Shown here in pieces: positions 1 to 64,000 of a DNA stretch of 64,000 bases. Each line of letters begins with the position of its first letter. Position 1 is the first letter of the stretch. Source of the DNA: an uncultured virus (IMG/VR IMGVR_UViG_2061766007_001347) (taxonomy: Duplodnaviria > Heunggongvirae > Uroviricota > Caudoviricetes); IMG/VR virus record IMGVR_UViG_2061766007_001347; one strand, given 5' to 3'. The notes under the pieces are model-generated. The model made no database searches. It was given only the letters and a program-made list of their open reading frames with translations, and was not told where the DNA came from. A program made the translations under genes and the position numbers.

Positions 1-156
1 ATGATCAAAGTTGTCTTTGAAGTATAGAATGTCCTTGTATCTTCCTGTGAAAGTTCCTATGAAGTATTTGCAGTCATACTCAGATCGATAGGCATGAACT
101 AAGTAAATCTCATCAGCTTTCATATAGTCATCCTTCCAGTTATGCCACTTTCTCAT
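1..156 (-). CDS. hypothetical protein, partial (runs off the window; MRKWHNWKDDY...)
   Basis: Translated by hand; ATG overlaps the TGA of the upstream ORF (ATGA); open to position 1. Confidence 0.6.
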   Translation of the reverse strand, partial: MRKWHNWKDDYMKADEIYLVHAYRSEYDCKYFIGTFTGRYKDILYFKDNFDH

Positions 157-341
157 TCGTCTTCTCCATCAGCTTTATCTTTGTCTTTGTTGACAATCAT
201 TTCAATAAACCTCGCTAACTGTTCACGAGTAGAATTATCTTCATTAGCTGGAATACAACCATAGCTTGGTTTGAACGTCATAGAACTATCGTCCCTGCTT
301 GTCACACAGCCATAAATGCATGCGATTTTATCATCAATCAT
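153..341 (-). CDS. hypothetical protein
   Basis: ORF track 153..359; likely start MIDDK at 341 with GGAG upstream. Confidence 0.6.
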   Translation of the reverse strand: MIDDKIACIYGCVTSRDDSSMTFKPSYGCIPANEDNSTREQLARFIEMIVNKDKDKADGEDE

Positions 342-483
342 TATAGTACACTCCATCAATCTTTTCTAGTGATTGCTTTGTCATATAGTTACAATAGTCC
401 TGATAGCTATCAAACATTTCTGGAAGTAAGCTATCTTTATTGAACTCTTCTTCAGTCAGGAGCTTTACTTTTCTTTTACCCAT
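334..483 (-). CDS. small hypothetical protein, 49 aa (MGKRKVKLLTEEEF...), not in the ORF track
   Basis: Translated by hand; strong GGAGGTG RBS; stop overlaps the start of the next gene. Confidence 0.65.
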   Translation of the reverse strand: MGKRKVKLLTEEEFNKDSLLPEMFDSYQDYCNYMTKQSLEKIDGVYYND

Positions 484-564
484 ACGTCACCTCCATAGTG
501 AGTCTACATAATCAATATACACACCACTGTAGTTTTACTTAACTGAAGCATAAACACAAATAAA

Positions 565-587
565 CCCCTAATGGATTCCATTAGGGG
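565..587 (-). terminator. intrinsic terminator
   Basis: CCCCTAATGGA/TCCATTAGGGG inverted repeat followed by TTTATTTG on the minus strand. Confidence 0.8.
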
Positions 588-638
588 CTGTGCTGTATTT
601 AGCCTTGTTTTCTTATGGAGAATTTCTAAGCTCTTCGC

Positions 639-890
639 TTACATTGCGTTATACATTCTATATAGCTTCATAACAGCTGCATGAGCCATGTCATACTGTT
701 TCTCAAATGCTTCATTGTCTGCAAGTGAATCATCAGAGTAGTACCAGTTATCCATGAAATTTTCAAGACCAATTAGTATGTAATTGATAGCCTCGAGTCC
801 TGATTCTTTATGGTCGTCTTCATTTTTAACTCGTCTATTTTCTAATGCCTTTTCAAGACGAGCGATTCTCGCTTCTAATTTTTTATCCAT
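639..890 (-). CDS. small acidic protein carrying the MDKKLEARIARLE leader
   Basis: N-terminus MDKKLEARIARLEKALENRRVKNED. Confidence 0.85.
   Translation of the reverse strand: MDKKLEARIARLEKALENRRVKNEDDHKESGLEAINYILIGLENFMDNWYYSDDSLADNEAFEKQYDMAHAAVMKLYRMYNAM
852..890 (-). repeat. leader repeat copy 1
   Basis: ATGGATAAAAAATTAGAAGCGAGAATCGCTCGTCTTGAA. Confidence 0.9.
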
Positions 891-905
891 AATGATTGCC
901 CAAAA

Positions 906-1208
906 TTAGTCTACTTTAAAGTCTTTAAACATTTCGCCAACTTTCTCACCAGCTTCACCAAGTTGAGTAAGAGCATCAACCTTTTCAGAATTGTCGTTCA
1001 CTGTATCGCCCTCAAGAGCTTTAATGAAATCTGGAAGAACACTGAGAATTAGTGGAAGATTTTTAAGAATCACTGGAATAGCTTTAGCGACAATTGGAGC
1101 AATCTCATTAGTCACCTGCTTTTCGTTCTTAGCACCAAGCTTTCTATCAAGCGCTTCTTCAATACGATCCAATTTGCTATTTAATAATAAGTACTTTTCG
1201 CTTTTCAT
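906..1208 (-). CDS. hypothetical protein with degenerate leader (KLDRIEEALDRKLGAKNE)
   Basis: ORF track; amphipathic segment after the KNE motif. Confidence 0.7.
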   Translation of the reverse strand: MKSEKYLLLNSKLDRIEEALDRKLGAKNEKQVTNEIAPIVAKAIPVILKNLPLILSVLPDFIKALEGDTVNDNSEKVDALTQLGEAGEKVGEMFKDFKVD

Positions 1209-1234
1209 ATTGCACTGTCCTTATAAAATTTGGC

Positions 1235-1687
1235 TCACTCTTCATTTGAGCTGTTTTCACTAATGATTCTATCAATGATGTCTGACAAATACTCATTTGT
1301 CTTCAGCGTATAATGAGCTTTTGCTTTATCATTTTCTTTAAGCTTTTTTAGAATTGGCTTCCATAAATCTTTTATGCGGTGCCCTAGAATAATAGACTTT
1401 CGTTCTCTATTTCTTCTATACCATTCTTCTTTACATTCATCAGTGTCTTCTGGATAAACAAGTACATACTCACATTTATTTTTATCCAAGACATCAATAG
1501 CACGATCATGTGCTGTTACTAATAATACATCAGCAGTGCCATTGTCTTTAAGACGCTTTGCATAATCAACAATTGATCTATGGTAATCTTCATCAAGACC
1601 AGTTATTTTTACATTCTTTTCACAGTGATTTAATAAGTATGATTTGCCACAGCAAGGGAATGCTGCTATTATTATTTGCTTACTCAT
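1235..1687 (-). CDS. P-loop kinase-like phage protein
   Basis: IIAAFPCCGKS, a variant Walker A motif, at the N-terminus. Confidence 0.6.
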   Translation of the reverse strand: MSKQIIIAAFPCCGKSYLLNHCEKNVKITGLDEDYHRSIVDYAKRLKDNGTADVLLVTAHDRAIDVLDKNKCEYVLVYPEDTDECKEEWYRRNRERKSIILGHRIKDLWKPILKKLKENDKAKAHYTLKTNEYLSDIIDRIISENSSNEE

Positions 1688-1708
1688 ATTTTATTCTCCA
1701 TTTAAGAA

Positions 1709-3772
1709 TTACCAATTATCATCAATCTTGCCAATACCACTATGTAATCTTACATTAGATATTGCTGGTGACTGAGTAAATCCGCCATTTAACATGCTTG
1801 TCTTAAATGCAAGCATTATGTTATTTATATTGTAGTAATCATCTTCACTCTCTGGTATACGATACATTATATCTTCACGCGTAGCTTCTACTGTATATGG
1901 AGTACCATCTGTATTACAGAGTTTGAAGTAAGCAAATCCAATTAGTCTCTCATTTGATAGTGTTGTGCCTTCCTTACCACCGCTTGAGTAGTCACCAGTC
2001 ACTATTGGTAGTATCATATGCTTTGGAGCAGCTTCAAAGGTTGGATATTCACTGTCACTATAAATTGTTTTGTTTATGTCTAAAACCTCAGTTCTCGTGC
2101 TTGGTGAAGCTGATGCAATATATGGTAAATGTGTAGGAGAATCAAACGCAACATTAGCCCAGTTGTCGTAATAATCTACGTACATATATAGTCCACCATG
2201 CGACATTAGCTCAACGATATCATTCATTGATTTCTCAGTACCGTCGAGTGGGCATACACCAATCTTGTAAAACACATCATTATGTGATATAATTTCTTCT
2301 TCAGTCTCTTGGTCATAAATAGCTGATTGAATGACAAATGAAGTTGTTCGTAACTGAATATCATACTCTGGCTTTTTATTGTAGTGAAGTGCTACTGACA
2401 TAATCCCGTTTGTGTATGCATTATCATCTGGTGTAACACTTTCATCTTCATTTGTCTTTTTATTTATTAGTGGGTCTATAGTAACTTTCACGTCACTTAT
2501 ATCGCACTCAACTAAGTCTTCTACCCAATTTTCAAGAACTGATATGTTTGAATTTGCTTTTAACAAAACAGTATTGCATTCGGCAAATAAACCATCAGTG
2601 GTTAAGTCATAAGTACCACCATTATCAGCGCCACCAGATAGCTGCAGCTCTATCGGAAGATCGTTAGTAACATCTATAAAAAATAAACTACTAGTGTTAT
2701 CATCAGCATGCTTAAATTTTAGAATTGAACTAAATTCTGAGTCGTCTAGCTCAACTTCACGCCATGTATATGAGTCCGGTATGTACCACATCTGCCATGG
2801 ATCTGATGTACCAACTAATGAATCATTATTATATACACTTATATTAACTCTATTATTAGCTCCAGTACTACCATTGCTGTGAAGAACAACTTTGTAGTTA
2901 TTACCTATTTCACCCGGCTCATTAAACTCTACATATATATTGTCTGAGACAGCGTGTGCTTTAGATGGTTTTGCTATCGGCTTAAATTTGTCATTACTAT
3001 CGTCATTATATTTAATATAAAGATCATATTGAGCTGGGCTATTTGCATAATAATAGCCTACATCTCTGTAAAGCTTATATTTACTTCTAATGTTCCCAAT
3101 AAGACGACTTTCTGTGTTTAAGCTAAACACATGAAATATATCTTCTTCTTCATCGTAGTCTGATACATTTTCAATAGTACATACACCGTGATCAAATGTA
3201 TAGTTATCATCAATAGGCGCGTTAAGCCCTGTACCGTACCAACGATCTGGTCCCCAGACATGCAAAGTACCGCTAAAATCCATCAATGTAGCTTGTTCGC
3301 CGGAATCATCAATTAAGCTTATTGTTAGTGTTGAATCATCTTCAGAATAATTTACTGTATTAGGGATAACTTCTGATACAATTAAGTCTTCATAACCAGT
3401 CCAAGCCTCTGGGCCACCATCACCGCCATCTGGGTTTAGAACTTCAGCTGGACTAATACACCCAGACAAAAACTGACAATAATTAACTGTACTACTATAG
3501 TCATCAGTTCTATGTAATACACCATATACGCACACATCTCTAGTTATATCATCCCAATCACCACTTAAATCTAAGTATGCGTATGGTCCATCATAATGAA
3601 CATCAGTTACTGTAAATATGCCATCTCCGCCAACTACTGATTTTTTAAAGTATAGTGAGCTATTTTCCATCATGAAATTGACTAGTGATCTAACAGGCGC
3701 TGATTTCTTTTTTAAGCCTGGAAAAGATACGCTAACAACCATATTACTATTATCTGCCATAGTGCTCTCCAT
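1709..3772 (-). CDS. large acidic beta-rich protein, possibly virion-associated
   Basis: 687 aa ORF rich in D/Y/S/T; likely start MADNS at 3760; no family recognised. Confidence 0.5.
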   Translation of the reverse strand: MESTMADNSNMVVSVSFPGLKKKSAPVRSLVNFMMENSSLYFKKSVVGGDGIFTVTDVHYDGPYAYLDLSGDWDDITRDVCVYGVLHRTDDYSSTVNYCQFLSGCISPAEVLNPDGGDGGPEAWTGYEDLIVSEVIPNTVNYSEDDSTLTISLIDDSGEQATLMDFSGTLHVWGPDRWYGTGLNAPIDDNYTFDHGVCTIENVSDYDEEEDIFHVFSLNTESRLIGNIRSKYKLYRDVGYYYANSPAQYDLYIKYNDDSNDKFKPIAKPSKAHAVSDNIYVEFNEPGEIGNNYKVVLHSNGSTGANNRVNISVYNNDSLVGTSDPWQMWYIPDSYTWREVELDDSEFSSILKFKHADDNTSSLFFIDVTNDLPIELQLSGGADNGGTYDLTTDGLFAECNTVLLKANSNISVLENWVEDLVECDISDVKVTIDPLINKKTNEDESVTPDDNAYTNGIMSVALHYNKKPEYDIQLRTTSFVIQSAIYDQETEEEIISHNDVFYKIGVCPLDGTEKSMNDIVELMSHGGLYMYVDYYDNWANVAFDSPTHLPYIASASPSTRTEVLDINKTIYSDSEYPTFEAAPKHMILPIVTGDYSSGGKEGTTLSNERLIGFAYFKLCNTDGTPYTVEATREDIMYRIPESEDDYYNINNIMLAFKTSMLNGGFTQSPAISNVRLHSGIGKIDDNW

Positions 3773-3775
3773 TTA

Positions 3776-4177
3776 TTAAGTAGATTGCGTTCTACGTATT
3801 AAATTCTCTAATCTTCTAATGCGATGCTCTAGTCCAAGCATCTTTTTATCATACTTATCAGATCTTTTCATATAGTCTCCGATGTTTTCTTGAATTGGAT
3901 TTATGTCCACTCTGACATCATCAATATATAAAGGATCTTCATCATTTAACATTGAAAACAAGTCGTCTTCTCTGATATCGCCTTCATATTCTACTACAGC
4001 ATCAAGATCAGAATCATCTCTTGCCTGACCTCTTAGTCTAGAACCATGAAGACGAACTTCTTTAATGATAACATCTTCATCTGAATAGCCATTGTCATAT
4101 AGTCGTTCTGAAATGAATTCACTCACCATATCAACAACTTCATCATATGAATATGATTCTAAGCCTTGAATATCCAT
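3776..4177 (-). CDS. Pol-beta superfamily nucleotidyltransferase with C-terminal leader-like motif
   Basis: GSRLRG...DSDLD motif and VDINP; ends LEHRIRRLENLIRR. Confidence 0.75.
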   Translation of the reverse strand: MDIQGLESYSYDEVVDMVSEFISERLYDNGYSDEDVIIKEVRLHGSRLRGQARDDSDLDAVVEYEGDIREDDLFSMLNDEDPLYIDDVRVDINPIQENIGDYMKRSDKYDKKMLGLEHRIRRLENLIRRTQST

Positions 4178-4178
4178 A

Positions 4179-5165
4179 CTATTTCTCCGCCTTCTTAGCG
4201 TGCTTTTCTATATGCTGCTTTAGTTTAGCTGGGAAGTTCTTTAGTTCATCAAGAGTAAATTTAGCAATAAAGAAATCGTTCGACCTCATTAAATACGATT
4301 TGCCAATTTTATTGATTGTGAACCGATCCTTTTTACCATCTTTATAAACAATCTCGATTGTCCACTTATTATCGCCAACATAACCTTCAATGATTTCCAT
4401 ATCGTAATTTGGAAATTCATTTTTGATATCAAAAGCAATTTCTTTAGCAAGATCGGAATCATTACTATCTTTAGAATCTTCGAGATTCTTTTCAGCTTGT
4501 GCAATGTGCTTTGCTATATGATCTATAACAGACTGTGGGACATCAAGATCTCCGTCACTATCTGAAAATTTAACCTTAAGCTTGTCTTTATCTGATGTAA
4601 TGACGTAGTCATCTTTGTTGTCTTTTGGCTTTACTAAAGAAAGATCTTCACGATTACCATCATTGTAGACAAGACGAAGAATCCATGCATCTTTCTTATT
4701 CTTCACATCAACGCTAGAATCAACATCGAGATCATCTTTATCAAAGTTCATATCAATGTCCATCGCAGCAACTTCACCATCATGAGCTGGTGTAGTCTCT
4801 CTTTCATTAGTTTTCTTTTTCTCTTCTATGAGCTTAAGAACATTATTTAGTTTACTTTCCAATCTGCAGAGTCGTAGTTCACATGGGAAGCATGAGGCTG
4901 CTACTTGAACAATCTTATCAATGTCTACATTATCTAATGCAGCTAAAACAAACAATTGAGCATCATCATTCGGATCAAGACAAACACTGTCTTTACAGCC
5001 ATTAATTTTATTCATGACGACTTCTTTTGCTCCAGTTTCAAAGTCATCCATAGTTCTGCAATTACTTACCATTGGAGCGAAGTCATCTATGCATAGCTGA
5101 TCTGCTAAAGCCAAAGTTTGAAGATCTGCCCAGCAGCTATCGCACTCAGAAATTCTCTTTGCCAT
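4179..5165 (-). CDS. hypothetical D/K-rich protein with internal leader-like motif
   Basis: ELRLCRLESKL...KKTNE; two similar segments (WILRLVYNDGNREDL, WTIEIVYKDGKKDRF). Confidence 0.6.
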   Translation of the reverse strand: MAKRISECDSCWADLQTLALADQLCIDDFAPMVSNCRTMDDFETGAKEVVMNKINGCKDSVCLDPNDDAQLFVLAALDNVDIDKIVQVAASCFPCELRLCRLESKLNNVLKLIEEKKKTNERETTPAHDGEVAAMDIDMNFDKDDLDVDSSVDVKNKKDAWILRLVYNDGNREDLSLVKPKDNKDDYVITSDKDKLKVKFSDSDGDLDVPQSVIDHIAKHIAQAEKNLEDSKDSNDSDLAKEIAFDIKNEFPNYDMEIIEGYVGDNKWTIEIVYKDGKKDRFTINKIGKSYLMRSNDFFIAKFTLDELKNFPAKLKQHIEKHAKKAEK

Positions 5166-5262
5166 TTGTTATTTCTCCTACAAAGCATAAAATTTGCAAT
5201 ATCAAATTTTATTGATTACTATACTATTGATATGTTGTATACATAAAGAATGAGGCATATTT

Positions 5263-6108
5263 ATGTTGATTGTGAGTAACCAATATGAGTCTTTGAAACA
5301 CATCTTTGAAACAAAGCTAAGTGATGACTATGAAAAGCTTATAGCCGATACGGTAAACTCGCTAAGCAAAGATCATATATACACAGCTGAACGACCAGTA
5401 AGCAATAACAAGTTTAGTGATGTTTATATTACCAGAAATGATGGAGTCTCTTCTTGGCTTGAAGTAAAGATGGATCATCATGCCGGACTTGGTAGTCCTA
5501 GAGTGTTTTATAGCGACTACGATGGCGGTTGGTGTACAACATATAAAACACCAGCTGCTGCATTTGCAGTGGAAATTCTCAATGCTAGCGATGAAGCGGC
5601 TGCGTGGATAGAGCAATTTAAGATCTGGTTATGCAATGAACTGAAGACTTCTACAGATTCTAAGCTTGCCGAAGTTATATGTAACAGTAAAGACGACTGT
5701 GATTATTGCCCAGATGATCTGAAGATAGTTTTACCAACGACGGCTGGTGGATTAGACCTTCATGGCGCAGTCCCTGTTAGTGTAATGCGTAAATTTGTGT
5801 CAGACAATAACCGGAATATCTTGAATTACTCATGTGACATTACTCAGCTTGTAGAAGATCATTACTTAAAAGGGAAAGAAGCTCCAGCCTATTACATTCA
5901 AATTGGAGACGATCTCTATAGAATTGGAGACGGCAATCCGTTTAAGTGGGATATACCAAAACTATCAATTACTTCTGGGAACGTGATAGCTAGGATATCA
6001 ATTAGTAATGATAAGCTTTATGAAATACAGATCGATATAAAGTCTAAAGAATTTAATGACAGCGATTATTCACTGAACCCAGAGTCAAAGAAGATGAGGC
6101 CGTTCTAA
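5263..6108 (+). CDS. PD-(D/E)xK nuclease-like protein
   Basis: FSDVYI...WLEVK motif; GAGG RBS. Confidence 0.6.
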   Translation: MLIVSNQYESLKHIFETKLSDDYEKLIADTVNSLSKDHIYTAERPVSNNKFSDVYITRNDGVSSWLEVKMDHHAGLGSPRVFYSDYDGGWCTTYKTPAAAFAVEILNASDEAAAWIEQFKIWLCNELKTSTDSKLAEVICNSKDDCDYCPDDLKIVLPTTAGGLDLHGAVPVSVMRKFVSDNNRNILNYSCDITQLVEDHYLKGKEAPAYYIQIGDDLYRIGDGNPFKWDIPKLSITSGNVIARISISNDKLYEIQIDIKSKEFNDSDYSLNPESKKMRPF

Positions 6109-7352
6109 TGCTTATTGTAACTGAGAGCTATAATTTAATTGATGATATAATGAATGAAGATAGATACAACTATGGTAGAGGTCTAACGGCTGATCAAGCA
6201 AAAGAAGAACTACACAAAGAATCCCGTGATAAGCGACTAGATGACCTAGTAGACTTTCTATATGAAGTCTGGGTAGATGAGTTTGCAGGCATTGACAGAA
6301 AGATACCTCTAAGATTCCCAGAGGATGTGAAGGGTAAAGTTAAAATTGCTCGTGATTATGCACCATTTCTCAAAGCTAATAGTGAATTTCATGTTAGTGG
6401 AAATAAGTTTACTATTGATGGTATAGAGTTTACATTTGGTGACGGTTCGTTATTCAGTGATAGAGCCGCTGCTGGACGTGAGTATGAGAATGATGTCGCA
6501 GATGATGTGCGTTTCTTATTATTAGAAAATGCAGAATCTAAAGCAGACAGATCAAGATTGAAGGCTCTTCAGGTACAGTATGCTGAGCTGTTAAAAGATA
6601 AGGACTTCAAAGATGCAAAGAAGATAGTCAAGGCTGACCCTAGTGCTATAGATCATATTGTTAGAGTTGAGACTCCAAAGCGCAGAAATAGTCATCATGA
6701 ATTATGGAATAATGACTTCGAAATAAACACTAACACAAAAGATATTAAAGAGTCAGGCAAAATCATTGCCGATGTTGTTATCAATGATAAAATCTACTTA
6801 TCTGCAAAGATAGAGAGTCATCAGCTTTCTGGTGTAAGATGCGCGATGGTGTTCGATAGCAATGCTTTATTCAGAGAGTATGCTAAGCAAAACAGATCAT
6901 TCAAAGATAAAAGCTCATTTGATAGATCAAGTCTTTCTAAAAATACTCCATTTAAAAATTTCTGTGAGCTATTCAGTGTGGATGGATTTGACATGTATAA
7001 TAGCCTAGTTCCTCATAATGATAATGATAGAAAGCTATCTGTGATAAAGCCACAGCCAGAATATTCATCATCTACACTTGGCCTGTTGTTTCGTAAGCTA
7101 GTCGGTGGAAACTATTGGGTAGTTAAACGTGGTGAACCAGTTAGATTTATTGGCGTCAAAAATTCGAATTCTCTCAAGTTTAATATAAGTGACGCGTATA
7201 TCACTAAGTCAGGTAAGAGCATTATATTTAATGGTGATCTTAGTGGATTATCAGCTGCTATCAATGTTCGAACATCTAGTGGTGAAGAATACCCTTGTAG
7301 AATGTTCCCAAAAGTGAACATTGAAGACTTGATAAATTTACTTGCAAAGTAA
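6108..7352 (+). CDS. PD-(D/E)xK nuclease-like protein
   Basis: GREYE...IADVVI...YLSAK pattern; start overlaps the previous stop (TAATG). Confidence 0.5.
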   Translation: MLIVTESYNLIDDIMNEDRYNYGRGLTADQAKEELHKESRDKRLDDLVDFLYEVWVDEFAGIDRKIPLRFPEDVKGKVKIARDYAPFLKANSEFHVSGNKFTIDGIEFTFGDGSLFSDRAAAGREYENDVADDVRFLLLENAESKADRSRLKALQVQYAELLKDKDFKDAKKIVKADPSAIDHIVRVETPKRRNSHHELWNNDFEINTNTKDIKESGKIIADVVINDKIYLSAKIESHQLSGVRCAMVFDSNALFREYAKQNRSFKDKSSFDRSSLSKNTPFKNFCELFSVDGFDMYNSLVPHNDNDRKLSVIKPQPEYSSSTLGLLFRKLVGGNYWVVKRGEPVRFIGVKNSNSLKFNISDAYITKSGKSIIFNGDLSGLSAAINVRTSSGEEYPCRMFPKVNIEDLINLLAK

Positions 7353-7356
7353 AACA

Positions 7357-7383
7357 AAATCCCGGTAGAATCTACCGGGATTT
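7357..7383. terminator. bidirectional terminator between convergent genes
   Basis: AAATCCCGGTAGA/TCTACCGGGATTT inverted repeat with A/T runs on both sides. Confidence 0.8.
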
Positions 7384-7391
7384 AATTGTAA

Positions 7392-7589
7392 CTAAACTTC
7401 ATTAGTCATATCATTTGGATCTTCATCTCCTGTTTGTGTTATTTCACCCAGAAGATTCAATGCTGTTCGTACGTATAATTCTATGAGGTCAATTTGAATT
7501 GCACCGTTGTAGTTGTTGCAGATATAAAGAGCGCCTTGTAAGTAGTATCTAAGGAATAGTAAATACGATTCTGTAGACTTCTTAGACAT
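7392..7589 (-). CDS. hypothetical protein
   Basis: ORF track; start MSKKSTES with GAGGTG RBS. Confidence 0.6.
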   Translation of the reverse strand: MSKKSTESYLLFLRYYLQGALYICNNYNGAIQIDLIELYVRTALNLLGEITQTGDEDPNDMTNEV

Positions 7590-7670
7590 TGTAATCACCT
7601 CTTAATGAAATAAGATTTATGTGATTATCATACTGCACTCCTATAGGATTGTCTGTTTGTAAGTAAACAA

Positions 7671-7709
7671 AAACCTCCAGTTAGAATATTGATACCCAAC
7701 TGGAGGTTT
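7671..7709 (-). terminator. intrinsic terminator
   Basis: AAACCTCCAGTT/AACTGGAGGTTT stem, then TTTGTTT on the minus strand. Confidence 0.75.
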
Positions 7710-7730
7710 AACTGTCTCTAGAATATGTGA

Positions 7731-8087
7731 TTATTCTTCGTCATCGTCGTATTCATCATCAGCATTATATTCTAGATCTGTCATATAGCCGAGCGTATAC
7801 AAGTCATTAAGAACACCATTGAGAATACCGCTAATTGTTTCGGCATCACTCATCATATCTGGATCAGCTCCAGCGTCTATTATAGCTTGATCACATTCTT
7901 TAGCTGTATCTTCTAGCTTGTGTAATGAAGACCAAGCTTTCTTTATAGCTACCATCAAGGTCTTAAACTTGACTACCATCTCAGGGTCATTCATGAGTGT
8001 ACGAAACACTCCCTCATTCTTCATCTGCTTTTTAGACAAAAGCTTTTCCAAATATGCAACTCTTCTTTCTAATTCTTTATTATTCAT
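7731..8087 (-). CDS. leader-family protein (variant)
   Basis: Likely start MNNKELERRVAYLEKLLSKKQMKNEG at 8087; acidic C-terminus. Confidence 0.8.
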   Translation of the reverse strand: MNNKELERRVAYLEKLLSKKQMKNEGVFRTLMNDPEMVVKFKTLMVAIKKAWSSLHKLEDTAKECDQAIIDAGADPDMMSDAETISGILNGVLNDLYTLGYMTDLEYNADDEYDDDEE

Positions 8088-8091
8088 AAGG

Positions 8092-8388
8092 CTACTCTCC
8101 ACCGAAGAAATAATCATCTGGACCCATACCAAGCATATCACGGATCATCTCTAAACTCACAGTGATACTACCTAAATGATCTGCGTAGTCATCGTAATCA
8201 TTTTCTGGATCACTACCAACGATATTCAAATACTGAATTACTTTATTACTATCCAAAAATGACATTGCTTGGTCTATCTGTTTAAATGCATTTATAATCT
8301 GTGCTTTAATTGCATCTGTAGAGTCTTCATTCTTTCTAGAAAGAAGTCTCTCTAATCTTGCAACCCTTGCTTCTAATTTCTTATCCAT
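8092..8388 (-). CDS. leader-family protein
   Basis: MDKKLEARVARLERLLSRKNED; GAGG RBS before ATG 8388. Confidence 0.85.
   Translation of the reverse strand: MDKKLEARVARLERLLSRKNEDSTDAIKAQIINAFKQIDQAMSFLDSNKVIQYLNIVGSDPENDYDDYADHLGSITVSLEMIRDMLGMGPDDYFFGGE
8350..8388 (-). repeat. leader repeat copy 2
   Basis: ATGGATAAGAAATTAGAAGCAAGGGTTGCAAGATTAGAG. Confidence 0.9.
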
Positions 8389-8776
8389 ATTTAACCTCAA
8401 CTAATCCAATAAATCTATGTGCAATGAACTCAGCGGCTTCATCAAGATTAGTGCCTTTACCGCCGCCATCTAAACGCTCAGTGTCTTTATCTGTGTAATA
8501 CACTACATAGTTATCACCAAGATATTTAGAGAACAAAGTATTTCTTGCAAAGTAGTACTTGACTCTCAAGATGTCTGTAATGTTATAGCTGTCAAATGAT
8601 ACTGCTATCTCTGTGTAGTCTGCATATTCAAGGTTCTTTCCATATATGTAGGGCTTATAACTAATGTGAAGATTATTCCAATCATTCGTGTCAAAGATAA
8701 AGTATGCGTCTTTTAAGATGCACTGCTCTATTTTTCTACATAACTCTTTTGATCGGTTATCATCTAGTGCAGTCAT
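8381..8776 (-). CDS. hypothetical protein
   Basis: ORF track; fits the operon spacing. Confidence 0.6.
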   Translation of the reverse strand: MTALDDNRSKELCRKIEQCILKDAYFIFDTNDWNNLHISYKPYIYGKNLEYADYTEIAVSFDSYNITDILRVKYYFARNTLFSKYLGDNYVVYYTDKDTERLDGGGKGTNLDEAAEFIAHRFIGLVEVKYG

Positions 8777-8791
8777 TATAAGCCCCTATAG

Positions 8792-10024
8792 CTACACAGC
8801 AAAATGATCATCTAACCATTTAGCTATATCAGTCTTTATTGATGAAAGCACATCATCATTGCTATAGTTCTCTAATATTTTATTGATATATGCAGCTACC
8901 TGAATCATATCATCTTCTTTCATGCCGCGCGTGGTAAGAATTGCAGTCCCTAAGCGTATGCCACTTCCTTTTGCAGGTGGTCGTGTGTCGTATGGAATTG
9001 TTGAGAATGAGCATTCAATTCCAGCTTTCTCAAGAGCTACAGCTGCTGTTTTACCGTCTATATTTTTTGATGTAACATCAACAACCATTAAGTGAGAATC
9101 AGTCCCACCGGAAATAATTCTCATTCCATAAATAGACTGTAGAACTTCAGCTAGCTTTTTTGCGTTCTTTACAACTTGATGAGCATAATCTTTAAACTCT
9201 TTAGTATCAGCTTCATGTAATGCAACAGCTAATGCTGCAATTTGGTTCATGTGCGGACCACCTTGCCCATTAGGAAATACTGATCTGTCAATCTGTTTTG
9301 CAAGACCAGGCTTACACATAATCATACCGCCTCTTGGTCCTCTTAATGTTTTATGTGTAGTCAATGTAACAACATCAGCATACGGGATTGGAGAAGGATA
9401 TGCGCCACCAGCAATTAAACCAGCAACATGAGCAACGTCTGCAACTAAGATACATTTTGCTTTGTATGCGATTACGGCTAGTCGTTCCCAATTAAGAATT
9501 CTACTATAGGCAGTAGTGCCAATTAGCATCATTACAGGTTGAACACTTAAAACAAATTGCTCTAATTCATCGTAGTCAATAAGTTCTGTGTCCTTACTCA
9601 CATCAAATTGATGCACCTCATATAATTTACCACTAAAACTTACACCATGACCATGAGTGAGGTGGCCCCCAGAATTTAAGCCAAGACCAACAACTTTATC
9701 ACCCGGCTTACATATTGCTTCATATACCGCGCGATTGGCAGGTGAGCCAGAGTATGGTTGAACATTTACATGCCACCCTTCTGGCAAGTTAAACACTTTC
9801 TTTGCACGTTCAATAGCAAGGTTCTCAATCTTATCTGTGTTTTCCTGACCCTGATAATAGCGCTTGCCTGGATAGCCCTCACTATAGCAATTCGTAAACA
9901 CGCTGCCGAGGCTCTCTAATATATCATCAGATACCTGATTTGTAGAGGCAATCATGCGAAGCGTATGTCTCTGTCTACACTCTTCAGCAGCAATAATATC
10001 AGCAACTTCTTTATCTTTAATCAT
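8792..10024 (-). CDS. glyA: serine hydroxymethyltransferase
   Basis: YSEGYPGKRYY, VQPYSGSPAN, GGHLTHG, TTHKTLRGPRGG (PLP lysine), QGGP, SGIRLGT. Confidence 0.97.
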   Translation of the reverse strand: MIKDKEVADIIAAEECRQRHTLRMIASTNQVSDDILESLGSVFTNCYSEGYPGKRYYQGQENTDKIENLAIERAKKVFNLPEGWHVNVQPYSGSPANRAVYEAICKPGDKVVGLGLNSGGHLTHGHGVSFSGKLYEVHQFDVSKDTELIDYDELEQFVLSVQPVMMLIGTTAYSRILNWERLAVIAYKAKCILVADVAHVAGLIAGGAYPSPIPYADVVTLTTHKTLRGPRGGMIMCKPGLAKQIDRSVFPNGQGGPHMNQIAALAVALHEADTKEFKDYAHQVVKNAKKLAEVLQSIYGMRIISGGTDSHLMVVDVTSKNIDGKTAAVALEKAGIECSFSTIPYDTRPPAKGSGIRLGTAILTTRGMKEDDMIQVAAYINKILENYSNDDVLSSIKTDIAKWLDDHFAV

Positions 10025-10044
10025 GTTAACTCCTATGAGCAAAT

Positions 10045-10075
10045 GGATGTACATCTACAAATTTGATATACATCC
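10045..10075 (-). promoter_or_regulatory. hairpin with embedded TGTATAT box upstream of glyA
   Basis: GGATGTA/TACATCC stem; box at 10066-10072. Confidence 0.6.
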
Positions 10076-10096
10076 TTTACTGGCGTTATCAGATCT

Positions 10097-10540
10097 TTAG
10101 TCTTCATATAACCTCTTATCTCTTACATAGGCATCTATTGTAATAAAGTCAAACCCATCTTCATGTATAATTTCAAACCCTTCTAACTTTGTAGAATTAG
10201 CCATTGCTCTTAATGAAAATTTAATATGAAGGTTTTCTTCAATAGCTTTACCTAATAATCTACCGGAAGGTGTATCAAGTACATTAGCATCAAGCCATAC
10301 AGTTACTTCATTATCATCTTTTGTATGAGTGATATATACTTTATCAATTAGAAATGCTACATACGGGTAATAAATATCAAATCTCTCTTCAAGATTAGGA
10401 TTAAGCTCACCAAGTAGGCCGTGTGCAAATGGAATCACTTTATTCTCAATGAGACTTCTTGAGTACAATACACGACTGTGTGGAATTACATTAAGCTCCA
10501 TAATTGGGAAGCTAAGCTCTCTTAATACACCGTCTTTCAT
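10097..10540 (-). CDS. T4 gp21-like prohead protease homologue, possibly inactive
   Basis: LY...LGELN, LDTPSGRLL, FSLRA and FITID blocks in gp21 order. Confidence 0.65.
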   Translation of the reverse strand: MKDGVLRELSFPIMELNVIPHSRVLYSRSLIENKVIPFAHGLLGELNPNLEERFDIYYPYVAFLIDKVYITHTKDDNEVTVWLDANVLDTPSGRLLGKAIEENLHIKFSLRAMANSTKLEGFEIIHEDGFDFITIDAYVRDKRLYED

Positions 10541-10842
10541 AATATGATATCCCTAACAATGCGACTACTCCAAATAGGATCCTCATTACAAAGATCAGAC
10601 CATTTCATTATATGCTTACTTACGTATTCATCACTGAATGCTACAGCGCCACTCCAATCGTAGAATATGTTATTTATTCTGCAAAGGAAATGCCCATCAA
10701 CAGTGTCATAATAGATCACCGGGTTGTATTGATTAAACCGCTCAGACAAAATAATCGCAAAATAATAGCAGTTGCCAGTCTTCCAATTGTAGTCTTGTTT
10801 GAATCGTCTTTCAATAAATTCTAATACTTCTTGTGCTACCAT
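10537..10842 (-). CDS. small phage protein with Cys-His-Asp pattern (papain/transglutaminase-like); paralog of 24101..24535
   Basis: GNCYYFA...GHF...YDWSG. Confidence 0.55.
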   Translation of the reverse strand: MVAQEVLEFIERRFKQDYNWKTGNCYYFAIILSERFNQYNPVIYYDTVDGHFLCRINNIFYDWSGAVAFSDEYVSKHIMKWSDLCNEDPIWSSRIVRDIIL

Positions 10843-10860
10843 AAGTTACCTCAATAAATT

Positions 10861-10899
10861 ATATACAACAAAGCCCTAGAGAACTTAATCTCTAGGGCT
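10861..10899 (-). terminator. terminator followed directly by a TGTATAT box
   Basis: AGCCCTAGAGA/TCTCTAGGGCT stem, then TTGTTGTATATAAT on the minus strand. Confidence 0.75.
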
Positions 10900-10916
10900 C
10901 ATTTCATTTATCAGGA

Positions 10917-11165
10917 TTATTCACCCATCCCTCTAAGCTCACCAATCATATCTTCAATTTGATTAGCCATAGAATCCCATCTATCTCTCATTGGGTTATC
11001 AGTACCATAATAACCATTGACAAGTTCAACAAGCACTCTATCAGCCATTGAAAGACCGCGAATAGCCTTATTGAGATCATCAGTAAGCATAGATTCATTT
11101 TTAGCTGACTTACGACTCATCATTCTCTCTAATCTTGCAACTCTTGCTTCTAATTTCTTATCCAT
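10917..11165 (-). CDS. leader-family protein
   Basis: MDKKLEARVARLERMMSRKSAKNES. Confidence 0.85.
   Translation of the reverse strand: MDKKLEARVARLERMMSRKSAKNESMLTDDLNKAIRGLSMADRVLVELVNGYYGTDNPMRDRWDSMANQIEDMIGELRGMGE
11127..11165 (-). repeat. leader repeat copy 3
   Basis: ATGGATAAGAAATTAGAAGCAAGAGTTGCAAGATTAGAG. Confidence 0.9.
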
Positions 11166-11222
11166 ATTATTTACCTCACAATCAATTGTCTTTATTGGTT
11201 TACTGTTATAATATATTAGCTA

Positions 11223-11996
11223 CTAAAGATCGCCTGGTCGTGGTAGATAGCTTAATGCAGCTTCACAGTCACGGCCTAATTTAGCCCAGTTATTAGACGA
11301 CCACATATCATCAAGATCAATTGCACGGCATGCTTTTTCTGCTTCATTTAAAGCATCAATTGCATTTTCTATAGCCTGCTTCGCTCTTATTTCTGCTGGT
11401 GACATTTCTATAGACTCATTCTTTCTAGAAAGCATCTTTTCAAGTCTAGCGATTCTTGCTTCTAATTTCTTATCCATATTTATATCTCCATTTCTAGAAT
11501 TTAACTTGTCGTTTACACTTGTCGATAGCTCAATAGTATTATTGTTACGATTCAAATTTTCATCCATATCATCATCCATATCATCATAATCATACACCGG
11601 CATATACACAGTGAACGATTTTCCATCTGGTAAAACAACTTTACATTTTGCTGTGTCACCGTCCCGCCCTTCCAATGTGATACTAGATGTGTCATCATAA
11701 TCATACATTGATTGTTCAATAGAAGAATATAGCTCTTCTGTACTACATGCGCATTCTTTAGCCCATTCATCCATATCGCCACTAGCGAGCAACTCTTTTA
11801 GTATTTTCTTTGGTTTCGAGCCAACTCTTGCATAATTACCTAATATATCATTTATGTCGAAAGAGTCTTTTTCACCGATATCATATTCTAGGGCACGCCA
11901 ACTGAACTTCGCTGGCCGGAGATACTTTTTCAATGCTTCACTCTTATTAACAAGTTTTTCTAATCTTGCTATTCTTGCCTCTAATTTCTTATCCAT
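11223..11996 (-). CDS. leader-family protein with two leaders in frame; probable second start at 11477
   Basis: MDKKLEARIARLEK at 11996 and again at 11477, each with a GGAG RBS. Confidence 0.8.
   Translation of the reverse strand: MDKKLEARIARLEKLVNKSEALKKYLRPAKFSWRALEYDIGEKDSFDINDILGNYARVGSKPKKILKELLASGDMDEWAKECACSTEELYSSIEQSMYDYDDTSSITLEGRDGDTAKCKVVLPDGKSFTVYMPVYDYDDMDDDMDENLNRNNNTIELSTSVNDKLNSRNGDINMDKKLEARIARLEKMLSRKNESIEMSPAEIRAKQAIENAIDALNEAEKACRAIDLDDMWSSNNWAKLGRDCEAALSYLPRPGDL
11439..11477 (-). repeat. leader repeat copy 4 (internal)
   Basis: ATGGATAAGAAATTAGAAGCAAGAATCGCTAGACTTGAA. Confidence 0.9.
11958..11996 (-). repeat. leader repeat copy 5
   Basis: ATGGATAAGAAATTAGAGGCAAGAATAGCAAGATTAGAA. 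Confidence 0.9.
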
Positions 11997-12007
11997 GTTA
12001 GACTCCA

Positions 12008-12283
12008 TTAAAGTTCAGGATAAATGTCTAGTAAGATATTCTCTGCTTGAGATACGAGATTCTTTGCTTGCGCTATAGCATTCATCACTTCATCACTGTA
12101 GTCAAACACACCTTTGCCATTGACAGCTTTGATATAACGAGCTAAATCATATATACCTGACTGAGCTGTTGTCAAAGCGCTATGTATTGCATCAGCCTTG
12201 ACTTGAGCTGGGTCTTTCATCTCATTCTTGACTTTAAGTGCTTTCTCAAGTCTTGCAATTCTTGCTTCTAATTTATTATCCAT
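12008..12283 (-). CDS. leader-family protein
   Basis: MDNKLEARIARLEKALKVKNEM; GAGG RBS before ATG 12283. Confidence 0.85.
   Translation of the reverse strand: MDNKLEARIARLEKALKVKNEMKDPAQVKADAIHSALTTAQSGIYDLARYIKAVNGKGVFDYSDEVMNAIAQAKNLVSQAENILLDIYPEL
12245..12283 (-). repeat. leader repeat copy 6
   Basis: ATGGATAATAAATTAGAAGCAAGAATTGCAAGACTTGAG. Confidence 0.9.
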
Positions 12284-12346
12284 ATTTAACCTCACATATT
12301 TATTTACACTGTGTAAAGTCACAACGCTTCATTTAATTTAGATATT

Positions 12347-12649
12347 CTATAATGACTCAACTATCTCACGAATTCTTACCTGATTGTTTCCAACAATTCT
12401 ATTGATCTCTTTCCCGTCTTTAAAGAAGATAATACATGGAAGGTTCTGAACTCCTAATCGCTCTGCAATCTTTTCAGCTTCTTCTACATTTGCTTTGCAA
12501 AACGTAATTCCGCCAAACTCTTTTTCGAGTTTGTCAATGAACATAGACATTGCTCTACATGGGCCACACCATGTTGCCCAGAAGTCAACAACCACAGCGT
12601 TGTTATATTTTATGACTTCATCAATGTTATCGTCTACTATATAAATCAT
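12347..12649 (-). CDS. trxA: thioredoxin
   Basis: VVDFWATWCGPC active site. Confidence 0.93.
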   Translation of the reverse strand: MIYIVDDNIDEVIKYNNAVVVDFWATWCGPCRAMSMFIDKLEKEFGGITFCKANVEEAEKIAERLGVQNLPCIIFFKDGKEINRIVGNNQVRIREIVESL

Positions 12650-12712
12650 ATAAGCTCCTGTAAAACAAAGGATGTACATCGTATGACATACATCCTATTT
12701 CAATATTACTCT

Positions 12713-15001
12713 CTATTGAAGATAATTATAATCATCTTCTTCTAACTCAGGGACATAGTTAGCGTTCTCTACTGGATCTCCTGGATGAAGATCTTTTTCT
12801 TTTACTTCTTCCATTTGTGGGATGATTTCTTTTATAGAACCATCTTCATTATAAATTGGATCAAATGGAATTAGTGAACCAAATGTAGTACCAATACTAA
12901 GATCAGGTTCTAATGTCACTGGCCAGTCCGGCAATTTTATTGTCTGACATCTCATAATAATTGGAACTACTTCATTTATTAGATACCTTGGAACGAGGTA
13001 GTTGATCTCATCGTGGATAGTCCCAATCCAGCGAACACCCTTGTCTTTATATGGAATAAATAAATCATGCCATAATCTTACGATCATCAGCTTAAGAGCA
13101 TCACCAGCACAACCCTGAACAACTGTATTCATGCATGTTCGTTTACCGAAACTTTGCATCTTCATATTTGGATTGTTCATATAGTATTTAACTCGACGCG
13201 GTCTACCAAAATATGTCTTTACATAGCCGTTCTTTTTACCAAATCTAATAGTGTTTCGTTGTGAAGCTTCAATTGAAGGAAGTGCCGATTTGAATTTGTC
13301 AATGAAATCTTCACATTCTTCAATACTCATATCTGGAAACTGATTATGAAATCCCCAAGCTGATGAACCATATAAGATACCGAAGTTTGCGGTCTTTGCT
13401 TTCTTACGAGCTTCCTTACAATAATTATCTTCACCGAAAATTCTTATTGCAGTTGCTTTATGAACGTCTTGACCTGTGTTGAAAGCCTTAACCCAAGTTG
13501 GCTCATTAAATACATTCGCAGCAAGTCGGAGCTCTTCTGCTTTCATATCGACTGAGATAATTACTGAATCATTTGTTGGTGGTCTAATTGCCATACGCGC
13601 ATTTAACTTTGGGTCTTGACCCTCAGTCAAACCAAGGCTTCCTTCTGGATTATCATCAAAAATATAACCACAAAGATCTTCATTATTCGCAATTTGTTCA
13701 GGCGTAGCTTTATGGACATTGTAGTTATGTGAATGTGGCTTTGGAATGCTTTGAAAATTTACAGGGCTAAAGAATTTATTCTTCCCATCTGTCCCACAAG
13801 CAAGACGACCAGTAGGAACTCTGCATGTAAAGTAGTTAAATCTAATTGGGTGCTTCTTCATTTCATCTTTATCTGAAATCCTTAACAAGGTTTCAAGATA
13901 TGAGTTATCAAACTTGAAGAGCTTCTTATATTCAATCAATTTACGAAGATACTCATTATCACCGTGAGTAGCTAGATAATTATCGATTGTCTTAATATCT
14001 GTCTTCATCTGCCCTGTAGCAGTTCGTTGACCAGTATCAATCCCAAGCTGCTGAAATACACCAACAAGTTCTCTACCTGAACTAATGTTATATTCCATTC
14101 CTACTTGTGAAAACAGATATTTCTTTAATTCTTCTAAACGATCTTTAACCTTTTCTCTCATTGACTTAATGTAATCATGGTCTATATAGACTGGAGTGTT
14201 CTCAAGCTTCATGAGAGGATAGAGAACTTCATTGTCAAGTTTCCCCGCGGCGCCTGACTCAGTGTAGTATCGTTCAGTCTTAAAGAATAAATGGTAAGTA
14301 CCAAGTGCGTCGATGCAAGCATATCTGTAGCCCATCTCAGATGGGAGATATCCGAAGTTAGCTTCACCGCCGGTAGTATCTTCAAATGTTGGTGGATTCC
14401 ATCCAAGGAAATGCTTTTCTGACTTTTTCAGTGAAGGCATTGGTACGTTTGTATCAGCCAGCCAAACAGAACATTGAACATCAAAGTATTTCACTTTTGA
14501 TAAATCAAATGGATAAATCTTTTCATCAGGTTCTGGTGTATAGCCATACTTTTCTGGTGTCATAAACTCCAGGAACCGCATATCGAATCTTGCATTGTAT
14601 AGCATTGTGAGCTTTGATTTACATAGCATTGCATATAAAACCTTCAGCCCTTTGTAGCCCAATGCAATATCTGGGTGAGTTAGTGGAACATAATAACCAT
14701 TATGACCATCTTGTGTAAATGAATAACCTACAATAACTCCTTCAACAAGATCACCTGTCTTTTCTCCCTGTTCTGGAGAAAGAGAACTTGTTTCGGTGTC
14801 CCACGCAAAGAACGAATCTGGCTTGAACTTGTTATTGTAGAAGTCCATTAACTCTTCATATGAGTGAATCAGATGATACTCAAGTTTGTAGACTTCTTCA
14901 AAGTTTTCTAGCACTGGGACAGCTGGGACGTAATGTTCATAGCTACCACGACTAGTTTTAATTTCATCAGATTCATCTGTTTTCTTTTTTCTTGCTGCCA
15001 T
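12713..15001 (-). CDS. family A DNA polymerase with 3'-5' exonuclease and no 5'-3' exonuclease domain
   Basis: Exo motifs WDTET, YNARFD, YACID; motif A VDMKAEELR, motif B RKKAKTANFGILYG, motif C IHDEI. Confidence 0.95.
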   Translation of the reverse strand: MAARKKKTDESDEIKTSRGSYEHYVPAVPVLENFEEVYKLEYHLIHSYEELMDFYNNKFKPDSFFAWDTETSSLSPEQGEKTGDLVEGVIVGYSFTQDGHNGYYVPLTHPDIALGYKGLKVLYAMLCKSKLTMLYNARFDMRFLEFMTPEKYGYTPEPDEKIYPFDLSKVKYFDVQCSVWLADTNVPMPSLKKSEKHFLGWNPPTFEDTTGGEANFGYLPSEMGYRYACIDALGTYHLFFKTERYYTESGAAGKLDNEVLYPLMKLENTPVYIDHDYIKSMREKVKDRLEELKKYLFSQVGMEYNISSGRELVGVFQQLGIDTGQRTATGQMKTDIKTIDNYLATHGDNEYLRKLIEYKKLFKFDNSYLETLLRISDKDEMKKHPIRFNYFTCRVPTGRLACGTDGKNKFFSPVNFQSIPKPHSHNYNVHKATPEQIANNEDLCGYIFDDNPEGSLGLTEGQDPKLNARMAIRPPTNDSVIISVDMKAEELRLAANVFNEPTWVKAFNTGQDVHKATAIRIFGEDNYCKEARKKAKTANFGILYGSSAWGFHNQFPDMSIEECEDFIDKFKSALPSIEASQRNTIRFGKKNGYVKTYFGRPRRVKYYMNNPNMKMQSFGKRTCMNTVVQGCAGDALKLMIVRLWHDLFIPYKDKGVRWIGTIHDEINYLVPRYLINEVVPIIMRCQTIKLPDWPVTLEPDLSIGTTFGSLIPFDPIYNEDGSIKEIIPQMEEVKEKDLHPGDPVENANYVPELEEDDYNYLQ

Positions 15002-15070
15002 TTCTTAAACTCCTAATGGACAAAAAGGTATATGCGCAATAGTCTTTTATCATTCGACATTGCTATGATA

Positions 15071-15113
15071 ATATACAACTAAAGCCATAGATACTTAATT
15101 TCTCTATGGCTTT
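15071..15113 (-). terminator. terminator followed by a TGTATAT box upstream of the polymerase
   Basis: AAAGCCATAGA/TCTATGGCTTT stem; box at 15071-15077. Confidence 0.7.
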
Positions 15114-15135
15114 TAGTGTGTCGTGGTGTTTATGT

Positions 15136-15507
15136 CTATTCAATGATAAACGTTCCGTACATTCCTGTGTTGTATGCTAATGTTCTACATTCTTCATCAG
15201 TGAACTTTGTCTGATCTCTCCCAATTCTATTGTAGAGATGAGTAGCTCTAATGTTACCAGCAGATACAAAGTAGCCTTTGAAATACTTGGTAAGTATATG
15301 AGTCGCTATTCCCTTATTTCTATAGTCTTGGATGATCTCAATATTAGAGATGTACTTCATATTCAATGATGATTCTATAGTACGAACTTCTCCAACGTAT
15401 GTTCCATCATGCATAATAGAGAAGTATGTAGTGTCCTGATATTCCCCATTGTCAAAGTTCTCTCTTATTGTTGACGTCTGATTAAGATATAAGTTCTCAA
15501 GATTCAT
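15136..15507 (-). CDS. GNAT acetyltransferase
   Basis: ISNIEI...YRNKGIAT acetyl-CoA motif and N..A..LY..IG. Confidence 0.75.
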   Translation of the reverse strand: MNLENLYLNQTSTIRENFDNGEYQDTTYFSIMHDGTYVGEVRTIESSLNMKYISNIEIIQDYRNKGIATHILTKYFKGYFVSAGNIRATHLYNRIGRDQTKFTDEECRTLAYNTGMYGTFIIE

Positions 15508-15526
15508 AGCATACTCCACAAACAAA

Positions 15527-15560
15527 TAAACCCCATAGATTATTACATCTATGGGGTTTA
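15527..15560 (-). terminator. intrinsic terminator
   Basis: TAAACCCCATAGAT/ATCTATGGGGTTTA. Confidence 0.8.
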
Positions 15561-15580
15561 GTACTTAACTCAATTTTCTA

Positions 15581-16132
15581 TTATTCAGCTGGATCTGGCT
15601 GAGAAGGAGCTGGAACATCTTTACAAACTAGAGCTTCAGCTTCAGTTTGGCAGGTTTTATTCTCACCACATTCATCGCCAGCAGCTTTTCCAGCACATTT
15701 ATCTTCTGGTGCATTTGCTGCGCATTTAGCTTTGTCGCCTTCTGGACAGTCTGTGCCATCATCGCATTTGCAAGCTTCAGGCTTAGCATCTTTAGCACGG
15801 CATTCTGGTTTTCCGTCTTGACCCATAATGCAGTCTTCACCTTCTTTGCAAGCTGGATCACATACTGGGGCTGGAGGATTTACATCAGCACAATCACAAG
15901 CACCATCAATGCACTTACATTCTTTACCCTCTGGGCAAGCTGGGTTGCATTTATCAGCTTCAGGTTTTACACAAGCTTCTTTTCCACCTTCAGGACAAGC
16001 TGTTCCATCATCACATTTGCATTCTGCTGCTGGTGGGTTATCACTATCTTTCTTGTCATTATCATCGCAACCTGTGAAAAAGACAACTGAGGCGATAGCA
16101 AAGAGGATAGTGAATAGATTAAATTTCTTCAT
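15581..16132 (-). CDS. cysteine-rich repeat lipoprotein
   Basis: MKK + hydrophobic stretch + FTG-C lipobox; duplicated CKCDDGTxCPEG and C(N/D)PAC.EG..C units. Confidence 0.8.
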   Translation of the reverse strand: MKKFNLFTILFAIASVVFFTGCDDNDKKDSDNPPAAECKCDDGTACPEGGKEACVKPEADKCNPACPEGKECKCIDGACDCADVNPPAPVCDPACKEGEDCIMGQDGKPECRAKDAKPEACKCDDGTDCPEGDKAKCAANAPEDKCAGKAAGDECGENKTCQTEAEALVCKDVPAPSQPDPAE

Positions 16133-16139
16133 AAATCGT

Positions 16140-16430
16140 TCCTTTATAGATTATGTAATAAACACAAGCAATGAGCTGTATTACTCATTGCTCTACATTT
16201 ACATATAATATACATGCAACAGGTGTATTGGTTAAAGGTAGGTGCAAAGTGTAAGTGTGTTTGTAGTTGCATGTATTACATGTAATACTAGATATTAGAC
16301 AAGCTGATCTTTAGTGGTACCACAAATAAGCCCATCAGATTCACTCTAGATGGGCTAAGCTCAGCTACTTATAAATACACATAGCATATAAGTTTGTTAA
16401 CTAGATCTATGCTTATCACAAATAGCGGTA
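16140..16430. other. structured non-coding region with several inverted repeats
   Basis: Hairpins at 16167-16192, 16210-16276 and 16329-16356; palindrome at 16273-16288. Confidence 0.55.
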
Positions 16431-16435
16431 GAATT

Positions 16436-17440
16436 TTAATAGGATGGACTTAGATCTCCAAGAATTAGATCTGATAGATAGTCTTGGATCTCAGCTTCAT
16501 TCGTATCATAGAAGGCTACAGGAGCTACGTCTGTGTCATCAGGCATAATGACCACTTCTTCACTCTTGTCGTTATATAGTAGCTCAGCAACTTCTTTTCC
16601 TTTATAGTATAAATCAACAGATTTATCAGTGTAGTGATCAAAGTAGAGTGTATGGCCAAAAATCTTTATGAGAAAGCTTTGAACATTTCTAATAAGATCT
16701 TTGCCGACTTCACTTGAGAATCCTTCAATGACTATATGAGACTTTTGATTTTTACATTCATGCTTATTTGCCCAATAAGCTCTTAGTGCAGCTTGAGCAT
16801 CTTCCTTAGTATCATACTCAGCATCCCAGTAGTCTTTACGGTTCTTTTTAAGAATTCTCCATTTGTTTCCTACTTTACGAATGACACCTTCTTCATCATC
16901 TTCTTCAAGAACTAAAGATTCTAGTTTAGTGATGCGTCTTTCAAGATCAGCTTCACTGATTTCTTTCTTTGGTCTGTTAAACTTCCATCGTGATTCTCTA
17001 TCAACTGATTCATTCATGCGATCGATAATTCTTTCAAGCGCATATCCAATGCATGAAAGAATAATTCTACGGTTATCTCTTGTAAGAGCAATCGAGTCTC
17101 CTGGCTGTGGAACTACATTCCTGCTTAAAGGTTCTACTTCATCACCGACTCTAATTTCCCATTCTTGAGTTTCCATATTACAAACAATTCGACATTCTTT
17201 TCCAATCTGAGCTTTCAATGCATCTTTATATTTCAAATGCATTCTACGCATAATTCTTCTATAAAATGTAGACATGTCGAATTTGCATGTAGCTATCTTT
17301 CCCCTAAATGAGACATCGGTTAGATTGCATGACTTGCATAAATATGTAAACACTTTTTCTTTTTCAGAGAAATCCTCTGATTCGTTCATTCTCTTGATTC
17401 TAGATTCTAATCTAGCAATTCGTTCTTCTAAGTTGTTCAT
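16436..17440 (-). CDS. multidomain protein with leader-like motifs
   Basis: MNNLEERIARLESRIKRMNES and internal LERRITKLESLVLEE; small IRKVGNKW...YDTKEDA domain. Confidence 0.7.
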   Translation of the reverse strand: MNNLEERIARLESRIKRMNESEDFSEKEKVFTYLCKSCNLTDVSFRGKIATCKFDMSTFYRRIMRRMHLKYKDALKAQIGKECRIVCNMETQEWEIRVGDEVEPLSRNVVPQPGDSIALTRDNRRIILSCIGYALERIIDRMNESVDRESRWKFNRPKKEISEADLERRITKLESLVLEEDDEEGVIRKVGNKWRILKKNRKDYWDAEYDTKEDAQAALRAYWANKHECKNQKSHIVIEGFSSEVGKDLIRNVQSFLIKIFGHTLYFDHYTDKSVDLYYKGKEVAELLYNDKSEEVVIMPDDTDVAPVAFYDTNEAEIQDYLSDLILGDLSPSY

Positions 17441-17451
17441 AACACCTCTCT

Positions 17452-18294
17452 TTATTTCCATTTTGCAATGACACCACGCTCCATGTACTCAGCTACTTTT
17501 TCTTTAAACTCTTCCCACTTCTTGTCGCCTTCTTCAGGAGGCCATATAAATGGTTGTGGGCAAAGCTTACCGGTTGCATCACCGTGTCGTATGATATGAT
17601 CTAGCTTAATCTTATAGACGTTAGCAAGATAAGCTACGGTCTTTGCAACATTCTCAACTGTCTCATCTTCAAAGTACCAGTCTAAATCGGTTGCTTTATT
17701 TTTATCATTCTTTTTCTTTTTCTTAACACAGAAATCGACGCCTAGTGAATAATAGTTACCTTTGAAATCGTCATCTTCTTCTTGCCATTTCATATGATTC
17801 TTAGCAGCAAGATCATATCTCCAGTCATTAGCTTTATAGTTTGCAAGCTGTTCTAATGACATTTCCTTATCTTTCTTTGGCTGATTAACTTTTCCACCAG
17901 CAACGTGCCATGCTACATACTTTAATGGAACTGCAGAATAAATATCTTTCTCATCAATATAGAAGTGTGAAGATGCATCAGTATTGTTCTTCATTGCTTT
18001 ACACATTGACTTTGCACCGACATTTATGCAAGCAGTGTAATGAACTACAATCCAAGTTGGTGGGTTACTAAATTTTCTACCGTGCGCGTATTCATAAATA
18101 GGGTTATGAATCTCAATTTCAACTGGCTCAAGTTTAATCGGCTCAGCCTCAGGTTCTACAGCCTTTTCTTCAACATGTGTCTCATATAAATCAGCATCTG
18201 AGGTCGCTGCTTCAGTTATAGTCTTTTCTATTTTAATATCACCAACAATGTTCTTAAGCATGCAACCAAGTTTACTGCACCAACTTTTTAACAT
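17452..18294 (-). CDS. N-acetylmuramoyl-L-alanine amidase (Amidase_2), candidate endolysin
   Basis: IVVHYTA, SSHFYID, AWHV, IIRHGDATGKLCP Zn-ligand motifs. Confidence 0.88.
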   Translation of the reverse strand: MLKSWCSKLGCMLKNIVGDIKIEKTITEAATSDADLYETHVEEKAVEPEAEPIKLEPVEIEIHNPIYEYAHGRKFSNPPTWIVVHYTACINVGAKSMCKAMKNNTDASSHFYIDEKDIYSAVPLKYVAWHVAGGKVNQPKKDKEMSLEQLANYKANDWRYDLAAKNHMKWQEEDDDFKGNYYSLGVDFCVKKKKKNDKNKATDLDWYFEDETVENVAKTVAYLANVYKIKLDHIIRHGDATGKLCPQPFIWPPEEGDKKWEEFKEKVAEYMERGVIAKWK

Positions 18295-18312
18295 CGCTAA
18301 TTCTCCAATAAT

Positions 18313-19695
18313 TTAATCCCAATCAAGATCAGCAAATCGACTTGAGATTTTATTTGAAGCATTTATCTGATCTTCGTCTTGAGGCGTGGTTATATCATAC
18401 ACCGGATCATAAGCTATTTCATTAAATGAGCGTTCGAGAGATTGAACAATAATGTCAACCAGGTTGTCAAGCGCAAACTCGAATGCACTCTTGTTATCTG
18501 AATTGTAAGCGTCTATAGCTCGCTTATAAATAGCATCTGAATTACCAACTATCTTCTGTTCTTTATGATTTACTATAAGAATGACTTTATCATCAACAGC
18601 TCTTATTCTACATAGGTATGAATCTGACTTTCCAGCTGGTGAAAACCAGAATGAAATACCAGATCGCATTTTATTGCACTTTATGCAGTTAGTCAGTTGA
18701 GTCTTGATGTTTGTCTTTTCTTTAATCGAAATGATGTATTTGATCTGATTCTTTATTTTCTTTGAATAGAATTTGTTGAATAGCCTTTGACTTCTCGTTG
18801 CAAAGAATTTATACACAGAGTTAGGTGATTCAGCATTTACATTGTAACCAATATAGTTTAGAATTCTTCCAACAATTGTCCATAGCTGTGGGCAATCATC
18901 TGCTGTAATTGACAGAGCTTTTGAAAGCATTCCCTGAGTTATCTTCTGATCAGCATTTATATCTCTTGCCAATGCTTTTTGAACACTGTTTGATTTCTTC
19001 ATATCGACAGCATGAGTCTTTTCAAGATCAGACATCTGATGAGCATTAAACTCTGTCATTGTAAATAGCTTATATAGAATTATGCTTATCGCATAAATAG
19101 CTTTCGAAGTACTCCCCATTGTAAAGAAGTCATCAGCTAAAAGGCTAGCTATTTCTGACCTATCAGCGCAGCCAAGATAAGCACATGCTGATAAGAAATT
19201 CTCACCAACTCCTGGAACTGGGTCCTGCTTTGATAGCCTGGTATTTTTATTGGTATGATCAAGAGCGTGTGTTAGCTCATGCTCAATCGTTGATCTAATA
19301 TCTGATTTTTTAATTGAGTCTTCAATTCTATTGATGTCATGAACTCTAACAATAACCACAAGTTCATTTGTTGATGGAACAAAGAATCCACCAGTAGTAT
19401 TGACATCAACATCTCCATGATACTTCTGCTGAAGCACTCTACTACACTGGTCAGCTTTGTCAACATCAATGAAATATGCCGATATATAAATGTCTCTAGT
19501 ATTAGAGCCAGAATCTCCAGTAGAGACTTTATTCTTCAAAACAAAATATCCATTCCTGTCCAACTGACCACGAACTTTATCAACATTATCTTTTATATAG
19601 TTGTAGTAGAACTTGGTGATATTTGACAGACTTAATGAAGCTGATTGAACACTGATTGCTTCCAAATATCGCTTTCTTAGTGACCGTTTAACCAT
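18313..19695 (-). CDS. zincin-like metalloprotease domain protein
   Basis: TIEHELTHALD (HExxH) with downstream EFNAH. Confidence 0.55.
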   Translation of the reverse strand: MVKRSLRKRYLEAISVQSASLSLSNITKFYYNYIKDNVDKVRGQLDRNGYFVLKNKVSTGDSGSNTRDIYISAYFIDVDKADQCSRVLQQKYHGDVDVNTTGGFFVPSTNELVVIVRVHDINRIEDSIKKSDIRSTIEHELTHALDHTNKNTRLSKQDPVPGVGENFLSACAYLGCADRSEIASLLADDFFTMGSTSKAIYAISIILYKLFTMTEFNAHQMSDLEKTHAVDMKKSNSVQKALARDINADQKITQGMLSKALSITADDCPQLWTIVGRILNYIGYNVNAESPNSVYKFFATRSQRLFNKFYSKKIKNQIKYIISIKEKTNIKTQLTNCIKCNKMRSGISFWFSPAGKSDSYLCRIRAVDDKVILIVNHKEQKIVGNSDAIYKRAIDAYNSDNKSAFEFALDNLVDIIVQSLERSFNEIAYDPVYDITTPQDEDQINASNKISSRFADLDWD

Positions 19696-19754
19696 ATTAT
19701 CATCTCCAAACTGACAGTGATATTTATAGTATAGATATGTTCAGACGCAAATGA

Positions 19755-19783
19755 AAGCCCCTATATAAATCATATAGGGGCTT
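19755..19783 (-). terminator. intrinsic terminator
   Basis: AAGCCCCTATAT/ATATAGGGGCTT. Confidence 0.75.
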
Positions 19784-19786
19784 AGT

Positions 19787-20020
19787 TTATGTGGTATGTG
19801 TTTGTTTTTGCTGAGCTAAATAGCGAAGAACTTTGAGATAATTGGAGACATTAGCATCGCATATTCCGCTTGATGTGACTGAAAAGTTTTCAAATTCTGG
19901 AATGCTTCTATCACAAGACTCTTTTTCTATTTTAACATTGTCTAACTTAATGCAATCCGTCTCGATTTCTTTTCCTGTGTTAGGATCAGTAAAACAGATT
20001 GTTATATTGTCATTCTTCAT
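19787..20020 (-). CDS. hypothetical protein
   Basis: ORF track; likely start MKNDN. Confidence 0.5.
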   Translation of the reverse strand: MKNDNITICFTDPNTGKEIETDCIKLDNVKIEKESCDRSIPEFENFSVTSSGICDANVSNYLKVLRYLAQQKQTHTT

Positions 20021-20576
20021 AAGGCTTCCACCCATTCCATGCATGGCTGCAGCACTCATTACATAGTGGCAATTCTACAAATCTATTCTTGTCTCCATTA
20101 AAGTTTAGCGAATATATACCGTCTGCAGACTTTCCACAGCAAGCGCAAACCTTCATATCATTCTTAAGTTCTCTAGTTCTATATCTTGCTACAAATTTAG
20201 AATCCCATGGATCTTCATTTGCAATACCGTTAAATTCAAACTGAACATAATCGTCATCCCATTTTACTTTATGATCCGTTGTAGTACACATATACAGTGT
20301 ATAAGAACACTTACCATTTTCAGATTTGTCTTCAGGATAGTCCATTATCATTACTCTGAAGTAGCCATCTTCTCTGACATGCTCTTCCTTCATTTTATAA
20401 GTCATGTCCCACAGTTTAGATTGTATTGATTCTTTAGTTCTAGGGTGTCTTATTGTATAATGAACCTTTCTATCACTGTCGATAGAGAATGTATATGGGT
20501 TCTCTTCGCCACTTAAAAACGTAGAAGTGTTGATTCCATCTTTTCCGTATGTAAGAACATCAATTCTCTGTTTCAT
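20010..20576 (-). CDS. hypothetical protein with C-terminal Zn finger
   Basis: CACCGKSADG...LCNECC. Confidence 0.6.
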   Translation of the reverse strand: MKQRIDVLTYGKDGINTSTFLSGEENPYTFSIDSDRKVHYTIRHPRTKESIQSKLWDMTYKMKEEHVREDGYFRVMIMDYPEDKSENGKCSYTLYMCTTTDHKVKWDDDYVQFEFNGIANEDPWDSKFVARYRTRELKNDMKVCACCGKSADGIYSLNFNGDKNRFVELPLCNECCSHAWNGWKPYEE

Positions 20577-20580
20577 ATAA

Positions 20581-20838
20581 TTACCCTACCATATCAGAAG
20601 TATCATTCATATAGTTTGTAAGATTGTACAATTTAATTCTCTTTTCAATAGCATTCATATATACATGCATCGCATTGAGCTGTTCTTGAAGAGCACTTTT
20701 ACACGCTTGAGGTGCTTCATCTTTCCATACAACTTTTTCTAATCGTTCGATACGAAGTTTTAATTGCCAATATTCTGCTTTTAATCTGTCTTTCCAATCA
20801 AGAGCTCCCATTAGTTTTACAGTATCAGCCAGTTCCAT
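20581..20838 (-). CDS. small coiled-coil phage protein (crAss001_48-like)
   Basis: WKDRLKAEYWQLKLRIERL...LQEQLNAMHVY...EKRI pattern. Confidence 0.6.
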   Translation of the reverse strand: MELADTVKLMGALDWKDRLKAEYWQLKLRIERLEKVVWKDEAPQACKSALQEQLNAMHVYMNAIEKRIKLYNLTNYMNDTSDMVG

Positions 20839-20848
20839 GACTATTCTC

Positions 20849-21256
20849 CTAATTTGCATTGATAATGTTTAATGTAGCTAATAGTTTATCGTCAGTCAGA
20901 ATCGTGTCTATGTTCTTTACATAACACCTTATAGTATATACATCTTCACAGCTTTCATTTGAATAGCATGAGATTTCTACTGGAATAGGTGAAACTACTC
21001 TATATGATTCATTGCTACCTTCTTCAGAATCGTCTCGTATTGACGGGTAAGCAAGACTTGATAGATGATCAGCAATTTCATCAATGAAACTAACTTCATC
21101 TTCATCTAAAAAGTCTTCTGCGTTGAATTCAATGTTGAACTCAATAAATTTACCTGCAGCATGTACCAACTCACTTATGTATTCTCCTAAGAATATACTA
21201 CGAGTATCGTGCCCATTGTCATCCTCATACTTAAATTCAAAGTCTTTAATAGTCAT
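20849..21256 (-). CDS. acidic hypothetical protein
   Basis: ORF track; GGAG RBS. Confidence 0.6.
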   Translation of the reverse strand: MTIKDFEFKYEDDNGHDTRSIFLGEYISELVHAAGKFIEFNIEFNAEDFLDEDEVSFIDEIADHLSSLAYPSIRDDSEEGSNESYRVVSPIPVEISCYSNESCEDVYTIRCYVKNIDTILTDDKLLATLNIINAN

Positions 21257-21266
21257 TCTAGACTCC

Positions 21267-23360
21267 TTAGTTCAACACTTTAAATGAAATCTTCTTTAGC
21301 CAGAATTTACCAGTCCTTCGTATCACTTGTTCAGGCCAATAGTCTGGATTAAGCGCGCATCCAATTGTTATAGGGAACACGTGTGGCGGTATAATATATT
21401 TATACGGAGTTCTATTATAGAACACATACTTACCAGTACTTGAGCCGTTTACAGCCAAATAGTCATAGCATGATAAGTTACGCTCAGTTGCGATTGCATC
21501 ATAGATCAATTTAAGATGTACTTCATGAGACTCTGGTATATTTTGTTTGTTATTCACTTGGCTATAGATTTCGCCGCCATCATTTGAATATCGCAATATG
21601 TATGTTACTTGACCCCTACTCCCGCTAGAAGGCACTGTGTCAAGCCTCATTGTCCAACCACGCCATGGGTCAGTTCTTTCATCCAAAGTTTCCTGCATCA
21701 AAGAAATAATTGTCCATTTCTTATCAGCAATGGAAAGACTCCCCTGATCATTATAGTCAACCTTTACATCAACTTCAAGCTCAAATCCGTGATCACTGTC
21801 CATAAATGGATATACATCAGTGACGATACCTTCATCAATAAAGACATACTCATCAGATGTAACTTCAGGATTTGGAGTCATAGTGAAGCTTCTAATTAGC
21901 GGCTCACTTCCATCTGTAGCTAAAGTCTTAGTAATCAGATAAGGTTTATGCTCTTCAGAGTTATCAATCGTGACAGTAGGTATTTCTTCTTCACTATAAA
22001 TAACCTTGCTAATATTGAATTCAAGAATGTCAAGATTGCATTGTCTACATTTGTATGGCTCGCCAGTGTCTAATGCTTTTGCTAAAGTATATCCTAGTGT
22101 AGCAGTAACGTCATTGCTAAATTCAAGAATACTATTCTCATAGCTATTTACTATTCTATCATTGTCAGCCAAATCTTTTAAGATGAATTTTTCAAATGGC
22201 TTCTTTGGATCGTAATGTATTTGAATCCAGTACGTGTGATCGTCTCTATATGTCAGCGTATATGATATTGGTTTTGCTACAACTTGTCCAGTGTTAGGAT
22301 CTATTGGCTTTAACCTAATTTGCACACGTTGATCGCCTGCGCCCATTCTTAATGATAAACCTGGGGCTAATTCAGCCGTTGAATGAACATTGCTTTCATC
22401 AGATAGTTCTAATATGGTATATAGCTTTTCACTGTAGTTGCCATCTTTAGGAACCCAATCTTCTGGCTGAGCAGTCTCTATAGCAACTCTAAACTTGAAT
22501 GATAATGTAAATCCATTATGACCGTCAAAGGTCTTTACTTTTGTATCAACACCGTCAACAATTGTAACTGACTCACCGCCAGGTTGAATCTCATATCCGG
22601 TATAGATTTCTTCACCGTTTATAACTTCAACAGTTTGAGTTGTTACATTGTTTTCATCGTCTGTAGTTATTGTATTTACAATTGGATGATCTCCAGAATC
22701 ATCAATAATAGTCTCAGTTGACCAGCCGCTCTTATATTCTAATGTAGTTGTAGCAGACGCAATCATCCCAGCATATCTTGCTGTAATGGTATACTCACCA
22801 TCTACGTCAAAGTCTATTCTACCGCTACTTGAAATAATTGCTCCATTTGGAGGAGATATTGACCAGACTGGAGTTACTGATCTACCATCATAAGTTGCAT
22901 ATAGCTGACCTGATTCACCGATGATATGTTCAGGGACAAATATATTAAAGAAATGTTCTTCTGGCTCTGGTGGCTCAGGAGCTTCTCCGCCTAATAGAGT
23001 AATGACTTCATTAGCATACTCAGTATACACTTCAAGCGCAATTTGCTCTTCATCAGAAGAGTATATTTCTCTAAGCTCTGCTATGATATCTCTTACAGAG
23101 TACATGTATACAGTTGCAAAATCAACATCAGTGCAACCTTCTACCATTTCTCTAGACGGCGTAAATGGAATTGGGCAGTTATGTGAATAGCTGTCTATAG
23201 TATTCTTTCCGGCCGGGTTTGGCTTTAAGTGCTCGCCACCTGTCCATTCAGGAGATCTTAGCCATGCTACAATGTAGTCAATGTCTCCAGCAACTTGAAG
23301 CATGTTCAAGTCTCTTAGCTTATAAGCGTAATTGTGTAATCTATCTAATAATTCGTTCAT
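21267..23360 (-). CDS. putative virion protein: helical N-domain, Ig-like domain, two lectin/LamG-like repeats
   Basis: VTPVWSI...ISSSGRI...YTITARY; repeats FDGHNGFTLSF and FMDSDHGFELEV. Confidence 0.5.
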   Translation of the reverse strand: MNELLDRLHNYAYKLRDLNMLQVAGDIDYIVAWLRSPEWTGGEHLKPNPAGKNTIDSYSHNCPIPFTPSREMVEGCTDVDFATVYMYSVRDIIAELREIYSSDEEQIALEVYTEYANEVITLLGGEAPEPPEPEEHFFNIFVPEHIIGESGQLYATYDGRSVTPVWSISPPNGAIISSSGRIDFDVDGEYTITARYAGMIASATTTLEYKSGWSTETIIDDSGDHPIVNTITTDDENNVTTQTVEVINGEEIYTGYEIQPGGESVTIVDGVDTKVKTFDGHNGFTLSFKFRVAIETAQPEDWVPKDGNYSEKLYTILELSDESNVHSTAELAPGLSLRMGAGDQRVQIRLKPIDPNTGQVVAKPISYTLTYRDDHTYWIQIHYDPKKPFEKFILKDLADNDRIVNSYENSILEFSNDVTATLGYTLAKALDTGEPYKCRQCNLDILEFNISKVIYSEEEIPTVTIDNSEEHKPYLITKTLATDGSEPLIRSFTMTPNPEVTSDEYVFIDEGIVTDVYPFMDSDHGFELEVDVKVDYNDQGSLSIADKKWTIISLMQETLDERTDPWRGWTMRLDTVPSSGSRGQVTYILRYSNDGGEIYSQVNNKQNIPESHEVHLKLIYDAIATERNLSCYDYLAVNGSSTGKYVFYNRTPYKYIIPPHVFPITIGCALNPDYWPEQVIRRTGKFWLKKISFKVLN

Positions 23361-23365
23361 AACTA

Positions 23366-23809
23366 TCACCATGGCCAACCAAGATCAAGAGAATTAAATC
23401 CTGGAAAAATAGCTTCCCAATCTTTAGCTTCTTCTTCATCAAGCAAGCTAAGCATTTTATGTATAGTGATTTCATATTCACTGAATGCTGTAGACTCTAC
23501 ATCTTTAGTGTATACTGTTTTAAGACTATCGATAATATGAAGTGCGCTGTTTAATAATGAATTTGCATAAAATCTTGCAGTGCACATTATAACATCGTCT
23601 ACACTTACTATGTATGGAATTGGGCAATTATTTGATCCAGCGTCTATTGTGTTTGGCCCAGCAGGATCAGGCTTTTTATGAACTCCATTGTTATATTCTG
23701 GAGATATTAGCCATGAAACTAGATAGCCTATGTCACCTGCAATCTGACGCATCCCTATGTTATTTAGCTCATATTCTATTTCGCGTAGTTTGACTAGCTC
23801 ATCTATCAT
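23366..23809 (-). CDS. stand-alone paralog of the N-terminal domain of the downstream gene
   Basis: Shared Q(I/V)AGDI.Y.V.WL.SPE...KP.PAG.NTID...NCPIP. Confidence 0.75.
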   Translation of the reverse strand: MIDELVKLREIEYELNNIGMRQIAGDIGYLVSWLISPEYNNGVHKKPDPAGPNTIDAGSNNCPIPYIVSVDDVIMCTARFYANSLLNSALHIIDSLKTVYTKDVESTAFSEYEITIHKMLSLLDEEEAKDWEAIFPGFNSLDLGWPW

Positions 23810-24078
23810 TTGTTTTCTCTATATACAAACATCATTATGAATAGGATCACGAGCCATAGACTAGCAAACCCATAATTTATAAATTGAAATACAACTTCAT
23901 ACTTAACTGTTGAGTAAATATAGTACGTGCATCCAACATTACCACCAAAGTCAAGCAATAACATTGATATAGAAAGCCCATCTGTAGATTTGTGTCTATA
24001 GCATTTTATCACTTGCGGGAGTGATTTGAACCCAAACATTAGATTAGCTACAATTCCAACTACACTTGCAAGTTCCAT
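23806..24078 (-). CDS. PQ-loop / SemiSWEET-like membrane protein
   Basis: LPQVIKCYRHKSTDGLS; three hydrophobic helices in 90 aa. Confidence 0.8.
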   Translation of the reverse strand: MELASVVGIVANLMFGFKSLPQVIKCYRHKSTDGLSISMLLLDFGGNVGCTYYIYSTVKYEVVFQFINYGFASLWLVILFIMMFVYRENK

Positions 24079-24100
24079 GATCAGCCTTTATGATTAGTGA

Positions 24101-24535
24101 CTACTTAATAACGTCATCAAGAATTCTAGAATACTGACATTCATCATATTCTTCAAAGTCATCCCATTTGACTATGTACCTCTTTAGATATTCAGAATCG
24201 TGGTATACAACGCCACTCCAATCATAAAAGGTTGAATATATCCTACATATGAAATGTCCTTCTAGAGTATCATAGTAAAGCTCTGGCTCATAGTCTTTGA
24301 ACCTATCTTTTAAGATAATCGCAAAGTAGTAGCAATTTCCTGTTTTCCAGTTACAGTCATCTTTGAATCTTCTATTGATGAACTCTAGAACTTCTTTATC
24401 GATGCTGTCAAAAGGTGACCATCCGATGTAGAGACTTTCTACACATGAGTTACAAAGAAATCCACTATATGCCTTGCCTATTGAACATAAGCCGTCAGCC
24501 GGCTTACCACAAATCTTACAAACATTTCTACCCAT
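24101..24535 (-). CDS. Zn finger fused to a Cys-His-Asp domain; paralog of 10537..10842
   Basis: CKICGKPADG...LCNSC, then EVLEFINRRF...NWKTGNCYYFAIIL. Confidence 0.65.
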   Translation of the reverse strand: MGRNVCKICGKPADGLCSIGKAYSGFLCNSCVESLYIGWSPFDSIDKEVLEFINRRFKDDCNWKTGNCYYFAIILKDRFKDYEPELYYDTLEGHFICRIYSTFYDWSGVVYHDSEYLKRYIVKWDDFEEYDECQYSRILDDVIK

Positions 24536-24538
24536 AGC

Positions 24539-24997
24539 TTACTTCCAAAAAGTGTAAGTGATATCTTCAACTGTTCCGTCTACAATTTTGTAAAGTCTTT
24601 GATTTGTAGTTTTTGAATTAAGAGGTCCAAGACTCTCGACATAAGGGCCTACTTTAATGTAGTCAAAGAATTTACCGTACATACTTAAATCAACTTCTGT
24701 GTCACCGCTATACCACGCTGACTTAAGATTCTTTGACTTTACAAATTCACCGAATGATTTCAAAGTCTCTTTGTCACAGTCGCCACCCATAAATAGAACA
24801 CATGTAATACCATAATGCTTTTTAATCAATTCATCTATGATATCTATAGTGAGCTCATCTCCAATGTTCGTTTGAAGATATGGGCTATGACAACCAGGAC
24901 AGCGATGTGGGCAGCATGAAAGATTGATTCCCAAGCTTATTTCATCGCAGATTTCAGAGAATACTACAGAAGTGTCTTCTTTAACATATTTGATCAT
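24539..24997 (-). CDS. nrdG: anaerobic ribonucleotide reductase activating protein (radical SAM)
   Basis: CPHRCPGCHS, FMGG, YIKVGPY, TTNQR; close to nrdD. Confidence 0.9.
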   Translation of the reverse strand: MIKYVKEDTSVVFSEICDEISLGINLSCCPHRCPGCHSPYLQTNIGDELTIDIIDELIKKHYGITCVLFMGGDCDKETLKSFGEFVKSKNLKSAWYSGDTEVDLSMYGKFFDYIKVGPYVESLGPLNSKTTNQRLYKIVDGTVEDITYTFWK

Positions 24998-25005
24998 ACA
25001 AAAAT

Positions 25006-25036
25006 ACCTCCAATGAAAATATACATCATTGAAGGC
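25006..25036 (-). promoter_or_regulatory. terminator hairpin whose loop is the TGTATAT box
   Basis: Minus strand GCCTTCAATGA-TGTATATTT-TCATTGGAGGT-ATTTTTG. Confidence 0.7.
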
Positions 25037-25070
25037 ATTCAGTTTAACAGCTAAACTTATGAATGATGAT

Positions 25071-26108
25071 TTACTTTGCGCCGTGCTGCTTTAATAGATT
25101 TACATACTTAGCAACAAGAGGCTGGCGCTGATCCCACTTTGACATTTTCTGTAAAAGTGTTTCACCATAACTATTTGGAGTATTTGGATCAATGCCCAAA
25201 TCTAGCAAGTATTCAAATACCTCTACATTTCCCTTAGTAGTAAAATCAGCAGCGCGCCATAGGAGACGTGATTTTGATTTTTCATCTAGATCTGTATTAT
25301 CTAGAATGAGTTTTACCATTGGCGCGTTACCATCACTACATAACTTTTCTAATGTGCTCTGATCTACATTAGCTCCATAATTTAGCAACTCTTTTATGAT
25401 ATTATTCTTTTCAGGAGTAACCTTATTGGGATTCCATTTCTTCATACTGTTGAGCACTGCATTTATTGGGGCACCGCCATTTACTCTATCATGCGCATTT
25501 GGATCAGCGCCAGCTTTTAATAAGAGTTTTACCATAGGATAATTCAAATCAGCAGCAGCTACACAGATTAGTGGGTGACCACTACGTAGCACTACATTAG
25601 GATCTGCACCTGAGCCTAGCAGTTCTTTAGCAATTGCAAGATCATCATCCATGACTGCTTTAATTAAACGATCATCATCACTAATACCGTTTAAGTTAAC
25701 TTCTGGTACAACTGGCAGGTCTACATCTAAAAAGTCGATTATGTCACCTTTTACATCGTAAATGTATTTGATTTTTCTGTCTTTTGTCTGTAAAACGCAG
25801 TATTGCTCTTTTGGGTTATTTTTTGCTATATAGAAATAAAATCCACCGTCTAGGTTTAAGTTTTTAATAGTGTCATTAAATATCTGACCACTTCTCTTTC
25901 CAGCGGTGAAATTCCAGCTTGCTCTTTTACCAATAGCTCGTGCAGCTTCAGGCGTTGTTATTCTATAGACTGCCCAATTTGAATCTTCATAAAGTTTTGT
26001 TGCGCCGTCAACGCTTGCTTCATAAACAGCATGTCTGCGAACATTAAGCTTTGCTTCAAGAAGTTCTACTCGTTTTAGAAGCGATTTATAGTATCTATCA
26101 GTATTCAT
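25071..26108 (-). CDS. ankyrin-repeat protein with N-terminal phage domain and leader-like start
   Basis: LL..GADPN repeats; N-terminal LLKRVELLEAKL...VYEA. Confidence 0.85.
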   Translation of the reverse strand: MNTDRYYKSLLKRVELLEAKLNVRRHAVYEASVDGATKLYEDSNWAVYRITTPEAARAIGKRASWNFTAGKRSGQIFNDTIKNLNLDGGFYFYIAKNNPKEQYCVLQTKDRKIKYIYDVKGDIIDFLDVDLPVVPEVNLNGISDDDRLIKAVMDDDLAIAKELLGSGADPNVVLRSGHPLICVAAADLNYPMVKLLLKAGADPNAHDRVNGGAPINAVLNSMKKWNPNKVTPEKNNIIKELLNYGANVDQSTLEKLCSDGNAPMVKLILDNTDLDEKSKSRLLWRAADFTTKGNVEVFEYLLDLGIDPNTPNSYGETLLQKMSKWDQRQPLVAKYVNLLKQHGAK

Positions 26109-26132
26109 ATTTATACCCTTATTTTACGCAAT

Positions 26133-26165
26133 AACCTCCAATGAAAACATGAATCATTGGAGGTT
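26133..26165 (-). terminator. intrinsic terminator; stem nearly identical to that at 25006-25036
   Basis: AACCTCCAATGA/TCATTGGAGGTT. Confidence 0.75.
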
Positions 26166-26188
26166 TTATATTAAACTACGCTATCACC

Positions 26189-26803
26189 TTAACGACTCTT
26201 TCTAGAAAGAAGCTTTTCAAGACGAGCAATTCTATCAACGATAGTTGGCTTTGAGCTGCGTTTACGTGACTCATCATAATAGTCATTGAAGTCATCGCCT
26301 GCTTCAACGTTATAGCCATCATCTTCTTCATCAATCATAGAAAGATCGAAGCCTTTCCACTTAGAAAGTGGATATGCCACGAGATCAGCTGAATCTGAGC
26401 TAAATGGATGACCAGCTGGATCTATTGAATAGCCGTCTTCATTGATAAGGTTTACTGAATTATCAGTTGGATGAACAACAATTGCGTAACCATCTGTTCC
26501 ATCAAGAGAATACTGGAAGGCAAACCGAGCATCAGGGTCTTCTGCAATCTCATCTGTGTCGTTAACTGTTAGCCAGCCATACATTGGACTTTCAATTACG
26601 TCATGTCCTAGATCATCTAATGTAGCACCATCTACGCCAATCATACCACAAAACTGATTTGCAATGCGATCAGCGGCCGCTCTTGCACCATCTACATCAA
26701 GATCAGATTCAAAGCTTTCATTTTTAACAGTTGCCGGTTTTGCCATAACTTTTTCGAGACGAGCGATACGTTGTTCTAATGTAAGTTTTTTAGCTTTAGC
26801 CAT
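26189..26803 (-). CDS. acidic protein with the leader motif at both ends
   Basis: LEQRIARLEKVMAKPATVKNES at the N-terminus, IVDRIARLEKLLSRKSR at the C-terminus. Confidence 0.8.
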   Translation of the reverse strand: MAKAKKLTLEQRIARLEKVMAKPATVKNESFESDLDVDGARAAADRIANQFCGMIGVDGATLDDLGHDVIESPMYGWLTVNDTDEIAEDPDARFAFQYSLDGTDGYAIVVHPTDNSVNLINEDGYSIDPAGHPFSSDSADLVAYPLSKWKGFDLSMIDEEDDGYNVEAGDDFNDYYDESRKRSSKPTIVDRIARLEKLLSRKSR

Positions 26804-26941
26804 TTTATTATCTCCTAGAGCAAGAACACAAAAGATGGAGTCCCTACAACCCCAAATTTCTATAGTTTAATTACAATAAAGTCTATCATATGTAAACAAA
26901 AAATGAGCTAGACACCAAAATAATGCCTAGCTCTATTGATA

Positions 26942-27322
26942 TTATAACTTCACAAATACAAGCTCAAAGCGTAATGCATCTGACTTATTATAGCAGAGAC
27001 TTAAACTCTTTTCTTTAAGAGTGAATATTTCGTCCTCAACTAAGTATCGTACTATAGATGCATCATCATTGTAAAGCTTTATTGAAATCTTGTGATCGCT
27101 GTTTAGTGAAAAACTCTCATTACCATCAAAGAACTCGGCTGTTGACTCCATGTAAAACAATCTAACCGCAATTCGCCCACCAGCATCACTACCGCTATAT
27201 GATAGATCAACAGAATCCACTGACAATCTTAAGACTTCAATGTCATCAATTATCATCTCATAGTGGTTTACTTTATAAACGTCACAATTATTTTCTTTTT
27301 TGATGATCGTACCATCGGTCAT
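26942..27322 (-). CDS. hypothetical protein, weakly tail-tube (gp19)-like
   Basis: ISIKLYN...LSLCYNKSDALRFELVF resembles tube-protein C-termini. Confidence 0.35.
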   Translation of the reverse strand: MTDGTIIKKENNCDVYKVNHYEMIIDDIEVLRLSVDSVDLSYSGSDAGGRIAVRLFYMESTAEFFDGNESFSLNSDHKISIKLYNDDASIVRYLVEDEIFTLKEKSLSLCYNKSDALRFELVFVKL

Positions 27323-27342
27323 ACCTATTTCTCCAATAAATA

Positions 27343-29340
27343 CTATTTAGCTTTATATGTGCTATAGTTGCCTTTGTCGCCAAACACTCGAGTCTCAAAC
27401 TCTTTCTGTCTACCAGAAGACCAATTTCGAACAGCTGTAAGATATCCAATGATGCGTGTGTAGAAAATTAGTCTATCGCTTCCGCATTCTGGGCAAGTAT
27501 GAATCGGTGAACTAACGATCTTACCACATTCCATACATTCAGTCATTGGAACATTAAACGTTAAATAGCTACACCCTTGTTCTGCTGCGTAATTTAATAG
27601 ATGCTCATATTGCTTTGAAGTTAGATGAGCATCCAAGTTCAAATGGCAAGCTGAACCACCGTCAAGATAGTCTCCAATGTAGTCTCTTCCGTGAAGTTTG
27701 ATTTTATCCAACACTGATAATGATGGGTCGTTTGGTTTGAATACATAGCTTGCATAAAGATTAGTATCTGACGGAACCCAGTAGCCATCATCTGAATCCC
27801 ATTTATAGTTCTTAATAGCGAGCGATTCTGCTGGGACTTGTTCTGTATTGAAGATTAGATGATGTTTCCCTGACTTGTCTTTGTGAGCTTCATTCTGTTC
27901 TTTAAAGAATGAGAATATCTCCTGACAGAACTTAGCATATTTGTCATTTACATTGCAGTCAATACCAAGAAATTCTGCAGCCTGATTCAACCCATTCAAA
28001 CCAATAGTGAGATACTGCTTATTGAGATCAATGAATCCGGCTTTGTACGCTGGTAATAAATTTGCATCATACATATCCCAAAGAAGTTCATTATATGCAT
28101 GATGATATTTATAGACACGTTCAAGAAGCTTAAGAATGTACTTCTTTAATGAAGGGTAATGCGACTCATTGAATTCAAAACTTTCAACATCTTTCTTATC
28201 ACATTCTTTTCTGTACCACATCTGAACTAAACGTGAAAGATTGAATGTGATTACTGATTTGCTTCCTGTCTGAATTCCAATATTTCCATTTGTGAAGTTG
28301 AACTCTTTTGTCTGTAGCTTGTTTTTCAAACGACAGCAAGAGCTTAATGAATCTACAGTATCTGAAATGTACGTAAAGAATGAATGGCCTCTTGCATATT
28401 CGTCATAAACGAATTTAGCCATTTCTTCATCTTGGAACTTACCGTCTTTATATAGCAAAGTAACTGTCTCAACTGGGAATGTAAGAACAGTCTTAAGACG
28501 TTCTGCATTAAACCATTTCATAAACTCCATCTGAGTCCACTTCAACGATTCCCAATCTGGCTTTGTTCCGTCTGGAAAATAGAATTCTCCAAACATCCCT
28601 TCAAAGAATGGCTTATCGAAGTATGAGAAGTTAACAAATGCTGATTGAAAGCCACGGGCCGCAGCTGGTTGATTTATCGTATAAATGATTTGCTGCCAAT
28701 ACTGATGAATCTCATCAAGAATTGTTCTCTTTTTGCCGTCGAATGTAGTTTCAACAAGCTCATCAGCTCTTTTATAGAAATCTGGGCCCCATTCTTTCTT
28801 ACAAAAGTAAGCAAAGTACATTAAAGCTTCACTAACTGCAACAGCTCCAGCGAACTGAGAACTTATTGCAAAGATCATGTTGCAGAATATGCCACAGAAT
28901 GACTTCAGATTCTTTGGAGATGCACTTAATCCACCAAGGCCTTTGATTCCATCCATTAAGAATGGATACATTGTTACAGAGACGCAGTAGGGTGATATAG
29001 CTCCAGCAAATGAAGATTCATCATTTTTGTAGATGACGTGATCCTCAAGATCTCTCATATATCGTTTAGAGTTAAATTCTGGATAAAGCTCTTTTAGTTT
29101 ATCCATGATCATTGCTCTAGAGATTCTTATGTTGTCAGGCTTGTGAATCTCTGCATTTAGAATTGCGATATTCTTATTAGCTACGTTGCTATTGTCATCG
29201 ATTGTGCTATTTGCTGTATTTGCTGATTTCTTATATTTGTTTATAAATGCAATTTTGTTTTCTACGAAACTGTCCTTTATCTCTAGTTCATCGTTATTAA
29301 AGCTGTCATCAGAAAGTAGATCAAATTTCTCGTCAGGCAT
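27343..29340 (-). CDS. nrdD: anaerobic (class III) ribonucleoside-triphosphate reductase, no ATP cone
   Basis: PYCV, LTFPVET, SSCCRL, EQVPAESL, CxxC...CPxC, RIIGYL glycyl-radical motif. Confidence 0.95.
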   Translation of the reverse strand: MPDEKFDLLSDDSFNNDELEIKDSFVENKIAFINKYKKSANTANSTIDDNSNVANKNIAILNAEIHKPDNIRISRAMIMDKLKELYPEFNSKRYMRDLEDHVIYKNDESSFAGAISPYCVSVTMYPFLMDGIKGLGGLSASPKNLKSFCGIFCNMIFAISSQFAGAVAVSEALMYFAYFCKKEWGPDFYKRADELVETTFDGKKRTILDEIHQYWQQIIYTINQPAAARGFQSAFVNFSYFDKPFFEGMFGEFYFPDGTKPDWESLKWTQMEFMKWFNAERLKTVLTFPVETVTLLYKDGKFQDEEMAKFVYDEYARGHSFFTYISDTVDSLSSCCRLKNKLQTKEFNFTNGNIGIQTGSKSVITFNLSRLVQMWYRKECDKKDVESFEFNESHYPSLKKYILKLLERVYKYHHAYNELLWDMYDANLLPAYKAGFIDLNKQYLTIGLNGLNQAAEFLGIDCNVNDKYAKFCQEIFSFFKEQNEAHKDKSGKHHLIFNTEQVPAESLAIKNYKWDSDDGYWVPSDTNLYASYVFKPNDPSLSVLDKIKLHGRDYIGDYLDGGSACHLNLDAHLTSKQYEHLLNYAAEQGCSYLTFNVPMTECMECGKIVSSPIHTCPECGSDRLIFYTRIIGYLTAVRNWSSGRQKEFETRVFGDKGNYSTYKAK

Positions 29341-29369
29341 AATACAAAATTAACTCCACACTTACCATA

Positions 29370-29666
29370 TCAGATTTGACGTGTTCTTTTGCGTCGATGC
29401 TTCACCTGTCTTTCTTCTTGTTTTGGCTTTACTATTATCTCATCACGATAAGGCTGCAGTCTTTTATGATCTATTGAAATTAAATGGTCACAATTTGGAT
29501 TCAATTCATAAATCCCATACCATTCAATCTTTGGATCGTTTAGCTCCTCAGCGTATTGCAAAGCTTCTTCTTTTGTAAAAAAGTCTTTGTGATAGTTAGT
29601 GTTTCCATTACGAAGACACATAAAGCGAAAAACACTTGGATCTTCAGACGGTTTTCTTCTAGCCAT
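29370..29666 (-). CDS. hypothetical protein
   Basis: ORF track; likely start MARRK with GGAG RBS. Confidence 0.6.
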   Translation of the reverse strand: MARRKPSEDPSVFRFMCLRNGNTNYHKDFFTKEEALQYAEELNDPKIEWYGIYELNPNCDHLISIDHKRLQPYRDEIIVKPKQEERQVKHRRKRTRQI

Positions 29667-29740
29667 AGGTATATACTCCAAACATTAGTAATAACTTTGA
29701 TATATACATGAGGTATGACTGTAACTAACTTCATAAACGA

Positions 29741-29763
29741 ACAGGACCTATTACAGGTCCTGT
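29741..29763 (-). terminator. hairpin, probable terminator
   Basis: ACAGGACCT/AGGTCCTGT, then TCGTTT on the minus strand. Confidence 0.6.
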
Positions 29764-29789
29764 ATGGTTTAATGTTTTACATCCTAGTG

Positions 29790-30377
29790 CTAGTTACCTT
29801 CACCAACATCTTCTTCAGAGAACCCACTATTAAATGGATCATAGTTGTAGGTTTTCTTTGAGTATGTGTAATCACCAAGATCAGAAATCCAATGATAGTT
29901 TTCGTATAACTCGTTGCGCATAACATCGCTACCGTTCTTTACACCAGTTACATATTGATCACATATTAAGTAGAAGCTATGTCCATAGCGTGTGTACTTA
30001 AATGCATTATAGGTGTCTGTTCCATTTGTAACAGTCCCTATCTCAACCATGTCAATAGTATCACCCGTATCATGATCAATTTCACACGTTGTATAATGGA
30101 AGTGGTTTGCTATTATGTCATGATCTGAGTTATTTTTTACAGCTACAAATGTATTACCATCCACTATAATAGGAACCATCTCTATATCAGTTGTCATTGA
30201 AGCAAATTCATCTGGCTCGCCATCTTCGTAACTTACACAATGTCTATTACAAATATAGAGAGTATTGTCACGCCATCTTATACGACTCTCACCAGATGCT
30301 TTATGATTATATAATACAACAGTTGCTCCGCTCTGTAATGTAAGCGGTGGGTCTGGTGGAGTAAAGCTATCAATCAT
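29790..30377 (-). CDS. hypothetical protein; possibly a readthrough extension of 30432..31169
   Basis: Same frame as the upstream ORF, separated only by one TGA and 18 sense codons. Confidence 0.6.
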   Translation of the reverse strand: MIDSFTPPDPPLTLQSGATVVLYNHKASGESRIRWRDNTLYICNRHCVSYEDGEPDEFASMTTDIEMVPIIVDGNTFVAVKNNSDHDIIANHFHYTTCEIDHDTGDTIDMVEIGTVTNGTDTYNAFKYTRYGHSFYLICDQYVTGVKNGSDVMRNELYENYHWISDLGDYTYSKKTYNYDPFNSGFSEEDVGEGN

Positions 30378-30431
30378 GTAACCTATATACCAATCAGGGA
30401 AAGGGCAGATATCACTAGGATCGTCGGTTAG

Positions 30432-31169
30432 TCAGGCTAATTCTACTGTAACTAAGATGTTTACTTTATCAATGTCTTCATCATTAACTGTTAAAGAGTA
30501 TTTGCCATCACTAGCTATGAGAGTGTCATTGTCGCCATTATTAGTATTAAACTCAACCATGGTTACTTCATAGCCTTCTTCAGGAGTTACTGAGAATACG
30601 AATGTAGTTGTTCCATCATTATTGCTTGTAGCAGATTCTTGACTCACAGCATAGTGATCACCTGAAGGATAGCTTAAAGTAGGATCTTCAACTGTAACAT
30701 CAGTCCCAGAGTTTATCATCTGAGCTTCCATAGTTTCAAAATCAACATCATGGATTCTGTCTATAATTCTAGGGATAAACTTTGAATCTGGTACTCTTTT
30801 GGCCAAATCATTATATGGAGAATCATTGCCAAGGCACACATTGAATGATGCTAAAGTATCATCACTTGGGATAATAGTATCACATGACGTAACTGATTCA
30901 AATAAAATTGTTTCACCCTGTCTAATTCTAGCTACTATAGATTGAACTGGTACTGAGTTAACAAACGATAGCTGTGCTGTCGTAGATGCAATAATCCAGT
31001 GATTATCTGTTCTAACCGTTGCTGGGCCAGAGCAAACTAACTTTGTATTAACGTACACATCCATCGACAAACTTCTAGAACGTTTTAGTCTTGGGATAAA
31101 CTCTCTCATTGTAGAACATTCTACACCATCAATGGTTTTACTTAAAAGTACAGCATCATTTAATTTCAT
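30432..31169 (-). CDS. putative virion protein with C-terminal Ig-like/B-repeat-like domain
   Basis: TFVFSVTPEEGYEVTMV...YSLTV...VNILVT. Confidence 0.55.
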   Translation of the reverse strand: MKLNDAVLLSKTIDGVECSTMREFIPRLKRSRSLSMDVYVNTKLVCSGPATVRTDNHWIIASTTAQLSFVNSVPVQSIVARIRQGETILFESVTSCDTIIPSDDTLASFNVCLGNDSPYNDLAKRVPDSKFIPRIIDRIHDVDFETMEAQMINSGTDVTVEDPTLSYPSGDHYAVSQESATSNNDGTTTFVFSVTPEEGYEVTMVEFNTNNGDNDTLIASDGKYSLTVNDEDIDKVNILVTVELA

Positions 31170-31183
31170 TGTATGTATCTCCG

Positions 31184-31369
31184 TTATGAAACTTCTTCAA
31201 TTGATTTCTCAACTTTTAATATTCGATATTCTTTATCACTACTAGACTCAAGCTCTTCTAGCTTTTGCTTTGCTTCAGTAAAAGTAGAATATGAGCACAG
31301 AAATAAAAATGTGTCGTCTTCTTCGTCTTTCACCTCCACAGAGTAATAGATTCTATTCTGTGTATACAT
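31184..31369 (-). CDS. small hypothetical protein
   Basis: ORF track; likely start MYTQ. Confidence 0.55.
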   Translation of the reverse strand: MYTQNRIYYSVEVKDEEDDTFLFLCSYSTFTEAKQKLEELESSSDKEYRILKVEKSIEEVS

Positions 31370-31373
31370 TATC

Positions 31374-31592
31374 TTAATCCCGAACACAAGATATGTGATC
31401 ACATATGTAGGTGACGTATTTGTCAATAGACTTCTTATCAACACCATCTACGTGACTCTCAATAAATCTCTTGACTGGAGACTTTAGTAAATCTCGCTTA
31501 GTCAAGTGCGGATCACAGCCGTTCAGCTCAATTGTGAGATATGTTTCAAGGTCATACTTATTCAATACATAATACATGAACGGCTTCATCAT
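31374..31592 (-). CDS. small hypothetical protein
   Basis: ORF track. Confidence 0.55.
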   Translation of the reverse strand: MMKPFMYYVLNKYDLETYLTIELNGCDPHLTKRDLLKSPVKRFIESHVDGVDKKSIDKYVTYICDHISCVRD

Positions 31593-31595
31593 ATT

Positions 31596-32144
31596 TCACT
31601 CTCGGTAATGGCGGTAACAAACCGCTCTGTAGTTATCCCAACCAGGTTCTATGATCTCTCCAGATGAGTTTTGAGTGACTTTCTTATTGAGAGAAGCATG
31701 CTTACCACATACACTGCAGATAGTCTTTATCTCAATTAGCTCATCAGCCAACTCAAACAGTCTCTTTGAAGCTTCAAACAAATGAGTATTGAAATCTGTT
31801 CTAAGACCAAAGCATAAGACATCAATATCTCTATCTATTGTGATGTTACGAAGCTCATCTATTTGTTCAGATGTCAAAAACTGACATTCATCGACCAAAA
31901 CAACATCAGCTTCATTTATCTTATCACTATAGTCATAGAGACTGTCTTCTTTGTTTATAACTACATCAGCGAGTCGTGGCGGCACTTGAGCTCTGGTTTC
32001 AATTAGTTCACTTCTTGTATCTAGCGCTGGTTTAACTGTGCATACATGCCAACCAACTTCATCATAGTTGTGACAGATAGCAAGTAATTGCATTGTCTTA
32101 CTACTGTTCACACTCCCATAATAGTAAATAAGTTTTCCAGCCAT
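31596..32144 (-). CDS. tdk: thymidine kinase
   Basis: YGSVNSSKT, KPALDTR, VDECQF, FGLRTDF, KTICSVCG, VCYRHY. Confidence 0.93.
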   Translation of the reverse strand: MAGKLIYYYGSVNSSKTMQLLAICHNYDEVGWHVCTVKPALDTRSELIETRAQVPPRLADVVINKEDSLYDYSDKINEADVVLVDECQFLTSEQIDELRNITIDRDIDVLCFGLRTDFNTHLFEASKRLFELADELIEIKTICSVCGKHASLNKKVTQNSSGEIIEPGWDNYRAVCYRHYRE

Positions 32145-32157
32145 ACTAATCTCCAAA

Positions 32158-32589
32158 TTATAGCAATGAATTAAACCCAAACAAGTTACATAGATCACGC
32201 AGCTGAGACTGCTGATTCTTAGCAGCATTCACACGTCGTACTGATTCAGCTTTCTCATTCTCAATCTCACTTTCAATTGATTTCTTGCATGAAGCTACAT
32301 CGTTTGCTATAATATGGATAATGGCGATCTTCTGCCACTTTGCAAGGTTAGACTCGCATATGAGCGCGTCTATGTAGTTACTTTGCTTTCCTTTTGAGTC
32401 CCACTTATAGTAGTTAAATGCGACAGACAGTTCATCACAGCACTTTATAGCTTCTTCCTTACGATTCTCTATAATGTACTGAATAATAAACGCCTGATAG
32501 CAGTTTGGGTTTATCATGTTGAAAAGATCGTAGACTGTCTTATCATGACTAATTGGATGATTACTCATCATTAGATTCCTTCTACTCAT
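32158..32589 (-). CDS. hypothetical protein
   Basis: ORF track. Confidence 0.55.
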   Translation of the reverse strand: MSRRNLMMSNHPISHDKTVYDLFNMINPNCYQAFIIQYIIENRKEEAIKCCDELSVAFNYYKWDSKGKQSNYIDALICESNLAKWQKIAIIHIIANDVASCKKSIESEIENEKAESVRRVNAAKNQQSQLRDLCNLFGFNSLL

Positions 32590-32939
32590 TAGAATTTCGT
32601 TCGGCTAAGTTTTCTATAAGCTTTCTTGACATAAAAACGTAGAAGCCCCTTAGGGTCATAGTCTTCTTTTTCTCCTGTCTTCATATGATCTAAAGCATTC
32701 TGTTCAGTTAACCAGTAGCATCGAAAGTCTTTGTAGTCTGGATAGTCATTCTTAAATGAATTCACGATATGATCAAAGTTACGATTCAGCATGTGATCAA
32801 AGTTTGTCCCAGCTTTCACATTCATAAACCAATAGCTTAAGTACTCTTCAAACGAAACAATTTCGTTAAAGCCAAGATATTCATAGATTCTATCAAGGAT
32901 CTTTTTCTGTCTATCATTGCATAGGTTGTATCTGTCCAT
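32589..32939 (-). CDS. hypothetical protein
   Basis: ORF track; AGGAG RBS. Confidence 0.6.
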   Translation of the reverse strand: MDRYNLCNDRQKKILDRIYEYLGFNEIVSFEEYLSYWFMNVKAGTNFDHMLNRNFDHIVNSFKNDYPDYKDFRCYWLTEQNALDHMKTGEKEDYDPKGLLRFYVKKAYRKLSRTKF

Positions 32940-32967
32940 AACTAAACTTACTCCTAATACTAAAAAA

Positions 32968-32999
32968 GCACTACATATATTTGATATACATGTAGTGCT
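32968..32999 (-). promoter_or_regulatory. terminator hairpin with embedded TGTATATCAA box
   Basis: Minus strand AGCACTACAT-GTATATCAAATAT-ATGTAGTGCT-TTTTT. Confidence 0.7.
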
Positions 33000-33029
33000 A
33001 TTAAGGCTTAACTTAGCTTATGATGTGTG

Positions 33030-34238
33030 TTAGAATCCAATAACATACCCAAAACGATCAATCGCGTGTTTATCTTCTCTCACAGAGCCTTTGATATAGT
33101 CAGTAAGCAAGAACTTAAATTCACCACCATCATAAATGGTAGTTTCATCATCTACTGTAACAGAGTATCTTGGATTAAAGTTTAGAATTTCCCCAGCCCC
33201 TTCACCAGGAGTTGCTAGAAAATCATGTGCAATGTCATACTGACCAAAGTTAAACAGATTCTTATGAACTCTATAGAATGGCTCACCAGCATCTTTTATT
33301 ATTTCATGAGTTTCTGAATTTTCATGAGTATGTTTTGGTCTATAATAAATGGCAATTTGACGTGGTACGATGTTTTGATCAATCTTAAGTATTTCATTAA
33401 GATTTCGTGGATTCACTGTGGAAGTAATGATTAAATGATGTGGGAGGTCATTATCGTCCATATCTTCAAATAAAGTTTCATCTGGAGAAATTATTTCCCA
33501 ATAACGATCTCCATAGAAGAACTGATTAGCTCTACCAAAGTATGTAGTATGATCTTCAACACCAATGTCTTTTACAAAGTCTACGCTGCATTTAATAGCG
33601 CCAAGAAGTCCAACCGGCGCAGCTGGTATCACTCCGCTATTAAGATATAGAGTGTGATGTCTTAATGAATCACCTCGCAGATTAAGTTCAGCAAAGTACT
33701 GTGCAGCTGGACTATCATCATCTACTGAAGTGATTGGCGGCTGATTCTGTGCGAAAGGACTATTATTCCCAGCCTCAAACCAGTCATATGTAGTACCGTT
33801 TGAAACTACATAATAGTTCTGATAGTTATTTCTTGTAATAGCATGGCCCTCAGGCGCACCCTCAGTCTCACTTATTAGAGTATCATCATTTTCATAATGT
33901 TGCCATATACATGGGAATGGTGGCATTTGTGATTTTAATGCTTTAGCTATATCGCTGACTGGCACGCCATCATTTACCCATTGAATAGTTGGGTGGCCTT
34001 CATCATCAGTATCAGCTGTAGTGAACCACTGGTTTGCGTTAGAATCTGCAAACTGATTATTTGTAACTTCTGAATCAGCGATGATTTTAGTGTTATATGG
34101 AGCAATTGGGATTTCCTGCTGCTTATCCCATAAGTGATTGCCGATTCCAAATAGCATGTAAGTTTCACCATCTTCATCAAGAAGCTGTTTAAACAGTTTA
34201 GCTTTCAAATATCTGCCATAGTTAGTATAAATTGCCAT
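33030..34238 (-). CDS. putative baseplate/virion structural protein
   Basis: MAIYTNYGR...YMLFGIGN..W start resembles myovirus baseplate proteins; lies at the end of the tail module. Confidence 0.45.
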   Translation of the reverse strand: MAIYTNYGRYLKAKLFKQLLDEDGETYMLFGIGNHLWDKQQEIPIAPYNTKIIADSEVTNNQFADSNANQWFTTADTDDEGHPTIQWVNDGVPVSDIAKALKSQMPPFPCIWQHYENDDTLISETEGAPEGHAITRNNYQNYYVVSNGTTYDWFEAGNNSPFAQNQPPITSVDDDSPAAQYFAELNLRGDSLRHHTLYLNSGVIPAAPVGLLGAIKCSVDFVKDIGVEDHTTYFGRANQFFYGDRYWEIISPDETLFEDMDDNDLPHHLIITSTVNPRNLNEILKIDQNIVPRQIAIYYRPKHTHENSETHEIIKDAGEPFYRVHKNLFNFGQYDIAHDFLATPGEGAGEILNFNPRYSVTVDDETTIYDGGEFKFLLTDYIKGSVREDKHAIDRFGYVIGF

Positions 34239-34261
34239 AAGTGATTACCTCTACTATATAA

Positions 34262-36739
34262 TTATCTAAGACGTCTTGCCATAAATGTTAGCCCATACGA
34301 ACTACTAGAACTAGCTGGTGTTAGCACAACATATTTTTCATTCTGTCTTCGTTCATTTTCGTAAAATTTCTGCGCGTGTTCATTACTATCCCCATCCCCA
34401 CCGATAAAGTTATCTCTGCCTGACTGTATAACAGAGCCATCCATATTACATACTGACAATTTAAACTGAACACCCGGACGAGAACTTAAAGTAAAGTATA
34501 GTGAGTTTGTATTCTGTTCGAGATTTTCACTGTATAACGGTTCTATTACAGAATACATTGATACGAAATTAAATGTTTCAGTAGCATCTTCCTTGAATGT
34601 TATCTTCAAAAATGTTACATCACCAACTGAAACTTGATTGCCTAACCTATTATACGGCGCGCTAATCTGCTTAATATCACATGTTAGAGAATCTATATCC
34701 AGTGAAACATCATGTGTAAATTCAACAGGACCTCTAAATGATTTAGCGCCATACACACGCTGATTATATGAGCCGTCATAATTATATCTATCCCAACTAA
34801 CTCTGTATAAATCAACCTTACTATTATCATAGCCTGATGAAACGACATAATTAACTTTATGCAAATTCTCAAGCGTTTTTAAGTAAGTATTGTATAACCC
34901 TTCATATTCTTCATCATCATATGCAAGATCAATTACACTACTAAAATTACTTACCTGAGTATATAAACAAGCATCAATAGGGTGTATTACATGCTTTACT
35001 AGATAATCATCTCTATCATCTAAATTTAGCTCTCGTATATTACTCTTAGTAAGTACCCACGGAATATGGATTATACAGTCTTTTGGGACAAATGTTAACC
35101 AACTTGGGATATCATTGCTATATTCTTTTGTGTCATCTGAACGCAAATCAATAAGAATGTAATTTCTATATAACAAATACAGACTTTTTAACGATGTACA
35201 CCCATTGTAATCCTCGTATGTACGCACTGTTATGTGATAATTGTGATAGTCTTCTTCATCCTCACCATACTCTACTTGTATGTCTCCATTAAAGCATCTA
35301 ATATCTGGACAATGAACTAGACTAGTGCAATATTGAAACGCTTTACTAAGATATAATACACCCATTGGTGATACTGGCTTGATAGAAGTTAAGCTACTAC
35401 AATAGCTATATAGTCCATATATCTTAGTACAATTATTCCATTGACCAATATATGGGGCACTAGATAGTAGTGTACATGAGTAAAACATAAATGACAATTC
35501 ATTGTAGCTTATATCACTCTCTAGTCTAGAGTGTTTTGCAAATAATTCATAAGCATCATGCAACCCTATTGCTGTAGCCATTTCGTGACTATATGAAACT
35601 AAATCTGACAAACCACCAGGCGGTAATTCATCAGGATAATAAAATAATGGGGCCATCGACATAGCATCACCTGAGGCTGCTATCATGCACTCACTTGGAT
35701 TCCCAGTCATCTGTGTAAACTTAAATCTATTGAAGGTACCTTGAAGAGAGTATACGCATGCAAATTGAACGCTTATATTTGGTTGAAGCTCTATTTCTTC
35801 TGACTCAATCCATAATTCGTCAAAAGCCCCTACACTTGGTGTAAGATCATTAAAACGAACTTCTTCCCAAGTGTCGCTGTTACTCTTTTTATAAATAATA
35901 ATAGGAGTATCGTTTGGCTCATCAGCAATATAACGATGTGCTATTTTTATGGCTGTACCACCAGGCCCTGTTGTAAAAGTAAGAGGGTTATACATAGGAA
36001 GCTGATAATATACATCATGATTCATGTCATAATCATCATCTTCATACTCTTCTTCACTCTCTTCTTCACTATCTTCTTCATATTCAAGTTCTGAATTGCT
36101 TGACGTGTAGTAATGATTAAGTTTTATATATAAATACTCATTATTATCATCTATGAAGAATCTTCTATCACTGATGTCACCGTTTGATTTATTAGTTGGA
36201 TCAAACCCTGATGTAAAGCAGTAACATTCGAAAGAGCAATCTAGATCTACTTCATAAGTACTATATTTACCAGAATAAAGATTTGTATCGATTTGTTTAT
36301 TATTGTATTTAAGCTTATACTTTGCAAATAAAGTGCCTCTAAGTTCACGATCATATACAACCCACTTACCAGTAGTACTATCAACTGCGTACGGTCTAGG
36401 AAGTGGATCATCAAAATTGTATCTAAGTATGTAATTCGGTTCACCATCATAAAGGTTGATAATTTCTATATCACGGCGGTAAAAAATACTTAATTCATAT
36501 AGGTCATAAAGTCTATCACAATACAGCGCTGATTTTTTTAACGGCCCAAGTTTCCAGCAAAACAAAGCTGCACCATCAAAGTCTTCTACGTGCGATTCAA
36601 AGCCAAGATCGTTTGTCTTTAAAACCTCATCTAGTGTAAGTTTTCTAGTCTGTCCATAATAGACATTTCCAGAGGCTTCTATTGAAGGATATAGAATCCT
36701 AGCTAGCTTTTCATAGTCATCATTTCGATTTATTGTCAT
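34262..36739 (-). CDS. large protein with BspA-type/DUF285-like leucine-rich repeats
   Basis: MFYSCTLLSSAP, YSYCSSLTSI, AFQYCTSLVHCP, YNGCTSLKSL. Confidence 0.6.
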   Translation of the reverse strand: MTINRNDDYEKLARILYPSIEASGNVYYGQTRKLTLDEVLKTNDLGFESHVEDFDGAALFCWKLGPLKKSALYCDRLYDLYELSIFYRRDIEIINLYDGEPNYILRYNFDDPLPRPYAVDSTTGKWVVYDRELRGTLFAKYKLKYNNKQIDTNLYSGKYSTYEVDLDCSFECYCFTSGFDPTNKSNGDISDRRFFIDDNNEYLYIKLNHYYTSSNSELEYEEDSEEESEEEYEDDDYDMNHDVYYQLPMYNPLTFTTGPGGTAIKIAHRYIADEPNDTPIIIYKKSNSDTWEEVRFNDLTPSVGAFDELWIESEEIELQPNISVQFACVYSLQGTFNRFKFTQMTGNPSECMIAASGDAMSMAPLFYYPDELPPGGLSDLVSYSHEMATAIGLHDAYELFAKHSRLESDISYNELSFMFYSCTLLSSAPYIGQWNNCTKIYGLYSYCSSLTSIKPVSPMGVLYLSKAFQYCTSLVHCPDIRCFNGDIQVEYGEDEEDYHNYHITVRTYEDYNGCTSLKSLYLLYRNYILIDLRSDDTKEYSNDIPSWLTFVPKDCIIHIPWVLTKSNIRELNLDDRDDYLVKHVIHPIDACLYTQVSNFSSVIDLAYDDEEYEGLYNTYLKTLENLHKVNYVVSSGYDNSKVDLYRVSWDRYNYDGSYNQRVYGAKSFRGPVEFTHDVSLDIDSLTCDIKQISAPYNRLGNQVSVGDVTFLKITFKEDATETFNFVSMYSVIEPLYSENLEQNTNSLYFTLSSRPGVQFKLSVCNMDGSVIQSGRDNFIGGDGDSNEHAQKFYENERRQNEKYVVLTPASSSSSYGLTFMARRLR

Positions 36740-36842
36740 ATCTCTAATTACTCCTCTTAATTAAGAGAACTGTAATGCAAATTGCTATAGCAATTTGATA
36801 TACTTATACACTAGATGACAACTTGATTAAACGTAAATACAC

Positions 36843-36868
36843 ATAGACCGGCAAAGCTGCCGGTCTAT
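36843..36868 (-). terminator. hairpin, probable terminator
   Basis: ATAGACCGG/CCGGTCTAT. Confidence 0.65.
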
Positions 36869-36876
36869 TTAGTGTG

Positions 36877-39516
36877 TTACGCATTCTTATTATATAGGAT
36901 GCATCTAACGTATTCTGTCGAGTTACCGGGTATTTTAATTCGATTACCAAGAAGAAATCCAAATCTAAAGCCACTATTTATATAACCCGTATCATATGCT
37001 ATATTAGCAACATTAAAACAAGCAGCTTCACTAACGCTAGATTTCGTCTCAAGAAAATAACTGTAAACATTTACTTTTACTTTATTTGATTCACTAAGTG
37101 AATAATTATCTGAATATCTGTATGTAGTACATCTAAAACACGAATTTGAATTATCCCAGACCAATTCACTGCCGCCACCGAAGTATACCATTGAACTATA
37201 AACATTAGTTACTTTTAATATAACATCATATAAATGTAACTGTGATGATTTTAGCTCACTACATGTTATTTTATCACATGTTATTGTGTTTAAGCAGTCT
37301 ATATACTTACAATACAAATAATACCATCTATTATTAGAAGCTCCAATACTATAATTTACACTTGCTGTGTATGGTTTTACCGATGAGGCTATCCCATTAC
37401 CAATAACAAGATTTTGAACGTGAAGCTGATCGTTTGACGGTGTATAGTAAAGATTGTTTGAAGTTGAGGAAGTGTATAGTGATTTGTATGTATTATTTGT
37501 ATAAGCTGATGTAAACACAATTGGGCATGCATTAGCACTACTTGAATCTTGTGTAGTTTTTACAGAATCAGCAGAAGTAGCTGTAGTAGCACTAGTAGCG
37601 TTACCAGATAGACTGCCACTAAATGTAGTGCATGTTAGTGTGTTTGATGATGGATTATAACAAAGTGAATACTCAGTATCAGTGTATAAAGTTTTATTTG
37701 ATCTAGTACTAGTACTATTGTTAATACTGTTAGCAAATACTAGTGGATAGTTGGTGTTACTATTACTACCTAACATTGCAACATTCGCTGATGACACCGC
37801 ATAATATGGATAGCCAAGCCAAACCCAGTATGCTCCATCATATACAAATTCTATCGTGCTATTACTTACCCATGAGTCGACGGCTGTGTTACCAGGAGTA
37901 CTAGTGCTATACCTTACAATTGTTTTTGCGCCAGTACTATTTACATTTAATGTAGGATTAGCTGCAGAATTAGTGTTTGTGAGTTTTACAACAACACGGG
38001 CACCTGTTTCGAGCTTAAATGAACTATTACTGATAGTGACTTCTTTTGCAGCAGCAGCAGCTGGTGTTGAGCATACTCCATAATTTGACACCATATTTGT
38101 TTTAATAGCTACCCATTGAGTACCGTTGTATCTAAATGTCTTAAGTGAACCCGCACTCCATGTAACTTCTTCATCAGAGCCAGCTACTACTGATTTAGCG
38201 CCAGTGCTATTCACATTTAGTGCAAGTGAAGATAGACTACTTGAATATGTAAATAAAACTGTTATAACAGCGCCAGTAGCTAACTCAAAACCACTACATG
38301 CTACTACTTTTATTGTAGTTGAGGCAGTTGTCCCGCATGTTCCATTATAAAATGGTCCAGTAGAACCGTCTTCAACAATACCAAAAATACTATGAGCAGT
38401 GTCTTCTACAAGAGTACCATTAAAAGTACCATTAAACTTTCCCCCTTCAAAACGGTTTGCATAAACTGCGGTGAGATTATAACCAGTGTAGCCCAAGTAG
38501 CACTTACCATCTTGACTAGGTCGTATCATTGGATAATTATTTGAAGCATTACTATTGCCTATTACTATGTAACCATTACTGCTACCAGAACCAGAGACGT
38601 ATATATTTCTCCATTGAGAAGAAGTACTTCCTAAGTCATATGAATTAGTTGTGCTTGGTACGATATCGTCTTTTGCGCTTACTTGGGTACTATCTGCTGA
38701 TAGCTTCTGAGTTATTGTAGAACCAGATTTATAGGATAAGTTAGTAGCATCAGAAGCAGTTGCAGCATTGCCAGTAAATGCAGTTCCATCAAACGTAGAA
38801 GCATAAACAGCATTCCACCTGCTATCTGCGGTATCTTCACCAATATTTAAGTTACTCGCTGTTGGTAGAATATGCCCAGAGTGCTCTGTATTATTCTTAA
38901 ATGTCTTTACACCATAAATATCCTGATCATCACCTGAAGTATCACTATATGATGAATGAGATGTTACAGTACGTAAATCAAAATCTTCTCTAGCTGTTGT
39001 CTCAGTAGCTAACTCAGTGCTTGTAGCATAATAGTCATTCGTAATAGTTAACTGAACATTAGCTGGATTTTCAAATTCATCTATGCGAATACCAAAATTC
39101 ACAAATAATGTAAATAACGGGTCAACTGTTTTTGAAGATATGGTAGTCTGAGCTCCGCCGCCACGTCTTGCAACAAATACTAAAACTTCTGATGTGTATG
39201 TAGTATCTGTCTTAGCCCATACGCCAAATAAATTTGCTGGACCGCCATTCTCGTATGTGTTATTGGTTATTTGACAGTTTATGCTTGCTGTTAACGTGTT
39301 ATTGTTTACAATATGAGAAGATACGTTACCACTACCAGTATATTGACTATCATTCTGAACAATAGATGTTAGAGCTTTCATATCATCGTCGTCATAGTCC
39401 TCATCTACATTCCAGCTAGACGTAGCAGCTCTAATCCATGTTATTGTTTCACCGCCAGCTGCAGCTGACAATAAATTCTCACCAGCACTTGTTATATATG
39501 AATCATTAAAAGCCAT
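36877..39516 (-). CDS. tail fibre protein
   Basis: ITSAGENLL N-terminus; repeated P.....(Y/L).(L/I)G....W...Y units; two LNVNSTGAK...Y(N/D)G..WV domains. Confidence 0.8.
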   Translation of the reverse strand: MAFNDSYITSAGENLLSAAAGGETITWIRAATSSWNVDEDYDDDDMKALTSIVQNDSQYTGSGNVSSHIVNNNTLTASINCQITNNTYENGGPANLFGVWAKTDTTYTSEVLVFVARRGGGAQTTISSKTVDPLFTLFVNFGIRIDEFENPANVQLTITNDYYATSTELATETTAREDFDLRTVTSHSSYSDTSGDDQDIYGVKTFKNNTEHSGHILPTASNLNIGEDTADSRWNAVYASTFDGTAFTGNAATASDATNLSYKSGSTITQKLSADSTQVSAKDDIVPSTTNSYDLGSTSSQWRNIYVSGSGSSNGYIVIGNSNASNNYPMIRPSQDGKCYLGYTGYNLTAVYANRFEGGKFNGTFNGTLVEDTAHSIFGIVEDGSTGPFYNGTCGTTASTTIKVVACSGFELATGAVITVLFTYSSSLSSLALNVNSTGAKSVVAGSDEEVTWSAGSLKTFRYNGTQWVAIKTNMVSNYGVCSTPAAAAAKEVTISNSSFKLETGARVVVKLTNTNSAANPTLNVNSTGAKTIVRYSTSTPGNTAVDSWVSNSTIEFVYDGAYWVWLGYPYYAVSSANVAMLGSNSNTNYPLVFANSINNSTSTRSNKTLYTDTEYSLCYNPSSNTLTCTTFSGSLSGNATSATTATSADSVKTTQDSSSANACPIVFTSAYTNNTYKSLYTSSTSNNLYYTPSNDQLHVQNLVIGNGIASSVKPYTASVNYSIGASNNRWYYLYCKYIDCLNTITCDKITCSELKSSQLHLYDVILKVTNVYSSMVYFGGGSELVWDNSNSCFRCTTYRYSDNYSLSESNKVKVNVYSYFLETKSSVSEAACFNVANIAYDTGYINSGFRFGFLLGNRIKIPGNSTEYVRCILYNKNA

Positions 39517-39526
39517 ACTATCACCT

Positions 39527-42500
39527 CTACTCTATGACGCCCAAGTCAATAAAGACTGATTCTGAAACTTTGTTAACTGAATTAGATGTTATATCACCAA
39601 GATCTATAGATGTCTGTCTAAATGTATAGCCTCTGTTTATGTATTCGTCTCGTGGAAGCCACCAATTTTCTTCATCACCATAAACTAGATCTCTAGTCGG
39701 CATATACTTTGGATAGAGCTGTCTAAATCGAGTGTCCCACATACCATCGCCGAGTGAACTTGGTAGATATATTTGATTATCACTATTGGAAATACTGCTA
39801 GATTTACTAACTGTAAAATCGACATACGCTGCATTTATTCTTGTGTATTGAATTACAGTCTTCTGTAGCTCATTAAGCTTAAATGCAAAGTACGCTCTAT
39901 CTAAACCCCAATGCCTACTACCATCTTTTCTGTATGCAATGCTTATTTCATACTGACCTCTACTAGGTAATGAAATTGTAAAATCATTCCATGAAGCGTA
40001 AGATTCCAGGCTAGCGTCTTCTGAAGTAGTGCCAGAACTGAAGTTCTTTGTTGTTACATGGCCATTTGGATCTTTTATCGAAATGTATGGATAGTCCCAA
40101 GCAGCTGTGCTGCTGTTTGGTATTTCACCGCAACCCATTATCTTAACATTAAAGCTTAAGACACCTACTACGTATACTTTAAGAGTCATTGTAGCAGTTT
40201 TACTATGCTGATGATAATTACTAAAACTCTTATACACAGAATAGCTACTATCATTAAGTAACCCGACTATGTAATTATCATTTGCATTATCTTCAACTGG
40301 CATCCACTGATTGTTTAAGTCCATTTCAAGTTGATCTTTAGTCTCAACTTTATGTGCATCACATACAAGTTCATATGTAGGTGATCCAGAGTCGTTGTTT
40401 ACAAACAATAACAGTCTTGCTATATCATAGTCTAACTGCTCACCAGCTTCATTGTAAATGCCAATGATGTGATAATCTAATGAAGAAGTATTCTCACTAT
40501 ATTTATAAAGCTCATCAACTCCTAAACTGGTATATTTTGAGTGAATCCACCCGTTCAAATTACCAGACGATATCTTAATCCATCCAGCAGATCTATCAGT
40601 TACAGTGAAAGATTGGTTATTATTTAAAGAACCAACTACTTGAGTAGGTTGGCCATCACTATTAATCAGTAGCGGATTTCTATATACAGAAATTGGCGAG
40701 TCACAGAACGTTGTCCCACTAGTAGCTGCATGATTATTAGACTTTACTTTATAAAGATAGTTATGGAATTCATGCAATAAAATATCTCTTCTATCTTTGC
40801 TAAACCATAACCTATGAACTCTAGTTTTCTTAAAGGTAACATAGTTATAGAGGTTAACACGCCATGGAGCTTGATCAATCTCATTAAGATTCAAGTATAA
40901 TCTATCAGTGCATGGATCACCTTCAAGAAATGCGTAGGGCTCATAGTAAATAGATGGGCTATTTCCATCATATTTTGGTTTATCATCAGAATACTTAAGT
41001 ATTAGATTATATGACATTATTGGATCATACCAATCATTGTCTAATGCTCCATAGCTATATATAGGTGTAGCAGATCTTAAATAATTACTTAAGTTCTTAT
41101 CGTCACCCTGATTATCTTCACCATCCCTAGTATAGCCAACATATAATGGATCTAGCTTTCCAACTGTTGGGCGATCATATGATGTAAAAGTCTCTTTTGA
41201 AATAGGCGGCTCATTATCTCTAATGATGCTTTCCACTTTTTCACTGTATTCATCGTAGTAGATAGTAAGTTCAGCTCCAGCTGACTTAAGTGATAAAATA
41301 ACTTCATCATAATTATCATCGCCTGACTTCTTATTAAGAACGCATGGAGATGATTCTATCATCTCATCAGCTTCACTAGCATCGATGCTGTATAGAGTAG
41401 AAAGTGCTAGCTGAACATCTGTTCTGTGTTGATCTGAAACACTTTCTAATTCTACAGATGTTACTTTACGCTGATGATCAAATGGTATAGCGATTATGTT
41501 GTTTCCCTGTTTAAGTGAGAACCAATTAAATAATGAAGACTTTTCATTATGATCATTCGGCTGTTGAGCCATATCGAAGAATGGAGTCTTCTCATTCCAA
41601 AACGGCTTGTATGTATTTATATGGCTAAGATTGTCATGCTCTATATAAGCATCTTTAGCTAGAATATCTGCTCTATATGGACCAGCCTCATTACTAAGGT
41701 CATCAGTATAGTCTATAAATTCATTCTCATCAATAGAATCGGTAAGTGGAGCTAGCGTACAGTAACTAACTTCTCGCTCAGTCGTAGATATAAATGGAAT
41801 GTCAATAGTTATGATGTCGACATCACAATATGGACTTATTCTAGAAATGACATCTTCAGTAGAGATTCCATCTGGTATTTGCAAGTGTACTTCATCACCA
41901 TTGATAATAGAAGTAGCATGATTAGTAGCTGTCTGATCATCAAGGCTAAAGACACTAGCAAGTGTATCTTTAAGATTTGTAAATACATCGTCTACAGCAT
42001 TACTAAATGAAGCCGCATAAGATGTGACTGTAGTAGTTATAGAATCTTCAACTATTTCAGTTGTATGACTATCTATGAAATCATATGCTTGTTCAATAGT
42101 GTATCTGTCTTTATCAAATGGAATGCTAACTGGACAATTTCTTATTAAAGCAATAGCCTCATCAATGCTAGTTATCTGACAAACAGTTGCTATTACCTGA
42201 GCAACCATCATCTCATAGTCTTCATCATATGACACAAGAGTTAGGTGCTTATTGAATAAGAATCTCTGTAGCCTGTTTGGTTCTGATGTTCTATACCTTC
42301 CATGAGTATAGCACTTTGTTGGAAACACAGACTTTGGATCATACAACTCTGTCTGGTCAGCGATGTAAATTTCTGGATATTTATCATTAGTAGGAATAAT
42401 AGGCCTGCCATCACTATCTAATGGGATCTCTACTTTACTGTCATCAAAGTCATAATAGTAGTATGTACCTGATTCACTAACTGGCCATGATAAAGACACT

Positions 42501-43279
42501 CCACCTGAACTAGTATGAGTCATGTTATTCACATAATGATAGTCAAACCAGTATGGAGTTCTCCATGGAGTATCTGATCCCTTCTGCCAATCATAACTCA
42601 TAGAAGCTGGATATTTTCCATTGTAAGTTCTGCTATACGCATCACGGTCTGTAGCAGCGACATTACAATCTTCTACAAATGTAAGTCTGTCAAAGGCAAG
42701 CATGTTTATATTGTAGAAGTATGTAGAATCACCAGGATAGACTGGCCGCGGCCATGGTATGTATAAATAGGTATATCCTGCAGGAAGTGCCTGAGCCATG
42801 AGGATATCACTCTGTAGGGCCATCAAAGCTGAGCTTATGACATGACTGTCAGAGTGACGAGACGCGTTTCCACTGATATAGAAGTAGCCGTCCATATCAG
42901 AGCCGATCTCATAATGTCTTAAAACTTGAATTGATCTAAAGTTGTATTCACTTGTTTTTGAAAATCCAGTAGACCATACACCTTCAAACTGACCACCGGA
43001 TTTGGCGATAGCGTATAAAGCATTCTGTCTAGTTCTGTTATATTTAATAGATGGGTACATTCTATAAAACCGGCCATTTGGTAGCCAGTTGTCTGTCATG
43101 TCCTCTACCTTAATGTCGTATAGTTCAAGCTTACGACGTATTTCATCTGATGATAATTCATCTATATCTAAGCACTTTAACATTTCATAGGCATGATCTA
43201 TGACTGATAAACGTACTTCTTCTATAGCCTCTTCTAGTTCAGGCATGTATTCAATAATATAATTTGGTAAAATTTTCAT
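39527..43279 (-). CDS. large baseplate wedge-associated protein with L7/L12-like and SH3b-like inserts
   Basis: Lies between the gp6/J-like gene and the fibre; LPAGY motif; GWIKI...GWIHSKY SH3b pattern. Confidence 0.55.
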   Translation of the reverse strand: MKILPNYIIEYMPELEEAIEEVRLSVIDHAYEMLKCLDIDELSSDEIRRKLELYDIKVEDMTDNWLPNGRFYRMYPSIKYNRTRQNALYAIAKSGGQFEGVWSTGFSKTSEYNFRSIQVLRHYEIGSDMDGYFYISGNASRHSDSHVISSALMALQSDILMAQALPAGYTYLYIPWPRPVYPGDSTYFYNINMLAFDRLTFVEDCNVAATDRDAYSRTYNGKYPASMSYDWQKGSDTPWRTPYWFDYHYVNNMTHTSSGGVSLSWPVSESGTYYYYDFDDSKVEIPLDSDGRPIIPTNDKYPEIYIADQTELYDPKSVFPTKCYTHGRYRTSEPNRLQRFLFNKHLTLVSYDEDYEMMVAQVIATVCQITSIDEAIALIRNCPVSIPFDKDRYTIEQAYDFIDSHTTEIVEDSITTTVTSYAASFSNAVDDVFTNLKDTLASVFSLDDQTATNHATSIINGDEVHLQIPDGISTEDVISRISPYCDVDIITIDIPFISTTEREVSYCTLAPLTDSIDENEFIDYTDDLSNEAGPYRADILAKDAYIEHDNLSHINTYKPFWNEKTPFFDMAQQPNDHNEKSSLFNWFSLKQGNNIIAIPFDHQRKVTSVELESVSDQHRTDVQLALSTLYSIDASEADEMIESSPCVLNKKSGDDNYDEVILSLKSAGAELTIYYDEYSEKVESIIRDNEPPISKETFTSYDRPTVGKLDPLYVGYTRDGEDNQGDDKNLSNYLRSATPIYSYGALDNDWYDPIMSYNLILKYSDDKPKYDGNSPSIYYEPYAFLEGDPCTDRLYLNLNEIDQAPWRVNLYNYVTFKKTRVHRLWFSKDRRDILLHEFHNYLYKVKSNNHAATSGTTFCDSPISVYRNPLLINSDGQPTQVVGSLNNNQSFTVTDRSAGWIKISSGNLNGWIHSKYTSLGVDELYKYSENTSSLDYHIIGIYNEAGEQLDYDIARLLLFVNNDSGSPTYELVCDAHKVETKDQLEMDLNNQWMPVEDNANDNYIVGLLNDSSYSVYKSFSNYHQHSKTATMTLKVYVVGVLSFNVKIMGCGEIPNSSTAAWDYPYISIKDPNGHVTTKNFSSGTTSEDASLESYASWNDFTISLPSRGQYEISIAYRKDGSRHWGLDRAYFAFKLNELQKTVIQYTRINAAYVDFTVSKSSSISNSDNQIYLPSSLGDGMWDTRFRQLYPKYMPTRDLVYGDEENWWLPRDEYINRGYTFRQTSIDLGDITSNSVNKVSESVFIDLGVIE

Positions 43280-43370
43280 TACTCATGCCTCTGATTTGAA
43301 TAGTAACATTACAAATAAACACTGATAATAGTTAGATATAGAGAACGAGTCTGAGAATCTGGGTAAACAA

Positions 43371-43399
43371 AAACGAGCTACCACATAAGTAGCTCGTTT
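43371..43399 (-). terminator. intrinsic terminator
   Basis: AAACGAGCTAC/GTAGCTCGTTT. Confidence 0.75.
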
Positions 43400-43409
43400 A
43401 TTAGTACAT

Positions 43410-45383
43410 CTATCTAGTAACTGCCTTAATTAGAACAATCACATTATTAAGAACTGGAACCATATAGTGATGTTTTATATAGTAATCATCAATGTGTCTG
43501 TAATTAGCACCTGATTCTAAAGTCGTAGAAAAGATCTCTTCATCTTTTCTATCGAAATTCTTTGAGTCCAGATCATTATACGCAGCTTGATGCTCTAGCA
43601 AAGACATATAGTCTTCAACTGGAACTTCATGGCTGTGATCACCGTCTGATGGCAAAATGAATACTTTCGTAAAACTCTCTGGAAATGGCTTATATTCTAC
43701 AGGTTCATATTTAACATAAGCCGGACCATCTTCTGGAGTAACTCCGGTGTCAATATCAACATCACTTATTACACATCGAATTCCAGTGGATAAGTGAGAA
43801 TAGAGTGTATCAACATCATCATTGTCTAATTCAAACGCTTTATTAAACGTATTATCGATTGTCCCAAACGTAGAATCTCTAACTATGCAGCTATCCATAC
43901 GAATTACTTTGTCAGATGCATGGTGAACAACATAATTGATTCTTGAAATTTCTGGAACTTTCTCACCAGGGTCTACAGTGTAATACTCTAATAAAGCTTT
44001 CTTTATTTGAGTCGCTACAGCTGAAACTGAAGTACCGAGCAAATAACACTCTGCTTTAACAACAATTGAGTATGGATCTTTCCCGTATGGAATTAAAACT
44101 ATGCAGTCTGATCTTGATGATCGCTCTTTCAAATCATTCCACAACATCTTTCTTCCATCGAAATCTGCGTCTGTAATAATATAGACTGTTCGCGGAATTA
44201 GCTCTGTGTTTGGCGGAACTTTATCAAGTCTGTAATTATCAGCGTGATCGAATACTTGACAATGCTGAGATATTGATGACTTAATGTATGCAGCATAGTC
44301 ATCCTTTGTTAAAAGTGATGAATAGCTCTGAACGTACTTCTTATAGTTTTCTCTTGTAACATTTGGATTTTCAAATTCAGAATATCCCTTGATGCCATCT
44401 GCCAAGCTTATTTCAAAAAGCATTCCATTGTCTACTATGCTCTGATCTTCTTCATATTCTTCAATAACTGATACATAGTTATTTAAGTTGATAGCTCTTG
44501 CATTTTCTTCTGTATCATCAATCTTCTTATCGATAGCTCTAATGTATCTGAATGAAAATGAATCAGATGTTCTAAACAAATCTTTATAGTTAGATGGGAA
44601 TTCAATCACTAATGAAATAGCTCCACCAATAAATTTTGGCGTAATAGTAAATGAATTCTCACTAAAACCAGAGCCGATAATGTCATCTACATATGACAAC
44701 TCCATATCATCATACCCACTACTTTTTCTTACAAGAGATAGCAGATTTCTATCAATGATGGCATCTGGTATGTCTACAGTAGAATCGCTGTTGATATCAC
44801 TGTAGGTAAAGTTAAATGTCTCAAGTGTGCCAAGCACTACTGGAACTCGTGTTATTCTTTTTGCCTCAGTGTCAATATAACCAGTATAGTTATACCAACC
44901 AGAAGCATTTTCATTTATTGGGTTACCTGTAGCATTGTCACGAACATATTGAGCATATTCATCACTTAATGGCGCATATAGTATATGTTCAACATCTTCA
45001 GCTGCATATAATGTATCACCAGTATTTGTTACAGGTATAGCGTCAAACTTCTTAATCTTTAGCTTAAGCTTACTACTCTGAAGCGGCGAGCTTACAATTA
45101 GTGTGCCAAATGATGCACGAGGTAGCATCATCTTATATCCCTCGCGCATAGCATAAGAGTAGATTGATGACGCTCTTTTTGCAGTTGAAATGTCGCATTC
45201 TCGTCTAAGCTCATCTATTGTATAGTGTAACTGATCTCCCATACGAGCTAGACTCTCTGCAAAAATAACAATTGGGTCTGATAAGTTTGTCCAATCCCAA
45301 TCATTCGGAAGCTTCTTTCTTAAAAAAGAAATGATTTCTTCTCGCAATGTAGCATAATCTCTGCCAATAAATCTTGATGCCAT
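43410..45383 (-). CDS. baseplate wedge protein (T4 gp6 / P2 J-like)
   Basis: RDYATLREEII...WTNLSDP...A.R..SI...A...GY; LTKDDY. Confidence 0.85.
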   Translation of the reverse strand: MASRFIGRDYATLREEIISFLRKKLPNDWDWTNLSDPIVIFAESLARMGDQLHYTIDELRRECDISTAKRASSIYSYAMREGYKMMLPRASFGTLIVSSPLQSSKLKLKIKKFDAIPVTNTGDTLYAAEDVEHILYAPLSDEYAQYVRDNATGNPINENASGWYNYTGYIDTEAKRITRVPVVLGTLETFNFTYSDINSDSTVDIPDAIIDRNLLSLVRKSSGYDDMELSYVDDIIGSGFSENSFTITPKFIGGAISLVIEFPSNYKDLFRTSDSFSFRYIRAIDKKIDDTEENARAINLNNYVSVIEEYEEDQSIVDNGMLFEISLADGIKGYSEFENPNVTRENYKKYVQSYSSLLTKDDYAAYIKSSISQHCQVFDHADNYRLDKVPPNTELIPRTVYIITDADFDGRKMLWNDLKERSSRSDCIVLIPYGKDPYSIVVKAECYLLGTSVSAVATQIKKALLEYYTVDPGEKVPEISRINYVVHHASDKVIRMDSCIVRDSTFGTIDNTFNKAFELDNDDVDTLYSHLSTGIRCVISDVDIDTGVTPEDGPAYVKYEPVEYKPFPESFTKVFILPSDGDHSHEVPVEDYMSLLEHQAAYNDLDSKNFDRKDEEIFSTTLESGANYRHIDDYYIKHHYMVPVLNNVIVLIKAVTR

Positions 45384-45394
45384 GGTAACACCTT

Positions 45395-45748
45395 TTATGA
45401 AGCTACGCCATCTACTACAGATAACGATACTTTAAACATTGTTGAATTCTTTACTAAGTCAATAGAGAAAACAAGCTCTTTATTTTTGCCTATACTATAT
45501 GATATTCCGGATAATGAAACGCCATCAATTAGGCCAACAGCAGTCTTAATCTCCTGTGATACTAAGTTCAGTGTATAGAAGTTTAGAATCTCAAACTTAA
45601 GATCACTTAAGCTACTACCATACGTAGGATAATACCATCTAGTACCAAGTCTAGTATTGAGAATGCTAACAAGCTCTGCACGAAGCACTTCGTTGTCATT
45701 TGACAAAACGAAGTTACCGTTAGAATATTTGCCAGTAAAAGTCTTCAT
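45395..45748 (-). CDS. baseplate gp25/W-like sheath initiator
   Basis: ILNTRLGTRWYYPTYGSSL...FE. Confidence 0.85.
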   Translation of the reverse strand: MKTFTGKYSNGNFVLSNDNEVLRAELVSILNTRLGTRWYYPTYGSSLSDLKFEILNFYTLNLVSQEIKTAVGLIDGVSLSGISYSIGKNKELVFSIDLVKNSTMFKVSLSVVDGVAS

Positions 45749-45757
45749 TGAATTCAC

Positions 45758-46615
45758 CTATATGAATAAATCTATGCAGTAGAGGTGACTCATCGAATTG
45801 CCGATTGCTATACAAAGAGCCATATCTCCTTTATTGATAAAGTTCTCACGATCTCTTTTTCTAGCCTGACTATCATCAGCACTCATATCATCACCATCTC
45901 CAGGATTCTGATCTTTACCACTATCGGCGTCAATATCCTGTACGTTTGTGCACCATGGAGCAACTTGAGCTTTATCAAGCTTTAATTCAATATCATAACC
46001 GTCTAAGCCAGACTTAGCAGTGTGTAAACCAAAGTGAGCTTTATTGTCATTTACTTTGAATGTCACTTTACTATTAAACTTGATTGTAGCATTACTGGTA
46101 TTAAAATCAATTTCTCCCATTGGGCCTGGAGCTTCAATCTTCGCTGCATTACCAGCTACACCAGAAAGCACTGGTGGAATAGGACCAGCTGTACCTGGAA
46201 ATGGCCCACATACTGCTGGAACTGGTGGCATGGGCGCTCCACCACTTAAGTTAACTGCATTTAATGTAGCATTCTGAAGAGCTATCTTACCAGTTCCCTT
46301 AATGTTACACTCTTTACACTCAAACTCCATCTCATCAATTTCCATCTTACCGTTTAATGTAAGTCTTCCTTTATATGTAAGAACTGGTGGATTTATCCAT
46401 GCAGCATAAGCAGCTCTAATTGTCCATGAAGCAATTACTTTCTGAACTGTCGAACCGTCTTCACCATGTGGCTTCCCGCCCTTGGATCCATCAAGATCAT
46501 CAAAGTCTACCCACATAATGCCGGTCTTCTCAAAATGCTCATCTAATTCATCAATTCTACCGATGAAGCATGATAAACTATTTGGTGGAATTCTAAATTG
46601 ATCACTAACAATCAT
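45758..46615 (-). CDS. putative baseplate spike (gp5/gpV OB-fold-like)
   Basis: Lies between hub and gp25; FIGRI...G..WV at the N-terminus and KGDMALCIAIGN..HLYCI at the C-terminus. Confidence 0.45.
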   Translation of the reverse strand: MIVSDQFRIPPNSLSCFIGRIDELDEHFEKTGIMWVDFDDLDGSKGGKPHGEDGSTVQKVIASWTIRAAYAAWINPPVLTYKGRLTLNGKMEIDEMEFECKECNIKGTGKIALQNATLNAVNLSGGAPMPPVPAVCGPFPGTAGPIPPVLSGVAGNAAKIEAPGPMGEIDFNTSNATIKFNSKVTFKVNDNKAHFGLHTAKSGLDGYDIELKLDKAQVAPWCTNVQDIDADSGKDQNPGDGDDMSADDSQARKRDRENFINKGDMALCIAIGNSMSHLYCIDLFI

Positions 46616-46635
46616 TTAAGTAAATCTCCATAGTA

Positions 46636-47979
46636 TTAAGCTTGATCCTGCTGACCTTCGTCAGGATTATCTTCTCCAGTCTTTATATTTGAAGTCTTCT
46701 CTTGAGGTTCAGACTTATCTTTCTCTGTATTAAATACCTGAGTAGCAGTAACATTAGCTTTTATAACAGCGCCACTAAGATCATAGTTGATTGATTTCAC
46801 AGTAGCAAATGTATCTCCATTTGCTGTAATTGGATGTTCTTCACCAAACTCAGTAAATAGTCTAAAGTAAATCTTTGCTCCGGTGTCATTGTTACTAAAT
46901 GCAATTACATTATAACACTCAAATGAAATCTCGATGTTCCCAGCTGAATCACCACCATTTAAGCTACGCTTAAGACTGGCAGACATTGACTGCTCTGACG
47001 CATTACTCACTTGAGAACCCTGACCATCTTTTCCAACGCTACTACCATTAGCATTTTGATTTAAGCTAAACTGTAGTACAGCATTTGTGTTATCAACGTT
47101 GTATGAAAATGATGTCATAGGTATAACACATCTATTATCATACTCTTTTGCCTGTGAGTAAGCAACCTTAGACCCATTTAGCACAAATGCTAATTTTTTA
47201 ATAGTGTCATCTTCTTTCTTCTCTGGGACATTCTTACTAGGGTCGTATTGACTAATTATAAACGTTGACTTTTCATAGTTATAGGTAAGACCAACTGAGT
47301 CTTTAGCAGACTTTACTTTAACATTGGTGATAAAAAATTTAAGCGCTGAATAGATAGTTCCATTTTTCTCTGTGTCATTTGATGAACCGAATACTACATA
47401 GCCAATGTCTTTTGGATAAAGAAATTCAAATATGTCATCAAATTCGCTGGAGTTATGATCATTACCATCTGGATCTCTGTATACACACTTAATGGAACCG
47501 AGATCACCCTTAAGTAAACCTATCATAGCATCTATGTAACCACTAGGGTTAACATATGTACCATTAAAATCAGTCGTTGTTGGAAATGACGGAAATGCTT
47601 TCCACTGTAGCTCAATACTTGGCGGTCCACCGCTAAAGCTAAGCTTCCATGAATCTATTACTCCAATGAAAAGCTTATTACCAGTGAAACACTTTAGCTG
47701 AATTTCTATTGGAATTTGAACAGACTTACCTTTATTTTTAGTCTGATACGTTACAAAGTTTGTGAACAAGATATTCTTATAATCGATAATTGACATCGAT
47801 CCTTTGTAACCAGTACTTGAACTCTTATCTGTATCAGCTGATGGAACTTCTATAGATAAGCTTTGAAGATGAGAATTATCATTCTTACCATACGTCTTAT
47901 GTATGTTAGATACGACATAACCGTCATCAAAGTAAATAGTAACTATGATTTCGTTATAATCTTTATACTGTGGCTGCAT
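46636..47979 (-). CDS. putative baseplate hub protein
   Basis: Gene order (after LysM, before spike); beta-rich. Confidence 0.45.
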   Translation of the reverse strand: MQPQYKDYNEIIVTIYFDDGYVVSNIHKTYGKNDNSHLQSLSIEVPSADTDKSSSTGYKGSMSIIDYKNILFTNFVTYQTKNKGKSVQIPIEIQLKCFTGNKLFIGVIDSWKLSFSGGPPSIELQWKAFPSFPTTTDFNGTYVNPSGYIDAMIGLLKGDLGSIKCVYRDPDGNDHNSSEFDDIFEFLYPKDIGYVVFGSSNDTEKNGTIYSALKFFITNVKVKSAKDSVGLTYNYEKSTFIISQYDPSKNVPEKKEDDTIKKLAFVLNGSKVAYSQAKEYDNRCVIPMTSFSYNVDNTNAVLQFSLNQNANGSSVGKDGQGSQVSNASEQSMSASLKRSLNGGDSAGNIEISFECYNVIAFSNNDTGAKIYFRLFTEFGEEHPITANGDTFATVKSINYDLSGAVIKANVTATQVFNTEKDKSEPQEKTSNIKTGEDNPDEGQQDQA

Positions 47980-47989
47980 GACGAAGACT

Positions 47990-48238
47990 CTATAATAGCG
48001 GTATCTTTAATTGCGTTCCGGCTGGAACTACATTTGGATTTATTATTGCATTGAACCTAGCAATAATCCACCAATGTACTGGAGTATTATATACACGCTG
48101 TGAAACTAAATCTAACCGATCTGACTCAAATTCGGTTACTACAGTTGTATTATACTTATAGTTAGATTTGAATAGATGAGACTGAGGGATATCAGTCTCA
48201 TCATCAACATTGAAATACCTTGAATTCTGGCTATACAT
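47990..48238 (-). CDS. LysM-like baseplate protein (gp53/X-like)
   Basis: DRLDLVSQRVYNTPVHWWIIARFNAI.NP...AGTQLKIP. Confidence 0.88.
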   Translation of the reverse strand: MYSQNSRYFNVDDETDIPQSHLFKSNYKYNTTVVTEFESDRLDLVSQRVYNTPVHWWIIARFNAIINPNVVPAGTQLKIPLL

Positions 48239-48251
48239 AATACCCTCGATA

Positions 48252-49937
48252 TTAGACAGATGTCAAGAAGTCAGCAGCTGCAGTGTTCATCTGAGATACA
48301 GCGTCTGAGAATCCACCAGCAGCTTCACCAATCATAGCAGCGGCATTCATTGCTTGTTGAGCCAAAGCAAATGGATCAGGCTTATCTTCGGCGGCTGGCT
48401 TAGTTAAAGCATCCTTAAACTTAGTAGTCTCTTTCAATGGATCTCCAGATGACTTTTGTAGCGTTACATCTTTAAGAAGAATCATTGTAAATGAAGCCGT
48501 TAGTTCTGAATAATGATAATCAGTTTGAAAAGTCATGTTACCAGATTCATCAGTCAACTTATTACTTGAGCTATCCCAGCCAACACCTTCTTTAACTATC
48601 TCTACTGGGCCAATCTTAAACCCCTCTGATTTATTATCGGTATATGCACCGCCTGTCATTGACCCAGTGTATGATATATTGACAGAAGAAATGTAACCAA
48701 CTCTTGAAATGCCTGGTAGAATTACTCCACACACCTTAGGTATTAGTGACCCATTATCAGTTTCCCACGGGCGAGTAAAACTTTCAGCCATCGTTTCAAT
48801 ATCTCCAAGAGTCATATTATCATCTATTCCCCTTATCTCATCAATATGCCATCTTAAATCAAAAGAAATTTCTATTTGATTTGCATTTTGGTAGTACTGA
48901 TATGGGACTTGAGCTCCTCTTGGAGTAACTGACTCATATGCTGCTGAAGAAGTGTATGAAACAGTCTCAGGTTGTTGAAAGCAAAACAGCATGTTATGTG
49001 CTTTTGTATTTCCTGGTGTGTTTTCATCTTTACCAAAGTACTCAGGAATATCGTATACAATCGCCTGAACAGTACTTAGCTTAGACATATCACTAAGCTT
49101 TCTTTTGTCTACAAAGTTGGTATATTGGCTAACTGGGAATATATTGAAAGATCTAGACTCATCAAAGAATTCACCATTGGCTATTCGCTGAATCAATAAT
49201 GAAAATTCACCAACTAGCATATAAGCGGACATGTACATCTTCCATATATTGAACAACTTATCTCTAATAGTGAATTCTCCAGTAGGAAGTTTATCCCATG
49301 ATGTACTATTATCAGCTTGCTCTGATGATGCTCTGAATGCACTTGAATCATCGGTATTTCTTTTCTCGCTAAGTATATCTGCAACCACATCCTTCATGGA
49401 CACAGCTAATGACGTACTCAGATGAGTATCATCAATAAATGAATCATCAAATTCATACTTTCTCTCTTTAAGTTTATCGTATAATGGAGAGAAGTCTTCT
49501 ATGAGAGGTTGTATTTCAAAGTCTGTGATTGCAATTATGATTGAAGTATTACTTCCATAGTTAACAAACAAGCAGTACTTTGTAGATGATCTATCAAGTA
49601 TGACCCAGCCAAGCTGATTTCCAGTGCCTTTATTAGCAGTATCAATCGTACCATTGAAATCACTATAGATGTTCTTTCCTTTAAAGATGCCGTATCTAAC
49701 ATCTGATTTAATGTCAAGATACTTGAACGACACGGTCTTGGCTTCAGGAAGACCGGCCGCTTTATCATAAAGCGGCTTATCTAACTCTGATTCGTATTTC
49801 TGTGGAAGAGTGCTTGTAACATCTTTCTGCTTAGACTTAGTCTCATTACCCAAAGCCTCTTCCACAAGAATCTTAAATGCATCTACTGTACTATTTTTAG
49901 CACCAAGCGATAGCTTATTATATTCTAAAACTGGCAT
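48252..49937 (-). CDS. tail tube initiator / CIS-tube-like protein
   Basis: QPETVSYTSSAAYE...RG...P.QYY...ISFDL; GYISSVNISY; follows the tape measure gene. Confidence 0.6.
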   Translation of the reverse strand: MPVLEYNKLSLGAKNSTVDAFKILVEEALGNETKSKQKDVTSTLPQKYESELDKPLYDKAAGLPEAKTVSFKYLDIKSDVRYGIFKGKNIYSDFNGTIDTANKGTGNQLGWVILDRSSTKYCLFVNYGSNTSIIIAITDFEIQPLIEDFSPLYDKLKERKYEFDDSFIDDTHLSTSLAVSMKDVVADILSEKRNTDDSSAFRASSEQADNSTSWDKLPTGEFTIRDKLFNIWKMYMSAYMLVGEFSLLIQRIANGEFFDESRSFNIFPVSQYTNFVDKRKLSDMSKLSTVQAIVYDIPEYFGKDENTPGNTKAHNMLFCFQQPETVSYTSSAAYESVTPRGAQVPYQYYQNANQIEISFDLRWHIDEIRGIDDNMTLGDIETMAESFTRPWETDNGSLIPKVCGVILPGISRVGYISSVNISYTGSMTGGAYTDNKSEGFKIGPVEIVKEGVGWDSSSNKLTDESGNMTFQTDYHYSELTASFTMILLKDVTLQKSSGDPLKETTKFKDALTKPAAEDKPDPFALAQQAMNAAAMIGEAAGGFSDAVSQMNTAAADFLTSV

Positions 49938-49947
49938 AATTCTCACC

Positions 49948-52900
49948 TTAAGCATGTGGTAATCTAGCAGGAGCAGATGCACCAGCAGGTCTTTTAACAA
50001 ATGACGCCATATCACGTAAGTATCTTACTACATCTTTCATAGCTAAAACAATTTCATCTTTTGATGAATCTTTATTGTTAGCTACATCCTTTGCTTTAGA
50101 ATTTGATACGTCATATCTAACTTGACCGTTTGTTTGAGTTATTACAGCGTTGATAGCACTTCTTGATAGATTTTGTAAAGTCTCAAGTGGAGTATCTTGT
50201 TTTGCTTTAGCTCCCTCTGCAATAAGATCTGTACCCTCTGCCAAGCCTGAATATAATTTACTATATTCTTCAGGCGTCATTTCTTTTATCGGCTCTTGAG
50301 CTGGAGTGTTTTGCGCTGCTTGTTCAGCTGGTGAAGGAACTATTCCATCTGGATCACCGAGCTGTTTAGTAGCAATATACTTTGATGTGGCTTCATCAAA
50401 CATTCCATCATAGAATCCGGCTGCTACCATACCCCATTTGGCCTTGCGATTCATAGGAACTTCGACTACACCTTTAGATGTAGGAGTTGCTTGAAACTGA
50501 CCCTTTTTATAATTGCCATTAACAGCTGAACCTGAAGCGTTTACCCACTTTCCATCGGTTGTAATAATTCCCATGTGCTGTGGGAACCCAGTGTTATCAC
50601 TCTTATTAGAGAACCCTATCATACCAGGAACAGCGTCATCTAGGTTAACCCTATGTAGTTTTGGATTCTTCCAATGAGTACTAACGGTGCCAGATGGGAA
50701 CTGCTTAAACCCGGCTGATCTAAACGCAGATTGAACTAGTGTATTACAAACAAAGCCGTCACTGTATATAGAATATGGTTTACCAACTTGATCTCTAGCA
50801 TATGCTATAGCATTCTCAGCTATTGAATTTCCTAAAGCCGTACTGACTACAGCTTGAGTAACATTCTTACGATCTTTAGGAGACATTCGTTCTATAATCT
50901 TTTTAATGAGACTTGGCTTTTCAAGTGGGAGAACAGCCTCGCCACCCTTTTCACCAACTATAGCTGCCCCAGTGGTTCTTGGTGTACCGCCTTCATGCAT
51001 GTTTAAGCTAGTTAGAAATTCATAAATTCCTCTAACAAATTCAGAATTAGTTGTAACACTCTTAGAAATAGTCTCTAATAAGCTTCCAGTATTTGGTGGT
51101 AAAGTAGCAACCTGCTGTTGATCTCTTGCTGCATCTAAATATTTCTGAACATCATCAGCTGCTGATTGATCAAACTGAATACCGTTCTTAAAAGCATCTG
51201 AATTTAATGCGGCTTTAAAATTATCAACAGCTTTCGAAGTACTGGCTTCACTTATCTTTCTGTCAGCTTCGGCTTTTGTTATCATAGCCATGTGTTCTGA
51301 TTGATACGATTCAGATGCTGAGACTAATTCATCTCTAGCTTTTGCTATCTTATCAGCATCCTTCGAACTTAATGCTTCTTCAAATGCCTTTTTAGCAGCA
51401 TTAAATCTTTCTTCTTCAGCTGACCCACTCTCTTTACCAAGAAGTGCTGCTTTAGCAGCTTCAAAATCTCTTCTGGCTTGAGCAGTCTCTTCACTTTCAC
51501 CAAAGAATTCAAACTTCTTAAGTAATGCATACTGTATTGACTTGACTACAAGGTTCAATGTATTAAAGCCAGCTGTTAACGGCGCTGCTATAAACTTAAC
51601 TAAAAATTCTTTAGCGTAAGACCAAACAGTATCAAGACCATTTCGTATTATTTCAAGACCACTAGATACAACTGGACCGAGCCCCTCTTGTAAATATTTA
51701 ACAGTCCCAGACAGCCAACCAATGACAGTTGGAATTTTACTAACAAAGTAATTAAATAAGCCATTAGCTGTAACTACGATATCATTTACAAATTTGGCTA
51801 TATTTTTAACCAGGTCAATAATAGTGGTTATTAAAGCTGAAATAGCTTTGAGAGGCGGCTCAATTAGTTCTAAGATGAGATTTACTATGTGGTCAACAGT
51901 ATCTGCAACAGTCTCAAGAATTGCAGCAATTGGAGGCATTAGTACATCAACCAACTTAGTAAAAGCATCAACAATTGGTGGTAATAGTGTCTGAACTGCA
52001 TACTTAACAATGTCTATAACTGGCGGTAAAATAATTGTAATAAACTTATCAAGAATACCAAGTACTTTTGGCAATACTTGCTTAATCCCATACCCAATAA
52101 TGTCTAGAATTGTTGGCAAGTTTTCAGCTATCGCTTTTGCTAAAACGTTTACACCTTCTGAGATAAGTCTAATTGGCTCTACAAGAGTAACAATAACTTC
52201 TCTAACAGCATCGACTGTAGATATAATGATTTCTCTAAAGCTATCAATGAGATCAATGCCAAGTACTTTTATGCAATCAATCAGTGATAAACCAAGCTCA
52301 CGAATTGCTTCTATTGCTGGAAATACCGCTTCAGCAATAGTTTGAAGAACCTGAACAATTGCTGGAATTGCTGGCGCAATCGCATCGATTAGTTTGTTTA
52401 TGCATTCTACTACCTTTAAGACGATATCTTTAATTGCAGGTACAGCGTCACCGATTAGTTTACCAATCCCATCAAAGAATCCCTTAAATGTAGGAGCAGC
52501 TTCTTTTAATTTTTCTCCAATGCTTGTTGATGCATTCTTCAAACTCCCACCGGCGTTCTTAAGAGAATCTTTTGTTTTTGACATGTCAATGTTAGACATA
52601 GAAGTCTTAATAGCATCAACCATAGCTTTAGAATCATCTGAGCCTGAAAGCTTTGACTTAAGACCGTCAATAGCACCAGAGATAGATGATCCGGCTTTGC
52701 CTAACATTCCGCCATCACCAAAGAAGCCGGAAATTGCACTTTTAATTCCCTTCCATATCTCAGGTAAAAGATCACTTATGCCACTAATTACATCTTGAAT
52801 GAAACCTGGAACTTTACTTATGAACTCAGCCAGCATTGGTTTTATATTGTCAAAAATCTCACCTAGCTTTGGCTTAATCTTATCCCAGTTTGCCACTATA

Positions 52901-54345
52901 GCAATAATGGCACCCGCAGCACCAAGACCACCTAGAACCCATTTTGTGATACTGCTAGAATTTAACCAGATGGCCTTTAATAAGCCAGACACAAGCTTAA
53001 ATCCAGTCGTAACAACCTTACCCATATCAGCCGAATCACCGAATAACTCATCAAGAGTATTTGCAAATTTACCAGCTGCGCCACCTAAGAAAGCGTTGTC
53101 GAACTGACCAAATGCTTTTTGTAATTCAAATTTAATTTTACCATCAGAAGCATTGTCAGATAGAGCCTGTTCATTTTGTTCTCTTGTGCGAAGATTCGTG
53201 CCAACATTTTGACCATTGGCCTGCATATTTTTAATAGTAAGCATTTGATTAGCCATCTGTCTAGTAGATTCATCACTAGAACTAGCCATAGCTCTAAGTT
53301 GCTCAGTAGAATATTGACCAGCTTTTTCTACTAAATTCTGCCCTTCGCTACCTATTTCTTGAATGCCACCCTGAATAGCAAGTAAAGCGCCGTCAACTTC
53401 TTCAGTTATACCATTGGCAGCTCTACGATTGTTTGCTGCCATCTGTGCGGCTTTCTCCCAATCTGTAATAGCACCACCAGCATATTTAGCTGTACTCGCA
53501 GAACTTTGTGCAATCTGAGATATTACTTTATCCACGCCAACAGTAGCTCTTTCTGATTCAGATACTGTAGCTAACTGCTGCTTAATAAGTTGACGTGCAC
53601 GAGGGTCTGTTGCGGCTGTTGTTATTTGTTTAACAGCTTCGGTGCTAGCTTCCATCGCATACTTATACGCTTCAGCATCGTCTAACCCTGATTTTCTTAA
53701 AGCAGCGTATTTAGCTCTCTGCTCTTCACCCATGGCCTCAAGGTCATGACCGCCAGCCTGTAACGCGTTATAGTACTCAACGATCTCAGACTTATCCAAC
53801 TTAAAACCTAGTAAGTCCTCTACCTGACCCTGAGCCTCATTAGCCATCATTTGAGATCTATCTTTCTCTTCTTTAGTAAGAAAGTTTTGTCTCATTAGCT
53901 TTGCATACTGAGTCTGTGTTTTAAGAGTATCATTCAACACACCAAGCAAAGAATTTTTAAGATCATTAAGAACGTTCTTAAAAGTATCTTTAAGATCTTT
54001 AAGTGCGTTTAAGTTATCTTTGTGCTGCTTGCCAGCTAATGCTTTATCTATTGCTCTGTTGTTAGCCTCAGACGCCATACTCTTTTTCTGGCTACTATTT
54101 ATTCCAGACAGAGCTTTCTGTACTGCACGATCATTGCTTGAAGAAGCTTTACTTTGACCTCTAGCAATCTCATTGGCTGTGTTCTGATTATTGAGTGAGC
54201 TGTCAAAAAACTTCTTAGCTTCTTTTTCGTCAGCACTTTTCTTAGTAAGATATGAATATATTGCATCTAGCGTTTTGTTGGCTTCATCATCAAATGTGAA
54301 TAAAGGCTTGCTAGTGTCTATGTTAAAATTAGTCCCGCTTTCCAT
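49948..54345 (-). CDS. tape measure protein with C-terminal NlpC/P60 peptidase
   Basis: Long amphipathic repeats; HEGG...VGEKGGEAVLPL; VGKPY...VCNTLV...PG...HMGI. Confidence 0.88.
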   Translation of the reverse strand: MESGTNFNIDTSKPLFTFDDEANKTLDAIYSYLTKKSADEKEAKKFFDSSLNNQNTANEIARGQSKASSSNDRAVQKALSGINSSQKKSMASEANNRAIDKALAGKQHKDNLNALKDLKDTFKNVLNDLKNSLLGVLNDTLKTQTQYAKLMRQNFLTKEEKDRSQMMANEAQGQVEDLLGFKLDKSEIVEYYNALQAGGHDLEAMGEEQRAKYAALRKSGLDDAEAYKYAMEASTEAVKQITTAATDPRARQLIKQQLATVSESERATVGVDKVISQIAQSSASTAKYAGGAITDWEKAAQMAANNRRAANGITEEVDGALLAIQGGIQEIGSEGQNLVEKAGQYSTEQLRAMASSSDESTRQMANQMLTIKNMQANGQNVGTNLRTREQNEQALSDNASDGKIKFELQKAFGQFDNAFLGGAAGKFANTLDELFGDSADMGKVVTTGFKLVSGLLKAIWLNSSSITKWVLGGLGAAGAIIAIVANWDKIKPKLGEIFDNIKPMLAEFISKVPGFIQDVISGISDLLPEIWKGIKSAISGFFGDGGMLGKAGSSISGAIDGLKSKLSGSDDSKAMVDAIKTSMSNIDMSKTKDSLKNAGGSLKNASTSIGEKLKEAAPTFKGFFDGIGKLIGDAVPAIKDIVLKVVECINKLIDAIAPAIPAIVQVLQTIAEAVFPAIEAIRELGLSLIDCIKVLGIDLIDSFREIIISTVDAVREVIVTLVEPIRLISEGVNVLAKAIAENLPTILDIIGYGIKQVLPKVLGILDKFITIILPPVIDIVKYAVQTLLPPIVDAFTKLVDVLMPPIAAILETVADTVDHIVNLILELIEPPLKAISALITTIIDLVKNIAKFVNDIVVTANGLFNYFVSKIPTVIGWLSGTVKYLQEGLGPVVSSGLEIIRNGLDTVWSYAKEFLVKFIAAPLTAGFNTLNLVVKSIQYALLKKFEFFGESEETAQARRDFEAAKAALLGKESGSAEEERFNAAKKAFEEALSSKDADKIAKARDELVSASESYQSEHMAMITKAEADRKISEASTSKAVDNFKAALNSDAFKNGIQFDQSAADDVQKYLDAARDQQQVATLPPNTGSLLETISKSVTTNSEFVRGIYEFLTSLNMHEGGTPRTTGAAIVGEKGGEAVLPLEKPSLIKKIIERMSPKDRKNVTQAVVSTALGNSIAENAIAYARDQVGKPYSIYSDGFVCNTLVQSAFRSAGFKQFPSGTVSTHWKNPKLHRVNLDDAVPGMIGFSNKSDNTGFPQHMGIITTDGKWVNASGSAVNGNYKKGQFQATPTSKGVVEVPMNRKAKWGMVAAGFYDGMFDEATSKYIATKQLGDPDGIVPSPAEQAAQNTPAQEPIKEMTPEEYSKLYSGLAEGTDLIAEGAKAKQDTPLETLQNLSRSAINAVITQTNGQVRYDVSNSKAKDVANNKDSSKDEIVLAMKDVVRYLRDMASFVKRPAGASAPARLPHA

Positions 54346-54370
54346 ACTGTCTTTCTCCAGATAAAGTAAA

Positions 54371-54402
54371 AGCTCTATGTATTTTGATATGTACATAGAG
54401 CT
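54371..54402 (-). terminator. hairpin with ATATCAA in the loop, upstream of the tape measure gene
   Basis: AGCTCTATGTA/TACATAGAGCT. Confidence 0.65.
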
Positions 54403-54434
54403 TCATAGATCAGTTGGATTGTATCTTCAGATCA

Positions 54435-55487
54435 TTATATAATTACATCGAAATAACGATTTAGAAATCTCTTAAGCTCATCAATCGTTTTCTTATTTGA
54501 ACTTGCATATCTCTTCAAGCACGAAACTATGCTCTTAAGTGGTATGAATGAAAACTCATCTTTCAACTTAATCACTACTTTATAGTTTGGATCTTGATTG
54601 TCATCAGAATCCAGAGTGAATACACCAGGTCGTCTCATTGAGATTAAGTTGTAGTTATAAGCTTTTATAGATTCAACTGCATCTGATAATGCATATTGAC
54701 CATTTGAATCAAATCTTGCATTCTTCACAACAGCCGTATTGGATGTAGTTTCAAACCATTCATCAAGCTCTTTGTTAGATTGATACGAATAAGGATATGA
54801 AACATCGTCTGATTTTGCAACGAAGTCAGCTATACCAAGATCAGTAAATACTACAAAATGGAAGTACTTATAGCTATCAACAACTTCACCAAATATGTTC
54901 TCAGTAGAGACTTTCTTTAGTGTTGGCTGGTTTTCTGCTTCATCAACTACACGAGTATCTTCAACGATAATGCTATCTCTAACTGATTCATTAGCTGCTA
55001 TAAATGAACGGCTGTATGAATAATCACTATCAAGCTGACGAACGTACAAAACATAGTGCTTACTCTTAAAATAGTCACATTCACATAGGAAGTCTTTACT
55101 CATCTTAAGAGCAGCAACATCATTTGGAGTCTTGCTTGCTTTTGTTGACACTAACTCAAATTTGCTATTCATATAATGAATATTGTCAGTGTCACGATCA
55201 GAATATGAAAACCACGGTAAAATATCCTCATCAGTAAACCCAGACGTCTCTAGATCCTTATAATCTTGTCTAGTAAATGACTGTATGAGATTATTTGTGT
55301 TTACCTTGACTTGACTAGAAAATCTATCTACGAGTGATTTAGCACTACTATCATTAGTGCTTGAAGCTGGAGCCTCATTTACAACTTCAGTTTTACTTTG
55401 CTTTTGTTTATTTGTTTCAGACTGTCTAAGTTTTGATAAGATATCAGCCAAACCTTCATCAATTCTAATACCGCCTACGTCTGCCAT
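54435..55487 (-). CDS. hypothetical protein
   Basis: 350 aa ORF; GGAG RBS. Confidence 0.65.
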   Translation of the reverse strand: MADVGGIRIDEGLADILSKLRQSETNKQKQSKTEVVNEAPASSTNDSSAKSLVDRFSSQVKVNTNNLIQSFTRQDYKDLETSGFTDEDILPWFSYSDRDTDNIHYMNSKFELVSTKASKTPNDVAALKMSKDFLCECDYFKSKHYVLYVRQLDSDYSYSRSFIAANESVRDSIIVEDTRVVDEAENQPTLKKVSTENIFGEVVDSYKYFHFVVFTDLGIADFVAKSDDVSYPYSYQSNKELDEWFETTSNTAVVKNARFDSNGQYALSDAVESIKAYNYNLISMRRPGVFTLDSDDNQDPNYKVVIKLKDEFSFIPLKSIVSCLKRYASSNKKTIDELKRFLNRYFDVII

Positions 55488-55499
55488 ACTAAAACTCTC

Positions 55500-55838
55500 C
55501 TAGTTTATGATTTGGAAAAAGTAGCAAATCTTCTTATGAAACAGTTCAATTGTTTCATTATTCTTTATCATGTCTTTTCTTACTACTCTATCGCTCTTCA
55601 ACAAATACACCATATATCTACCATGTCTATCTTCAACATAGAATTGGAACACATGTGGTGATCTGTAAAAGCTGAGATATAGACTTCTATATCTTCCACT
55701 AGTAAAAATAAGCTTTACATTCTTTTTATAGCGGGTTTTGATGATTGTCTGTAGACATCTTCCAACGTCTTCTAATGATTTTATGCAATCTCTTTTATCT
55801 ATCATAGCTGTACTCAAATTAAGTAATGAACAAAGCAC
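55500..55838 (-). CDS. basic hypothetical protein
   Basis: ORF track; start uncertain. Confidence 0.5.
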   Translation of the reverse strand: MLCSLLNLSTAMIDKRDCIKSLEDVGRCLQTIIKTRYKKNVKLIFTSGRYRSLYLSFYRSPHVFQFYVEDRHGRYMVYLLKSDRVVRKDMIKNNETIELFHKKICYFFQIIN

Positions 55839-55892
55839 TACATCATATTATGTATTGATATAGAAGCGTGAATAAGTCACTCATACAAACAA

Positions 55893-55919
55893 ACCCCTAT
55901 ATGATATACATATAGGGGT
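55893..55919 (-). promoter_or_regulatory. terminator after the sheath gene with embedded TGTATAT box
   Basis: Minus strand ACCCCTATATG-TATAT-CATATAGGGGT-TTGTTTG. Confidence 0.7.
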
Positions 55920-55945
55920 AACTATTATGAACTTATTTATTCAAA

Positions 55946-58453
55946 TTATACCACACCCTCTTCTTCAAGAGTTGTAGCTGTTGAATAAATTGTGTAGGTG
56001 AGATCGAAGATTTCAGCTGACTGATAGAAGATAAGAGAGATGTTACCTTTGATCATACGGTTAGCAATCTCTTCATCAGAGGTTGTATCTGTACCCATCT
56101 TAACATCATACTCTCTCAAAGCATTTGCAGCTTTCAAAGGCTCTAAGATGTAATTGGTAACATAATTCTTCCAAGTGTCCCAAAGAACCATACTATTGAT
56201 TGAGAACTTCAACTTCTCAGTATACTCATCAATTGTGCTACGGATGTAGACCAATGTACGAGCAATATGAGCAGCATTAAGATCTGTGTAACCAGCGTTT
56301 AGAGTTTCATTTCCAAAGATCTGAATACCTCTTGTACCAGTATCATAGATTGGATTGATTCTGCACTGAACTAATTGATCTCTATTAGCTTTTGTCTTTG
56401 GATTTATAACAATTTCGCAAGTTTCAGGAAGAGTACCATATTGATCACCAGCAACTGGATAATGAACACCACGCTCACGGTAAGAAGTCATGATGTTATT
56501 TATTACTAAGTTTGCTGGAGCAGTTAGAACTTTAACAGATTTAGCTAAGCCATTTTCAATAGCTGTGCATTGTTGTTTAAGCCATGAGAAATAAATCTCA
56601 AGATAGAAGCTCTGAATTGAATAGTCAACTGTATTAGAAGCGCCATATTCCCAGAGATCCATGTAATCTTTTTGTGAAGTTACCCAGTCGCAAGCATCAT
56701 CAACTGTAAATGGAGTAGTATCTAAAATACTCTTGCAGAACGGAGTTGATAGAACAACTGTGCAATCCTTACGCTCGCAAGCAATTTGCTTTAGATTGTA
56801 ATGAAGTGCTCTACGCTCTTCATGGTTTGGAGCATAGACACCATCATCTGAACCAGCTCTATCTTCGTCTTCCATGTCACGAGAAACTGGAGCAGTTAGA
56901 TCTGCCATTAGGCACCCAACATATTTCTTAGCTTTATACTGTTCCAAAGCTGCAATGTAATCATTCATTGAAACTTTGAATAGAGGCTCACTAATTGTTA
57001 CAGGCTGTTCTAGCTCTACTGGATTCTTTAATGGAGCTGCCCAATTCCCGCTGTCTAAACAATATCTCTCAAGTAGATCATTTACTATTGAGTTAGCTCC
57101 ACGGTCTTTATCTGGGCAAGCGCCGGCCGTGTCTTTGTCAATTAACTCAAAACGAACAGCTGTCCCTAATGAAGAGTTTAGATTGTTAACAATGCTCTGG
57201 TTTGTTGTTGTCTGCTCAAGTTTGATCTTCGCAGAACCAAGAGTGTTCTTGCCGCCATTGTTCTTAACTGCAACGTTTAGATAGTAAACATGTAGTGAAT
57301 ATGGCTTTGTCTGTGAAAGATAAACATCAAAAGTAAGATCTTCAGCCATTGATGAGTAAGCAATCAATGAGTGAGATGCTCTTGTAACACCATTGATGTC
57401 AAAGACTTTAAGTTCACCACTATCGACTAGCTTACCATCTAGTGTGCTCTCTAATGTGGCTTTAGTTTCATCAGCAGCTAACTCATGTGTAACTGTGATT
57501 TCCAAATAGCCACCGCTGAATTTGTAATCGATCTTAGGAACTCTTGGATCTGGTGTAGCTTCAATGGTGAACGCAGTCTTAAGAGCATTAAGTGCGGAAT
57601 TCAATAGAATGTACTCGTTCTCAAGTTTTGCTGCGCTCTTCAAAGTAAATGAAACTTCATTTTCAGCTGATTCATCGTACTTAATAGTAGTGCTATCTTC
57701 TGGATCAACTACTGCTTTAACCTGAATAGGTTCTGCACCCCAAGTTGGATCAACATAGCCAAATGCTACTACAGTATTAAAGCTAAAGTCGTCAAGAAGA
57801 TCGATCTCTAAATCGAACTTACCATTAGCCTTTGCAACACATTTCCATGTGTACTTACCAGTAAGATCAACACCATCACTAGGATATGGATCACTGTCTG
57901 GGCTACTTGGTTCTACACTATCATCAGCGCCTCTTACAGAGAATGGATCTGAGTAGAATGCAAATTCACCAATCCCTGGCTCTGATGATTCACCATAACC
58001 TCTTACTTTGTCCACAATATATTTATTGTTGACATTCTCCATTACCCAATGGCGTGATCCAGCTGGTACATTTACTAATGGAATCTCAGTCGCATCATCA
58101 GCAGTATCATCCTGACGAACTTTATCAGCTAAGAATGGGAACTCATAAATACCAGACTCACCAGAATTTACTTTTGCAACGTAGCAAGATGTACCATTAC
58201 CAACGACCTGCATAATGCTATAAAGGTCGATGTATTTCTCAGGGTCAATACGAGGATCGCCAAAGTTTGCGATCAAACTCTCTGTGTCACGAATGAGAAT
58301 TGGGCTGTACAATTGATCAGCATTCTTCTCTAATTTTGCTATTGGTGTAATAGCAGCCAAGAGTGGTGTGAAGCTAACTATATTTGGAACAACTGATAAA
58401 TCCTTTACCCTTGATTTAAGATGCGCTGACTCGCGTGTCTCGTTTCTAATCAT
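55946..58453 (-). CDS. contractile tail sheath protein
   Basis: FGDP near the N-terminus; ERKDC, PVAG..YG, RDQL...RINPI, IFGNETL, FSIN in the C-terminal domain. Confidence 0.92.
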   Translation of the reverse strand: MIRNETRESAHLKSRVKDLSVVPNIVSFTPLLAAITPIAKLEKNADQLYSPILIRDTESLIANFGDPRIDPEKYIDLYSIMQVVGNGTSCYVAKVNSGESGIYEFPFLADKVRQDDTADDATEIPLVNVPAGSRHWVMENVNNKYIVDKVRGYGESSEPGIGEFAFYSDPFSVRGADDSVEPSSPDSDPYPSDGVDLTGKYTWKCVAKANGKFDLEIDLLDDFSFNTVVAFGYVDPTWGAEPIQVKAVVDPEDSTTIKYDESAENEVSFTLKSAAKLENEYILLNSALNALKTAFTIEATPDPRVPKIDYKFSGGYLEITVTHELAADETKATLESTLDGKLVDSGELKVFDINGVTRASHSLIAYSSMAEDLTFDVYLSQTKPYSLHVYYLNVAVKNNGGKNTLGSAKIKLEQTTTNQSIVNNLNSSLGTAVRFELIDKDTAGACPDKDRGANSIVNDLLERYCLDSGNWAAPLKNPVELEQPVTISEPLFKVSMNDYIAALEQYKAKKYVGCLMADLTAPVSRDMEDEDRAGSDDGVYAPNHEERRALHYNLKQIACERKDCTVVLSTPFCKSILDTTPFTVDDACDWVTSQKDYMDLWEYGASNTVDYSIQSFYLEIYFSWLKQQCTAIENGLAKSVKVLTAPANLVINNIMTSYRERGVHYPVAGDQYGTLPETCEIVINPKTKANRDQLVQCRINPIYDTGTRGIQIFGNETLNAGYTDLNAAHIARTLVYIRSTIDEYTEKLKFSINSMVLWDTWKNYVTNYILEPLKAANALREYDVKMGTDTTSDEEIANRMIKGNISLIFYQSAEIFDLTYTIYSTATTLEEEGVV

Positions 58454-58476
58454 AGTCTGTATATCTCCTCAACATG

Positions 58477-58902
58477 CTAAGAATTTCTAAGAACTGTCAA
58501 TAACTCAAAGTACTTAAGCTTGCCTTTTTTATAATCTTTATAGTAAGAACTAAAGTCTTTCTCAAGAGTATAATCTCTAGTAAAATCAGAGAAGATACTC
58601 TTTTCACTGTCAGACAGCTTTGACCAAATAGCAGAAAATACATGCTGAACCGTAAATGGAACTATATGAGACGTCAACAAGTGATGTGGCCTATACTGTT
58701 TATTTTCTGCAAAACAAAACAGATGCTCGTTATGCTCTTCGCAAAACAGCTTAGCTGCCTTAGTATTTGTGTTATCGTGAAATGGGCAAAAGCATGAAGT
58801 AGTTCTATCTGGAAAGCTTATACCGGCATATTTTAATAGATATTCAAAAGTGCAAAAATAATCTATCACATTAAGCTCAAGAGCAAAGTCTGCGTTTGCC
58901 AT
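58477..58902 (-). CDS. stand-alone primase-type (CHC2-like) Zn-binding protein
   Basis: CFCPFHDN...LFCF. Confidence 0.65.
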   Translation of the reverse strand: MANADFALELNVIDYFCTFEYLLKYAGISFPDRTTSCFCPFHDNTNTKAAKLFCEEHNEHLFCFAENKQYRPHHLLTSHIVPFTVQHVFSAIWSKLSDSEKSIFSDFTRDYTLEKDFSSYYKDYKKGKLKYFELLTVLRNS

Positions 58903-58911
58903 ATTGATACT

Positions 58912-60111
58912 CTAGTAAGCAATAATTGCTGCTTTAACAGCTGGTAATTTTCCGTATGTCTTAATATTTTCTGAGTTTGTAGCATCATATTCTAGGTTCT
59001 TTGCCTTAAGATTGTCTGCTATAAATTTTCTAAGCTTAAGGAAATTGTCATATGTTTCAGAATCACCATCATTTGTAAACTTCTTATTGATCCATACGCT
59101 TAGTGCATTCTGATTCTTTTCACTTCTTCCACTGTATCTATCATCTTCATCTGGTTTATCTTTCTTAGTATCATCAATGGATTTAACAGAGCCGCCAGTT
59201 ACCTTAGCTAGGTCTAAAACGTTATAGAGAACTTTGAATACTGTTTTCTCAGAAGGTTTTCTAGTACAACCATCTATAGGAGCTATCGCAATACAAATCG
59301 TGTTATCTTCTGAAGAATCTCTATCTGAACCAGAATCCATTGCATATCGGCATCTACCAATAAATGGAGCATTCATTGTGAAGTTGCTATTCGCTGAAAC
59401 TGAGGTCTTTACTTGTGAAACAATGAAGCAGGCTGGATTTGTGTTCTTTATAGCAAGAGTTCTAGCTGATTTAAAGTTCCCTGATTTGATAGCAGCTTTA
59501 ACTGCATCAACATTTGTAACTTTACTGTCTAACAATATAGTCCAAATTGAGTAACCTTCATTTAACAATGAAACTCTGACATGAAGTGTAGTTTTTGCGT
59601 CATTTGTTAGTTTAGGCTCTTCATCATCAACTTTATTACTATCAGACTTATTATCAGCTGGCTTATTTTGTTTTTGATCGCTATTATTTGCTGGAGCTTC
59701 TTGCGGTTGTGCTTGCTGTTGACTTTGATTAGAATATCCATTATTGGTTGTCTCATCTTCAAACACTTTATGAAGTGAGCTATAGGCTTCAAGTATAGAA
59801 TAGTGTCGTCTAATTAAACTATTGTTGTCTTGATTCTCAGACCCAGATTCTGACTGCTGTTCAGAACCAGATGATTGTTCTGCGTTTGACACTGGCTGCT
59901 CTTGCTGAGTCTGTTGTGTAGGCTGAGTCTCTTTATTATCTTCTTCTTGACTGTTATCATTTTCACTAGAAGTGTCTACAAACTCAATCTTACAATTTTT
60001 TGATGACGGCCCAAGTAAAAATGTATTTAATAGTTGTATAGACTTTTTGTCTTGTCGAGTCTCAGCGGTAACTGGGTTATCTGGAAACGTGCAAATTGGT
60101 ATAGAATTCAT
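58912..60111 (-). CDS. hypothetical protein with Q/N/S-rich linker
   Basis: 399 aa ORF; GGAG RBS. Confidence 0.6.
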   Translation of the reverse strand: MNSIPICTFPDNPVTAETRQDKKSIQLLNTFLLGPSSKNCKIEFVDTSSENDNSQEEDNKETQPTQQTQQEQPVSNAEQSSGSEQQSESGSENQDNNSLIRRHYSILEAYSSLHKVFEDETTNNGYSNQSQQQAQPQEAPANNSDQKQNKPADNKSDSNKVDDEEPKLTNDAKTTLHVRVSLLNEGYSIWTILLDSKVTNVDAVKAAIKSGNFKSARTLAIKNTNPACFIVSQVKTSVSANSNFTMNAPFIGRCRYAMDSGSDRDSSEDNTICIAIAPIDGCTRKPSEKTVFKVLYNVLDLAKVTGGSVKSIDDTKKDKPDEDDRYSGRSEKNQNALSVWINKKFTNDGDSETYDNFLKLRKFIADNLKAKNLEYDATNSENIKTYGKLPAVKAAIIAY

Positions 60112-60169
60112 AATCGATTATTCTCCAAACACATGTAGCATGATACTTACACTTACATATATTACTTAG

Positions 60170-60206
60170 ATATACAACAAAACCCTGATAGGCTGAACTA
60201 TCAGGG
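60170..60206 (-). terminator. terminator followed by a TGTATAT box
   Basis: CCCTGATAG/CTATCAGGG stem, then TTTTGTTGTATATCTAA. Confidence 0.72.
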
Positions 60207-60220
60207 CATTGCTAATTTAA

Positions 60221-60478
60221 CTAAAGAGATTGAACATAATTAAGAACGCCAGAGACTGCATCAAGAGCTTTATCTAAAGCAACTCCAGCTTTACTTAATC
60301 CACGTTTAATGCCAGGATTAGCATCTCCAACTGAGACCATCTCATCCTTTAGATCTAAGATTCCATCAAATAGTTTAACTATCTGACCTTCAACATCATT
60401 AGCATATGATTCTTCATTCATCATCTTCTCTAAACGAGAAATTCTTGATTCCAAAATATCTCTTCTACTACGCATCAT
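60221..60478 (-). CDS. leader-family protein (variant)
   Basis: ILESRISRLEKMMNEES. Confidence 0.75.
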   Translation of the reverse strand: MMRSRRDILESRISRLEKMMNEESYANDVEGQIVKLFDGILDLKDEMVSVGDANPGIKRGLSKAGVALDKALDAVSGVLNYVQSL

Positions 60479-60484
60479 GTACCT

Positions 60485-62005
60485 CTATTGCCTCTTCCAA
60501 AGAAAGTTCTTCTTCAGTTCTTTTGTGTCTGAATAATCTATGTCAATATAGTTGCACTCACAGCTATCAAGAGCTCCCATTGACTCATCACCAAGTAAGA
60601 TCTTAATAAGACCAATACGCTTTTTCAAAAGCGTGGTCCTATATGTGTCAATGGTATCTTTGACAGATATAAAATAGATATTCTGAGCATCATATGTAGA
60701 GTCCATACGACAAATTCTTCCGAGTACCTGAACAACTCTACCACAAGAGAATGGGCAGTTCATAATGATAATGTTATTTGCACGCTGAAGATTTCTTGAC
60801 TGTGACGCAGCTTGACTACATAGTATGATTTCTTTTAACCCAAGAGATGATTCAATCTTAGCTCTAGTATCTTCCTTCTCAGCACCGGTAAGTTTATAAA
60901 GAGACTTGAAACCAATCTCATCTTTATTCTGTAGAAGAATTTTTTCTGCAAGCTCGAGTGTGTCAATATACTCAAAGTAGATTAAAGCTGATTCATTCTT
61001 ATTTATGACATCTGTTACAGCTTGACACATTAGCTTCATCTTATTAGAGATAAAGTCAACACCAAGTGAATCATCTGAACCGTCACAAATTCTCTGAAGA
61101 TCATGTAGTCTAGCGCCAAAGTCTTTTGCATCATCTGCCAAACTGGCTGGCTCATCACTCTTTTTCTTAGCTTTCTTTTTCACTTTCTCAGGATGATAGA
61201 GAATATCAAAAAATCCTTTTGCAGCCATAGAATAAAGCTTCTCACACTCTTTATCAAGGTCACACTCAAGGAAATTAAAGTTAACATTATAGTGAACACA
61301 GCCTTTTATGATAAGCTTATCAAGAACACCATTTAATTCTTCCATGTTTTGGAAGCCAATAATTTCGGTGATCTTTCTCTGAACTACAACACCATATCTG
61401 TTCTTCATCCTAATAGTTCTGTCTTGTGTGATGCAATATCTGGCTCTAAATCTAAACCATGACTGAAACACTCTAGGGTAGACAAAATGAAGTACATTAA
61501 ATAAACCCTCAATATCATTCAGTAAAGGTGTAGCTGTCATTGCAATTATCTTCTTACAATAGCATCTAACTTCCCAAGCGGCACTAGCAAACACAGACTT
61601 TGGATTCTGAAGAGAATGAGCTTCATCTATAATTAGATGGCATGTGTTAGTACTAGCAAGAGCTACAAGATCTTCAATGTATTTATTTACAATGGAGTTC
61701 TCAACGATGATGTATCGTCTACTTAAAATATCTGCATACGCAACTGTCTTTCCAGCAGTAACAAATATATAGTCACTTTCTGGAATCTCAAGCTTTGTAG
61801 ACAGCTCTTTCTTAAATGCTGCCCTGGCGGACTTTGGGATAAACAATATGCACTTATCGTTATTATCTTTAAGAAGATCTTCTTTAACATGAGACAAAAC
61901 GCACAGAGTCTTACCACAGCCAGGGGAGAGTGCAAGTATAGCAGCATTCATTGATCTAAGCTTTTCTATTGAGCTCTTCTGAAGATCAGACAATTCAAAT
62001 TTCAT
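60485..62005 (-). CDS. SNF2-like superfamily 2 helicase/ATPase
   Basis: PGCGKT, IIDEAH, MTATP, NLQRAN, QVLGRICR. Confidence 0.9.
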   Translation of the reverse strand: MKFELSDLQKSSIEKLRSMNAAILALSPGCGKTLCVLSHVKEDLLKDNNDKCILFIPKSARAAFKKELSTKLEIPESDYIFVTAGKTVAYADILSRRYIIVENSIVNKYIEDLVALASTNTCHLIIDEAHSLQNPKSVFASAAWEVRCYCKKIIAMTATPLLNDIEGLFNVLHFVYPRVFQSWFRFRARYCITQDRTIRMKNRYGVVVQRKITEIIGFQNMEELNGVLDKLIIKGCVHYNVNFNFLECDLDKECEKLYSMAAKGFFDILYHPEKVKKKAKKKSDEPASLADDAKDFGARLHDLQRICDGSDDSLGVDFISNKMKLMCQAVTDVINKNESALIYFEYIDTLELAEKILLQNKDEIGFKSLYKLTGAEKEDTRAKIESSLGLKEIILCSQAASQSRNLQRANNIIIMNCPFSCGRVVQVLGRICRMDSTYDAQNIYFISVKDTIDTYRTTLLKKRIGLIKILLGDESMGALDSCECNYIDIDYSDTKELKKNFLWKRQ

Positions 62006-62031
62006 ACTTAATAATCCTATGCAAAATAAAA

Positions 62032-62061
62032 CCCAGCAATGAAATATACATCACTACTGGG
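62032..62061 (-). promoter_or_regulatory. terminator hairpin whose loop is the TGTATAT box
   Basis: Minus strand CCCAGTAGTGA-TGTATATT-TCATTGCTGGG-TTTTATTTT, with G-U pairs in the stem. Confidence 0.72.
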
Positions 62062-62090
62062 CTAATGCTAAATCATATGATGTGTAAATA

Positions 62091-62375
62091 TTAAAATTCT
62101 TTCCCGTTCTCTCTATCTTCAAAGATAGAATTAAAGCGATCGTTAGCTTCTTTTGAGAACGAACTTTCGCATACTTTAAGTGCCATATTTACATCATTAT
62201 AATTAGTAATGTCATTATATGCAAGTGTCTTACATAGATCATTTACAATCTGTCTAATACTATCAGCCGCTCTATATACAGCATTAGCAACTTCGTCAGT
62301 AGCTTCATTTCTAATAGATTTACGATTCATCATTCTCTCAAGTCTTGCTATTCTTGCTTCTAATTTCTTATCCAT
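62091..62375 (-). CDS. leader-family protein
   Basis: MDKKLEARIARLERMMNRKSIRNEA. Confidence 0.85.
   Translation of the reverse strand: MDKKLEARIARLERMMNRKSIRNEATDEVANAVYRAADSIRQIVNDLCKTLAYNDITNYNDVNMALKVCESSFSKEANDRFNSIFEDRENGKEF
62337..62375 (-). repeat. leader repeat copy 7
   Basis: ATGGATAAGAAATTAGAAGCAAGAATAGCAAGACTTGAG. Confidence 0.9.
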
Positions 62376-62383
62376 AATTCACC

Positions 62384-63238
62384 TCACAGTGTGTTTAATC
62401 TTTCGATTTTTGACTTAAGGAAGTCACTAAGCTTTACTAATTGATATGTAGAATAGTATTCATCATTGATATTTGTTGTAAGATCATCATCAATAACGTT
62501 CAGCTTCATAATGTCGAAATTGACACTGAATGACTTATGTGCCGCAACTAGTTTTTCTACCCACTTTTTCTCACTATCACTAAATTCCTTTGAGACTGAT
62601 CTTAATTGATCTATAGTTGGACATTCGCCGTCATAACTAACTGAATGAGCTATTGCTGCCGCAAGCTTATGTGGGAACCTTGGAACCGGCGGTCTTAATG
62701 TGTCACTAGCATCTCCAACTATAGCTCTATAAATTGGTAGTCTAATTGGATCTATTTCAAAGAACTTATCAGCGTACTCAAACTTATACGACTCTTCTGT
62801 AACAACTCGATCACTGCCATTGTCTATTACGGTGTCTGGCTTCAAAGCCTGAAATATGTCTTTATCACCAGATAGGATCTTCTTCCTGCCATCAAGAGTA
62901 CGCGATAGCGTGAAGAGAATCTCATCTGATTCATAGTTCATATTGTAGTATATGTTTATTCTATCATTATGAATCAGCCTAACAAATGATGATAAAGCCT
63001 CATAGACACTTCGCTCCCCATCTCGGCAACGATTACCCTTATAAGCTTCGCCAAGAAGACGCCTTCCTTTTGTGTTGCGCCCATCAAGAGCAAGATGAAC
63101 AATAGCATCTTTTCTAGCTAACAACTGCTCAATCTTCTTGCACAGAAAATGAATTTCTGGATATTCTTCCCAGATCTTTGAACAGCTGTAATAGCCACGA
63201 TAAAGAAGCCACGATGTATCGCATAAGTAGTGAATCAT
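62384..63238 (-). CDS. 5'-3' exonuclease (FEN / Pol I N-terminal / T4 RNase H family)
   Basis: DTSWLLYR, YKGNR, ESDE, SGDKD, GDASD. Confidence 0.88.
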   Translation of the reverse strand: MIHYLCDTSWLLYRGYYSCSKIWEEYPEIHFLCKKIEQLLARKDAIVHLALDGRNTKGRRLLGEAYKGNRCRDGERSVYEALSSFVRLIHNDRINIYYNMNYESDEILFTLSRTLDGRKKILSGDKDIFQALKPDTVIDNGSDRVVTEESYKFEYADKFFEIDPIRLPIYRAIVGDASDTLRPPVPRFPHKLAAAIAHSVSYDGECPTIDQLRSVSKEFSDSEKKWVEKLVAAHKSFSVNFDIMKLNVIDDDLTTNINDEYYSTYQLVKLSDFLKSKIERLNTL

Positions 63239-63240
63239 AG

Positions 63241-63915
63241 TTATACCTCTATAACTGATGGGTCGTATGAAACTCTGTAGTCTTCATCTAGAATCGAAAC
63301 ATTCTTAATTTGAGCAATGTTTCCGTTATTTAATGACACTGGCGTCAGCGTGTGATCGCCAGTATGAATATGACCACAGATGTTTAGTAAGATATTCGAT
63401 CTAAGAATCTCATTTCTAAGATCTACTGAGCCAAATTCTCTATTAAACTGTCTAACAAAACCAACGCTTCCAAATCTTGGGGGCTGATGAGTTACTAATA
63501 TATCAGTGTCTTCATCAAACTCATATGTTTGATTATGCTCTTTTGAAAAAGCCCATCCTCTTGGAGACTCACTATTTGGATTTCCATAAAATTTCTTGCC
63601 ATCAATAACAACAGAATCATGGCACAAGTAATGAATCTTGTCTGTCATTTTATGACGTAATAAAATTTTAGCAAGATCTGATCTAAAGAATGCAAACGTA
63701 CAAGCTAAGTCATGATTTCCAGGTATAACCACAACATGATTAGTATTTAACGATTTCATCCATGGAATAAACTTTTTATCCCACCAATCTAGAATTGATG
63801 ATGGATCATGCTGACAATATAGTGGAGACCAGTCACCAGCAATAACTACAACATCACATGGCTCTGTGATTCTATTTAAGTTGCCGTGCTGGTCTGATAA
63901 TGCAACTATTTTCAT
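63241..63915 (-). CDS. calcineurin-like metallophosphoesterase
   Basis: SDQHG, AGD, PGNHD, VTHQPP, GHIH. Confidence 0.9.
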   Translation of the reverse strand: MKIVALSDQHGNLNRITEPCDVVVIAGDWSPLYCQHDPSSILDWWDKKFIPWMKSLNTNHVVVIPGNHDLACTFAFFRSDLAKILLRHKMTDKIHYLCHDSVVIDGKKFYGNPNSESPRGWAFSKEHNQTYEFDEDTDILVTHQPPRFGSVGFVRQFNREFGSVDLRNEILRSNILLNICGHIHTGDHTLTPVSLNNGNIAQIKNVSILDEDYRVSYDPSVIEV

Positions 63916-63941
63916 ATAAGCTCCGCTATGAACACAATAAA

Positions 63942-63973
63942 ATAAAAGGGTATGATATATCATACCCTTTTAT
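63942..63973. repeat. perfect 32-bp palindrome (terminator-like) abutting a TGTATAT box
   Basis: ATAAAAGGGTATGATA-TATCATACCCTTTTAT. Confidence 0.8.
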
Positions 63974-64000
63974 ATACACAGTACTTTAAGTAAAGATAAT

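Follow-up and report, generated by a model that had tools for sequence, protein, structure and literature searches.

Why do a dozen or so dissimilar proteins of one uncultured jumbo phage carry the same short peptide? We addressed this question in a single stretch of DNA of 64,000 nucleotides (hereafter the window), where 12-13 genes bear such a tag and encode proteins that are mostly small and acidic.

Tag copies and their cargo

At the heads of minus-strand genes in the window the tag helix reads MDKKLEARIARLE and is followed by a basic spacer and then by K-N-E, i.e. the tag consists of an amphipathic helix of ~14-16 residues (L-E-x-R-I-A-R-L-E-K-L-L, two heptads), a short spacer and a terminal triplet. 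The initial annotation had listed seven near-identical copies, and all of these were found to start exactly where it placed them on the minus strand (890, 8388, 11165, 11477, 11996, 12283 and 62375). It had also listed six looser copies. Four of these (8087, 17440, 26803 and 60478) were recovered by the tag HMM with E-values of 2e-11 to 9e-9, and the other two (1208 and 26108) are degenerate. The copy at 1208 can be regarded as real because its protein aligns with the database protein P0137 (41% identity, E 5e-20), which has a canonical tag at the corresponding position. The copy at 26108, in an ankyrin gene, is a possible one; it is a heptad-like helix only, lacks N-E and matched neither the tag HMM nor the tag patterns. 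The view that the tag is solely an N-terminal label had to be given up, as copies that had been missed lie internally (gene 16436-17461) and at the C-termini of two genes (3776-4177 and 26189-26803), the C-terminal copies being without N-E. The copies are as follows.

819..890, minus strand: canonical tag through K-N-E, 24 aa; heads gene 639-890 (83 aa, acidic cargo); HMM E 3.5e-12
1122..1208, minus strand: degenerate tag through K-N-E, 29 aa; heads gene 906-1208; homologue P0137
3779..3832, minus strand: C-terminal tag-like helix of the nucleotidyltransferase encoded by gene 3776-4177 (Pfam NTP_transf_2); HMM E 0.7, weak
8013..8087, minus strand: looser tag through K-N-E; heads gene 7731-8087; HMM E 2.4e-11
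8326..8388, minus strand: canonical tag through K-N-E, 21 aa; heads gene 8092-8388; HMM match
11094..11165, minus strand: canonical tag through K-N-E, 24 aa; heads gene 10917-11165; HMM match
11415..11477, minus strand: canonical tag through K-N-E, internal; heads the second module of ORF 11223-12008; HMM match
11937..11996, minus strand: canonical tag ending K-S-E; start of ORF 11223-12008, first module; HMM match
12221..12283, minus strand: canonical tag, MDNK variant, through K-N-E; heads gene 12008-12283; HMM match
16901..17038, minus strand: two internal tag-like stretches in gene 16436-17461; weak HMM E-values
17381..17440, minus strand: looser tag through M-N-E; heads gene 16436-17440 (334 aa); HMM E 8.7e-9
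26034..26108, minus strand: possible variant helix without N-E; start of ankyrin-repeat gene 25071-26108
26192..26248, minus strand: second tag helix, C-terminal, of gene 26189-26803, which is tagged at both ends; HMM E 1.1e-4
26717..26803, minus strand: looser tag through K-N-E, 29 aa; heads gene 26189-26803; HMM E 8.8e-10
60413..60478, minus strand: looser tag through M-N-E; heads gene 60221-60478; HMM E 4.5e-10
62304..62375, minus strand: canonical tag through R-N-E, 24 aa; heads gene 62091-62375; HMM match

The internal tag at 11415..11477 has its own ATG with GGAG upstream. In gene 16436-17461, the internal stretch at 17006-17038 ends in M-N-E and that at 16901-16945 consists of a helix with an acidic run behind it. 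The tagged genes sit among replication and nucleotide-metabolism genes. Their upstream regions contained ribosome-binding sites only, and a shared promoter was not found in them. Identity of the window with a Lak megaphage was considered and rejected, the sole match covering 182 bases of the NrdD gene at 80%.

A strict tag pattern matched 12 times, always in minus-strand gene frames and never in other frames, against an expectation of 0.06 matches (mean; maximum 2) from 300 shuffles of the 69 predicted proteins. Twelve of the 19 [K/R/M]-N-E triplets in the 68 complete predicted proteins of the window come immediately after a tag or a helix resembling one; the triplet K-N-E is not enriched across the proteome of the relative G001 (24 observed vs 20 expected). 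Pairwise comparison of codons 1-14 of the seven near-identical copies gave 75 synonymous and 28 conservative non-synonymous changes. The copies therefore differ mostly synonymously, as had been claimed, which indicates that selection acts on the peptide and not on the DNA, and which also argues against recent gene conversion.

What follows the tag is diverse. No similarity was detectable among the 13 window cargos (best BLASTP E 0.049). A search of 1.84 billion representatives with the tag profile returned 181 protein clusters at E <= 0.001 (at least 181 in public data, clustered at 50% identity). The cargo parts of at least 35 aa (n=126) fell into 78 BLAST groups, with 52 singletons, and profile-profile comparison of the 10 largest groups gave at most 25% probability. 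The cargos thus differ in sequence, as had been proposed, and the single paralogue family that would have contradicted this was not seen by BLASTP or by profile comparison between cargo groups. The tagged proteins have a median length of 91 aa, and the pI of the cargo has a median of 4.5 and is below 5.5 in 94% of cases; in the database it is found, too, at the start of ankyrin-repeat proteins and of proteins 320-629 aa long. Some database proteins have the same cargo behind different upstream modules, with the junction at the tag.

Five of the 13 tagged cargos have a homologue in G001, compared with 40 of the 56 untagged genes, i.e. tagged genes turn over faster than the untagged genes of the window. 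PMC3012670 and PMC9026906 describe similarly fast turnover for T4 internal proteins. Neither Pfam nor PHROGs assigned a family to any tagged protein or to the core-like proteins, tblastn of one tagged protein against 50,697 phage records gave nothing relevant, and a word-index protein search gave only 12 orthologues. The tag string occurred in none of the papers searched, and we came across no publication that describes such tags at metagenome scale. In the AF2 model of the protein encoded by 62091-62375, the tag is a separate helix of lower confidence, pLDDT falls below 50 in the K-N-E region and linker, and the cargo forms a helical bundle predicted with confidence; Foldseek found no BFVD match to this model at E <= 0.001.

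The N-E site and the head genes of relatives

N-E occurs within 22 residues after 131 of 157 database tags, a figure that is biased somewhat upward because the search profile included the N-E columns. Lys occupies P3 in 118 of these 131 tags, and P1' is small or acidic. Within one orthologous family N-E is invariant even where 3 residues have been inserted into or deleted from the spacer. The initial annotation had proposed a candidate cut site ending in Glu, by the example of T4 and phiKZ. The site itself gained support, since the same N-E ends the capsid propeptide of relatives (below), but the T4 and phiKZ rules do not fit it because P3 is Lys: the T4 rule requires L/I-X-E, and P3 is Lys in the tags and K, R, T, A or V in the capsid proteins. 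Judged from these sites, the rule here would be x-N-E, with K-N-E in the tags.

The window contains no head gene, and the link between tag and head therefore rests on relatives, which are ~70% identical to the window in DNA; head genes are present on the contigs of its closest relatives. G001, a relative of 204 kb, encodes a Gp23-type capsid protein (PF07068 at 1.4e-35), a T4-type portal (PF07230 at 3.1e-36) and a Peptidase_S77 prohead protease of T4 gp21 type (PF03420 at 5.6e-14), and PHROGs agreed with Pfam on these genes. In 10/10 relatives, down to 36% identity, x-N-E-[S/A/G] is found at residues 52-58 of the capsid protein, immediately before the conserved mature domain; in a weak alignment this site lies 23 residues ahead of the conserved N-arm motif, compared with 32 in mature T4 gp23. 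An N-E site is also kept in the C-terminal extension of the protease in 8/8 relatives.

In the closest relative, the product of the gene directly after the portal is an acidic protein of 228 aa that bears the tag and contains K-N-E 4 times, where 0.09 would be expected (P = 2.7e-6). The G001 version of this protein is 55 aa long and matched the tag HMM at E 4e-3. In T4 the cleaved core proteins gp67 and gp68 are encoded at the same gene position, after the portal. The expectation that the signal would recur in head proteins was mostly borne out in relatives, by the capsid x-N-E, the protease N-E and the portal-adjacent protein, but not by the scaffold-like acidic protein (tag HMM E 8, not significant) or by the capsid propeptide (no significant HMM match). 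A 310-aa head-module protein was likewise not significant (E 0.76), and for the scaffold-like protein, the 310-aa protein and a helix of the protease the likeness to the tag is one of loose pattern only. The tag was not found in the nearest cultured phages, which have only about 30% capsid-protein identity. Nor was it matched in G007, in Listeria phage LIS04 or in G006, a distant relative of 227 kb whose capsid protein is 37% identical, and an all-against-all comparison of N-termini in G006 gave no other abundant tag.

Within the window, an ORF adjoining the main cluster of tagged genes resembles the protease.

10097..10540, minus strand: S77 prohead-protease domain paralogue, truncated; 32% identical (E 2e-20) to the protease of a relative

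This ORF had no Pfam match. Its homology to S77 is clear, but the His-Ser-Asp triad of Peptidase S77 (as given in PMC5694885) is incomplete: Ser and Asp are kept, and no His aligns with that of G-G-H-P-E. Because this catalytic His is missing, we classed the ORF as a probably inactive S77 paralogue. It resembles in this respect the cryptic protease paralogue gp117 of SPN3US, which, according to PMC5694885, is truncated and lacks the aligned His.

Competing explanations of the tag

The reading that we favour, and consider moderately likely on the sequence evidence, is that the tag acts as a capsid-targeting propeptide resembling that of T4, with a longer coiled-coil helix and a new cutting rule, K-N-E. 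The tagged proteins would then probably be loaded into the capsid and clipped there. Starting from the tag, its spread, the diversity of its cargo, the T4-type head genes of the relatives and the N-E motif common to tags and head proteins, we infer four steps, i.e. docking, cutting, packaging and ejection. The helix would dock its protein onto the prohead core by coiled-coil contacts; this step is suggested by the same helix in the core-like protein next to the portal and by similar helices in further proteins of the head module. After closure of the shell, the S77 (T4 gp21-type) prohead protease would cut behind the Glu of x-N-E, the motif that ends the capsid protein's own propeptide. Cleavage would release the mostly small, acidic and fast-changing cargo within the head, and the released cargo would probably be ejected into the host along with the DNA.

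A wider version of this proposal we put forward with more doubt than confidence. Cargo loading would operate by mimicry of the prohead core, with the two-heptad helix of the core protein copied onto a recombination-shuffled library (at least 181 clusters, with the helix at either end or between polyprotein modules) that includes ankyrin-repeat proteins and small acidic possible DNA mimics. These would be freed by a previously undescribed K-N-E rule and then injected, forming an initial wave of counter-defence, and the tag would be the crossover point for exchange of cargo between phages.

The strongest competitor, which we nevertheless regard as rather unlikely, is that the helix is a docking or oligomerisation module without any link to the capsid, serving homo- or hetero-oligomers or binding one common cytoplasmic partner of phage or host, with K-N-E acting as helix cap and linker. 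Such a module would suit the canonical two-heptad pattern and its occurrence at either protein end and internally, the C-terminal copies without N-E, the position of the tagged genes among early-looking replication genes, and the scaffold-like protein that lacks a significant HMM match. However, it leaves unexplained the strict retention of Lys-Asn-Glu despite varying spacer length, the same N-E at the end of the capsid propeptide in 10/10 relatives, and the combination of the tag with four K-N-E motifs in the portal-adjacent core-like protein.

It is more doubtful still that the small tagged proteins form one fast-evolving family of acidic three- or four-helix paralogues, in which the first helix is kept by function or by gene conversion and there is no portable signal. 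Most tagged proteins are alike in size, acidity and helical character, and their genes lie in tandem clusters, but the cargo groups are without sequence or profile similarity, ankyrin-repeat proteins and proteins of 320-629 aa start with this helix too, and a nucleotidyltransferase ends with it; such a family would in any case be compatible with a targeting role. Finally, it is very improbable that the conservation serves the nucleic acid, as a ribosome-binding site with first codons for strong starts or as a recombination cassette around a peptide without a role: a GAGG-type site upstream and ATG GAT AAG AAA at starts do recur, and the same cargo is joined at the tag to different upstream modules, but the excess of synonymous changes in codons 1-14, the extent of the conserved peptide (about 20 residues, to N-E) and the existence of C-terminal copies all oppose this, and shuffling at the tag may be a side effect of the conservation and not its cause.

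If the capsid-targeting reading is correct, an uncultured clade of jumbo phages (~200 kb) packages, and probably injects, a much larger and faster-changing set of proteins than T4 does, and a label of 20 residues would suffice to pick these proteins out in sequence data. This would provide (i) a ready-made catalogue of candidates for host takeover or anti-defence, (ii) x-N-E as a new specificity among proteases of the S77 and herpesvirus-like family and (iii) a short helical tag that brings its own release site and could be used to load foreign proteins into capsids.

Comparison with known systems

The encapsulation peptides of bacterial microcompartments and the cargo-loading peptides of encapsulins use a short amphipathic helix or peptide, at the N- or C-terminus, and a flexible linker to bring diverse cargo into a protein shell. 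These systems are non-viral and their tag is not removed by a protease; the likeness is an analogy of mechanism only, as such shell genes were not seen here.

Closer parallels are found in phiKZ, 201phi2-1 and SPN3US, which are also jumbo phages with T4-related proteases (gp175/gp245-type) that cut after Glu (PMC5694885); PMC5694885 and PMC9026906 place the cut C-terminal to Glu for the T4, phiKZ, 201phi2-1 and SPN3US proteases alike. A further likeness is that SPN3US gp53 and gp54 show conserved N-termini on diverged paralogues (PMC5694885). The propeptides on the head and ejection proteins of these phages are mostly >100 residues long with the motifs S/A/G-X-E or A-X-E, whereas the tags here, of 20-29 residues with Lys at P3, have neither the length (~100 residues or more) nor the S/A/G-X-E motif of that type. 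Compared with what is described for those phages, the label here is short, uniform and helical, and is found on many more proteins.

The nearest known counterpart is the capsid-targeting sequence (CTS) of T4 (IPI, IPII, IPIII and Alt; removed by gp21), likewise a short N-terminal peptide common to unrelated, fast-changing proteins. The likeness extends to the gp23-type capsid protein, the gp20-type portal and the S77 protease (here in relatives, by sequence), to a tag that ends in a candidate site with Glu at P1, and to core proteins with several cut sites (candidate sites here). T4 internal proteins are mostly basic, whereas the cargo here is acidic. The tag here is also longer (20-29 residues vs about 10 in T4), is built as a two-heptad amphipathic helix with a basic spacer, and ends in K-N-E and not in L/I-X-E. 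Copies here are internal and C-terminal as well; in T4, C-terminal propeptides occur on Alt and gp21 (PMC9026906 and PMC3012670). The family here, known from sequence alone, is far larger, with 12-13 tagged genes in 64 kb and 181 public clusters. If the tag is indeed a capsid-targeting propeptide, the question of which partner a capsid-targeting sequence binds would become more tractable in these phages, because here the same helix is found on a core-like protein.

Tag copies in the window and their constraint

The initial annotation had proposed a portable capsid-loading and maturation tag at 13 gene starts, i.e. a two-heptad amphipathic helix (MD(K/N)KLEAR(I/V)ARLE in the near-identical copies), a basic spacer and usually (K/R/M)-N-E, with the part of the protein behind the Glu as cargo. 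The seven near-identical copies do lie where they had been placed (890, 8388, 11165, 11477, 11996, 12283 and 62375). A strict tag pattern gave 12 matches, every one in the reading frame of a minus-strand gene; other frames had none, and 300 shuffles of the window proteins averaged 0.06 matches and never exceeded 2. The looser copies at 8087, 17440, 26803 and 60478 were confirmed by HMM, but that at 26108 is at best a possible variant and that at 1208 is degenerate, in a protein homologous to a database protein bearing a canonical tag at the aligned place. Pairwise comparison of codons 1-14 in the seven copies gave 75 synonymous changes against 28 non-synonymous ones, all conservative; because the differences are mainly synonymous, the constraint is on the peptide, as had been claimed. 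Of the 19 (K/R/M)-N-E triplets in window proteins, 12 immediately follow a tag or tag-like helix. Further copies, additional to those of the initial annotation, occur at C-terminal ends, where N-E is absent, and inside a protein. These are listed here together with the copy at 11477:

3776-4177, minus strand: tag-like helix at the C-terminal end of a nucleotidyltransferase
26189-26803, minus strand: second tag, at the C-terminal end
16436-17461, minus strand: two tag-like stretches inside the protein
11223-12008, minus strand: one continuous 261-aa ORF of two tagged modules with no intervening stop, the second headed by the copy at 11477

The tagged genes sit among replication genes, and no promoter was readable upstream of them.

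We searched 1.84 billion representative proteins with a profile built from 24 tags (cut-off E <= 0.001) and obtained 181 matches; among the 150 listed, 149 were real by inspection and one was a repeat protein. Of these 149 proteins (median length 91 aa), 137 have a tag that begins within residues 1-25 and the other 12 an internal one; nine carry more than one tag. N-E follows within 22 residues behind 131 of the 157 tags in the representatives, a share somewhat inflated by the N-E columns in the search profile. Among these 131, P3 is Lys in 118 (P1 being the Glu), and the residues at P1' include Ser (38), Asp (29), Ala (15) and Gly (13). The helix-to-N-E distance peaks at 8 and 11 residues; in one orthologous family the spacer varies by three residues while N-E is invariant. 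The remaining tags mostly carry K-(S/T/Y/F)-E. Over the whole proteome of the relative contig G001, K-N-E is not enriched (24 observed, 20 expected).

The AF2 model of 62091-62375 (mean pLDDT 85) predicted the tag as a separate helix (pLDDT 63-74), a low-confidence stretch at residues 19-23 beside R-N-E (pLDDT <50) and a bundle at residues 28-89 (pLDDT 94-96). This modeled layout is as expected if the label is detachable and its site exposed.

Diversity of the cargo

Basic tags are joined to acidic cargo, with a cargo pI of 4.1-5.3 in 12 of the 13 window proteins. Comparison of these 13 cargo parts revealed no detectable similarity past the Glu (best BLASTP E-value 0.049). Cargo parts of at least 35 aa from the listed database proteins (n=126) fell into 78 BLAST groups, 52 of them singletons, and profile-profile comparison of the ten largest groups gave probabilities of at most 25% across 45 pairs. 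In G001 the helix also starts six ankyrin-repeat proteins and others of 320-629 aa. Because the cargo groups lack detectable similarity and the helix heads such differing proteins, the cargo is not one ordinary paralogue family, in agreement with the initial annotation; the small acidic helical cargo proteins could have a distant common origin. Tagged genes also turn over faster than those around them, G001 homologues being present for 5 of 13 tagged and 40 of 56 untagged genes. In database proteins the same cargo occurs behind differing upstream modules, joined at the tag, which suggests that the conserved tag also serves as a crossover point.

The junction before an internal tag encodes a GGAG ribosome-binding site and is conserved, with flanking modules swapped, in eight database proteins (P0041, P0053, P0071, P0072, P0094, P0101, P0118 and P0133). 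Fusions of tagged modules are possibly polyproteins, run-on ORFs or products of recombination at the tag. The ankyrin-repeat proteins with tag-like helix starts lie at 100243-108039 and 189861-192823 of G001 (cf. window 25071-26108), one more adjoins the portal gene, and such proteins may be a main class of large cargo. The cargo family of window 26189-26803 (also L017:11164-11817; database proteins P0020, P0066 and P0075) has one or two tandem N-terminal tags, varying by phage, and always a basic C-terminal tail behind a conserved Y-Y-D-E-S stretch; the tail holds a tag helix in the window copy only. G001 193983-194864 is a homologue of the nucleotidyltransferase 3776-4177 fused to another domain, which matches the C-terminal part of 16436-17461.

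Relatives and their head proteins

The 64-kb window (35-38% G+C) has 67 of its 69 predicted genes on the minus strand and encodes replication and nucleotide-metabolism proteins (SHMT, family-A DNA polymerase, thioredoxin, NrdD, SNF2 helicase and 5'-3' exonuclease), an amidase and a contractile-tail module (sheath, tape measure and baseplate wedge); none of the 69 is a head gene. The two plus-strand genes (5263-7352; 281 and 414 aa) may be an inserted cassette, since neither matches a family or has a G001 homologue. The window DNA matches known phages only once, over 182 bases of the NrdD gene at 80% to Prevotella Lak phages, and we therefore rejected identity with these phages. Relatives were found in IMG/VR: two contigs carry an orthologue of 62091-62375 (89-91% identical), and G001 (204 kb, rated 95% complete) is ~70% identical in DNA over core genes. 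No cultured member of the clade was found. The tag is absent from the nearest cultured phages, which are Thornevirus-like (~30% capsid-protein identity), and from a 227-kb relative with a capsid protein 37% identical. A low-GC Gram-positive host is more likely than Prevotella, because strong GAGG-type ribosome-binding sites precede window gene starts (e.g. 8388, 11165, 12283 and 62375) and Listeria, Streptococcus and Bacillus are the hosts of the cultured phages closest by capsid protein.

The head genes of G001 include those for a Gp23-type capsid protein and a T4-type portal, and the gene for a Peptidase_S77 protease sits immediately upstream of that for the capsid protein. PMC5694885 and PMC9026906 describe cutting C-terminal to Glu by proteases of this kind from T4, phiKZ, 201phi2-1 and SPN3US. 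Capsid proteins of the relatives (10/10, including two of only 36-37% identity) carry x-N-E and then Ser, Ala or Gly at residues 52-58, just before the conserved domain; by a weak alignment, 23 residues separate it from the conserved N-arm motif, compared with 32 in mature T4 gp23. The protease is extended C-terminally by ~170 residues, which include an N-E site kept in 8/8 relatives and a helix fitting a loose tag pattern; C-terminal trimming is known for T4 gp21 and SPN3US gp245 (PMC9026906 and PMC5694885).

In the closest relative, the portal gene is immediately followed by a gene for a very acidic protein of 228 aa, whose tag-like helix ends in K-N-E and which has four K-N-E motifs in total (0.09 expected, P = 2.7e-6); its 55-aa short form in G001 gave a tag HMM E of 4e-3 in the 258-protein proteome. 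In T4 the cleaved core proteins gp67 and gp68 occupy the same gene position. In another acidic protein of the head module (143-165 aa), N-E-S is invariant and two helices share the heptad type of the tag, and a head-module protein of 310-317 aa ends in a tag-like helix; the tag HMM was not significant on either (E 8 and 0.76, respectively), and their likeness is at the level of sequence pattern only. The loose pattern occurs 18 times in G001 (2.3 expected; maximum 7 in 200 shuffles). The initial annotation had predicted that the signal would recur in head proteins; in the relatives this is mostly borne out, by the capsid protein, the protein after the portal and the protease extension, but not by the HMM for the 143-165-aa and 310-317-aa proteins.

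Several HNH-type homing-endonuclease genes (52848-54946, 72601-73908 and 77103-78203; L013 and L014) sit between the capsid, portal and adjoining genes of the G001 head module, and L012:14260-16015 contains a TnpB-like transposase pair.

The window itself holds a protease paralogue:

10097-10540, minus strand: S77 prohead-protease domain paralogue, 147 aa (32% identity to the relative's protease, E 2e-20)

Located next to the main tagged-gene cluster, it is truncated, with the aligned catalytic His missing and the Ser and Asp kept, recalling the cryptic protease gp117 of SPN3US as described in PMC5694885.

Proposed mechanism and comparison with T4

The best reading, which we hold with moderate confidence, is that the tag is a T4-like capsid-targeting propeptide. 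The tag helix would attach its protein to the prohead core, and cleavage by the S77 protease behind x-N-E would free the cargo, which would stay in the head and probably be ejected. Against this reading stand the lack of K-N-E enrichment over the G001 proteome, the C-terminal copies without N-E, the location of tagged genes among replication genes, and the absence of the tag from the nearest cultured phages and the 227-kb relative. Neither the tag string nor any paper on such tags in uncultured phages was found in the literature searched. According to PMC9026906 and PMC3012670, the T4 tag is ~10 residues long with affinity for the core, the cutting rule is L/I-X-E, and the internal proteins are diverse except for the tag. 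The proposed system shares its logic and head machinery with T4, whereas the label differs in its length and helical nature, the predicted cutting rule is different, the cargo is acidic, tag copies also occur internally and at C-termini, and the system differs in scale.
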